From Trichoplax adhaerens (Eukaryota; Animalia; Placozoa), in assembly GCF_000150275.1 (NCBI RefSeq), contig NW_002060946.1, positions 5,165,454 to 5,229,453 of the forward strand: a stretch of DNA of 64,000 nt, given 5' to 3'. Positions 1 to 64,000 of the stretch are shown piece after piece (positions within the stretch are counted from its first letter, which is position 1; each line of letters begins with the position of its first letter). The position numbers and the translations under genes are program-made. A model generated the notes under the pieces. The model was given only the letters and a program-made list of their open reading frames with translations, did not search any database and was not told where the DNA came from.

Positions 1-877
1 GAGTAAATGTCTTGTTTGTCAGTATGTTTGTCGAAAATTTTGGTGTAACTTACAATAATTTATTCATAGCCAATCATCTGTAATAGACTGTAGCAGTAGA
101 TAATGTTATAGTTGGAATGAAGCTATCTTACATAACTTTGTGATCTTAAAAGTTGCGCAAATAAAAATTTCCGAGTATTATAAAGTAATGGTTTACAGGT
201 ACAATTTTTAATCTTGTGGATGGTATCAAGACGCTCGTAACGTTAAGCACTGAGATTCCTACATAAGCATTAACAGCAAGTTGACCGACACCTGAAACGA
301 AAATGTAGCTAGTTCTAGCTATATAAAAATGACCATAATATGTACCCAAACATGAGCTTTACAGCGCTAGTAGGTCAAGCTATTTAGAGTATTCGCTGAT
401 GATAGCGCCTTTACAAATTTTAATAAATAAATTACTTGCATATCGCTAATCCAATAAGGCACTACTAGCTATGTTAAACATTGACGATATATCACTATCC
501 CCTGCTTATCGTTAATCCAAGCTTAATTGAGCTATTTTGTTCATCCCAAAATGCTATACAGGTCAATACAGTTAGTTAGCAGTTAATGTAGAAATATACA
601 CTAGCTGCTGAGTGAACTGCAACCTCCCAGTTTATCGCCTTAAGGAGTTGTAGATTAGTAATCCATTCCTAGTGCTTTAAACGCAAGTGCAACGCTATTG
701 TACAATAATGCTTAGACGTAGCTCCGATATATTTGCTCATCTATTACTAGAGCCCGTATCCAGTACCTAAAATGCCATACCAAGTCTGTATACTCGACAG
801 TATATTAGGTGCTACAATTATAAAGAGCTATCGTGGTTAATCTAGTATACTACCCAGGCAAAATTCTAAAGTCACAA

Positions 878-975
878 CACGTGATCAAGCTGCGTTGCCA
901 AGATTCCATAGCAACGCTTTTATCCATGACTCTTAAAATCATTTTCTGTACTGTATACTAAATAACATGGCAACC
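878..975. promoter_or_regulatory. Candidate RFX X-box cluster upstream of DYNLRB
   Basis: GCGTTGCcaagattccataGCAACGC inverted repeat (892-917) containing X-box-like GATTCCATAGCAAC; second half-site ACATGGCAAC (~965-974); E-box CACGTG at 878-883. Confidence 0.45.
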
Positions 976-1460
976 ATACGGACACTGACGTTGAATTTAT
1001 TAATTATATTGTGTTTGTATCTTCCCATTCCAAATAACCCTTTAGTGTTGGTAAATTATTTCGTTGTCTATAGTTTGATATTAAATCAAACATGCTATCG
1101 TGCACAGCATTTATACTCATTCTTGCCTACTGAATGAGTAGCAAATCTTACTGAGATGATTTTAGTATCTAATCGATGCTAACAGTCGACGGATGGTAGT
1201 TATATACGTGTATGCATGAATACATAGTTTGATTATTGGCTAGCGGCGCTATAGTTTCTTAAACATTAAGGTTGGCCAAGTAGTAATCTGATACTTCAGT
1301 ATAATACTAAATAAGGAACGACCATCAACATTCCTGACCTGCTACAGACTTATTAAAGTATAGCTGCGTATAATACCGTTCGAAGTTGAAAAGACGACAA
1401 ATTGACCTTGTTAATTTAAAAACATCGACTTTAATATCTTCAATATACTGTATAAAAGAT

Positions 1461-2500
1461 ATGGTAAGATTGATCTAGCTATTTAAACGTAATTATTTTA
1501 TGCTTTTAATCAACGAAATCTTGTCGTGATTGCCAAAAATATTTTACTTACAATCATCGCTTGGGTTACCCGTAGAAATTATTTCAACCTGCACTAGAAA
1601 GAGGATTAGTACGAGCTTAAAGTTATACGAATGTTAATGAAATGAGGATGTTATAAATTTATTGCAACCATTTTATCATTTTTACTGCTCGATCGTTTAC
1701 AATTTAACTTAAAGCATTACGTTTGTATAACCATCTGAAATGCAAAAGATGATACGAAAAGTTGTAATTATCGTAAAATATTAAGAAATTCTCGCATACT
1801 CTTAGGGTGACGTAGAAGAAACTTTGAAACGTATCCAAAGTCATAAAGGCGTGATTGGGATCATTGTTGTTAATAATGAAGGTACGCATATCCTACTATG
1901 GTGGCTTTGACAATTAATCATAGCCAATGGATACATAAACTTATCCTACAGAATAGCGTTACCCTAGCCTTACTAAAAGACTTAAAATTGTAGCTGAAAA
2001 TGTACTTATCGTCCTTTTCGTAGGTATTCCAATCAGAACTACAATGGATAATTCTACAACAACGCAGTATTCAAGCCTTCTCCATCAGCTTGCCGCTATG
2101 GCTAGAGGAGTTGTCCGCGATGTCGATCCACAGGTGCCATAACATCCTATTATAGCTAATTTTGATATTGCCTCGAGTTTACATAAATTCTTTCTTCAAC
2201 TAAAGAACAGTTTTTGATGCTATGCTTAAACCGATTATAAAACACTTTACGAATAAAATTAAAGGTATGCTAAATTCTAAATTGATTTCTATCACTAGAA
2301 CGATTTGACCTTTCTAAGAATTCGATCTAAAAAACACGAAATCATGGTAGCACCTGGTACATTTCTATACTATAAAATAACTCTAAGAACTTGACATCTT
2401 TTCATCTTACCCGATCTAAAAGTTGCTATTATCTATCTTATTTTCGAATACTTTAGACAAGGAACATGTCTTGATTGTTATTCAAAATCCAAATGAATAA
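1461..2500 (+). CDS. DYNLRB: Dynein light chain roadblock-type (LC7/Roadblock), 5 exons, 96 aa
   Basis: Exons 1461-1463 (ATG only), 1806-1881, 2024-2133, 2299-2356, 2457-2500; all introns GT-AG; total 291 nt. Translation [96 protein letters not shown] closely matches vertebrate DYNLRB1/2. Missed by the ORF track because the exons are short. Confidence 0.96.
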
Positions 2501-3726
2501 CCCATTTTAAACCGATACTCTATACGACGAAGTATTCAATATGATCAAGCTCACAGCTAACAACATTATATTAAATATATATAATTTTCTATAGTAAAAT
2601 TGGTATACTTCGACAATTCATGCTTACACTTTCTGTATCGTTCTTCTCCAATAATAATTTTTATTCCTTTATTAAAATTATAATCAACACAAATCATGTT
2701 CATTTAAGAAATTACCTAAAATTGTATAGTGAATTCTATCATTACATCATTTCCCTTCTACAAATACAAAACTGGCCATATGCTGGATACTTTCTAATTT
2801 GGTTTGCTGGCTAGCTTCAAAAGTATATTAATTAATTAATTAATGTACAAGTAAATAAAATATAAGTCTATACTCTTTTGTGTGACTGTGCCTGATCTGT
2901 AGTAATGAGCTCTTCCTGTAATCTGGAATTAGTTTATTCGAACAGCATGCATACGATAGTACAGTATACTTACTACTGCATACTTTACGGCTCTCTTGTG
3001 CTTGTATGCAGCGAAGAGACAGTTAGCTGTCAGTTTACTGTACATTTATTACTTTAGCAAAATTATACTCATATACACAAACAAAACCATTATAGATGTG
3101 ACTTATAGTCCCAGCTAAATATTTCGTGTATATTGATTGCTTTCCGCAAAGGCGTACTTAGCAAATGATGAAACAAGTGACATTGTAAAATCTATGTTAA
3201 GTAGCTCACTGGTAGCAATGCAATGTATGTTTGTTGCATTGTCATGACTAACCATTTATAAATCTATACTTTTACTAAGACAATTTATTAGCATATTGAC
3301 GGTATTTACTTCACTAATCAACCGTGGTTAATAACATACAAGTAGTTGCTATAAATCTCGTATTTGCATAGACAAAGTGAATAAATGTAATTTAACATAA
3401 TCAGTTGAGCTAGTAAGATTTTGTATAATTAATTAATCAATTCACTTAATACTTAATAAATCCAAATTATATACGACTATATATGTGTATGCAATTGTAT
3501 AAAAACCCTTTTACATTTTCATTTTGTACCGTTTACAAATTAAGAGTGAAACAATAATTGATAAAAAGATTGAGCAACATCAAGACATAAAACCAAAGTA
3601 TAGTACATCTATTAAATCAGTGCTTACAGATCATTTAAACAAGTCTATTGATTAGATAATACAATCATATAACTGTAGCTTACATTATCAAATACAGTTG
3701 TTTATCGAACAATAACAGCTGTAGAT

Positions 3727-6700
3727 CTAAACGTCACAGTAGCTCGGTTCTTTACGATTTGAAGGTATTCTACCCAATTGCCATCCTTGGATATCAGTTA
3801 ACAATTGATTAATAGCTGATGTCCATTCAGTTCTTTCCTCCTTGCAATCAGCGGATAGCAAATATCTAACAAGTAGGAAAATAGATTAAGTTTAAAGGAT
3901 ACATCAATAATTTTTAACAACGACGCTAATACTTGACTTACTGAACTTTAACTTGACCAGATTTGTTAACCGGTCGTAAATAGTGCATATCGAGTCTAAA
4001 AGTATGACGTCTGAAGCACTCTTCTCTAGGTAAAACGTGGACACTTTCGGTAACGCAATAGCGCAAATCTAATTTTGTAATGGGAGTCTGAAAAATTTGA
4101 TACCAAACAGTCAATTGCAAAATAAAATTTTCGTACGCAATCACTTAATTATCTATCACAAGAGAATAAAACATACTTGACCCTTCTCTTCGTCTTCAGG
4201 ATAATTCCATAAATTTATGGCGTATGGAGTTATTTTGCACCATCTTCGTCGCCATGTTTCCACGTTGTAACCTCCAATGTCATCGTGAACATTCTAAATA
4301 TAACAGTAAATTTAAACGATTAGATTCGAGTCCTAATTTTAAATCGCATATCTAATCATAAAGTAACCTACCAAAAATCCCCGATGTTCGATAACAGACA
4401 TTGGGTTACACTTTGTAGTAACGTGAATGTACGAAGACAAAGGTGACGGCTTGACGATCTATATTAAATTATTTCAGAATATTACAATCATGGTTTGAAG
4501 TACACTTTTTACCCAATTAAACGAATGACATACCTGTTCTAATTCATAAGTATCATTACGTAAAGTATGGCGATCAATTTTCGCTACTGCAATTAGTTCA
4601 AATCTCGTTTTCTTCAGGTTAGTATGCTGTGGAATATTAGCTGTTTTGGGGGTATTTGACAAGGAATGTGATGTACTTCCTTTTGCCTAGTATTCATTAA
4701 GTTGAGAAATTGTTATCCATTAATCAAGAACATACAGATAAACTAGTTAATGAAAACTCTTTCCAGCTTAATGAAAAGTCAAATTGCTGTAGTATCATCG
4801 ATATACCTGTGAACGACCAGTCAACATGTTCATAAACTTCTTTGGTGTTTTTGGAGAAGGCTAAATGTATTGTTCAAATAGCTTTTAGTATGACTTTTTA
4901 AAGCTATATAATATTACGTCATAATAACTTGATAAATTACCTTTGGAAATAAATTTTGTTTTTTCACTTTGGGTGTAGTCAATTTGTTCCCTGACGTATT
5001 TCCCGAATTATTTACATTTTCAGTAACATTTTGACGCTTTAGTGAAAGCAAACAGATTTGAGGTTAGCTGAAGATTATTATAATGGGTTAAAATATGTCT
5101 ACGAAGTATAAACTTACCAGACAGTAAATCTCGACTCTCAAAGATACATTTCGATTGACGTTTTTTCTAGTTTTAATTAAATCAAATAAATAAGCTATTG
5201 GCGTCGGTAACAGTAAGTGTAGAAACGAAATAAGGTTTATTCTAACACCGCTCCTCTAATACAACTTACAGATTAATTTCATTTGCAAAGGCCATTTCTT
5301 TTTGTAAGCCGTCTCTTGTTGAATATAAGTTAGAGCTAAGTGTGGTCAATTGGTTATCCCGTACCAATACCATGAAAGAATGAACTATATTATCTTGAGA
5401 AAATAATTAGGTCAATATTAATTAATGGCATAAAGCAAAATAAAAGTGAAAATTGAAGATGCTAATACTAAAGAGAATTAACAGTTACCATTTGATTCCG
5501 CAAGAAATTCTCGATTAAAAGGGATTCTAATATCTGGGTAAAACAAATTTCAAACACTAAGAGAATGTAGCTCATAAGAATTTTCATCCTAGAATGTATG
5601 GATAATTTTTACCTGATAGGGATAAATCTGTGTTAACTGGTCGAAACTCGGATTGGTTATGTAATACAGAATCACTCATAGTTAAATTCGTATCCCCTCG
5701 AAGTCGTTGCACTTGATCTAAACATGCTTGATGGCGGGTAGCTAGAAGGCAAATAAAATATATATAATTGATACATAGCCATAATATCACTCATAAAGTT
5801 CCTAAGGCAATGATGATACATGATAGCATCTTGTTATGCATTGATTTACCTGCAAGAAGAAGAGCTTTTTCAGCTTCAGCTTCTTCGATACTACCAGGAT
5901 GACAAATTCCAAGAGCATTGCTTGCTTGAAACTGAATTGCTTGTTGCGTAGCCGCTTCTTCTAAAATGATCTATCATTTTATAAAATACACGATCATAAG
6001 GTAAAAGGTTGTAAGGTTAATTTGCCAAAAAGTTGTAAATAATCTCAAAGTCAAATTATTCAGAGTACTTACGCGTATATCTTCTTGATGCCCGTCACCT
6101 TTCTTTTCGGAAAATTCTTTTAATGATTCACCAGCCATTTTATTTAATTTTTGTTGCATGAAATTACCACAAAATATACCGGTACTAGCTCTGTTTGATA
6201 TATCTGGAGTTGGAAGATTCAACCTTTCTTGGCTTCGGCTTACTGGTTCAAGTTCGCTCTTACGCTTAGGGGCGATGGGCGGTAAGTTTTTCTGATTGTC
6301 ATGTGAAGAGCGTCGCTGTTGTGGAGTTGTATTGCTGCTTCTACGTTTCTCACTAGGTGCATTAGTTGCATTATTCCGGTATGTATGAGGAGTGTTATGT
6401 TCAGAATGGTTGTTATTTGACCGTTTAGGAGGGACAGGAGGATGTCGCGGTAATTTGCGCCTTGGTTGGTCTTCATCTACAATTTCTGCGATCAATCAAA
6501 AATACAAAGTGTTACCTTTGCATGCCATTTATTAAAATAATAAATAATGTGTAAGTAAGACTGCAGGAATCTAATTCATTACTTTGAGCGGTCTTGGGTG
6601 TTTCAGTAGGTGGAGAAACCAGTCCCAAACAGAGGTCAAACGGTGTTAGTACATTCGACTGACTTTCTTTATTATTCTTTAATGATGGGTGATAACCTAA

Positions 6701-9335
6701 ATGAAAAGGTACTATTGGTCAAATAAGCCTCAACTCTGAACTAAAATTTGGTATTCCATCTCAACTTTTAACATATGTCATATGATTTAACAAAGATTAT
6801 CATCAACCGGCAAATCACTACGCTATACCTGGACTGTTTTCATTTCCTACAGGAGTAGTTTTCGTTATTGTTGATTTATTTTCGCTAGACGTAGGCTGCA
6901 CAATATTGTTAATAACATTTCTAGAGGAAATTCTCTTCTCCATAGTTTTAGCTCGCGATGGTGGAGATGATTTTTCTTCACTTTCCGATACGGACGATGT
7001 ATTGTCATCTTCCTCTACTCTAAGAGAATCTGCTGCATCTACAGTAGGACGTACAGTAGGCTGTACAACTTGACGCTTAACTTCTTCTTGGGGAGTCTTT
7101 ACAGTAACAACCTCATGTTTTTCATCTCGTGCCGGTATCTGAGTAGTTTCATCTTCTGACTTTGCACAATTATCGAGATTACTATCATCTACTTCCATAT
7201 CTTTGGATTGTTGAGTGTCATCAGTTGTCAATTGACTCTAAAAATGCGATGGTATAATGGATGTTAAAATCATACCTGTGTAATGCTCCTACAGACTACA
7301 GTACGGCACGGGATATTGGCATCAATTGGGTATAGAACTATTGATCATTACTGACGTAAATCAGCTATTATTATTGATGTTATTGAACCATATTCAAAGT
7401 TGTTATACTGAATCCTAATTTAAATTTTTAGCTGCTCTTAACTAGATTTATATTATCGTGCTCAGCTCTTCAGAGTAATATTCCTGCTGAATAGACACCT
7501 AAAATAAGTAATACGACGTGAGAGTCTTTCTTGATCTCACCTCATTTTGCGTGATACCGGAACTTCCTTGCATTACTTTCTTACGTTCTAGACGTGAAGC
7601 TAATTCAGCTTGTTTTTTATTTCTTCGTCTTTCAATTTCTTCTTGCTGTTGTTTCTGTTGTTGAAATAGCATAGCCTTACGGGCTCTGATCGATTGGGTA
7701 ACATTTTCTTTTTCCTGGCTAGAACTTTCATCATTGGTGCCATTGGTGTTCAAATCATTATCACTAACGATTGGATCGCGCTTTACAGTTTGCTTGTTAC
7801 CTACTTTGTTAAATCTAACGTAATAAATGAATAATAGACATACAGTGAGTATTTCAAGGCTATAAATTAGGCGCTTATTGTTAGGCTGTAGTAGTTGCTA
7901 ATTATGCTATCATTGGATAAGCCAACTATATCACTGTGAGATAGATACTGTACAGTAAATAAAACCATGAGAAAAGCATAAATTGAGACATCAGATGAAT
8001 AGTTATTGTTAAGAAAGCGTCTGATAATGACTACTCATATATAAACTGATGTATATATGACAATATAATACACTGCATATTAATTATGCTGTATATATAC
8101 TGCCAGATAGCAAACTGTAGCAATGCTCATTTCTACCAGAGACTCTAAGGCAATGTCTACTTACCGCATGTAATCGTATGCGCATCTATGTATTAGTGCA
8201 TCGCAATAAAAATATTGTACAGGTACATATAAAGTTATTTTCCAGATTAGTGACAAAACCTACGCTTTGCAGGCTTGCAGTTTCATTTACCTGTCAACTC
8301 TTTCGCGAGTATTGATGCAACGTCGTTTAGCAGTGTCGAGACGAACACCGCTAAAATTTCTTTCTCTATTATCATTAACGTCATCTTCCCTCAATGGCCT
8401 CTTTCTTCTGCCATTTCCACTCCTAATTTCTTCAAGATCCTTCACCTTGCGAGCTAGATTCTCACGTCGTGCTTTCGTTCTTTCTAGTAATTTCTAATAG
8501 AGAGAATCAACTTGTTAGCTAATGAGTTAAACTGGTATAACCACTAAAATTAAAACAACAATCTGATCAGAAGCGAAGCAAAACCATGGCAAGATGATTG
8601 TAATATCGATCATATCTCCATGTATGCTGCATCATACATCATAGTATCGTATTGATAATATGATTACGATAGAAAAATTCTTTGCAATGTGTCGTTAGTG
8701 ATCTTAATATTGTATTATTCATGAATAAACCAACTGTCATTGATGCTGAAGAGGAATAAACGATTACACTTGCATCACTACTTTCCATCGTGTATTCAAA
8801 TTATAAGCAAATTTATTTGAAGCAAGCACAATAAAGCATTTGCAAGACGTTTTCATGGTTTGCCAGATAGAAAGTTAAGTGGTAGGTGCGTATAGTTGAC
8901 TTGATCCGGACAAACATAGGACAAAAGTGCATCAACGTCGTAGTGATTTATTTTTTATACTATCTTTTACTTGACTTAGACATCACTATCGACTGTGATT
9001 GATGTTGAAGAAAAATGAACGTACTTGTAGTTGGTACTGTGACTGTAATATTAAGATCATCGTCATGCAAGGTTGTTTAGTCCTTCAACTTGACAAGTTT
9101 TCTTGCCATAGCAAAATGGGGCAAAAATGCAACCAAACTACGTCAACTGTGACGTTTACCATTGCCGTTATTGACACTCAAACCATGGATTGCACTCATG
9201 GCTAATCACTTGCCAATTCTATTACTATTTTTATGGGTTTAGCGAAGCTTATTAATTAATCGATTGATTCTTGGTAACGATGCTTCGACGAAAAACAAAT
9301 TTGAAATTGCCTCTTACCTGTGTAAATTCATCCAT
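3727..9335 (-). CDS. ANLN: Anillin (cytokinesis scaffold; AH/RBD-C2 region plus C-terminal PH domain), 18 exons, ~896 aa
   Basis: Exons (minus) 9335-9318, 8493-8291, 7814-7541, 7237-6829, 6696-6583, 6485-6073, 5970-5850, 5741-5613, 5533-5489, 5393-5270, 5166-5118, 5036-4941, 4860-4807, 4686-4534, 4458-4372, 4293-4177, 4087-3942, 3865-3727; sum 2691 nt, in frame. N-terminus MDEFTQKLLERTKARRENL (human MDPFTEKLLERTRARRENL); AH motif QASNALGIC..GSIEEAEAEKALLLA; PH motifs HRGFL, WRRRWC, LWNYPEDE, YLLSADCKEERTEW. Confidence 0.95.
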
Positions 9336-11452
9336 GACTTTTTAGGTTGTCGTTGGATTGATAGAAGCAAATGTTGATTTCTTATTACAGGTCGCTCGAA
9401 CTGGACTAGTTGACGATTACAGTTGTTGATCAATGGGTAACTAGCTTGTTCAACGATGGAATATATCGACTAACCGACTTTCTCTTTCTCCTAGCACACT
9501 TCACACTTGAATTTAAATAACTTGGAAGTATTTAAGAGGAAGAAACGTCGCTAAACATTCGTTAGAATTTAAATTGACCGCGATGGTTCGACTGCGCACG
9601 AGCGATGAAATTTGAATTGGTGAGCTTGCGTAGTGTGTGTTGTTGAGCTGATATTGGGAGGTGTTAAGTCGGCATAGTAGTACAGTAACTGTATACTTTG
9701 CATAAGGGCATTCCGTCATAGTCGGCCAACTATAGGGATTTTTGGAAAAAAAGGAATTGTGAAATGAAAGGCCTCTTATTAATTCTCGAGAAAAGGACTG
9801 ATTTACGTCAAGCTCTACGAGAAATGGAGGTCTTACTGGCGCGGATACTTGATGCAAACCATATACTGTACAGTAGGAAAAAATGATGTCACTTAACGAT
9901 TTCCGGTATCTCAGCGCCTGTAGGCAATACTGTACTGAGGGGAGACATCATTTTTGCTAGCAATTGAAGGCTATACGCAGGTACAGTACAGCAGAGTAGA
10001 CTGCTGTCTATGACATGTAGCGTACAGCATATTAACGTATGACAAAATGGCGAGCAAAATGGATATCACCCTATCCACAGTACCTAGTACTCCCTTTACA
10101 GTACAAAAGAGCCTAATCGAGCATTCCTGAGATGAAAAAAAATTGGGCTGTCAGGTCTAATTCGGAGGCTATGCAGTGAGCAGACTGAAACTGCGATAAT
10201 CAATAGTCTGATTGCTAAAATAGTTTATTTGTTTCAATCGTAGTCCATTACTATGAAGCTCATGGCATTCATACTTCTTCTATCGATCCTAATAAGAATA
10301 GAAAATGTTTCTTGCCGCAAGAGAATGCTGTACTAGCTCCAAGTCCGGTCGATGAGATGATATCGTTTTGCACAGCTTTGTACACAGCTGTTGTATGACC
10401 AAGATATCAATGACATGACTCTTGTGAATAACTGGTACATCAGCAAGAGATGTTGTTCTACTGTATTGTGCAATGGAATCCGTTCATTGCATTATACAGT
10501 AATATGCTGTCATCGTCAATATTACAGGATATACTACTATACAGATTGGCGGACGATCTAATGAAGTTGTCTTATGATCCTTTCTGTTGCAAAATTCATG
10601 TCGCCAGTGCCTTCCTACAGTGCAAAGTTTTTCCACATTTTGTGCTGCTTAGTACTGTAATATACAGTATAGTACTGTGCTGTACAGTACTGTACAGCAC
10701 AGTACTACAGTATACTGTACCACCGGGCTACAGTCCATCTTACTTGTACTGTACCTTGTAGCACCAGCCCAACTCATTGCTATGATACCAAAAACAAGCA
10801 CAAACCTTGGCGTTCGGCAATTTGATTGGGTGATGGAAAGTATGAATTTATTAGGTTATAAATTATTGACATCGACGCATAATATTTTCCAAGTTACACT
10901 AAATAAAGCAGACTGCTGACTAATGTTCGATACACGATTCGTTATATATTATGCGTCCATGCATTAACTAGATGCGTATTGAACTAGACAGTATGTATAA
11001 TATGATGAAACGGTCAAAACTACAAATATTTTGTAAATACTAAATTTGAGATATCCTTGGGCCAAATATTATCCAGTTGAAATTATTGGATTCCATCCAA
11101 TTGTGGTTGTGGTCTATTTTATACTCATTAGTCGTATAATATATACCCGTTTGAAGCCAATTCTTATCGATCGAGATTATTGACGGCTATTTAGCAGCAG
11201 CGATTATGAAATAATATTGATTACGATAAGTATTGACCGTAGGTTTGAACCAACTCAATCAGTTAAACAACAACTGCGTAATAAGTCTGAAGAAACAAGT
11301 TCCCAACATTCATATTGTGATAGGAGATTGGACTCCCAATCAATCAGTCTTACAGGCATAGGTGTTATCAATACTTCAATTCTTGGATCAATTTATATTA
11401 TTACGAGGCCGCGAAAGACTTCAAGCCTTAGTGAACGCAAACGTATTTCAAG
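9336..11452. promoter_or_regulatory. Divergent (head-to-head) intergenic/promoter region between ANLN and RPGRIP1L
   Basis: About 2.1 kb between opposite-strand start codons; ATTGG boxes (~9616, ~9653), TTTGAA (~9611), YY1-like AAAATGGCG (~10044) and many TACAGTA/TACTGTA motifs. Confidence 0.5.
10670..10707. repeat. Perfect 38-bp palindrome
   Basis: TAGTACTGTGCTGTACAGT|ACTGTACAGCACAGTACTA; flanked by TACTGTAATATACAGTA (10653-10669) and overlapping TACAGTATACTGTA (10706-10719). Confidence 0.95.
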
Positions 11453-14400
11453 ATGGAAGCACTATCTATAAAAAATATCGAATCAAATCTTTCCGGTAAG
11501 ATAAGGAACGATATTAATCGATAATCTATAAGTCTAGTCAACTGATCAGACTGTACTGATATAAGAATACACTTTCACAGACATTGTGGGATTAGCTAAT
11601 TGATAATCTGCAAGTCAGTCCAACGGATCAGACTATACTGACAAAAGAATAAACATTTATATAGAATGTTCGTTTAGAATATAATTCATATGAGAACAGC
11701 TTTCTAGATTTTTTACTTTTCCCATCAGTAGTACCCGTGTAACGTCATTTTAACTACCTCAAGTTACCCAAAATAGTAAATATTGGTGCCTTTTTATAAA
11801 TAGTCGTCATATATTTAGTATACAAAATCTATCTCCTAGTGTAGATTAGAACATTGAAGAATGTACAGTAGTCGATAGCTGAATAACTCTGAAAACTAAT
11901 CCATTCTATATTATATAACGTGATTTATACTAATGATCGACTATAACAGATAATAAACGCCAGCGAGAAGCAGTAACACGAGGGGCGATATCAAAAATTA
12001 GTCGAGAGGAATTAGAAGATCGATATTTGAGACTTCATGAAGAAAATCTTGTAAGTTAAATGCCAGTTTATCAAAATATGTTGCACAATTATCATGATTA
12101 TCGTAAAATTTTTAATTAAAATGGTGAAAACAAAATAGTACAAATTTGAATTAATCGATAGAGGTAATACAGCAAGCACAACATGATAATTTCTAATGTA
12201 GTAAGATTTCTATCTAAATTTCATAAATTTATATCGGACTCAATGGAAGGCACTCTTATCGTAGAATCAGTTTAAGGTAAAAATGTTTAACGACGCACTG
12301 CTAAACCAATAATTATATCATTTTATCTTAGATTTTAAAGAAGCATGGGACTAAACAAGAAGAGAAAATTAAAAAGTAAGTAATAAAACTATAAACACAC
12401 ATGATATCCATTATTGTATTAACGCCTATCACAATTTAGTAAATTTAGACCTGGAACTATTATTATTATCATTATTTCGATGTATTCGAAATCTGATCAA
12501 CTTAATGTTATAAACTAATGCACGCAATAGGATGGCAACCAAATTGCTCCGTCTAGCGGCTGATAGGAAGAAGGCAGAAGCCGCAGCAGGTAATCAAATA
12601 TGACTTTGGTTGATCATGCTTCTATTTTCCTAACATAGTTACCACGGTATTTCTCAATTAAACGATAATCAAGGTATAAAATACAGCCCCGACGCAGAAG
12701 AAGCTATGGAAGATTTACGATCAAAAATACGATCATTAGAAAAGCAAAATGATAATTTGAAAAAGAAGGTCAACTACGAGCTAAATAAATAGATCGCTGC
12801 TTATTATGAAAATCATCAGATTCTGATAGGGTGGTTGTTATTAAAAAATTAGATGATCATGATGAAACAAGAATTTGAATCGCGTCCGAAAAGCGTTGGC
12901 CAGTTTAGTTCCGTTAAATCTCGCATAAATACCAATTTGAAAGGAGAAAAAACAATTACATTACAAGACGGGAATGCACAAATACCGGGAATTTGGACAC
13001 AAGGAGAAGGCACAAAGTAAATTATGTCACAAAAATTTTATTTTAGCCCTAACATTTGAATTATATGATAAAAGTGAAACAAATTTACTGTAAGATTACA
13101 TTAAAGTCTTTATAATAATTTCTATAGAAATATGTTTATGACTCTTATATGGTACCAAACGTTCTTTTACTACAGCAAGCGATTTAGTAAATGAGCTGCT
13201 CTTAACCTATCCTTACCTACGGCATCCTTAGTAATTTCACTTACGTCTTTCTCATAACTTTTTCAAACTTTTGTAGAACGGCAGGAAAACTACCCAAAGG
13301 AAGTAAATCTCCCAGGTAAAATATTTGTTAACTCTTTCATTAAAATACTTAACGCCAGGACGTTCATAAAACACTTACAATGTAATTATTTATTGATTAT
13401 ATGACATCTAGAGGACCGGGCGGAAAATCAGGATCAAGGTTATTTATTACCCAAATCTTAATATCCTACAGTACTATAATTTTTAACTATTATCTTTAAC
13501 TTATCAGTTATTGTGATTAATTACTAATAAATAATAAATTAGGCAAAGTATGCTTGAAGAATTAAGACATGATAATAGGACACTGTAAGTTGCTAAACTA
13601 GTTTTCTAATTAAGAAATTCGTCATGATCGTCATTCTCTATTTTTGCGCTATTGCTTACCAACTGCATATATACGCGTATTAATAGGAGCGAATTAGTAG
13701 ATCAACTAAGGCAACAAACATCATTCCTTGAAAATGAAAGCATGGCATTAAAAGAAACGGTAATGAATAAAGTATTGCTATAATAGTTATTATCAAGCAT
13801 AAAATAATGCGTCCAATTAAATTAAAGACTGGCTGGAATCATCAATCATTATCCTTTACGTGACATTAAAAATTTCCCTAACATTAGTTTTATTTCAATA
13901 GCTATAATAATCAGTAGTTATCTTTACCTAGATATAATGTATAACTTAAGATTCTTCAAATAACTAACGAAATTTTATAGAAGAAACGCAAAGGACATGA
14001 CATAAATAGAATAGTTGCTACTCAATCAAATTCTAGAATGTTATAAAATATTGGGCTCTCAATTATATCCAGCAAATTGATGAAAATAATCAATTATCCT
14101 TGGCTTTTGTGGCCTTGAGATATTCCAGTTACCATACATCATTTCTTCTTTAGCTTATATGAATTGCAAAATATTTAGACTCAAATTGTCTCATATAACT
14201 TTTTTATGATGTTTCGAACTACTTGAAATTTTACTACTCGCACAATAATCATTCTCTTCTTGTAATTATAAAGCTTCATAACTTTCGCCTTTTTAAAAGG
14301 ATTTCTTCAACTTATTACTTCTATAGATAAAAGAGAAAGAAATGGAATATGAAACTGCTTTGGATAATATTCGCCAGCAATTATCTAGCACTAAAAGGGC

Positions 14401-17400
14401 CAATATACAAGAAAATGTTGAATTAATACGGCTACAACGTGAAGTTAAAGATAAAGCTACTCAACTGCAGGCAGTTCAAGCTCAATATGAAAATTTAAAA
14501 GAGGTCAAAAAATTTTAAAATATAAATATAGCTTATCGTTTTATTTTGCTATCTTCTATCTCGTTAATAAATTTTAATATTTCTTTCATATGAAATAGAC
14601 GATGACGAAATTTAAAGGTAGTTATGATACCAACAATACCGAAATTGAAAATCTTCAGGCAATGATTTTAGAGGTACTGAACAGTTTATTATAGAAGAAG
14701 GACAAATTAATAGACTTAAAAGCCGTCCAAATATCTGTAACCAAGGTATTTATAAAGATGATAATCCGAAATTTATTAATAGAGGAATAAAAAAAATGAA
14801 GAACTTCAAGCCGATTTAGAAAAGCAGAAAATTATTAATGAAAGACTTGATGAGGTAAACTGATTTGAAGAATAAAGACATTTTAGAAACCATACAGAAT
14901 ATGCACGCGAAAAAATGTATAAATATGGTTTTAAGAATAATTGAAATGACATTATGCTATTTTTCCTTAATACATACAGTATCGCGATCAAATCATGGAA
15001 CTAGAGGCAGAAAAACAGATTTTGAAAGAAGCTAATGAAAAAATTATAAAGAGGTAATTAAATTCTTCTTAGGTGATAATGTTAGATAGATTTGAAGGAA
15101 CTTAAATCAAGATATTACAGTTAAATACGCCGATTAATCTCCGTCATTTTCCTCTTCTAGCACATTTGGTGGTGAACGAGAATTAGAACATCAAAGAGAA
15201 ATTAATGGCTACAAGGTGAAATTGGCTGAAATAGAAACAACCCTAAAAGTTGATTTAAGTGAGAAAGGGGAATACATGGAGAAGCTTAAACAAGAAAGAG
15301 GTAACTAGTATAAGTTTTAAATACCGCAAAATTAATTCATTTCATGAGGATCTTGGAAATATCAAATACGGAAACGTAGTTACAGTATTTTAAGAATGTT
15401 GTTTTAAAATTATATAATTCTTCATTACTTACAGTTTATAGCAAATATACAGGCCTATAAATGATATAATTTCACCTTTTTGACAGAAACGAATCGGTTT
15501 TTAAACGAGCACTGCAATGAATTGCAATCTATGTTTTTGGAGCTTAAAGAAAAGCACGAAGATCTAAGTGGAAAGATGGAATTTTTCACCAAGGTTTGTT
15601 CATTATTTCAAGTTTGCAATATCTTGAAATCGGAGAATCGTTAAAGAGCGTTGTTGGAGATTTTCTTGATGCATTAAACCACGACAATAATTTTAGCCAA
15701 GAAAATGATCACATCATTGCCAAACATGTTAACTTTATCATTCCAACAGGAAAGCGCTGTAGATATCAATGAACTAGAAGAAGCATTAGCATTAATCAAG
15801 GTAAGCACAGCTAGTTCAATATTTCCAAAGCTGTTATTAGCAACGCCTTTGTCATTACAACATTGTTCATGTACTGTAAAATTTACATATATATAGATGC
15901 GTAAAGAAAAAGAAAATATAGAGGATACTGAATTTAATATACGAGCAAAAGAAGAAGAGCTTAAAGGTATTTGCATAATTAAGAGATTATTTAGATCATT
16001 TACTAGTATAACCTATTCACCCTTGTTAATTCAACACTAATATAACCAACAATGCTCCTTATAACAGCATTAAAGCGCGAATTATTAGAAGTCCGAGCAG
16101 TGTACTGTGAAACCGTTAGTGAGTTAGAAAAAACTAGAAATATGTTGTCTATGCAGCATCAAATCAATAAAGAATATAAAAATGAGGTTAGTATACTATT
16201 GAAAAAACTATCTTGAATCCTATCTAACTTTCAAAATAATACTGTAGGTGTGCAGTTTGATAATTAATTAATGATATGCCACAATGATTCATCCAATTCC
16301 TAACAGGTGGATAGTGTAAATAAACGATTCGCAATTGACAAAGAAGAATTTAATGCGAAACTGAAAGAGTATGCTGATCTATTAGATATTCGAGCAGCAA
16401 GAATTAAGGTAAATTGACGATAATTAGGATATTTGAATAAAATTCAGCTTATACCGTCCAGTCACAGCGATTTTAGCCAGTAATTTTAGTGAATAAATGT
16501 AAAATATTTCTTATATTATTACTACAGAAATTAGAAGCACAATTGAGAGATATCGCCTACGGCACTAAACAATATAAACTAGAAGCAAATAAAGAAGAGG
16601 TAAATGATGTAGATATAACTCTTAAATTAATGAAACAGCCCACTGGGTAGTTTATGCTAGCGATCTTATATAACCTTAGCCCTTAATTTTACAGCCATAT
16701 TGACGCTTAATTTCACTTTTCAATTTAAAGGACGAATATGAGGATACAACTGAAGTGGTAGAATTAGAACGCGGTGAAAATATTTTCGAATTTCATGTTG
16801 CCAAGGTAGCCTAATGATATCTAAAATTTCCTAGCAAAATTCGCAAATCATCTTTCTTATATTCATATTAGCTGCTATGTAATCTATCATTATTACCAAG
16901 TTATTAATATCTGTTTATTCTATCCATTCGATTGCCATAGATGGTCCTATCTGACGAAGCCCAAGCAGTATTCGATGATGCTGAGCCTATTACTTTTATT
17001 ACTATTGAATTTTATGAATTTGAAATACAAGCAACTCCTATAGTCCGAGGCTATCGGTATTAAGATATACACCAATAAAAATAGATATTGTGATGATAAT
17101 CCCTTTCTAACCTTTCACTTTCTTTCTTTTCGATTCTATTTTAGACCTGAATTTAATTCGACATCGCAATACGTCGTCAGAGTTGATGATTTTTTCTTGC
17201 GATATTTACAGAAAGTAAGTGCTAATAAGGCAGCGCTACCAGGATTTACAATATACGCCATATCAAGATATTTGCAGCTACTGAAGCAGATAGAATTCTT
17301 AATAGTTAGCCTTGGGTCTGGTCTTTACTTACATGCAACTAATTTTCAGTAGCGAGTAGATTTGTATAGTTAATTTACTACTGGTAGAAATTCTTGATAA

Positions 17401-20400
17401 CTGGTGATTCCTGGTCAGCAATTAGAATTTAGAATTCTGCCCTAGTTAATCCAGAGATCAATATAAGAATTCTAATTAAAGTAGAATTATAGATATTTAT
17501 AATCTTATGAAATGTTATGTTTAAACTATAACTACCGACATATACGACTAGAAGATGTGAAGCTTGAATTCAATTTAGAATTTACCTTCTAGTGATTTTG
17601 ATTACAGGAAATTATGCTTTCTAGGATACTAAAAACTCAATTTCAACTCTATTTGCCTATACTTACAATGATAGGAAAGTGCTACGTTGGAATTACATCG
17701 AGCTTTCGGTACCGATTATCGAACGGTAGCTGCATGCCAAGTCACTTTTAGTGAGATTTTAGAGCATGGAGAAGGTAGAATCCGTGGTACAGCACAATTA
17801 GTCGGCATTGATGGTTCTTCGACAGGATTTAAATTTGCCTCTATCGAATTTTGGTACAGACTACGTGTACCTATGGAACAGGCATTAAGACTTTATAAAG
17901 AACGTACTAAAGCCATTGGCTATGTTGCTAGCAATATTACTGCTAACAAGAGTCAAACTTTCAAAGAAAGTAAAATACCTGAAATCCGCCAACCCTCGAC
18001 ACAAGAAGATTATAATGAGCTAAATGTACGAATTGTACGTTGTACTAATCTACGAACAAGAAGAGGTGGTAAGTCTATATCAGTTTACCCTTTGATATAA
18101 CATGATGGTCTTTTTCTACCAAGAGAGACTTATTCTTTCTTCGATGATTTCTTGTAGATGTTCAACCTTCGCCTTACTGCGTCTATAAATTTTACGAATT
18201 TGATGATCACGATACAACCATTATCTCCAATTCTAATTCTCCCGAGTTCAGCGATGTTCGAAACTTTTGCCTTAACGTGGATGCTGATCTTGATGCCTAC
18301 TTAAAGACAGGGGTAAGTATTTCCACCTCGCTATTAGCAGAATTCAATTAGCGTCCCAAAAGCTATGGATAGTATACTTAACGAGGACAGTAATCTGAAT
18401 CCTTGTCTTCTCTTTCGATATGAAAATCTAGACATTAGATATCTATGTCTTTGACGATAGCGATCCTGAAGATGCAGCTTACCTCGGGGTAGCTAAAATT
18501 CCGTTACTACCGCTAACCCATGACAACCCAATTCAAGGCGTATTCGAATTAACCACGGTTAATAAAGTTTCTACAGTAGTGTTATAGCAACTATTTTAAG
18601 CTGTAGTAATTTTACCAACACTCGAATTAGCCAGTATGGCTAACTTTAATTTATCTGCAACCAATTACAGGGTGATAACTTAAGCAATGGTAACATCGAA
18701 ATTGTGATTAGATGGATGTATACTTATTTGCCAGCAACAGAACCCAGCAAGGTACGTTTAATAAATCAAATCACCAGCAACTATGAAAAGAATATATCAT
18801 GATAGTGCCGTTAGCATAAAGAAATCGATCATCTTATAGTCCTATTTTGACTCATGGCCATGCTTTTCTTGCTTCTTAAATGATAGATGGCGACAAAGAC
18901 GCCAAGTAAAAGGACAGTGCCAGTGGAGTCGAGTATACCGATACGTCAACCATCAGCTTCCTCGACTCCAGGATACCATTTAGCAGCAATGAAAAATAAT
19001 TTATCAGGACCGATACCTATGAAGTCTTTGGATGATGGACAGGATAAAACACTTTTACAAGAAGTACCGATAGAAAATCTCCGATCTTCAGCTCAACCTT
19101 CCATTTCACTGGCAGAAGCAAAACTTTCAGGTAGATTATATTCTATGCTGGATGCTTTTACACTAGCTGATAAATTTATATGAATTAGTAATCCTTTTAA
19201 AGAGGAAATAACTTGCAGAAAATTGCGCTAGGATATGTTAGCAGGCGCAGATCGCTACTTGATATAATTCACGAATTAATGCAAGATATAAAATTGTTTT
19301 AACCGTTAGAAACAACCATTTACTAGTTAAGAATCTTATAAACTGTAGATTTAAAATGAAATTAGTTCATTCTCTGATTTTCAATTCACTACTACAACAG
19401 AACCAAAACGTAGGCCAGCTTCATCAACAACCAGTCACCAAGCTAATATTGTTCATTCTGCACCAGAAACGGAAGAAACTCCCCATGTCGATTCCAATGC
19501 CGATGATGAGATTCTAAAGTCCAAATTGGTTAACGAATTGAAGAAAACTCCACCACTTCTGCAAAGGAAATCGTCAGGATCGATCAGGCTGTTAACTCAG
19601 CAGCCGGTTATTAAAGAAGCGGTTTGTCTATCATTTATGTAAAGCTAATCATAAAAGAAAATATGGATTAATTAATTACCTTGTTGAAATATTTAGGAAT
19701 TAGAAGAGGATATCGATGACGAACAACAAGAAGGATCTGCTGTTCCAATGCCTAAACCTACTCCACAACCCGCTCAAGTTGAAACTGTAAACAGGAAAAT
19801 GTCCAATGATGAAGAAGAATTAGAAGATGATGATGATGAAGAAAATGTAAGATTCCGATTGTAACTCTAACACAGAAAAAATAAGTTAAATACCAAGAGG
19901 ATGAAAAGATAAATATCGCACCTAATTCATTCTGTTGTTGTGTAGTTTGACTCTGATTCCACCGTTACTGGGGAAAAAGATGCAGTCATGAAAAGAAGAG
20001 AAAGTCAAGATTTGAAAAGTAAAAGCGATAAAGACATCTATCATGATGAAGCCGCAAAAGCTGAAGATACTATATTTGGTGACGAAGAGGTAGAAGAAGA
20101 AGACATAGAAGATGAAGACGTAGAAGAAGAAGAAGAAGAAGAAGATGACGAAACTAGTGATGAAGATGTTGTCTTACCTGGTAGTCGTCGAAAATCAGTT
20201 CCAAAATCCAAAAGCCAGGAACTAATTGAAGTTAAGCATGAAGAAGAAATATCTGATGAAGAAGAAAGTGATATTAATAGTCAAAGAGCAAAGATTGTAA
20301 CGCCTCAAGAAGAAGAATCTTCTATTACTGAAGATTCTGAAGACCAGCTTATAGTTTCACCTATGGCCACTATAAATCGATCTACTTCCCTTCCACTCGA

Positions 20401-21764
20401 CCCTAGAATTACGATAACGCTATCAAGCTTGCTATTCCATGATAATGAAGCTGGTCAAGCTGTACTAGATAATCCATCCGTAAAAGCTGTCTTTATTGAA
20501 TATAAATTTTTGGATATTGATTCGGCAGAAACGGAAACGCCAGTCTCCTTACCAAAAGGAACTGCCTATCAGCCCATTAGCTTCAATTTTAGGAATGGTA
20601 AAGAGTCATAATATTAGCTGGAAAAATAGTAGCTATCATATAATATTGCATTCATTTTTGACTAATTCTTGCATCTATTGCAGTCTTTTACTTCAATAAA
20701 CAAAAGGACGCATCAAGAAGAGCATTACTACGAGAAATGTTAAATCCTGATCATGAAACCCAAGGAAGGTTAGCAACTCAAAATTAGGCTATCAAATTTA
20801 CATATTAAGTAGGCTAAGACTTTGGATGGAAGTAACCATAACTAAAATAGTTTCTATCATTTCCTATTTTGCGTTCAATTTCATCGATCGCATTCATTTT
20901 CCTTTATAGTATTATTCTCTCATGTACATCTTACTCATATATCTGCAGGCTTTGGTTTACTGTCGTTAGCGATCCATCAGATGATGATGAAGAACAAGAA
21001 TGTGCTGATGTTGGCTACGCCTATGTTGATTTAGTGGCTGTACGTAGAAACGATTAGAATGCTATTGCTTTAATTAAACTACTATCCCATAATCAGAATT
21101 ATCTTCTCTAATATTGCTATTTAAATTTTCCTGTCCTTGTTGCCCGAATATATAAACTATTCTTTACGAGATATATATTACAGTAACAAATCGATTAGCA
21201 AATCATGCTTGAAGTACTTAATATATACTTATTTATTACCGCAGATATTAGACAATGAAGAGGATGTAATCAACCGAGATGTCGATGGTATGTGATATAA
21301 ACTGCAGTGCTCTTCCGTCTTTATTGCGTTATTTCTGTTGATGTTGCTATTATAAATTCGAGTCATCATGCTAGCTTAGCATTATGTAATGTAATTTCTT
21401 TATTACTTTAACTATCTTGCTAAATAAATATCAGTATTTCAGTCGTAGATGGATTATAAATAATATTACCAAATCCTCGAATCAGTAACGAATACCCTTT
21501 AGTGCTTATACGGTACAACGTTCAGACTGCTTGTGGTTCTACTGTTCCAAGTATAAATTTGACAATTTATTAATGATTAAAATCTGCATTGCAATGAGTC
21601 TTTGAATTACTCAGTCATTAATTTAAAATTCTCATGTTCTAGTCATGAATAGTGAATGCGATGTGCTTGGAACAATTACTGTCACCGTGGAAGCTTTAGA
21701 TGCCCTCATAAGTGTTACTAAAGAAGGCAAAAAGAGCAAGAAAACGAAGAAAGGAAAGCGTTAA
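11453..21764 (+). CDS. RPGRIP1L: RPGRIP1L/fantom (MKS5/NPHP8) ciliary transition-zone protein: coiled coils, C2-N, C2-C, acidic linker, C-terminal RID/C2; about 36 exons
   Basis: Exons include 11453-11495, 11950-12050 (ISREELEDRYLRLHEENL; human VSREELEDRFLRLHDENI), 12332-12375, 12531-12589 (MATKLLRL), 16068-16186 (ELEKTRNML..QHQINKEY), 16731-16805 (ELERGENIFEFH), 17675-18067 (RLRVPMEQALRLYKERTKAIGY), 18158-18312 (QPSPYCVYKFYEFDDHDT), 19946-20597 (ETPVSLPK), 20949-21039 (FTVVSDP..DEEQECADVGYAYVDL), 21643-21764 (TVTVEALDAL, stop). The first exon and start codon are the least certain. Confidence 0.94.
11518..11660. repeat. Degenerate tandem duplication, ~82 bp unit, in RPGRIP1L intron 1
   Basis: aactgatcagactgtactgatataagaata (~11540) vs aacggatcagactatactgacaaaagaata (~11621). 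Confidence 0.7.
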
Positions 21765-23009
21765 TTTCGACAATTACCACATCACCCTAATTTAAGATAA
21801 TAAATCAAATCTAGCTTTAAATTATTATGTACAATCAGATATGCTCTACTCAAATTGGAGGAGAAATGCATAAGATCACAAAAATATATATTCTGGAGTC
21901 ATGTTGCCTAATTTACCTATGAAGCATAACCTGTAATCCAAAAAATCATTTTGACTCTGTCACAAGGATTACTAAGTACGGGATTCATATGTATTACTTT
22001 ATAATTAGTAAATCATTAGTAGATTCCCATAAAAGTAATTCTTTTGCTTAATTTTCTATCTATTGTACTGTATATTTTTAAAATTATGGTATATAAGTTA
22101 TTTATTAGTCGTTATAGTAAGATGAATCCAAGTGATATATTCAAGGTTATAATCAAAATTTCTGTTTAAGAGAACAGTTCGACCAATTTATAATTTTAGT
22201 GCACTAAATAAATGTATTATTGACCAAATAACCTATCCCACCTTAAGCATATATTAGTGGATTATCTACAATATTATACTGTTCGATAATTAATATACAT
22301 ATATATATATAATCGACATTGATTAGATAGTTTTTATTGGATCTCTACTAGAGATCGGTGGCAATAAAATGTAATTATTGTATTTTGTAGATACATTAGT
22401 AGATTTCTACAATATCATTCGATTCGATAATTCTTTACATAATCAGCGATAATTAAATAGCTCAATAATTTAAACTATCATTTGTACAGAAATTTTATAA
22501 TCAGCAAATCGTAATCGTAGCTGTCTCATCGGAGTATTTTATATTTTAGATTGTTAAATGAAGGTATTTTCTTTGCATCTAGCTACTGCATAAGATTCAT
22601 TTATATTTCATGGTAGCAACGTGCTCTGACTTAAGTTAATAAATATATAGGATATGAAATACATCCTACATGCACCTATGATATAAAAATATTGTACTAC
22701 AATTTTTTTCATTAATTATCTTTAATTAATAAATAATTTCGCCAATTACGTGATTACTAGCAAATTTATGCTCAATATCTTATTTAAACCGGACTGGTTG
22801 AAATTTTTTAGTCTTGTTATAATTGCTTCCTTCCTAGCTAGTTATAATTGGATACTATACTTTCCATTCTCAAGTACTATATAACTCTCTAATGCACTAT
22901 AATATGAATTACAAAAATTTCTGAAATAGATTATTTGCAGTACCGGTGCGCAAGATCGATCATCGATAACAATTATTTCAATTTATGATACTAGTGGTAA
23001 AATTCCGCA

Positions 23010-23175
23010 AGTGTAGTTATATCATGTTCTCAGTAAGCAAATGTAAGTATTTAGCCCGCACATCCTAATATTCTAGCAAACATCAACGAAATTCATCATC
23101 AGTTATATCATGTACACAGTAAGCAAATGTAGAAATTTAGCTGCATATCCTAAAAGTCTGGCATATGTCAATGAA
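23010..23175. repeat. Degenerate tandem duplication, ~86 bp unit
   Basis: agttatatcatgttctcagtaagcaaatgta (~23015) vs agttatatcatgtacacagtaagcaaatgta (~23101). Confidence 0.75.
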
Positions 23176-25156
23176 AAGTATTCGATATACAGCTATGACA
23201 ATAAAAGTAATAATTCTTTGACGATTTCCTACTCCAATCATTTTCAAGAATGCTATTATAAGCTATAATCTCATTCATTGTGTGTTTACAGCTATACTAA
23301 ATAAGTTGATAAGGAATACTAATAAATTTAAACTACCGGCTCTGCATTCCATAGTTGCAATCAAGTATTAAATTATCCTAGAAAATCGGAGCGCAAATCT
23401 AAGTGGAGTAGATGATCACGACTCTGCTTAAAAATATAAAATCATTTCTGATAGTGTCGTATTTAACGTGGAAATGAATCTTGCAAATGAAATGATGTCT
23501 AAAAATATAAGTAGATTGTAAAATAAGAATTACTTCATAACAGTTTATAATCGCCATAAATAATTTAGGAATGTTATTTTAAGAGATAATTTCAGTATGA
23601 ATTTTTCCCGCACTCATACTAAACAAAATGACAAGAAACATCGATAAATTAAATATTACTAGTATTGCATTTCTTGATCATTGACTGGTAACAAGCAATC
23701 CTAGAATAAGTGTAATATTAGATAACGAAAGTCTTGTAATTTAATAATATTCGAGCTAATTTAAACATGTAAATTATACTATATTCATTATCGATATACT
23801 AAATACTACTGTTATAGTTATTAATTGATTAATGATTCTACAGAATAGCATATTAATTGCTACTATATTGATCAATCTATCTGCTATTGTACTAACTGTG
23901 ACCCCGTTGTTGGCTCTAGCAAACAAAATAACGATATAATCAACGAAAAAGATGAAAAGTAGAGTCTATTCCGCTGCACAATTTTAAAGTACTTAATATC
24001 ATCCTAATAATTCCCTGAAAGAAGCTTTCATTGATCACAACCATCATGATCATCGCAGTTGTATCCTTGGACAGTAATTAGAATAAGTGCAAAAGAAATT
24101 CTCTAATAAGAAAATATTAGAGTCAAGTAGTTTAATAGAATATCAATACAACAAGAAAATTATCCAGTAATATCCTGTCTACCTAGATAATAATGAAAAT
24201 CGTTATCCTAGAATTGAATAAATACTTTATTGTCTTTATCCAACCTATTAAAGGAAAAGGAACAAATAATGCTATTTTAATTTGTATAGGCGTAGTGCTA
24301 TAATATAATCACCGAATAACAGTTTGTCCAGCAGTTTTCTAATTAAGGCAAAAATTCAATTGTCACGCTAGCATTAAGAAAAAAATTAATACCCTCACCA
24401 GTCTAGAATACAACCATTGACATTAATGAACAGATGATTGATACACGACTTTGAAGCTATTTAGGTTATAATTAATTCGATTCTGTATCCATTCTTTCTT
24501 TGCGAAAGCCTGAACGATCATAGAATTGTAAACGAGTAGTTTTTATTATTTTTTCCTCTCTCTTTTCTCAAATCCCCATAAAGAAGTTCCCACCATCGTT
24601 AATACTATTGAATAGCAAATCTATTTATAGATGACGCTGTTGATTTAGTTATTTTCGGTCTAGTAATTTCAATCGCATTTCCATTCGATTTTCGCTTCAA
24701 TGAGTTAAAGTATCTAGGAACGATACCATCGAATGATTGCTATGGCTTATACGATGGTAGCTTAACATAATTCAAAATAAGCTTGCCATATGGTTGCGAT
24801 ATGTTCGCTATACATTGGAAACAATGTCAATACGTCGCTGAATCGAATTCGATTACATTAGCATAAAGAGATTCTTCTCAATGATCTTGTACTTATTGGC
24901 AAGTACTAGCTAGAAAATCATCTAAAATATTATTAATAGTATCTGTGCATTACCAGTACTTGATTTAAGAATCAACTATTATTCCCACGGTTAGTATTCT
25001 TTCCTTCAGTTCATTTCTCAATTATTTCAACTGTATCCTGCTACGTTGATCTTATTTTCTAATCATTATCTGTTACTAATATAAAGAAAGAAAAATTTTT
25101 ACCATCCCATTATTTTGTCTTCAATTGCACTTAAAAATAGTACCGTACCAATCAAA

Positions 25157-28100
25157 ATGGAATCACGACTAACGCATAAATTGAGTATGGTAGATTTACT
25201 TGCTCAATCCAAGAAAGAAGCTAAGAAAGAAGGCTATGAATCTTCATCAGCCATCATTGAAGCAGCTAATCGTTGGAATTATACAGCTAAAGGTGAGTAG
25301 AGGACGATTGTCGAGGCTATTGATTTTTTAATAACGAGGAAAACTTTAATATTGTTATAGAAATAGTAAGGTCATTGGAATTTCCTTCTTTATTCAGTAA
25401 TCTTTTAATGAGCTATTTCAACCTCAACAACCAAAAAACGATGACTATTTGTTTATTAAAGTAATCAACTCCACCATAGAAAGGTAGAAACAGGGCTTAC
25501 TTAAAAATAACACGATTTAAAATATCGATCCATTCAGGTCATTTCTTCTACAAGCATGCAACTATTTACTAATACTAGTAATAAGTGGATATTAGTATTT
25601 ATCCTTAGTCCGATCGAGCAATACTTTCACATTCATTCTGTCCTATTTTTGACTATTTAATCATTACAGCATAACCATAACATACAATCATTTTGAAGTT
25701 AGGACTACTCCTATTAGACGTGAAAGAATTTTCTACACTTTACAGAAAGTATCACAACTGAAACTAGTCAATAGATTTTATCAAAGTATTTGTATATAAA
25801 GCTGACAAAATTCAAATTTTTAATTGGTAAAAGAATCTAAAGTTTTTATGAGTAAGAAATGGGAAGCTCTACTGTACTTATAGCTATCATTGATGATGTA
25901 ATCCTGTCTCAAATAGTCCATAACTGACGACTATTTCAGGGCTCTAGACTTTGTTTATTATTCTTATATTAACAGCAAGTTTATGATACTGGACTCTGGA
26001 TTATGCAACAATTCTAACCATTATCGACAGGAAAACAAAAATTAAGTAGTGATGCTTATAAATATCATTAGTAATGGAATTCATATTCAAAACTTCCCGC
26101 TAATTAATATCTCAAGGCTGTAAGCTTTGTTAAAAATATCATCAGTGATATAATTCAGTTTTAAAAATCTCTGCTAATTAATATCTCAAGACTCTTAAGC
26201 TCTGTTTATTTTTTCTTAAATTAATAGTAGGTTTATGATACTAGAAGTAGATTACATAACAATCTTATATGGTATTTCATAGATAGAAAAATCTCAAGTG
26301 TTAAATATGTACCACTGATAATATAACCTAGTTTTAAAACGTAATCTACTAATATCTTAAGACTCTCGACTTTGTTTATAATTCCCAAAGTATGTTTATG
26401 ATGTTAAAATTTGATTTGCACAGTAGTTTTTGCACTTAACAGGGAGAAAAATGGAGCTATTCGCATATTTATAAGTCTCTTTAATTTAATACTTGTATTT
26501 CAATTTAAAAAATGCTCCTAACCAATTAGTGTTACTATAACTCCCGAACACCTTGAGTTATACCTATGTTAGGCTTACTTACGACATTGAAATATGTTGT
26601 GCATATCAAACTCGTAATTTATAGTGAGAAAATGAGAATACTAATCTATATTTAATGACTTATAATATCTCTCCCAACTATCATTAACGAAAGATCGAGC
26701 ATCTAGTTCCTACTTGTATGTTAAATTGGGTGAGACTATTATTCGATAATCACAAGAACTGAATTTATAGGAAGAAATAAAGGTATGAATTGCCTCGAAT
26801 AGATTAAATGCAAACTTCAGAAAGATTCCTAACCGATAACTTTAGCAGGAAGACTTGAGACTTAAATACTCAAGTATTAAAAGAAAGGATTAAAAAACAC
26901 TTAATGGACACGTAGAAAAAAGAACCTTAATCTACGGAAAATACAATATCGATATTCACTTTAGTTATAGGAAATTTCCAGACCAAATAGCAGAACTAGC
27001 AAGGCTGATAGTTCATTTCAATATTTGCCTATTAAATCAATAATATTCTAGTTTAGCTTTATACAATCACTTACTGCTTCCTGAGTATGAAGTAAGGTAG
27101 CCAATAGGCAAAGACTCGTTATACCATTCCTCCTACTTTATTTAAACTTTAAGAAGGCCTTAGCTAATTAATATTACTACCCTAACAAACCAAGTTTTAC
27201 TACATCCATATCTTTCTAACTCGGATAATAATAAATATGGAATAAGCAAAACAGGGACTAATTGAAGAACATGAACTTGCTTACCTATCATTCCTTCATA
27301 ATTATGTCGTGGTGATGGAAACGGAACAATTGATGGCATTTAATTTATTATAAGGTACAGTTAACGTGCCATAAAAAGCTCGAGATTGCAATTAAATCTG
27401 GCAGAATTCAATGAAATAAACCGCAAAATGTTACGACCTCATTGAACTATTTTCTCAGAAAAGAACTTATTCGTTAACACTGCTTCTATGGAGAAGAAAT
27501 ATTGCGTTGAAAACATAAAAATAGAGTCATTGGTCGGATTTATAAACATAAATAGTCCATAATATAATCAATTCTCCAAACGTTGGTTTAACTAACTAAA
27601 TTTGTCTTGATTTTATAGTATAGTAATAGAAGTAGCTAGTTTCGTTACTGAATAGAATTAAGATAATGACAGACTGTATTTGATCTCTTTAAATCATTTC
27701 TAGTCATGTCTTCAATATTTGCAGATAAACAGATTCAGCTAGTTTAATTGATCTACCAAGTTTCTTCACAATCCTGATTTGCTGTCTTGCAAAATAATTA
27801 TTCTTTAACCAATAATAATAAATAGCTCAATTTTAAGTATTTCCATAGAATTTAGTTCCATCAGTAAACCATGTATCAATAAAATTACTAAATACCTTCA
27901 CTATAGGCTGTTCATGGTCTAGATCAAATATCTGTTACTATTAAAAGTGGATAGCCATGTCAATTTTTCGATCACATCTCGCTTAATGGAGGCACTTTTA
28001 CTCTTATGCGATTTCTTAGGTTCTGAGCTAAATAGATCTAATTATTCTGACATTGATAGTATCAGAATTGATTATCTTCTTTGCTACATCAACTTGCTGT

Positions 28101-31100
28101 ATCGGCAAAATGATTTTTGCTATTACAGAGCACTGTTTATCTAGTTAATTTCTTGACTGTAATCACCGTTTTCAGCTAAATAGATCTGGCAATAACAATC
28201 TGACAACTCTAGAATAGATAGATCTTATACTAAGTCGATTTAACGTAAAAAATAAAGAACGATTTTTGCTGCATTAAAAATATTGGCAGCCACCTCTGCC
28301 TTAATAGAGATACATTGCTTTGATGGTATTTATATATATACATGCTTTAAGCCTTTTATTATAGCAATAATATCGATAGCATTGAATAGTATTTTTAATA
28401 AATCGACCTGTCATATTGACAAAACACGACTTGACCATAATACTTTACTAGTTATTCTTTTCGGCTAAGTAAATGTGATAGTTGGACCTGAAATGGTATC
28501 GATGAAATTAATTCTTAACTGCATAGCCTAGTGATGAGAATAAAACAAAAGTTTTCTACTATTAAATATTGGATTCATTTTTTTAACACTGTATCACCAA
28601 ATAGTAATTATTTTCGACATCTAATTATTGAAGGGTAATCATATGCTAAATAAATCTTTGCTAATAACACAAGATTTTTAATATCGAGCATTACCCGTTA
28701 AATCAAATCCTTAATTGTGCATGGTTTCTCTTGATAAAAATTACTTTACATGATTTCTAACCAAACAGACCAATGCTACTAACACAAGATATTTAATATT
28801 GAGTCTTATCTGTTAACTAGAATCCATAATTGTCCATGGCATTCTTAATAAAGTTCATTTTCTGTGATTTTCAACCAAACAGATTTACTTTTGGAATAAA
28901 AACATTAAAAAGCTAGAGCTCATTTATAGGATTCAAATTACTGCTCTAATAAAATAGTAAATCTAAGGTAGACAAGAATAATTTGATTTTTAGAATATTT
29001 TCACTGTAATCAACTAGGTAGTCATTATGAAACTATCCAACCCAGTCGATTAATTTTGAATGTTATTAAGTACAGGCTGACTTGCATTGCGCTTGTAGCA
29101 TACAACTATTCTGCAGCCTACTGTCGTATGCAAAAATTTATCTTTCTAATGATTGCATAAATATTTCATGATTATTTTGTAAGATACGCGTAGGCATAAA
29201 TATCTTAATGTGTATCTAAGACAAATATATGTGCGCCATAAAATTTAAATCTGAAGAAAACGTCAGCGGACATTAACAGCTTTTATTACAATTTATTGGG
29301 AGTCTAATATCAATAGAGGAAACTCGCATTACATACAACTGGCAAAACATCTTCTCGCATCTTACCCGTAGCTATAGCTTCTTAATTAGTACAGTAGAAA
29401 CTTCTACTAACTCTATTGTGTGATATATTAATTTCATCTACATTTCCAAATGTGGCATGGATACCAACTGATTACGTTATTCATATATTTTCACTTGACA
29501 ACTTTATTATAATCATCATGATCGATAAGGTATCTCTACTAATATAGGATTTCCTAAACTAATATCAATAGCTATTGCAGTTAGTTAATCTCGCTAGCAT
29601 TACAATGTGTCACTATATAGTACAGATGCCATTCATTTTATGTGCACATTTATATATTAAAGCTGAAAATTTAACAATTTTTCTTATGATACTGTGATGA
29701 TACTAGGACCATCCCGTTGGAACGATTACTTTCCTGCTGCCAAAGGCAATAGACAATCTCCCATTAATATAAATGTAGATAACCAGCATTGTGATGGAGA
29801 TTTAAAGGAAGATCCACTCGATATTCGATATATTCACAGCCGAACAAACGCAATCAAGAATACTGGCAATACTATTCGAATTTCATTTAGTCCCGGATCA
29901 AGTAAGCTTTAAAGAAAACTGTCTTATAGCACAACCATTTTATGTTTAAAAATGTAGCGCCAAAATAAATGCTAACTAATGATATTGCAGTACCTTAAGG
30001 ATGATTCTTAAAGTTGAATATGGAGAATAAAATTGCCTACAACAGAATACTAAGATACATTCTTCTAATGTAAAATTATTATGAGTGTAATGTACAGTAA
30101 AGAATCATCCATGCCAAGATTTGATAATAATGATCCTCTAATGCAAAGACTATGAAGTAAATCTAACCTGTATTAGATGATCAAGGTATATTGCTCCTAA
30201 TAAAAAACGATCACCAGTGCAGTGTGGAAACCATTGATTTCAAGACACTGATGATAGCAATTCTCTAGTCCAAGTACTGGGAGTAGATCTGTCTAACGTC
30301 AGATGATCATGATACTTTATTTCACACAAATTCATAATAGATCTAACTTAGGAAATTGTATGCTATTTCACATAGTAAAAAATCTTATTTATCCATAATT
30401 GGAGTTATAAGATGACTAGGTAAAGATGATCTTCCACATCCATATTAAGAGATAGAATGATTTCATTTGAATACTTAATGCTATGGAATCATCTAATTTT
30501 ATTTTTCAATTATAATTACTTACTTTTACATTACTATGCATATCAAGTATCTAGACTGATCTTGTTATATCCATAATTTTGACCGTTCATTTATTAGCCA
30601 TTCAAGGAGGGCCATTAGAACATCAATATGAATTACTACATTGCTCGTTTCATTGGGGTAAAACAAACAGCCGTGGTTCTGAACATACAGTTATTGGCAA
30701 GCAATTTCCTATGGAAGTCAGTATGAAATAATCTCTCATGAATTAGCTATGCTTTTCATTAGATTCAATTTCGAACTCAATGATGAGAAATAATAATAAA
30801 AAATGAGAAAAGAAACATGGCCGATACCCCTAATCGTGTTATTATAGAGAATTAGGAGCTATTATACCTTCGGAAAATGAGCCAGCTTTTATTTCAATTA
30901 CTAATTAAACACATGCTATTTTCGTCGTCGGATGCTAGGTCCAACTTCTGCATTGGAACACAAGTTTATATAAGCAGGCTGAAGATGCTATGACAGCTCC
31001 ACAAGGTCTTGCAATCATGGCAGCTTTTATTCAGGTAAATTAAGCAATCAACGCCGATTTGTATAACTTGACATGAAGTTAAGAACAAATTAGGCATAAA

Positions 31101-33250
31101 AAATAAAATATTAATATCTTTCCCTAAATCGCTCTAAATTTTGCCAACTGGTTGCTTTCCAATAGACGGAGTTGAGTACCTACATTTACAGTATAAGTAC
31201 ATTAATTTATAGTAAAGAAATTCAAGATATCAAATTTTTCTTCTTAATCGTCTCTACAATATGCTTTAAAAGTAATCGCTACATATTCTGATCTTAAAGT
31301 TTGTCAAACCAATGAATAGGCATAAACGAGAAAGATCAAATTTTAATTTATATTACTCAAGAGAGGAAATTTGTCTAGCAATTACTAGTTTGTTATAAAG
31401 TTAATAGTATTATCATGTGTAAATATCATTAAGTAGAAATTTTAATTTAGATAGGACAGGAAAACCCTGATTTAAAGGCTATTACTGATGTTATTACTGA
31501 AGTCAGGTATAAGGTAAGCAGACAGTGTTAGTATCTTATCTCTCAATAAAACTAATTTTATATCGTAACAGCTATTATATTAGTATTAGTGAATAAAGTT
31601 TTGCAGCTATTGCTAAAGGTGTTAAACCGCTTTTAATGTCTAAAATTAATTCTAGCCTTAAATCAGAGTCGTTTATGCATCTTCTTGGTCTCATTCAATC
31701 TTTCATAATTATTACACTTAATTTCTTTCAGGACGATATCCGTGAAATGCGCCTTCCATTCAATCCAATTCATTTGGTTCCTCGTGAAGGTTAGCAAACT
31801 ATCAGTAATCATCAGGAAAAATATCGATAACATAATTTCCTATAATTTCCATACGCAATTTTTCTGCAGTTTTAATTGCCGTCATAGGCACTCCATTATA
31901 ACAATAACAGCAGAAATTTAACTTGTAAGCTCCAATATGTCTCTATCCATAATACACAATTAATTCTCCTTATTTGCACATCCGCAATGGAATCAGCGGT
32001 AATACATTAGCTTTGATATTAAACTAATACCTAAATTTGAGCTACCAAGAGAAGAGAGTATGATATTATTTTTGATACAAGTATCATGGCAATCAAGCAC
32101 AGATATTAAAGTTATCACTACTAAGTGAAGAAAGTACAAAATAGCGAGTTGCTTTTACGAAAGTTATCTAATGGCTACTAAATGAGAAAAATCCTAGCTA
32201 AAAGCATCGTGATAATTAAGCTAGGATATTAAATTTATTACTGCTAAGTAAAGAAAGTGCAAAATAGCGATGTAGCTTTAACGGGAACTATCTAATGCCT
32301 ATTAAATGAGATAGATCTTAGCGATATCTTCTTGTACCGTAATTAATTTGTACTACTTGAAGAAGATCAAAGCAGAACTATAATATGATAAGAGCTACAT
32401 TTTTCAAGCGTAGATATTAAGCTAATCCTCACTAATTCACTAATTGAGTAATTTGGAAGCAGTGGTATCATGCTATTAAAGCTATTTGTAAACTACTTTA
32501 TCTTGCTTAAGGCAGCCTTATAAATCATATAGTAAATCATATCTTATACAGGCATACGTGATTATTGGACTTACGATGGCTCGCTTACTATTCCACCTTG
32601 CACTGAAAACGTAACATGGATAATATTTCGGTATCCACTTTCGATATCTGAAAGTCAGGTTTGACTTTGGAATACACCAAACGCAACATTAACGATTATA
32701 ACAACTGGCAAAATATAACTGAAAATTTATTCTTGATATAATTTTTATGATATGAGAGTAGTCTTATGCCCGCATACGATTGATTTTTAAGATAAAGATT
32801 AATTCAATCATTAAAAACATAGCTACATTATTGCTCTTTTAATAGATTCAAGGATATCGATCATTGCGAGCTTTCTTTCGTCAAGACCGACAAGACGTTG
32901 CCAGCCGCGAAGGCGCACTTTTTGATAACTTTCGACCTGTTCAATCAATGAATAACCGCCCATTAAGAGCTTCTTTCGAAATTGATGTCTTTTCAGGCCT
33001 ATTAAAGAATATTCCTCAATGGAAATTGGGGAATGTGATTCCTAAAGATTCAAGTGATTCTAAGCTGCAAGACCAGAATGAATCAAAACATGAGAATGGC
33101 AGTGCAGGCGATAGAAGATCCACCATATCTGACGATGGCTCATTTAAATCTTTAATATCATCAGCTAATAATTATACTCAAGAAATTCCTATTACAGCTT
33201 CAAATAATCAAACTAATCGCCAGTTTCCTCTTCATACTGTAAAAGAATAG
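25157..33250 (+). CDS. CA8: Carbonic anhydrase-related protein, CA8 (CARP VIII)-like, predicted catalytically inactive; 8 exons
   Basis: Exons 25157-25292, 29707-29901, 30598-30716, 30939-31034, 31451-31513, 31732-31789, 32552-32658, 32846-33250 with consistent phases. Alpha-CA motifs [65 protein letters not shown] closely resembles human CA8. No signal peptide. Zn ligands read S-F-H and EVQLLHWN. Confidence 0.88.
25940..26700. repeat. Degenerate tandem repeat array in CA8 intron 1
   Basis: Recurring gtttatgat(ac)t block at ~25979, 26232, 26394 and (degenerate) 26578; gctaattaatatctcaag at ~26099 and ~26173. Confidence 0.6.
28660..28885. repeat. Tandem duplication, ~115 bp unit, in CA8 intron 1
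   Basis: taacacaagat..taatat.gag..tta....tta..aatcc.taattgt.catgg...aaccaaacaga occurs twice (~28661, ~28776). Confidence 0.8.
32100..32440. repeat. Tandem duplication, ~124 bp unit (two copies plus a partial), in CA8 intron 6
   Basis: gatattaaa.ttat.act.ctaagt.aagaaagt.caaaatagcga at ~32102 and ~32226; partial copy at ~32413. Confidence 0.75.
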
Positions 33251-34699
33251 CTCTATATATTTTCGCCGTTGCAAATAGATTCCAAAGTACGTATAATATA
33301 GATTAAGAGCAAAAAAGCCCAAGGATTCTTCAAAGTTACCCAAAAAATACCTATAATTGCTGCAAATCTGAATCATCCGATTCAGATTGGAATTTAGCTC
33401 TCGTCAGCTTTTAAGAGTACAAGAGTTACCTTTACGTAACATTTGATTTAGAATCAGCAATACCGTTTGAAGAATCGATTAAATATCCAAGTACTAAAGA
33501 AGTAATGGTTAGTATTTCTGTATTTTGATACTATTCAGCAAGGGGAAACAAACCTAATTCCTAATCTTACTCCATCAATGCTGAGTTTACTTTAACTCAA
33601 AAATCGGTTGTAAAGGATAAGTTTTAAGGTAACATAATGCTTGTACACGAATTATAATTAATCACAACAGCTACCTATCATACTTTAATATTAATTGTAT
33701 AAAATTTATATATTAAAGAGCATTAAACTTTATACACGAGTTGAACCACTATTTAGTTTCATGTTCCTTTTCACTCAATTAGTTAAAATGTATTTATTTC
33801 CAAAATGGCCAGCCAGTGCTGAAGAATGAGTTTTTAATAAGGATGTTAATTACTAATTTATTATAGCAGCAAGATCGATGTGATTACTTAGTCTAGTTCA
33901 TTATATTCCTAACGACTTCTCAAAAATATTTTTTTGATATCTACATAAAGAAATCGTTATCAAGCACTAAATCACCCTTATTTTGAATGCATCATATCAT
34001 AGTAAATGTCTACATGAATTGCTTTCTGATTACAACAATTGGAATAATAACTGTGTATGCAAATTTTTTTTACGAAATGTAGCGGCAACAAACTTGCAAT
34101 AGATAGCATAAATTCTAATAAATATCGTTATAACATTCTCTCTAAATAAAGAATCGATGAAATAGCCTATAAAACAATTGAATATCAGTTATTTCTGGTA
34201 GAAGATATTGATCTTATCCCAGTTTCTGAAATGTTCAGCATATATTACTTTCGCTCTCCAGCCTCTATAAATTAATAATCCACTACAGTATTTGTTTTAT
34301 CATTTGATGAGGTCCAGTGGCCTTAAAGATTATCAAATATATTACATTTCCTGGCACATAGGTTACAACATCCAGAAATTGGGTAATAGCCACTCGTCAT
34401 TTCTTAACGCTAATACATTTCAGTCTTATTGTGTTTTTAAAGCTTTTATGATCTTAAAATTGGATAAATATTACCGCCTATTTGCCATGGATTCTATCAA
34501 CTATAGGATTCTAAGGATAGTTTTGCTTATTAAGCAAAGTAATTGGCATTAGTTTGCAATAGATAAGATAATCAAAGATGTGCGGCTAACGGCATGTTTC
34601 TTTTATTACACAGTTAGCATGTATTTCTGTACTAGTATGCTTTATTCCATGAATATTTCCTCTATTCGTTATTTGAGTTGATTTAAAATAGCAAATAGA

Positions 34700-35510
34700 A
34701 AACAGATGAGTTTACAAAAACTCAAAGTAGCCATAGTTGGAGTAGCAGATAGTATCAATCCATTCTGGCAAGAGCCCTCTTAAACGAATGGGTAATTTCA
34801 GTATTCTATATGAACTCATTAAAATCGATACAGGTGTTTCGTTTATGGCCTACATGATTCCTTTAATATGAACGCGTAAAGTTATAAAGACTCAAAGTAG
34901 TAAAGCTACCAAAATACTCTTGCATCAATACATTGTGGTAGGGATACGCTCCAAAGGAATGGCTAATTCAAAGTATCCCATAAACGCAATAAAATTGGCA
35001 TAGGTCAAGAATGACATGATTCCTTCCCTGTAGATGCGTTAAGCCATATAGACTCAATATGGTGTTGTAACCAAATTACTGTCGTAGTAATGTATCGAGG
35101 TAAGAATTCTCAATGTTAATGACTGATTCAAAATACTCCATTAACTGATTTAAATCGATACAGGTCAAAACTTGAGTGATTCCTTCGATATAAACCCGTA
35201 AAGCTATAAAGACTCAAAGCAGCAAAATAAGTCAAAAGTATCCATCTATCATGGTGAGAATCCTCTCGAAATAGCAAATTTAATATGTTGCATGAACTCA
35301 TTAAATTCGATACTAGTGTTCCTATAATAGCCTTAATTTTTCCTTGAATAGGAAAACATAAAGTTATAAAGACTCAAAATAGCAATCTAAGCAAAACAGC
35401 ATATGTCCATCATAGCGAGAATCCTCTCAACATCAATGACTGTCTCAATATGTCTCATGATCCCATTAGAATGGATACAGATGTTTCCAGAATGACTTAA
35501 AGGACTCCTT
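34700..35510. repeat. Degenerate tandem array, 5 units of ~160-170 bp
   Basis: Anchor (ga)ctcaa at 34721, 34891, 35053, 35213, 35373; shared aa.cctctc, gatacagg and tgattcctt blocks. Confidence 0.85.
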
Positions 35511-38500
35511 TGAACTTATTCTCTACGTCTGATTTATTAATTACGACAGCTTTTCCAAATCAAATTAGCTTCTTAATAGGATTGTTGAACTGATTTAAAC
35601 TCTCATACTTCATGAAAGGGTCATATTATTGTCTAATGTTGTACAATATGCATTTCCCAGATCATCAATCATGTCTACTGTGGTTCATTCTTTCCAGACT
35701 TAACTTCAAACTTGTCAATCTCTTTGCCTAATGACAAACGTAAAAGTATTGCTTCTTAATTTATGTCGACAATAATACGGCAATAAATGTTATTTCCTGC
35801 TGCTAATAAAATAGATTTGACAATGGTGATGAAGAGGATAATCAATTTGTAGAAACTACTATTTTTTCTTGCCTAGCTTAAATAACGTTGAAAGAATGTA
35901 CTCAAAAAGCTGCTATATTTAAACCGAAATCGATTGAAACGGTGATAATAATCATTAAAATTAAAAACAGCAATATGAATAGTGAATAATATTTTATAAT
36001 AAGCATGGAAGAAATATCATCTCTCAAAGTTGTTAATTGTTTTAGAGCTAAAGAGAACTCTTTCGAAACATTCTAATTATGGATTTATTTTCGTAATTAT
36101 AATTGAAAGTTGAAGCCCTATTAATAAACTACAAAACATTCTGGAATTGATGTAGAAAAGTTCTGCTGGCCATAGGTAAAAATAAACATAAAATAAAAGA
36201 AAATGCCCTGGAGAGTAAAGGATTTCATCAAATTCCGTATTCTAGCAAATATCAATAGCTGCCATCACTGATGTCGACGGTAATGCCGGTCAATGATCGG
36301 ATAATGACATCAAAATTTAGTTACTAAGTATCAATATAGGATTAAAACATAACCAGTTTAAGCAATAAATCAATGTAAACGGTTATGAAATACTCGTATT
36401 TCCATCTTCTCCCTTAATAGGATAGACCGTTTCTGCTACTAGCAGTAAAAGTGTCAATATGGAATAGAAAAAAGAAATCATTCTTAACATTTAGCATGTT
36501 TTACTAGCCTGCCTATTTGCCTTTAGCGTACCTAGTATGCGTTAATCAAATGTAAACATTGATCTAGTACTTATTTCTATCATAAGACCTTAAAGGAAGA
36601 TCATCTAGTCTATCGTCCATGTTGATCAGACATTCTATTAGCATATTTTATTCTCCTCAGAGAATACTTGCATTATATCATTATAGATGATTGGCAATAC
36701 TATCATGCAAGTAGGTTATTTGACAAGAGGAATGTTTTCCTTTTTCAAAGTAAACCTCTTATTATGATTGCGTTTACCTCCTCTATCACAACATAATTAA
36801 CATACCGACCAGACAAATTAGACATTTCGATTTTTTTTGTGTCTGGTTTTGGATTGACATAAGTGTTAATAGACATGATGGAAAAAGAATGAGTGTCTGA
36901 TCTGATTGATAATAATATTGCCGAAAGGAGTGATTATAATCATGTCGGTCTGGAAATTGGGTAACACCTAAATTCTATTGTCTCGTTATTAAAAAGAATC
37001 AATTTCCCGGACGTGTGAGCCTTGAAAGCAATTTCCCCCTACAACCTCATACTCCCCACCTCTTCAACCTCCTTGTTGCGTACAAACTATTTCTTCAATA
37101 TTATGTTATGCAATCTCGACCAAGTTTATTGAAAAATTTTAAAATAGCAATATCATTTCCAGCCCCAAACAGTAGCTAGGCCATGGAAGCTTGTTGTTAT
37201 TCAGTAGCTCTAGCTGTGCTAGTTTTAGCAGTGATCTTTTATAGCCCTAAATTGCAGCGCTTTCTATGATCAATTTTTATCGATTCGATCTGCTACCAGA
37301 GGGAGTTTTATCCTATAATCATGATTGAAATAATTCTATACAACATTTCTAGCCTATAGGATATCATCATTAGCCTATGAATTTAAATAATTCTATAGCA
37401 TTGATTGAAAACGTTAAGTAGAAATGTTTGAGATTTTCCTGTAAGATCTTTTCAAGTAACATAAGAATAATTGAGTTGCTTATTTTTTCTCAAGTTATTT
37501 TGTAGCTAGCTCAAGTATAAAACTAATGAATTCTACGCGAACAGTCAGCATTAAAGTTGGAGGATAATTCGTTTATGAAACGTGAAAGTGGGAATAATTT
37601 TAATTTTAATGCTATCATTTCGGAAATTGTATTAAATTTAGTTGAGTTTTGGCGTTAGATAGTTTTATGATTGGTCAATCAAAAAAGATTTCGAATTAGA
37701 GGCTATAGATGTTGAGAGCTAGAATGGTTGTCCATTGATGCCTTATATGATCATCATGATCCTAGCACATAACATTTTAAAACGAGAAATATTTTCTTTA
37801 AGATTACAAATAAAATCCTCTTGGATGATAGGGCCTATCTATGAAAAGTACCTTTAATAATGGTTACTCCATGATTGAATACCCTATTTTTCACATTGCG
37901 TCAAAGCTACGTGAGTTATTGGAATAAATTATTTTAATCTACATAATATGAGTTAGATAGGATGTTGAATTCTTGAAGAATATTTTTCGTAAATGCTTCC
38001 TATAGCCATCATTATATCCACTGTTATTGTGCTTCATAGCAAAGAGTACAAGATACCTTACTAGATATAACCAAAACTTAAATTAGACCTTAAAACTATT
38101 ATTCCTAGGCGTTTTTACCTACATACGATTTCTACTTCATTTAGGTATAGCCTCTATCTAACCGAGTTAAGTAGAAATAAAAGTAAAATAATCCCACCCA
38201 AGATAGTAAAACTTTGATAGAATGACACCCTTTCACGGATTCCATAAGATGGCCTCGACAGTCAGCCGCTATGGGTACATAATTGATCTAGTTACTTCCA
38301 GCTTTAAGATTGATTTCATTGTGGACTGTTAACCTGAGAAAAATTATCCTCTTGATTCATACTAATATAACTATTTACAGATATAAGCGATCTAAGAGTA
38401 CGATTGCAATCTTACTCTACATACTAAAAAATCTTCCAAATCGCGGGAATTAGATTATTCATTTATTTGAGAATTACTGGTAGCTAATATTTAGTCAACT

Positions 38501-41134
38501 ACGCCGTTGAAGTTTTCACGCAGCATGCAACGTTCATGCATGGTCTACTTTTATTACTGATTACGATAAAATCGAAAATTAAGACAGTTTTCTGTCATTC
38601 TCCTGTATTACTCTACCTGATTTATGGCAATAGTGCTCATCATTTTATTTAAAGGCATATATATCATAAATACTTTGATTATTTTCAATGGGAAAGCATT
38701 GCTTAATCATCGTTTTTGATGAAGTCTTAATAGAATAGTTTAAAGTAACTCCTTCATCTTCGCCAATCTCTTTGCCTTGGGAATGGTTATAGAACGAGTC
38801 TATAAATATTCATGAATTATAAAGGGTTACTAAATACGGAGATCGATACAGAATTATAATGAAACAAATAGGGATGGGATAACGAAGTAAATTTCATATA
38901 CTAACTAGGTTACTTGTTCAGTTTCTTCTACCTACATTTATGGGTAGTCATGATTAAAAGCTAAAAACACTTGTTTCCAACTAGTCAACTAGTAGGCTCT
39001 GAGTGTCAAAATATCTGTCAAAAAAAGTGAGAAGAGAAAGTTTGTTAGGATTTTACTTTACTTTCAAATAAGTTATTTATTTCAGTTTGAACAATCGCTC
39101 CATACAGGAGATTTGAATTTAAGTATTTTAATAACTATTATTAGAGAATAAAACTTTCTGTTCAGTTTCCTCATAAGACGGGATTAATGGAACATCTCTG
39201 TACGCTTCTTTTTTTTTGGTGTTACATGTCAAAGCCTTTAAAGCGAATATACACCCATCTGCAAGAGTACTTTAAAAAACTTCAAGTAAGCAAAACTGAA
39301 ATAGATGCACTCTTAGCGAACGATATATAGTTTATATTACGTAAAATTAATACTAAAGAGTAATCACTAAACCGGGAAGAGACTCTAATTCCCATGTATC
39401 GATGAGATTGTATTCAGCCAGAGCCAAAAGATACCAGATTCATAATTCATGCCGGTATAATAAATTAATTTTTAAAGTAAGCTTAGAAGTACAAGTTAAA
39501 TTATATCACTATAAATACCCTAATAAATAGATATGTAAAAAGGTAGCGATATAGAAGGCTTTCCTTATAATTAAGTTGTTGAATTCAAAGTTGTTTCCCA
39601 GTAGGTAAATTAGACAGAAAACATAGAAGCAGTCTCTGAGTGTTTATAGACTATTTTTGCTACTGTTTGATCTGTTTCTTTCGTTCTATTTTATATCTTT
39701 TTTACGCTCAATTTGGTCAGCAATCACATTCTATCAGGTAAATTATTCTGCTCACTTACAGAAACAAAAATCTCTTTTAAAATTGCGGCAAAACGTCTAT
39801 ATTTAACGTAAACTACAAGGTCTAGATGTTGACAGAGGAGTGGAGGAATGCTTGTACAGCAATTAGCCAGCATAGTTAGGATTACTTCAAGAAATGCAGC
39901 ACTTACTGCAAAGAGCTAAAATGAATAGTCTATTCTAACTCAATCCTAGTCATAGCATTCTTCATCAAATCGATTTGCTATTGCTACAGAAGGCAAAAGA
40001 TTTTCGATAAAACGAAGAGATGACTAGCGTTCTTTGGCTAGTATCACGTAAAGAATCACTATCAGTCTTGGCAATAGTGGTTTGTGCATAGTAAACTTCC
40101 GAACATGGAAGCATTCCGTAATTCAGTGGATGAAAGATGGCTTGGTAGTAATAAAATGTAATAAAATAAATACGACCAAACCCGCTAAATGTTGACATTT
40201 CCTTCCGAATACAGTTAACAGAAGAATAGGAGAGAAGGATGAGAAAGATCATTTCCTAATCGCCAATACATGTACCAAATTAAAACTATCAACTTTAGCC
40301 ATAATCTTAGTTTAATGAACTCGATGGGGATTATATGAAATTTTGAACTGGAAAAAACAATTTGAGAAATGGAGAAGCCCTATATATTATATATATGCCA
40401 GAGTTCTGAACACTTCTTTCTAGAACGCAGTTAATATTTTAATAGGAGAAGGATTTAGCTAATGATTTAGCAAATAAGAGAATCATTGGTCTACGTAAGA
40501 TATGAAAAACTTTTTTTCAAATTGCTATGAGTTACTTTTCAATTCGAATTTGCCCATCCCATTCTATTTGCATAAACGGAGTAATTCGAAGACAGGAAGA
40601 AAACTGGCAGACAGATGTCACATTTCAAGGCCATCGCATGATAGCTGTATCCTCCTTTTATCTACTACTTCTATTCTGATGTTGAGATTTTTTAATGACA
40701 AAGATTCTTTCTGATATCCAGTCACGCCATCATTTTTCAGAGCAATCTTATCACGAATTAAAAATAATCTGTTTTCAGTACAACCTTCGTGGAAGCAATG
40801 TTTCTAAAGTTAAATGATAAATAACTCGTTGACAATCACGATGATTGATTAAGAATGAAGAGAAACAGTGTTTTTTAGCCAAAACGAATGGCCAACATAA
40901 TCGATAATAGTGTACTGCAGGTGGAAATGCAGGCAATGTTACTAATCGAAATAATAAATATATCTATGAGTAAAATGACCTATTAAGAATAGTTATATTG
41001 GCAGTATTCCTAAACTAAAAGGCCAAATTTCTCAATGGATGTCGTCATGACAGGTTATAGTGTATTACAAATTGAGATCCAGATAATGTTAGGGATCATA
41101 ACGACAAAGGAATAAACCGTTGTCATTTTGATAG

Positions 41135-41700
41135 AGTGATACTGTGCTGTAGTAGTTCTATGCAATGGAGTATGAAAGTGGGCATTATTTATTTCCATTC
41201 TGATCTATTTAGCTAAGGCAGTATAGAGCAATCGATGAAACAGGAATATTATCTAGCTTAATAAAGAATTCTTAAAACGAATTACAGTACTTCTGCTAGA
41301 GATAAATTATTTTGCCCTGGCCTACAGTGCTGCAGTAGTTCTGCATGCGTAATTAGACCATGAAAAGTGGCACTTTTTATTTCCACTCTGATCAATGTAG
41401 CTATAAAACATTACGCAATCAATCAAAGAGGTCTATCATCTAGCTATATAAAGAATTCATTTTTGTAACGAATAGCTATTACTATAGAGCATTTTTCCCT
41501 CTTTTAGCCTTTAGTGCCATAGTAGTCCTTTATACTAGATTAGGAAAGGTGGCACTTTTTATTTCTATGCTGATCCATTTAGCTATGGCAATATAGTACA
41601 ATCAGTGAAAAAAGGCTATCATCTAGCTGGATAAAGAAGCAATTTTTGTGACGAATAGCTATTACTTAAGATCAATTTTTGCCCTATTTTGACCAGCACT
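41135..41700. repeat. Degenerate tandem array, 3 units of ~185 bp
   Basis: gtgct..agtagttc / gtggcactttttatttcc..tctgatc / atctagct..ataaagaa at ~41141, ~41325, ~41512. Confidence 0.85.
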
Positions 41701-42289
41701 CGTATTCAGCTCGGATGTACAATGTAAGGCGATCAATGGGCCATGGAATAGTAAAAATAGAAGATTGGAGTGCTCCGTGTATAGGCTAAATAGCATCCGT
41801 TGAATAAAGGATATTAAATGGGTAGAAAAGACTGGATAGAATAGATTGGTGTGATGTTAGCATCCATTGTGTCACAATATATTCATTTTAGCTATGTCTC
41901 TGACGAGCACAATCAACTCGAGAACAGTGCTAGATTGATGGACAAAATAATTCACTTATATTTAATAACACCTCGACTTGCTATACGTATTATCTTGCTA
42001 TTTGATGAGCAAAAGAATTATTTGATAATTTGGAGCTAAAGAATAGTTGATACTAGGTAAATCTATAAATAAAATTATAGTTGATGGAAGCCATTGAACA
42101 AGTCGGCTGAAGATCGGCTAGAAATCCGCACTGTACTCCAAATAAGAATTATCAGAATAATTACTAAGGCTACCCCCAATCCTTTACCCCCTATATGTGT
42201 AATAATTAACACTCGATTACTCTTTCAATTCAAAGACAAAGTATCGGAAAATAGTCTGGATTTTTCATTCAAAAAGATATAATTCGACG

Positions 42290-42555
42290 TTCATTACAAA
42301 TCCGAAGGGTACTATGAATTCACTACTATTTCAAGCTAGGTGACGAAAAACATATAATTAGCTCTTTAAGTATCGATCTATTGCCTATTTTCAAGTTCAT
42401 GCAAAAAGTCTTCGACTATAGCCTGAACTTTTCAATAAAAAAACTACCAATAAAGTTACGATCGGTGTAATTAGAGATTCATTACAAATCCAAAGCACGT
42501 AATCTGAATATAACCACTATTTTAAGACAAGAAAAGATTATAATTAGGCCTTTAG
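42290..42555. repeat. Two-copy degenerate duplication, ~188 bp spacing
   Basis: ttcattacaaatcc...actattt.aag...tataattag at ~42290 and ~42478. Confidence 0.6.
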
Positions 42556-42749
42556 TCAAGAGTTCACTTGAAAAAAGCAATGGATCACGACCGAGCAAGA
42601 GACGATTTAAACTTGTTTCTCTATGAAATGATAATTATATCCGTAATAACATAGGTATATTATTTAGTGCACTTGCATTATTTATTGTATACTTCGTTTA
42701 AGCTATGCTACTGATGCATGTGTACAAAGAATTTGATGCATAATAACTG

Positions 42750-44380
42750 CAGCTGCTATGCTTACAAATATCTACTAGAAAGTAATGGATTAATTCAAGT
42801 CGAGTTACTTTGGATAACAATTATCTGTCTAGCCAGGTAGCTATTACCAAAATGATTGATTGACTGACAGCAGTCTAGGGAAAAAGTTGATTGATAGAAG
42901 TACTGACGCATTGACAACTACTTTCCCAAATAACTTGTGAAAAGTGATTGACTGCGGCTTAGAAATTTTCGATAATAAAGGGTCTATCAAACGATCATGA
43001 CAGTATGAATCCATTCATATTTAATAATCTGTTAGAAAAGAACTACGATTAACTGTCGTCTAGAAAGTTTTTAATGAAAGAGTATCTGTATCATTAGAAT
43101 CTATACAAGTATCTATCCGTACTCAATTATGGTATCTGCTAGAAAAGAACTACATATAAATAACTGTAGTCTAGAAAACCTTTCTAATGAAAGAGTGTCT
43201 GTATCATTATGATATATACGTGTATTTATCCATCTTCAATTATAGTCTCTGTTAGAAAAGCACCATAATTAATTGTAATCTAGAAAGTTGATACTCAAAG
43301 AGTGTCTATAAAATGACGGCTTCAGTAGAAGTCTATCTATACTTAGTTACTGTATCTGTTCCAAAAATAACTACGATGGACTATCGTTTAGAAAGTGTTG
43401 AGTGATAGTGTCTATAAAAATGATTATGCATTATAGTTCTATCTATCGACGTTCAACTACAATATCTGTTAGGAAAAGGAAGACCGTAAACTAGACAATT
43501 TTAAACCAAGGAATCTGCATGCAATTATTATTCTATTACGGTTGTGCACAATCTGTCCAGTCTAGACAGTTTTTTGATGATTAATGAGTGCCTGCGAAAT
43601 GATTATTATGCCCTATCGAGCTCGATGGCAGTTAAACCTTTAGAAAATGCACTTAATTCGAGTATGCAAGTTTTTACCTAAGAAATCATAATTGTGGTAT
43701 CTAATAAGACGGATAGACATTATAAAAGTGATTGACTGAGGCTTGAAAGGTTTGGATGAATTAATGCTTAAAAAATGCCAATTGCGCTACTATCCATGTC
43801 ATTTCATGTTAGAATAGAAAGCTAGTTGACAGGAGTCTAGAAAATTGCCGATGATGAGTGAGTGCCTATTGAGTGACAACCATCTATCAAGTCTAATATT
43901 TATAGGAAAAGCAATTGATTGCAGTCTACAGATTGAAGGATAAAAGAGTAGCTATCGAATGATTGTCTGTAATATTGGCCAGATAGCCTTTAGGAAAGTG
44001 ATTGATTATAGTTTAGAATTAATTGGACAAAAGACTACCTATGGCATGATTATTACTTACGGTGTCTAGTCGCGTTACCATTATAAGTATCATCTATAGA
44101 CAAGCTAGAAATTTGAAAGAACATTTAAGGAATCGTGACTAGTCTCGGTAGGAATTCATTATAGGATTCATTATTGTCAGTTAATTTTGATGAATGAGTA
44201 TCCTGTGGATAGATTGTTGTTTCTTAGTTGGGTTATCTCGTAGAAAGATCTATAGTTTAAAATTACTGACTAAAGCAGACGCCGAGAAGGATCACTAACG
44301 GCCTGTCCAAGCATCAACGGAAAGCGTTTAATCGCTATCTGGAAACTTTTAATTATAAGACTAACTTATGGTACGGAGAT
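42750..44380. repeat. Long, highly degenerate tandem array, ~90-110 bp units
   Basis: Recurring tagaaaag...(g)attgact...tctagaaa...gagtgtctat blocks; best-conserved units start ~43030, 43140, 43250, 43360. Confidence 0.7.
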
Positions 44381-44389
44381 CTCTCTTAT

Positions 44390-44900
44390 GAGACACTCGT
44401 GGGAAAGCTAACAAAGGATAATTTGGATTTTAAGTTTCAAATTGTCATAACAGGCTTAAAAATATGCAATGACATAGTCACCTTGTGAGCTATTGAGCTA
44501 TCTAGTGAGATGTTTTACGAGAAAATTAATAAAGTATAGGCTAAATCTTAAACTAAACTGTCTCTTACAAGGTTCAAAAGTGTGCAATGACATGGTCATC
44601 GAGCATGGGAAGATCAATAAATTTATATTCTAAATTTTAAATTAAACTATCATAAAGTGGCTCCAAAACAAGCTAAGAGGCAGTCAGCTAGGCAGATATG
44701 CAGTTATATACCCACGGGGAAAAATTAATAAATATATAATCTGGATTTTAAGCGATCGCTAAAGGTTCAAAAATAAGCAATGGCATCGTTAGCTGGCCAA
44801 ATATCTAGGTAGATGCCCAGGAGAAGCCAAGAAAGAACATTGTTGATTCTAAATGAAATTGTCATCAAAGGTTGAAAAATAAGCAATGATATAGTCAACT
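44390..44900. repeat. Degenerate tandem array, ~100-120 bp units
   Basis: aaggtt.aaaaat..gcaatg..at.gtca at ~44452, 44569, 44762, 44869. Confidence 0.7.
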
Positions 44901-47900
44901 ACCGAGATTTCATTTGTAAAGGTGAGAAATTGGAGCAGATCATTTAAGGCAATATTATTATGAAAGAAAGACGATTGAGTTTTAATTCTTTTAATCTCGC
45001 TACCTAGAAGAATAATAATGATTTGAACTAACTATTGAATCAAAGCGATATATTAAATTATAGTTTGCTATTGAGCTACAGATTTCGATTTAGAACGTGA
45101 TATATTACAGCCAGTAATTGAAAGTAAATAGCACTTTATCAACCAAAGGTAAATAGATTAATTGATAGCTATCTTTCGAACTGTAGATTATTATATTAAT
45201 ACGATGGCATAAAACAACAGTCGTAACTTAATGTATATTATATCGTAATAGAATACTAGAATAACGAATAACGCAAAAGTACAATCAGTTATTAATTTAA
45301 GGCTATAGAAATAGATGAAAATTTAAGCAATGCGGTAATAGTGTGATTACTTTCAATCTAAATTACTCCCTTTGCAATCATTGACTAACTTCACTTTTAC
45401 GACTGTATACTGTATACTGTATACCTAAATAACCAGACGATACTATTAAATAACAAAATGGTTTGGTTTATTACAAATGTTTAATTAAAAGCTACGATTT
45501 TAATACTGAAACATCAAAGTCGGCAAGTAATAGCCTACTTTCCTTTTCTGTTATTGGCATTGAAACGAACTTTTTATTCACTCTATATTGTAAAAAATAA
45601 AAATATCAGCGTTAACCTTGTTGTCTGCTTTGCTTTTCAATTGGCTATCAATCAAGCTATCAATCATAGTATTGTCTATCTCTATTAAATGCCACATCCT
45701 GGAGAAGTTACATCAACTCTAAATCTTCATTCAATCAATTATATCTATTCAATTATAGTAGAACTAGCATAATTCATCATCCCACATCTTTCTATAACAA
45801 GCTTAACATGACATACTATAAACACAATATTAAAACATATATAATCAAGATGGATAACAACATCAATAAATCAATCATGTCTGTGTTAAAAATAGCGCAA
45901 AATTTTGATTGACAAGTTGATTGATGTTATTGTAAAAGTAATGGACATCTCCTTCCGTAGCCATGTAGCTTTGTTAATGATGGGCCCATTTTAAATACAA
46001 ATTATCGAAAACGATAATAGACGTAATTTGAATTCAGCTCATACCTTTATTTTAATCAAGCGGAAAATTGAAACTGACAGCTCTTTAAGCTTGCATAGAC
46101 TTGAATATTATAGATTAATCTATTACAGAAAATATTCTTACATTGGTATTCTATGCTAAAGATTTAGCTATAATGAAAGAAATAAGATTGCGTGATCGTT
46201 ATCAATTTGAAATCGTAGTTTTTGAACAATCCGTTTTCATAGCTGGCATGGTGCACAGCAAATAATTATTATCGTAGTAAGATTGAATTGGATCACTGTA
46301 TAACATTACAGCTATTTTAGTAAACTTGTCAGTTTAATTTCCAAGTTCATTTCGTTAGTAAGAATTTAATATATGTATTTCTTTTATGGAAATACAATCG
46401 CAACCTCCTAGATTTATTTGATTTGATTAGGATATTAAATGATCCTGTACTATTACGTTTGGGGCCTGTGAAATAATCCCTTTAATTTAATTTCCTATTC
46501 CAAACTTTTAAATCCTTCATCACGACGTCATTCTGCCTGTCCTGGCGAAATTGTTACCATTTCAATTGTTAGCACCTTAATTAATCAAATCTGACCACAT
46601 TTGAATCTTTTTCTATAGTAGCCATCTGTATCGTGATAGTGTAATCTGATGAATTCTTCCAGGTTGACAGCTTAGATTGATTGCTGTAAAATTTTATTTA
46701 GCATCTTTATCGTGGGAAATGGAAATTATAGTATTGTGAATACTGTCATTTTATTTGATTAAGTTTAAACTGATTATCGGCAATAGTTAAAATTGTCATC
46801 CAATAGTAAGATATTATAGCAGTGATTTTACGTAAGAAACGATACGTTCAATATGTATCAATCAAATTCGAATTACTTTCCTATCGATATCTATGATAAA
46901 GTGTCTTCTCAAAAATATAACAAGAACTAGAGTTTCTCGTAAATTTCACTTTATTACATAAGATTACGTTCACCTTACAACTACCAAAGACTATCTAACT
47001 GCAATCAGACTACATAATCTTAGTCTTAAGCTTATTTGGGCTTCACTACAATTTCATAAAATAAACATTTCGGGGATTTTATTCTATAGAGTTGATTTTA
47101 ATTATGTTAGTCCTTAACGCATCTCTTGTTACAAGTTCACGAAGATATACTTTATACTAGAGCAATTTGGATGGAAAAATAACGATATTGACCATAATTT
47201 CAAGAATTCGATCCATATTCGTGGATCAGTCAATTTAAATTACAATACATTTATTACAACATTCGAAATAGGTAGCATATGATTAGATCAAAAATAAACG
47301 ATATTTAAGAATAAATTCATGGCCTCCAACGGATTGGTTCCTACGCTTTGCTTTGTATTATATAGCGATAAAATCATACAAGCTGTCATTAAAATAAGAC
47401 AATTCAAATACAATTTTCTTTCAAAAAATGTTATAGAAGGGATCCTAGGCCTTAACATTCAATAAAGTGCTTCAATTCCTAATAGATCATGCTGCAAAAT
47501 TAATCTAAGCTGTAATGACTACTAACGATGCATAAATGTTTACTGTTTTGCTAGAAAAACCTTGAATAGGAAATATGGGGTCCGGTAATTGAGCTAATCG
47601 ATGACGAGTTATAGGAAATTAATGAATATATAATATCACATTAGCAAATAAACAGCCTTATGTTTACATTTTCTATTATATTAATTTGCGCTTTGTTTAT
47701 GTAAAAATATATACAAAAAATCTTATCAGGATTACCATGATGGTTAAGTTTAAATAGCTATTGGCTGATACACTGGGCATCAGCAATTTAAAAACTCATT
47801 TTTTGTCGAGAATTATAGAAATGTAGTAGAATCTATCTCATAATTAATATCGAAGAAAAATGTAGGGTTCATTTCGATTTATTTTATTCATAAAATTAGG

Positions 47901-50900
47901 ATTTGAAAATATCTTTAAGTGCATTTATAATACTTAAAGCTACTATTAGATAAATCTTTCAGCTACGAAATCCTCAGAGAGCATATTAATTCCTGTTCCA
48001 AAATTGGCCGTATACATATAATGAAATATAAAGGAAGATGCTAGCTTTGCTCTTTTGTTAATAAAGTAAAAATATCTAATTCCTACAAGATTATTTTAAT
48101 TGGACTATTGAGCATTAAAACACTGTAGATACCTTAAGCAAGAGTACATGTTCAACTGTTATTAGTGTTAATCTTTTACAAGAATAATATAACAATGTGA
48201 AAGGATCATATAAACGAAAAGTGGTACGTAAAATTACGGTAAAAGATTGGGGATATCTGACCTTAGCTCAGCCTACTTTCCATCAATTAAGATCTCAAAT
48301 TATTATAATCACTACGACCAGAGTACTACGCTACCAATACTGTAGCCTTTGATAGTTGTTTATAATTATCGGTAATTTCTTAAAAAAGTTGCCTATTGCT
48401 TTAGCTGAGCGTACTGTAACCAATAAAATGGCAATTAAATGGGCAGGACTACCGATACATTTTTAGTTTTTATTTGCAACTGTAATTTTTAGTTTTATCC
48501 TTCATCGCTGTACCATTGTAATGAGCCTAGATCACATTATAAGCTAAATTCTTTTCTGTACAAATTAAATACCAATGGGCTATTATCTAGTAATGTCTAT
48601 AGGACCTATTTCCTATGCATATGGATATTAATCACATTCTCGAAATAATTTAAATACGTACTATAGCGCACTGGCTGTTTTTATTAAGGCGTAGTCTATT
48701 GTTAAACAATGGCGAAAAATAAAGCTCCGTATCCAACAGTTTAAAAATTTGTTGGAATTTCATGTTCGCTCTCAATCTCGTTTCTATGCTATACTAACAT
48801 TTGACTGAACAGAAATATCCTTATTAGTTATATTGCAGAAGCTCGTGGATACTGTAAATATTATTATCAACATTCAGAGTTTGCACTATATATCGATTCT
48901 TGGCAAAATAGTAGTATACAATACTATCCTTGAATGGCTTTTGTATAACGAATTTTGTTTACATCTTACTCGTATACAAGATATACAATACGCTATTGTC
49001 AATTTCTGCTTACATCAGATATTCACACATATGCTTAGTAAAAAAATGGGCATATCGAATAGTATGGTGATAGTAATCGTAGTCGTACTGATTTTATTAC
49101 TGATTTTGAATGTTTTTAGTACGGTAACAAGCTTAATGAAAAATAAACTAACAAAAACTTCCTTGCTATCCTACACAATCTAATGCTGTAAAACACTTAT
49201 TTAATTAATGTAATATACAAACAAAAGCAATATCAAATTAAACTGGAAATTGAATTGAAGGACACGGTGGATCTTATACCATAATTCCAGTAATTATATC
49301 ATAACAAAGTAACGGAACTGAAATCATTTCATTAATATTAAAAATCGAACTTTCTCAATAGCAATCTTGATCAATATTTTAATTCTGTTATATTATAATT
49401 ATTGAATGGAATCTTATTTAGGAACCGGTAATTATCGAAATTTAATTTCTAACATTTATATGGGTTACTTCAAGCAATAAGAGTCTTGTAATATCACCCA
49501 ATAAGATTTTAATTAAGAATTGGTAACGCGATTAGTATAGAATATTCTAAACCTTTCTTCTCTCTCCATCGATTGATGCAATAAAAGATTTATCAATTGT
49601 TCTTCTCTTGTACAAATCATGTCTACATTGTGTACTCATTCTCTTGTCAGTCAAATTTATCAATGCTCTCTTAATCCTGATGATTTTCTGTAGTAACTGA
49701 TCTAACAGGGAAATTCAATTTAATTAACTGTCATCCATTACAGAGAAATGATAATGTAATTCGATGGCTTCCATCGTCCCATAGAGAGATATTAGATTCT
49801 AAATTACAATCAATGACGTCACACACGGTAAAAATTAGATAAAGCAATATTGTTTTGGGAAATGATGGTAAAATAATCAGATTGACGTCATTTAATTACT
49901 TTAAGAAATGATTATAAAAACAATTTTATTCAAAAGATATGTTCAAGAGCGATAATCACGCAAAATTAATAATTCCACCGTGTTGATGATTGATTGATCG
50001 TTGAAAGATATGAACATTTTTAATTTTGACTTCAAATATTACTATATCAGATATCAAATAGATGACAGAGTTAATAAGATTCTAGATTAGTCTAATATTT
50101 AGAATAACAGGGATTGATTTGGTGGGTTATAGCTAATTGCAAGAAACATTGGTGAAATCTGGAATATTTCAATATTTTAAACGATATTAAATATTTAATC
50201 TATCCGGAATATCAACTGACATACTGGGCAATTAGATGTTTAGAAAGATGGCATGGGTATTATTGATTAGTTCAGGATTTAAAAGGAACTGAAAATTATA
50301 CTGAATATTTGTCATCCATACCAGTAGCTATCGGTTATAATGAGAAAATTTCATTTATGAATTTAGACGTTACATAAGCTATCGTTCACATTAGATATTA
50401 TTGGCTGTAACACAATAATATTAAGAATTCGAATAAAAAATCAGCTTTTTCTATATAAAATTTCGGTAAAAATGTTTGACTAGTGGCTGACATAGTAGCA
50501 ATCATTTACAATATTGATATACGCCAAGAGGTATGTAAAAATAAAATTCATTTACAAAAATGAATATAACTACCGTGTTCTACTATTACACTATATATTT
50601 TATTATATCGTAAAATTTATGATCTATCTATTTTTATTACTTGCTATATTTTAGCGTCGTGATTACGATAAGCACAAACAGAGATGAATATGAATTGCTT
50701 TATGTTGCGAAATTTCTGATAAATAAGCTAGGAACCATCCTCTTGTTCCGATTAATACCTATCGCCGCCGGAGTTTACATTTTAGAATAAAATAATAACA
50801 TAAATACTATAAATAACGCTTTAAACTTGAAAAAAGACTTTTAAACTTTATATCGTTGCAATTGTGATAACTACGTTAATCTTAAAATTAAATTTTGATC

Positions 50901-53900
50901 ATAAGCCACCTTTATTACGAAGTAATGAAATTTAAGCATTGTAAAGTCAAGATGAATTTAATTTACTTTCAACAACTTAAGACGTGAACTGGTGCGAAAA
51001 ATTACAACATTATATATAAAATATCTTTTAATAGCTTCATGCTAACATCCTGTGTATGATATTTTATAATACACCAGCCTATAACATAACCCTATGCTAT
51101 AACAACTTTATGACGGCCATTAAATAGGTTTACCACTTAACAAGATCCAATGTTGGACCTTATATTTTGCAATCGTCTTGAGCGACTACTGTATGCTAAC
51201 AACAAGCGAAATATTGTCAAGTTACCAATATTTTAAATTACACTTTTAGTCTTGCTTAGTATATATTTATTTATTATATATGGATATGAAAGCATAAAAA
51301 AATCAGAAGTTAAACGTACTGAATGATGTTTTTGTTCCTAACACTTGATAATGCTTAGATACTGGCTCTGCCTCATCATAGATAGAATAATATTGAAATG
51401 CAATCTTAAAGCACTAGTTGAGATATTTTGTAACCGCAACCATAATAATATAAAATATGATTGCCACTTTTATGGCGAAATCATGTAATACAGGTAATAT
51501 GTTTATGCCAAAATCAAAGCAATGGTTGTAGGGAGAGGTGGACGGAATTTTAACAAAGAAGTACTTGAATAAAAGTTTAATCAGTTAATTGAAGACTCTA
51601 GTGTTTTAAACAGAATGTTATTACATAAATTCTCGCTGTAGCTATTACAACCTAACTGAATTTTGAAAAAAAGAATTAAGTATTATACTTTACATGCTAT
51701 AAATTTCAATTGAATCGGAAAAAAAATAATTTGACTACTAGAGATAATTTAAAAAGGCAATGGATATCTTAACTCAAACAAGGAACAATTCTGTAATTAG
51801 AAATTATTTTGTGCTAACATGTATAATTCTCTAATTGTAAGAAATTTTATGTTAGTAAGTACAATTCCCTTTTGATATAATCCGGATGAATGAAACTAAT
51901 GAGGATAATCTTTAAGAGAATGAACCTTTCTTGTGACATACATTAACCTTACATAGAGAAAAATTTTAAAATTTATTACTATCTAATGTATAATAAACAG
52001 AATGTATGATTTGATAGGGATTCTTTTACGGCATGATTAGCCCTCCTTTTAATCAATGGTAAAAGTCAATATAAAAATAGTTTATTATTAAATTTTCGGT
52101 AAAGAATGAGTTGAAAATTCTCATGAGTAATGCAAAAGAAAAACGTTGATAAAATACAATCAATTTAATTGATTGTATTGAGATCAAGATGATGGATAGA
52201 TATCTAACTATCCCATTACTTGATACTTGACGTCCTTGATGTGTAAGTCATTATTTATCGCTTAATCTATGTTAATGTAGAGAAATAACATAGTAGATTG
52301 ATTGTATTTTTATTGACTAGGCAACCGTTGTGGATTCGATTGATAAACATGTAGTTATTGTAAATTGATATGTAATCGATGTTGAAAATAATGTACAATC
52401 ATCCCACTCTGACAATTTTTAATGTCGATTCAATTCTTCTTTCTTCTGACATTGATTTTGTTGCGAACTACAATAACCTATGGTAGCAAGGGGCAAATAA
52501 TAGTTTGATTAATTATTGATGATAATATTATCAGCTTGAGTTGTCATTAAATCATTTATTCATTACCGGGATAGAAAATGAAAATATTCTAAACTTTTGA
52601 TCATTCTATGTGTCATGTCTTACTATCACCATGTTTTGCTATCCTGTTGTCCTGATGAAACTGTATCCATAACAACAGGGTGGATTCGATTCATTCAATG
52701 GAGAACAAGGGAGTTGTTGTCATCATTATCATTATTAGTATGCGGCACATCAATCAGAATTTACTTTTCAATAGAATAGAAGGAAATAATAATCATTATG
52801 GTATATTCCAGACATGAATGCCGGTCTTGTTTAAGAATTTTAGATTGCATCTACTACACAATACCTAATTACGTTGTCCATGTCGATGATAATAGACATG
52901 TGCGTTGAATGTCATGGCTTGTCTTCTTCATACGTATTAGGCTGATTATCGTCGATTAATCTATGTATGGAATTATTCAAATCTTGAATTTCTTTCTATT
53001 CTATCTATTCTATGATTGACAGATAGAATGAAAAGGAAACATGATATGGAATGAAAATGTCATCTATTGATGATAAATGATTGAACATTGTCTATAAAAT
53101 GAATCAATGCAGCAAATAAAAATATAGGATTCAAATTGATGTCATCTATGGGTAAAAGACATCATCAATTTTCAATGCCTAATTATCATTAAGTAAAAGA
53201 CAAAAAAATCAGACACAATAAAACTCAATAGCACATGATGTTGATAACACTGGGAAAATTAACTTGAATAATCATATCTGACTATTGTATTAAAAGGGCA
53301 TATTAGAATATTCCTTCATTAGGAGACTGTCGATCAAAGTCTGCCTCTGTATTTTCCCATTATTTATTTCGATCGATCTAAATATAGTAGTTAGGAAAGC
53401 ATATTAGAACAGTAATGCTTATGAATACTTTAGTGAAAAATTAATTAAACTAGGCTTGACAAATGTTCATCTTAGTCGACCACTCAGCAATCAGTTTTTT
53501 TAGCTATTATGTATCCAAATAAGGCATAGATTTGTTATAGAATCATCATGTTTCTTCAAATGATAATCCATCAACTCACGTACCGGTACTCCTTGTTAAG
53601 TAATTATTAAATCATATTAATTATAAGGTGAATTTACTGTTTATCGACTATGTGACTATCATTAAAGAAGTAGCACCTGATAAAATTATTAAAGGCAAAT
53701 TTACATCCATGTCCATGTTGTTCAACAATAACATATTGCATATAATCCAATGATGATAGGACTCCTATTTTTATCTATATAAACTGTACATTTTTTGTTG
53801 TTATTGTTGTGAAGTTATTCTTAGTCATTGTAAATACCAGTAATATCTTGAACGGTTTCACGTTCATCTTTTTTTCCTATAGAATTAAAAAAAATAGTAA

Positions 53901-56900
53901 ACTTTCACAACAACATCATCAATAATTACAGACTTTAATACAATAGTATGATATCATCACTAGTAGTTGCTCTTGCTGTAAGCGTTCTATTGCTATGGAA
54001 TGTACAATTGTAAATAGCAACATAACTAGGGTTGAAATCAATGGACATCATAATTATACCACATCAAAGAAGAAAAAATGAACACTACGTCAACTATACT
54101 GATAGGTTTAGGAAAACTAATAATGAATATGTAGATAAATCAATCAACTTTTAAAAAGCAAATAATGTGAAAAGCATCCATAAGTCTACGCTACGCACGT
54201 GGATATAATGGATATACTTTGAATATTGTGACCACGGTATTAGAAATTAGAAGGAAATAATGTCAATTTTAATATTATAATTCCGGTTTATTTATTCAAC
54301 TTCAATCTTTCAATTCTATTATGTCTCTTTTTTCCAGACAATTGACACTCTTGTAAGATGCATAAAAGTTATTTTGTCTCATCTTATTATTGTCTGAAAA
54401 TAACTATTGAATTTCTATCTCTAAGTACAAAATAAGATTGTCTTGATCATATGTCGTACATGATTATTTCCTTGTCCAATTTTTTAATGGAATTAAAGAC
54501 CATAGATGGAAGACAATATAATACAACATAAATAGAAGATTAGAATTCTTTTTATTGAATATTTTTAAAATGCATTACGTAAATAGTGGAGGTTAAACTC
54601 TTTGCATTTTTTTATCTACCTCAGAAACATCCGGTAAGAAGAATGCAATTTTCGCTCTTCGTCTATGTTCTATCTATTCTTATAGGATAGTTCTTTTCAT
54701 CTCTATCAGCCTAACGGAATCTCGTTTGTGTCTACCTATCAATCATTCTTCTATTTCTTATCATATTCTATCGTATAGTATCCTGAGTATTATCATCAGT
54801 TTTGATGGCGGACCTTTAATATTATTAGGAGATACATACAGCTATAACTTAATCGATGTGGTTCATATACACGTCCACAGTGTTCTTTCAATCACCTAGA
54901 CTTTACACAGTTTGTTACTATTGACGACAAATTAAGACATCGATCTGAACTAGTCTAGACAGTTTGAATTCATATAGTTAGTTGAGCAATAGTAACAATA
55001 ATTATTATATCGATCATGTAATGAATCCATTTTCCAGTAATATCCAAGTCTATCAAATATTAATTATCATAACATGTTGAACCGTTTAAATTCTGGAACT
55101 TACTATAGCAAAATTATTAAGTGTGTTATGGTGCTACCAATAAGTGTCTATAAATTTAAAGTATTGGTAATAAATAATTTTTCTGTAGTTATATACAATA
55201 CTCAATATAAGCTATCAGATCAGTCTAATGCACCGATAAAACGTCAGGATTTGAACTTATAATTGTTGTTTAAATGAATAACATACCAATTGAGGGTTTG
55301 TTGACTACTAATTTATTTATTCGCTTTACAGTAGTCCGATATGTCCGTTACGCAGTAGTATACCTAGCCAATACTAGTTCTTGTATACGAATAATACTTG
55401 AAATTTTTCATTATTAATTGATAATGTCATTTGAAATGATTCTTATTTCTCACCGATATAATATCGTCTGTCTCAAAAAGCTCCCCTTGCAAATATACTT
55501 CTACATAGACTATAAATCTATTCCTAAAATCGCTCTAATTAATTGTGCTGCTTGCTTTAAAATGTCTATGTCTGCCTTTATTACATGGCAGTAATACAAT
55601 ATAAAGTCTAGCTGAAAATTAGATCTTCCATATTATGTATAAGTATTAATTAGCTGAAAGTGACGGTACACGTTTCTATGTATTTTTGAACTATTATTAC
55701 GCCAAAGGAATTCTTACTACGCCATGCTGCCATTAATCGTAGCCCATTTATAATTTTACCATAAAATAATAATGATTACAGTAAATATACTATTATTTAA
55801 GAAATAATGTTAATGGTAACGTAGAGCGATACCGTATTATTAAAGAATATGATTAGAGCAAACGCGTCCGTCGGAAATTTAAAACGTTAATATTTCTTAG
55901 CAACAACAGAAATCGTGGATGCGATAGTTGATAAATGATGCAAATGAATACTGATAACTGGTTTATTTATTTATAATTTTGATTCGATTCGAAATGATGG
56001 CTCTGAATCGTAATAAAATATAATTCACAGAAAGCTATCTGATTAGACTTAGTTCATTTTAATTTCGTTCATTTGTTCTCCATTTTTGATCATCAGTCAG
56101 AATATTCTAAATCTAAATTAAAAAAAATTATTCTATTCATCAGCATTATTTACTATAATTTCGAATTGTCTAGAATACGCTTACTCCTACTTATCTATTG
56201 ATAACGGGTATTGGTAATAAATGGTCTATATTTTGTAGTTTATATAAAACTTTCAAAGTTTTTGAAATATGTGCTAATGCATCATGTAACAGTTACGGGA
56301 AAAAGTGTAGAATTCAAAAAGACAAGATCAACTACTGTAGAACTTGATCAATTCGTTTATTAATACAGATTAGAACAAATTTTAATTGAATAACTGACAA
56401 GTTCTTCCTCTATGTAACATGATTAAATTATATATACTCTTTCATCATAGCACTCTTTCTATATTGCGTCATTTTATAATCATCAAATCTTACAATTTTT
56501 CTTATTTATTTTACATCCATCAATTAATAATGTATTGGATAGTATATTGCTGCTGACAAAAATAAACAAAACAAAAAAATTGAAAACAAAAAATGACTCA
56601 ATTTAAGTTGAATGGATGTTTTTTATTCTCAATCCACTATTAAATATGGTAGGTTTGAATAAGCTGAGATAGAGTAGACATTGCATATTCAGGCTAATTC
56701 AACTAAATAGGGTAATTATTAGCTATTATAACTGTTGTGTCTGAAAAATATAGCACTGTCTGGTTTTTCGAATATCAATCATACTTAATAAAATGAAATT
56801 TCTGTTATCATGCGGTAATTCATTCTAGTTAATAAATAATAATGATAACAAATAATAATGATATCAATAATATTGCCTTTCGGTGAAGTAGATTTTAAAA

Positions 56901-59817
56901 AGAATTTAGACGAGAATCAAAGATATCTCGGCAATAAATGAATAATTGAATATGTTTAAAATATATACTTCATAACCATTTTATTATCCATCCGTCCAGT
57001 TTAAAATTCTTGCTGAAGTTAAGATCAATAACCTGGACAAAATAACTGATTTAAATTCCGACAGTGACTAATGATTATTTATAACAGATTATTTATTAAG
57101 GCTACTTGGAAATAGTAGGGGATTTTACTTATTTTTAATACAGGTTGAAAATAAAAACCTATTAAATAGTTCAATTCTTGATTGATGACAGATCATTTAT
57201 CTTGATTGTCAACACTGTCAGATGAAATTTTCATCCAAGTGGCTGTTTTTACTATTAATAAAAATAAGTTAGATGTAAATGAATGAAATAACTTCAAGAG
57301 CGGAGTATGTTAATACTTTATAAAATAGATATAATTTCATAAATATATTTTTTTTCTAATTTTTTTATCTACTCTGTATTATTCATTATAAAAATAGTAT
57401 CTACTTTGATTCTATTTTACTAACATCTTAAACGATCAATATTGGGAACAGCAACTTCATATTGGGTATTGATAATGGGCATCATGAAATTGATTACAGT
57501 AATCTTACTATAATGATGGCGTAAGAATAATATCATTATATTGTTAGTTGTGAGCGTATAAAGTAAGTACATCATTGCATCTTTGCCAAGGAGCCAGCAT
57601 ACACATAACATGAGCATATTGTGAACTATATGGATCGTAGTCTACAACTATCTTAATATGGTCTAAATCATATAGAATATATTCTGATGTCAAGATTATT
57701 ACCATCTGATTTCATGAAATTGATCAATTACCACCACATTGGTTTCAACAATGCATTTTTTAATACGGCTTGATTTTTTCTCCGTGCATATTAATAAGTC
57801 TCTATATTGTCTATTACTAGTAGATAAAACTAAAAAGGATAAAATAAAATAATAAGTAAAATAGATAATTAAATTGGAAAGCCTGTAAGGTTACGAATTT
57901 ATTTAATGATATTGTACATATGTACAGTTTTATCATATAATACAATTTCCTAGAAGGAGTATAGTGCGCGTAATAAGGGGTGTAGTTGTAAAAAAAACTA
58001 TTGCAATGCGAGTGGAGCCGTATGCTAGTATTTGGCCAAAGTGCGAGAATATCACGTATGCATTTAGTATGACTTGAAAGGAAAGTGTTTTACACCCAGT
58101 TCCCGTTGAGATCAGATGGTATTCATTTAGAGGGGTAATTTAATTAGGGTAGGCTTCCTTATGTTCAAGATGATTGAATTAGTAATTTAGTACTCCATAT
58201 TGATGCTAGCTGATGTTGTGGCATTGTTTATTTAACTAGGTATATTAATACCAACCTACTATCCTCCTTTAATGTATTACTGTATTATCTTGCTAATTAT
58301 TTACTCAAATGAGTCAGATGCTTGTATATAGCTAGAGCTATATTAATATTATTCTATATCGTATTTGTATTTATCTACCTATTAACATACCGGATGTAAT
58401 CATCTCTTACAAGAAATAGTGACCGTCGTATAACTATGCCATGATGGCCTCCCATGAGGGCGATTTTATTCGATTTTATTGGTATATATAAGACGTATAC
58501 TTAAAAACAATATGTATGACGAGGGATAAATCATAATTAGCCTATGGAAATTAATCATGATCGATTTGGGGAGGTTGCCACTGGCTAAATGGTTGTAACT
58601 ATACCAGGAACTCAATGCAACCTTTCTTATACGGTTCAAACTAGGGGAGAAAAAAATGTAAAACAGTACACTTTCTGTAAAGTTACAAAAGTGAGGCTAA
58701 TCACCATGTCTTCTTTAATTATCAATGGGAACTGAATCAGTTATTTCTACAGAAATAGAATCTAATTTCTAGTAGCATATATTGACTGAGAAGCCGTGTG
58801 TAATGTAATGGTCGTATTTTGTGATTGTTACTATTGATTTATAACTAACTATTGATGAAGGCATCTTACAATCAGGAATGACTCATCGCTTGAATATCAA
58901 CGCCGGTCACGAAGCAAGAATACAAATTGTGTCATTGTATATCATCATTATCCCATTTAGCCTAAATATCTAATATAGTCATGCTAGGGTTCTTTGCTAG
59001 CGTTAACCATGACTATAGGACTATTTATGCTCGATGGTACAACTATGTCGGTATCATGTCCATTGTAAAATACTGGTACATGCCACATTGACAAAAATTA
59101 ACCATTTCATTCTAATCCCTCACAGTGGCTGATTGAGACGATAGCCAGCGCGCTATCATATTAGTCATCATTTAATAATCAAATAGCTCACGTGTACTAT
59201 ATGATGGATTATCTAATATATGCGAATGGACGATGAAGTCGTCAAGCTATTTCGACGCTATGCTACTATCGACCATCACCTACCATACCATGAATTTACT
59301 ACGGTAAGGCTTGTTCCACGCTTCGGACTACTAGCCAGACAGGGTGGCATAATCCAATTTTTCTAGATTATTATAAATCGATCGAAGTACTTTAGAACGA
59401 ATAATCATGCAGATTAACGGTAATCAAAGTAAAGGAAAGGGCATCAGTTAACTATATTATCATTTTGTAGTTCTCATTCATTTGATAGTTTCACTGTAGT
59501 TAAGGTCAAATACTGTCTCCAACTGCGCTTGTAAATCGATTTTAATCATGGAAATAACACAATATTGTAGGGCTGTAACAAAACCAATAGGATGGTCATA
59601 AAGATGATGACATCGATGAGACTGTTTCGGAGTTTGGGACAACATCATCATCTCCATATCATTCATTGACTGGATTGTTCATATAAAGGTATTATCAATT
59701 ATAATTATAGACATAAGGAATGCGCTAGATACTTTGGTCATGTTGGCGTATCATTATAGTCCGATGCACTATGGTAACATCTGTGTTGTACTGCATATCT
59801 TCTGTAGCGCTACAAAT

Positions 59818-59834
59818 GGGGGGGGGGGGGGGGG
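59818..59834 (+). repeat. G17 homopolymer
   Basis: 17 consecutive G in AT-rich context, ~1.46 kb upstream of the Irx ATG. Confidence 0.9.
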
Positions 59835-60337
59835 AAAGAGAAAAAAAGCAGCAAGGCATCAATAGGCAAATAATTAGTGTATTACTAGTCATCAATGTCG
59901 AAATGCAATCCAGACACAAATCGCCATCTTAAACAACACTACTAGAAACACACGTCTGGTTGCATACATCGACCTACTGTCTAGAAAATAAAATTGAATT
60001 TGTACCATTCCATTGAAAAAAATGCCAAAGTCGGATATTGACGATGTCTATTATTTATATTAGCATTACTCTACTTTTGTAAACAGTTGTTGTAATTGTT
60101 GCACCTATTGTAAGGGCTTATTTTTCAATGACCGCTCTGGTGATCATTACATAATTTGCAACATGTAGATGACCATTCAGAATACGAAGTACATGTAGTT
60201 AATTAGGAAAACAATGGGTACTAAGGCATGACATGTACATAGTATTTGTGTATGCTGACAAATTATCATTTGACAACAAATAGAAATATTAAGGATTGCA
60301 CTAGTAGACATTGCATCAAGTCAGGACGATGTACAGA

Positions 60338-60355
60338 CTCTCTCTCTCTCTCTCT
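60338..60355 (+). repeat. (CT)9 microsatellite
   Basis: ctctctctctctctctct, overlapping the start of the palindrome TACAGTATACTGTA. Confidence 0.85.
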
Positions 60356-60659
60356 ACAGTATACTGTATGTAGACTCCATTTGGATTGGTATCGACTTTC
60401 CAACATGAATTTCGCTATCTTCAATCGATTCTCATCCTTCCATCTTCTTTCCATTCTACATAACTACGATTGGATCATCGTCATTCAGTATCATGAATAA
60501 CATATTTGTCAACTATTACTACCATCGATTCACTGACTAACTGTAGTCGATGTTGGGAGTAGAACCATCCATCATTTAATAACCCGAAAATAAAATCTAG
60601 TCGGAAATAAGGCGTTGATTGTTGTCAATGAAACAATAATGGAGATGTTGTCGTAATTC

Positions 60660-61000
60660 TTTATGCCAAGACAGCCATTCGTATAAAAAGTGTACCCATG
60701 TAGGCGGAGCTTGCTAGAGTGAAATGCACCCATTTAGGCGTACGCGCTGTCATGGATGTCGTGTTATGATTTTGATTGATTCTATTATACACGGCGAGTA
60801 ATACGGCAGTAGCCAATCATTTAGCCTAAAATCATGTCACAATTTTCAACTCGCTTTGTGATTGGATGATTGAACAGAAAACGTTATGTAACTACATGTG
60901 TCACGAACAATTCTACCAGACAACTATGGTTGCTTAAATACCCGGTGTGTTATGTACCAATCTTCAAAATTTGTACAATCTTTGACTTTGCATCATCGAG
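60660..61000 (+). promoter_or_regulatory. Putative Irx proximal promoter
   Basis: TATAAAA (60682), GGCGGAGC (60703), CCAAT (~60813), ATTGG (~60861), near-duplicated 16-mer TGYACCCATKTAGGCG (60691, 60725), pyrimidine-rich leader before ATG 61293. Confidence 0.45.
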
Positions 61001-61292
61001 CAACATCTTTCAATCTACTTTCTCTCTCGCTCTCTAGCGATTTGTTATCGTTCTAGTAGACTCAGTTTGTGTTATTTTGCACAATTTTACTTGCATTTCT
61101 TGCCGTTAATTCATCAATTGACGATTTACTAGTGATTGCAATCGAAACATTGATTTGCTATTACTATTTTCCGGGTTAAATTCATCTTTGAAAGGAAAAA
61201 TTTGCGGAAATTCCTCCTATCTCAATACAACTCGATTTGGATCAATCTCAACTGAATTCTTCTAGACACTATCCAACGTACCAGTTTACAAA

Positions 61293-63498
61293 ATGTCTTA
61301 TTCTCAATTTGCTTGCTCATTTCCTCCACAAGTAAGTATGAAGAATGATTCTGTTTAGTAGCTAATCTCTTCTACAGCGAATGCAATCATTTTACGTGTA
61401 CTAGTAGGCTTAGGAACTTAGTCAAAATTTCCAGACAGGCTGTGCTGCATTTCCAGACAGGACATGTCTGATTACGACTACAACCTGATTAATTGATAAT
61501 TTGATCAATTTTAGGTTTTAATGCATGGCCATACTCATAGCCCAAACCACTTCTGTAGTTCCGTGCCTCAAATGACCGGCTCTACCAACGTTTGCCAATG
61601 CCAATTGGAGAAACTTTACATGCAACAGAAGTTATCACCTACGCCATATCAATCAATGATGCATTCCCATCAATGCACTGCCAATGGATTCCCTAGCGCA
61701 ATTTCAAACAACAGCGACAAGCCAATGATCTATCCTTCTATGGTGAGTCTCTATTGCTATGCTTATTAGCCACGTAGGCTAATTTTTTATTGTAACCTTG
61801 AAATTATCGACTTCTACGAGTATAAATCACGTTTAGTAGTTGGAAATCATCAAAGTTTTTGCTTGTGTATTAAAAATATTATTTACCATTGATTCCCGAC
61901 ATCAACTGTCGTAAAATTATGCAAATTAGCTACTACGGGCAAGCGCAGTTGATATCCCGACAACCGGCATTGTCTACTCTACAGTATGTTAAATAACATT
62001 ACACAGTATTACAGTACTACAGAGTACTAGTATTCGATTTACGGTATAATAGATTGTATCGTAAACACTCATCGATTGGCTTGATTGACAAGAGTGATCT
62101 CATTCTTCGACTAAGACTAACATGTAGGATACAGTACTTACGTTTACTACTACTGGTATAGAGGTTGCGATCGCTTTGCTAGCCGACCCGTCTACTACTT
62201 TACTTCAGTTTGTCTGGTTTTTAAAAATTGTCTGGAAGGCTGTCCAGTTGTCCCGTCCACACTGTCGGTTGAGTCAGCCTTAACCCTTGATAGTCAGACA
62301 GCGAGTACACAGTGCATATGCTATGATTAAAAAAAAAAAATCGAATTGCCTCATTTGACTAATAAAATCTTTCACTGATTCGTCCACCTATTTAGAATTC
62401 GCCTGTACAAGGAGATATGAAATGTGGTAACTCATCCATTGATGCCTGCTACCAATGGTACATGTCTCAGGCTGGTAAATACCCAGTTGGTCATGTAGAT
62501 GGCATTTCTAGGTTCGTCTATTATTTATGCTAATGAATTAATCATAGATATTGCAGTGTCCTATACTAAGACAGTTGCATACGCAATAACCTAGTAACGT
62601 ATTGAATGATGAATAGAGTTAATGCACATCGTCACATAGCAAAACGAATGAATATTATAGCTTATTTAAGGTGATATAGTGAAATGTATTTGTAACAATT
62701 CTCGTCTTCTTTACCTGCAGATTTAACCCAATCGATTTAAATAATGCCAGACGTAAGAATGCTACTCGTGAAACTACCAGCATACTTAAAGCTTGGTTAT
62801 ATGAACACAGAAAAAATCCTTACCCTACCAAGGGAGAAAAAATTATGTTGGCAATCATGACAAAGATGACATTAACGCAAGTTTCGACATGGTTTGCTAA
62901 TGCTCGTAGACGCCTTAAAAAGGAAAACAAAATGACTTGGTCACCAAGAAATCGCACTGGTGAGGGCAGAAAGAACTCTGAAGACGATAGCCAAGATGAA
63001 GATCTTAACGATGATGACGATGATGATCATACGAGATCAGATGGACTGAGTACATGTGCCGATTCTCCTGCAAGCAGTGTCATGGATGATAAATCGGATT
63101 GTGGTCGTCATAGTCCTGAACTCAAACTTGCGCAAGAAATTGCTCGTAGACAAGAGAAACCAGCTATTTGGTCACCAATCACAGCTTGCTCAAAACCATC
63201 TGTACCTTGTACTACTACTACTACTTTACCGAGTAGCAACACTAATATGGATTCACCGGTTAAATCATTAAGGAAATATGTAGATGGTGTATTCCATTTA
63301 AAGGAGAATGAAGTTGAAATTAACGTAGAAACTAAGGTAGAACCAGCTTCTCCCGAGTCTCCAAAGGAAAAGGTTTCTGTTAGCGTTGAAATGAAATCTG
63401 AAAAAGAAGAGGCAGTACAGGAGAAATCCGAATCTCAATATCGTGAATTTGACGCAGCGCTAGCACTTACTACTCTGTCTTCATCTAGACAGTCATAA
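61293..63498 (+). CDS. Irx: Iroquois-class TALE homeodomain transcription factor, 4 exons, 386 aa
   Basis: Exons 61293-61331 (MSYSQF, Irx-type N-terminus), 61515-61742, 62396-62511, 62721-63498; 1161 nt in frame. Homeodomain [64 protein letters not shown], acidic stretch, IRO box KPAIWS. Confidence 0.97.
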
Positions 63499-64000
63499 TT
63501 TAAATAGCGCTAGGAACTGTACATGGTTTAATTCGAACTACTTCGGAGATTTTGTAAAAAATATTGAAGTGTGTGACAATGTCGCACATTATAGAATTAG
63601 GTGCTTGTAGCTGTTAGCTGCGCGCCATTTTCATCGTGAGCATGGCTTCACAGTTTTACTGTTCTTAGATTAGATAAGTTTGAAATTTATAATTAAAAAT
63701 TATTATGAACGTTGAAATCTATCATGTATTAGTAATTATTTGTCGCCACTGTACTTAGCTGTATAACCTGGATACAGTATAACGATATTCTGTTACTATA
63801 CGATGTGATTGATTCTCTAGCGTTATTGTGTTTTCTGTGTACAGTAACACTACATTTCTTATTACGATACAGAATACTGTAACTGAAATACGTAAAATTT
63901 ACACTTCTGTGTTTCCACAATTTATCTTTAATCTTGATGAAATATTGTTTCTTCAGACAATATAAAAGCTTTGCTAAGATATATATTTTAAGCGTAGTAG

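Follow-up and report, generated by a model that had tools for sequence, protein, structure and literature searches.

The Irx locus of the placozoan Trichoplax adhaerens raises the question whether its neighbourhood is the remnant of an ancient regulatory block or simply a piece of a larger linkage group. In the window, meaning here the whole analysed stretch of 64,000 nucleotides, three genes of a Trichoplax-type genome are consecutive on the plus strand: an RPGRIP1/RPGRIP1L-like gene, a carbonic anhydrase (CA) gene of the CA8 type and an Irx gene, with no other gene between them. The first-pass annotation had described this row, had named the three genes and had proposed that they form a single block, preserved intact and possibly kept together by enhancers of Irx located in bystander genes. 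The row on one strand is confirmed by Pfam, PDB and tblastn matches and by splice-site reading, and the names were right according to domain, PDB and homologue matches and to an earlier survey (PMC2873310); the fate of the block is discussed below. For all three genes every search and tree was run exon by exon.

Were the proximity of RPGRIP1L and Irx indeed ancestral, the regulatory architecture of the human FTO/IRX3 obesity locus would predate Bilateria, and Trichoplax would provide a 50 kb miniature for testing it. As it stands, the outcome is more modest: the Irx locus of a placozoan is now cleanly annotated, including a 5' desert of unusual size, a placozoan CA8 orthologue is supported, and a linkage hypothesis is defined well enough that chromosome-scale genomes could decide it fast. 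The RPGRIP1L-CA8-Irx linkage is not mentioned in the literature searched, and none of the gene names occurs in the supplementary data of PMC8851819.

RPGRIP1L-like gene, Irx and the gene-poor interval

The window is a real and ordinary stretch of placozoan chromosome, carrying three unrelated single-copy genes head to tail. It contains no N, and its 12.7 kb from 51279 to 64000 are matched at 99.3% by the independent assembly of Trichoplax sp. H2.

The first gene, of a type that acts at the ciliary transition zone, is the pro-orthologue of RPGRIP1 and RPGRIP1L (12634-21764, plus strand), in which coiled-coil N-terminal exons precede the C2 and RPGR-interacting C-terminal exons. Its 5' limit is uncertain: the gene spans at least 12.6-21.8 kb, and the first-pass annotation placed its start at 11453. 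Coiled-coil-like exons lie at 12.6-16.6 kb and are followed by two C2-C2_1 exons (Pfam PF11618; 17675-18097, 50.7 bits, and 18148-18348) and two RPGR1_C exons (PF18111; 19946-20608 and 20851-21054), all above cut-off; the frame of the last exon ends at 21761, with the stop codon at 21762-21764. The gene thus combines the C2-C2_1 domain, the C-terminal RPGR-interacting domain and the coiled-coil N-terminus expected of the family. The best PDB matches of its exons are "Protein fantom" (2yrb, 54.2 bits) and the RID domain of RPGRIP1 (4qam), and the window holds the only RPGRIP1/RPGRIP1L-like locus of the whole genome. A 3.4 kb spacer (21765-25156), with short, low-complexity open frames only, separates it from the CA gene.

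The Iroquois gene (61293-63498, plus strand) has four coding exons, at 61293-61340, 61515-61748, 62387-62515 and 62719-63498, and encodes a TALE homeodomain (about 62749-62922; Homeobox_KN, 68.8 bits) with the three-residue loop insertion and the sequence NPYPTKGEK in the loop; the last exon also contains an IRO-like motif, EKPAIWSP. By tblastn, the Irx protein P0001 of Trichoplax sp. H2 is 94-100% identical to the exons of the window (100% in the last one), while cnidarian Irx proteins show 42-46% identity over 94-95% of the last exon. Genome-wide, this gene ranks first among nine Homeobox_KN matches (72 bits; none of the others exceeds 48), and it is taken as the sole Irx-type gene.

The desert reported before Irx is also real: 28.0 kb separate the stop codon of the CA gene (33250) from the start codon of Irx (61293). 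This interval (33251-61292) has a GC content of 26-34% and was scanned with Pfam, Rfam and tRNA searches: its 87 open frames of at least 50 amino acids include no credible Pfam family, and neither an Rfam family nor a tRNA was detected. In the H2 annotation it contains a single gene of 93 amino acids, on the minus strand at about 57.2-58.4 kb and without Pfam match. Its repeats comprise two decayed tandem arrays, one with a period of about 160 nt (34785-35396, repeat families D2 and D3) and one of about 183 nt (41166-41688, families D4 and D5), and between 43027 and 44911 a 113-nt tandem repeat (43027-43307) together with an array of 88-118-nt period (44450-44911), found by TRF and assigned to family D1. 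The intergenic region 5' of Irx is about ten times larger than those elsewhere nearby (28 kb vs about 3 kb). A developmental transcription-factor gene thus stands beside gene-poor DNA, as in a regulatory block, and the interval is presumably the cis-regulatory landscape of Irx. Since it could hold all Irx regulatory DNA, enhancers inside the neighbouring genes would not be needed.

The carbonic anhydrase gene and its assignment to CA8

The second gene (25157-33250, plus strand) was read exon by exon from Pfam Carb_anhydrase matches (29667-29909, 30555-30728, 30939-31040, 31451-31528, 32536-32661 and 32846-33247) and from splice sites. Its first exon (25157 to about 25291) starts with the ATG at 25157, and its GTGAGT donor is in phase with an AG acceptor at about 29703; the following exons lie at about 29704-29888, about 30591-30725, 30939-31037, 31451-31519, near 31730-31785 (a short one), 32554-32661 and 32852-33250. 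Scores against a CA8 HMM are 49.7, 63, 33, 11.5, 70.1 and 26.7 bits for the single exons. The positions of the zinc ligands are occupied by S94 and H96 (HCSFHWG) and by Q119 (MEVQLLHWN). The protein thus has an alpha-CA fold in which, as in CA8, His94 is substituted while His96 is retained, and is predicted to be acatalytic, of the CA8 type. Q119 was considered as a sign of CA10/11 and rejected, because the EVQL sequence is also present in the oyster and acoel CA8 orthologues and the overall similarity favours CA8.

Several lines of evidence support an orthology with CA8. Of the four exons compared with PDB structures, three (B, C and D) match human CA8 (2w2j) best, which scores 59 bits on exon D against 46 for the next structure. 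In a search of 1.84 billion proteins with exon D, the nine best single-domain full-length matches looked up all read as CA8: they bear the name carbonic anhydrase-related protein or simply carbonic anhydrase, or, in the case of an acoel protein, fall among CA8 orthologues. In the representative search with the same exon, ranked on summed scores, tandem multi-domain CAs come on top, and the protein of the window itself is absent. Conversely, amphioxus CA8 finds its best match in this genome in exon D, with summed bits of about 146, the second-best locus reaching about 122. By structure, protein search and amphioxus query, therefore, CA8 is the nearest of all CAs to this gene. The summed CA8-HMM score is 254 bits, compared with 212 and 208 for the Trichoplax paralogues, and the signatures of CA8 are present: a residue other than His at 94, PMEVQL, common to oyster and acoel CA8, and IFRYPLSIS. 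Moreover, a CARP VIII of T. adhaerens (XP_002111595.1) was already listed by Aspatwar et al. 2010 (PMC2873310).

The gene could instead have arisen within placozoans alone, by duplication of a catalytic CA of the cytosolic type, and have lost its zinc ligands independently; the comparison with human would then lose its 8q12 leg. Two catalytic Trichoplax paralogues, C1410 (2.21 Mb) and C1414 (2.26 Mb), have the same exon structure and share motifs with it, and in the exon-wise tree, whose reference set is without named vertebrate CA I-VII and X-XV, exons A and E group with these paralogues, whereas the CA8 clade takes in B, C, C2 and D or has them next to it. Constraining the CA8 grouping gave a summed gain of 23 lnL in fast and noisy IQ-TREE runs, in which the exons conflict and exon B loses 20 lnL. 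Set against the structural matches, the exon D search, the HMM scores, the signatures, the summed likelihood and the earlier listing, an origin by such a duplication appears unlikely, and the assignment to CA8 is the one supported by the sequence.

Neighbourhood and comparison with other animals

Besides these three, the 144 kb examined contain, as identifiable genes, two tandem SLC6/SNF genes, 25-40 kb upstream of the RPGRIP1L-like gene, a DUF3754 gene, two Roadblock/DYNLRB genes, a PH-domain gene, a LONP2-type gene for a Lon protease with -SRL at its end, 2.9 kb downstream of Irx, a Tmemb_55A (TMEM55) gene, ACIN1 (assigned from PDB 6g6s, 54.9 bits) and Derlin. The human counterparts of most of them map to 8q, 14q11, 16q or 20q, which would point to one paralogon; on map positions, human 16q12, 8q12 and 14q11 can reasonably be argued to be paralogous segments. 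In human, LONP2 and SLC6A2 lie at 16q12 and SLC6A3 beside IRX4 at 5p15, the orthology of the Trichoplax SLC6 genes being putative. Five further markers, RB_A, SPT16, Vps35, Nic96 and BBS2, whose human orthologues are presumably at 16q or 14q11, are all found on other scaffolds of this genome; thus, the local cluster of 16q12-type genes (LONP2, RPGRIP1L, Irx and perhaps SLC6) is not a mere scaffold-wide pattern. FTO_NTD and the BRK domain, marker of CHD7-9, have no match in the genome, both weak absences as the controls were without match as well.

In other invertebrates the adjacency is absent at all eight loci examined. The 10 kb flanks of CA8 contain no RPGRIP1-like or Irx exon in Haliotis, Branchiostoma, Saccoglossus, Lottia, Patiria and Pecten, and those of Irx contain no CA or RPGRIP1-like exon in the octocorals Xenia and Dendronephthya and in the abalone Haliotis; in these genomes, 4-20 times larger, such flanks probe immediate adjacency alone, at the loci of CA8 and Irx. 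Other neighbours are found instead: EnY2 beside CA8 in Haliotis, zinc-finger genes in amphioxus, a RINGv/EGF gene in Saccoglossus and, tentatively, a GTPase of RGK type in Patiria, with none called in the flanks of Lottia and Pecten; UPF0172 and a DEAD-box helicase are beside Irx in octocorals. Linkage kept across distant lineages, as expected of a regulatory block, was therefore not seen in the 10 kb flanks, either around CA8 (six bilaterians) or around Irx (three species). On a larger scale, Haliotis carries CA8 and Irx on one chromosome of 32.8 Mb, 8.8 Mb apart, and in Gigantopelta the longest contig reported is the same for both proteins (59,883,994 bases). The single intact block held by Irx enhancers is not borne out by these flanks, nor by the distance in Haliotis or by the lack of any HMG-box (TOX-like) gene within 2.6 Mb of the Trichoplax genes.

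Competing explanations and known systems

The likeness to the human RPGRIP1L-FTO-IRX3, CA8 and RPGRIP1 regions is, by a modest preference, best attributed to shared descent of a larger linkage group, with no regulatory tie needed. Placozoans would have inherited this ancestral group and scrambled it slowly, and the 28 kb 5' of Irx would most likely carry the gene's own regulatory DNA. The human positions of the neighbours, on 8q, 14q11, 16q and 20q, fit this reading, as do the lack of adjacency in the other invertebrates and the wide spacing of CA8 and Irx on one Haliotis chromosome; the dispersal of the five markers over other scaffolds does not, and the flank comparison covers immediate adjacency at CA8 and Irx loci in much larger genomes. 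Moreover, the proximity of RPGRIP1L and Irx in both Trichoplax and vertebrates is more specific than membership of a linkage group. This same proximity of two unrelated genes (PMC9002814) speaks for a passive microsynteny, in which RPGRIP1L-Irx, with CA8 and perhaps LONP2 and SLC6, would go back to a common ancestor of placozoans and vertebrates, still unbroken in these two lineages and lost elsewhere, without regulatory constraint. Further points for it are the off-scaffold markers, which make the local match less trivial. The nearby Lon gene and the tandem SLC6 genes also resemble what lies at human 16q12 and 5p15. Such descent is nonetheless rather unlikely: the arrangement is missing from the flanks of CA8 and Irx surveyed, it is common to two lineages only, chance within one linkage group being roughly estimated at 5-20%, and the SLC6 orthology is putative. 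The order relative to transcription also differs, Irx being downstream of RPGRIP1L here, while human IRX3 is presumably upstream of it on a shared strand.

It is improbable that the neighbourhood is an ancient genomic regulatory block, with Irx enhancers in or beyond CA8 and RPGRIP1L kept by selection since the metazoan ancestor and the block split by differential loss after the vertebrate genome duplications. Irx is classically a target of such blocks, in which FTO and RPGRIP1L are the vertebrate bystanders (PMC5585340, PMC9002814), a large desert adjoins it, and the three genes share a strand with none between. However, the hallmark of such blocks is retention in many lineages, and adjacency is missing at all eight other invertebrate loci examined; the desert separates Irx from its supposed bystanders and could contain every enhancer; and Sowah/CG10632, the established ancient bystander and bilaterian partner of Irx, was found unlinked to it in Trichoplax by Kerner et al. 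2009 (PMC2674049). The only relative compared, H2, is 99.3% identical, so that the comparison of conserved non-coding DNA is uninformative and footprinting has no power. The broader proposal that long-range regulation held the neighbourhood around Irx, with remnants at human 16q12 (LONP2, RPGRIP1L, IRX3/5/6, SLC6A2), 8q12 (CA8) and 14q11 (RPGRIP1), is likewise doubtful, and an ancient regulatory block is unproven.

Among known systems, CARP VIII (PMC2873310) is, like the Trichoplax CA, an acatalytic alpha-CA with His94 lost and His96 kept and most similar to CA8; the placozoan protein differs from it in having S94 instead of R94 and, in addition, Q119, the latter shared with the oyster and acoel orthologues. 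The vertebrate IRXB block (IRX3/5/6), where RPGRIP1L and Irx are near neighbours, resembles the locus in its gene-poor Irx flank and in the unrelated RPGRIP1L close by on the strand of Irx (PMC5585340, PMC9002814). In Trichoplax, however, FTO_NTD is without match (weakly, given its control), CA8 stands between RPGRIP1L and Irx, and a single Irx on a 50 kb scale takes the place of a cluster on a 2 Mb scale. The positions of RPGRIP1L and Irx are also reversed with respect to the human map.

The bilaterian linkage of Irx and Sowah is a further parallel, since there too an unrelated neighbour is proposed to be kept beside Irx for regulation; it is documented in many bilaterian phyla and its conserved elements have been tested (PMC2674049; Maeso et al. 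2012, as reported in PMC5585340), and it is reported absent in Trichoplax and Nematostella (PMC2674049), whereas the RPGRIP1L-CA8-Irx linkage is known only in Trichoplax and, partly, in vertebrates. Conserved linkage groups, already well known, are most likely the phenomenon reflected by this neighbourhood. Its genes presumably have their human counterparts on one set of paralogous arms, and CA8 and Irx share a chromosome in Haliotis too, at megabase distance. Such groups, described between Trichoplax and bilaterians (PMC8809688), are silent on adjacency, while Trichoplax has two or three immediate neighbours, two of which are also close in human.

Gene content of the region

The genome searched comprises 105.6 Mb in 1,414 contigs, with a GC content of about 32%, and the window (G000:C1411:5165454-5229453) is free of N. 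Profile matches, exon mapping and splice sites confirmed that the three genes recognized in the first-pass annotation, an RPGRIP1L-like gene, a carbonic anhydrase (CA) and Irx, are real, consecutive and all on the + strand. The RPGRIP1L-like gene displays the Pfam domains C2-C2_1 (17675-18097 and 18148-18348, +) and RPGR1_C (19946-20608 and 20851-21054, +); the sole PDB matches of its exons are 2yrb, 'Protein fantom' (the RPGRIP1L C2 domain, 54.2 bits), and 4qam, the RPGR-interacting domain of RPGRIP1. It is the only locus of its type in the Trichoplax genome; thus, it is the pre-duplication pro-orthologue of both RPGRIP1 and RPGRIP1L. The CA gene starts 3.4 kb downstream and, on the basis of splice reading, Pfam and a CA8 profile, extends from an ATG at 25157 to 33250 (+). 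Its first exon has a GTGAGT donor, which is joined to an in-phase AG acceptor at about 29703, so that '...WNYTAKG' continues into 'PSRWNDYFP...'; at least seven further exons are recognized by Pfam and the CA8 profile. The Irx gene (61293-63498, +) has four exons, mapped with the Irx protein P0001 of Trichoplax sp. H2, 'Iroquois-class homeodomain protein IRX-6 [Trichoplax sp. H2]', to which the last exon is 100% identical; the H2 contig has 99.3% nucleotide identity with window positions 51279-64000, and these matches identify the window as placozoan DNA of the Trichoplax adhaerens type. Irx is the best of nine Homeobox_KN matches genome-wide (72 bits, the remaining ones at most 48) and was taken for the only Irx-type gene of the genome.

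When 40 kb were fetched on either side of the window (flanking stretches L007-L013), the gene order proved to be SLC6/SNF (two genes), DUF3754, Roadblock/DYNLRB (two), PH-domain, RPGRIP1L, CA8, the desert, Irx, Lon, Tmemb_55A, ACIN1 and Derlin. The SLC6/SNF transporters form a tandem pair that precedes the window by 25-40 kb and is encoded on the minus strand (L007:157-1965, L008:6810-9622), and the Roadblock/LC7 dynein light-chain exons are a tandem pair on the + strand (L010:9274-9528, window 1957-2139); the PH-domain gene between the latter and RPGRIP1L is on the minus strand. The Lon protease, 2.9 kb downstream of Irx (L011:4419 to L012:289, equivalent to about 66.4-74.3 kb of the window), ends with -SRL, a peroxisomal targeting signal, and is therefore of the LONP2 type; the ACIN1 gene matches PDB entry 6g6s (54.9 bits). 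Simple repeats of the (TACAG/TACTG)n type recur in intergenic DNA close to gene ends (window 10650-10706, L010:7399-8208, L011:700-2350, L012:9313-9622, L013:474-1206) and give rise to false open frames (80-146 aa, of 'TVLYCTVLY' type).

Identity of the carbonic anhydrase

All analyses of CA identity were run per exon (A, B, C, C2, D and E). They indicate, with good confidence, that the gene is a CA8 orthologue, as the first-pass annotation had proposed. Human CA8 (2w2j) is the top PDB match of exons B (43.6 bits), C (25.2) and D (59.0, runner-up 46.1), while exon A is closest to CA2/CA13. A search with exon D covered 1.84 billion representative proteins. Of its nine best full-length single-domain matches that were looked up, 'carbonic anhydrase-related protein' is the name of seven, from vertebrates and from oysters; a duck protein is called simply 'carbonic anhydrase', and an acoel one has no name. 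All nine either are among the CA8 orthologues found with an oyster protein, in molluscs, brachiopod, annelid, nemerteans, priapulid, echinoderms, hemichordates and amphioxus, or match every exon likewise. With a profile built from 97 CA8 proteins, the window exons sum to 254 bits and two catalytic Trichoplax paralogues to 212 and 208, where non-CA8 domains reach at most 212 and bilaterian CA8 at least 398. In the aligned exons, position 94 is not His, being S in the window and R, T or I in CA8 orthologues; other CA8 signatures are 'PMEVQL', which includes Q119, 'WNTSLY', as in amphioxus, and 'IFRYPLSIS'. In the trees, exons B, C, C2 and D fall inside or beside the CA8 clade and A and E with the Trichoplax paralogues; summed constrained likelihoods place the CA8 grouping ahead by 23 lnL, with exons in conflict and heuristic searches. 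A T. adhaerens CARP VIII (XP_002111595.1, 348 aa) was already listed by Aspatwar et al. in 2010 (PMC2873310).

Residue Q119 does not represent an unusual second loss; the motif 'PMEVQL' (within 30591-31037 of the window; proteins P0256, P0231, P0361) is identical in oyster and acoel CA8, and H119 is retained in deuterostome CA8. The two catalytic, cytosolic-type CA genes (G000:C1410:2209523-2211567 and G000:C1414:2258466-2263750, on two other contigs of the same genome) have QFHAHWG, keep H119 and share their exon structure with the CA8-like gene; a further group of CA genes in tandem was located at C1414:3.635-3.660 Mb. CA8 orthologues ('carbonic anhydrase-related protein-like' by name; P0256, P0284-P0309, P0370) occur widely among protostomes, here represented by molluscs, a brachiopod, an annelid, nemerteans and a priapulid, and one is present in an acoel too; the protostome sequences run contrary to the 2010 conclusion that CARP VIII is missing from this group (PMC2873310).

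The interval upstream of Irx

The desert noted before Irx was borne out, with 28.0 kb separating the CA stop from the Irx ATG (33251-61292). Its 87 open frames of at least 50 aa gave no credible Pfam family, and neither Rfam families nor tRNAs were found in it. The sole gene annotated there in H2 is spliced, encodes 93 aa with no Pfam match and lies 3-4 kb upstream of Irx on the minus strand (about 57194-58404; L004:5916-7126 in the H2 stretch); this could be an annotation artefact or a transcript that codes for no protein. Four decayed tandem arrays are grouped in the first half of the interval, at 34785-35396 (period about 160 nt), 41166-41688 (about 183 nt), 43027-43307 (113 nt) and 44450-44911 (88-118 nt). 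Between 40000 and 46000, the skews of GC (+0.045 to +0.075) and of AT (+0.045 to +0.067) both have positive values, as they do across RPGRIP1L, which is transcribed; a + strand transcript missing from the annotation might be the cause.

Origin of the gene order

Linkage was compared within 10 kb on either side of each CA8 or Irx orthologue, a distance that probes immediate adjacency only, since the compared genomes are far larger than that of Trichoplax. CA8 is followed by EnY2 in Haliotis rufescens and preceded by zinc-finger genes in Branchiostoma, by a RINGv/EGF gene in Saccoglossus and by a Ras-family GTPase, read as RGK-type, in Patiria miniata (L017:1-2391, the stretch fetched from this species); no neighbour was called in Lottia and Pecten. 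Irx has UPF0172 upstream and a DEAD-box helicase downstream in Xenia, the helicase downstream in Dendronephthya and no called neighbour in Haliotis. When exons of RPGRIP1L, CA and Irx from Trichoplax were compared by tblastn with these loci and their 10-kb flanks, no unexpected partner emerged. In Haliotis, CA8 (19.77-19.81 Mb) and Irx (10.89-10.94 Mb) are 8.8 Mb apart on one 32.8 Mb chromosome, and for the Gigantopelta CA8 and Irx proteins the same longest contig is reported; therefore, there is a tendency for the two genes to be on one chromosome, though in separate neighbourhoods.

These data lead us to lean towards a conservative reading, in which RPGRIP1L-like, CA8 and Irx would be three independent units, the 28 kb flank would be regulatory DNA of Irx itself, and the likeness to human loci would derive from common linkage-group descent with slow local scrambling. 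An RPGRIP1L-Irx microsynteny kept by descent, free of constraint, is a live alternative, though a rather doubtful one. The first-pass annotation had gone further, with a candidate ancient regulatory block, ancestral to the vertebrate FTO/IRX locus and kept intact here. A true regulatory block around Irx is at present quite unlikely, for three reasons: such a block is defined by being retained across lineages, and no retention was found in the 10-kb flanks of the CA8 and Irx loci; the genes are arranged otherwise relative to transcription than in human; and Sowah/CG10632, the known bystander of Irx, is not linked to it in Trichoplax. This last absence of linkage is on record (PMC2674049), and the vertebrate Irx block is well described (PMC5585340, PMC9002814). 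In the literature searched, RPGRIP1L or CA8 adjoining an invertebrate Irx is unmentioned; thus, the RPGRIP1L-CA8-Irx linkage appears unreported so far, and its significance is unproven.

As regards the human map, we assume that LONP2 (at 16q12.1, about 6 Mb from IRX3), RPGRIP1L, IRX3/5/6 and SLC6A2 lie at 16q12, DYNLRB2 at 16q23, DYNLRB1 at 20q11, CA8 at 8q12, TMEM55A at 8q21, DERL1 at 8q24, and RPGRIP1, TMEM55B and ACIN1 at 14q11. On these positions, the neighbours are distributed as would be predicted for an ancestral linkage group; such groups have been described before in Trichoplax. Five other markers of 16q/14q11 type (RB_A, SPT16, Vps35, Nic96 and BBS2) are on other Trichoplax scaffolds, which speaks against a purely trivial linkage-group reading, and no HMG-box (TOX-like) gene was found within 2.6 Mb; therefore, the region is a simple image of neither 16q nor the TOX-CA8-CHD7 segment. 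The human relatives of the RGK-type neighbour of Patiria CA8, presumably GEM at 8q22, REM2 at 14q11, RRAD at 16q22 and REM1 at 20q11, mark the same four-fold paralogon. Finally, since SLC6 genes are found in tandem here and, in the human genome as we take it to be arranged, SLC6A2 flanks the IRXB cluster and SLC6A3/18/19 flank IRXA, the SLC6-Irx linkage might be old as well.
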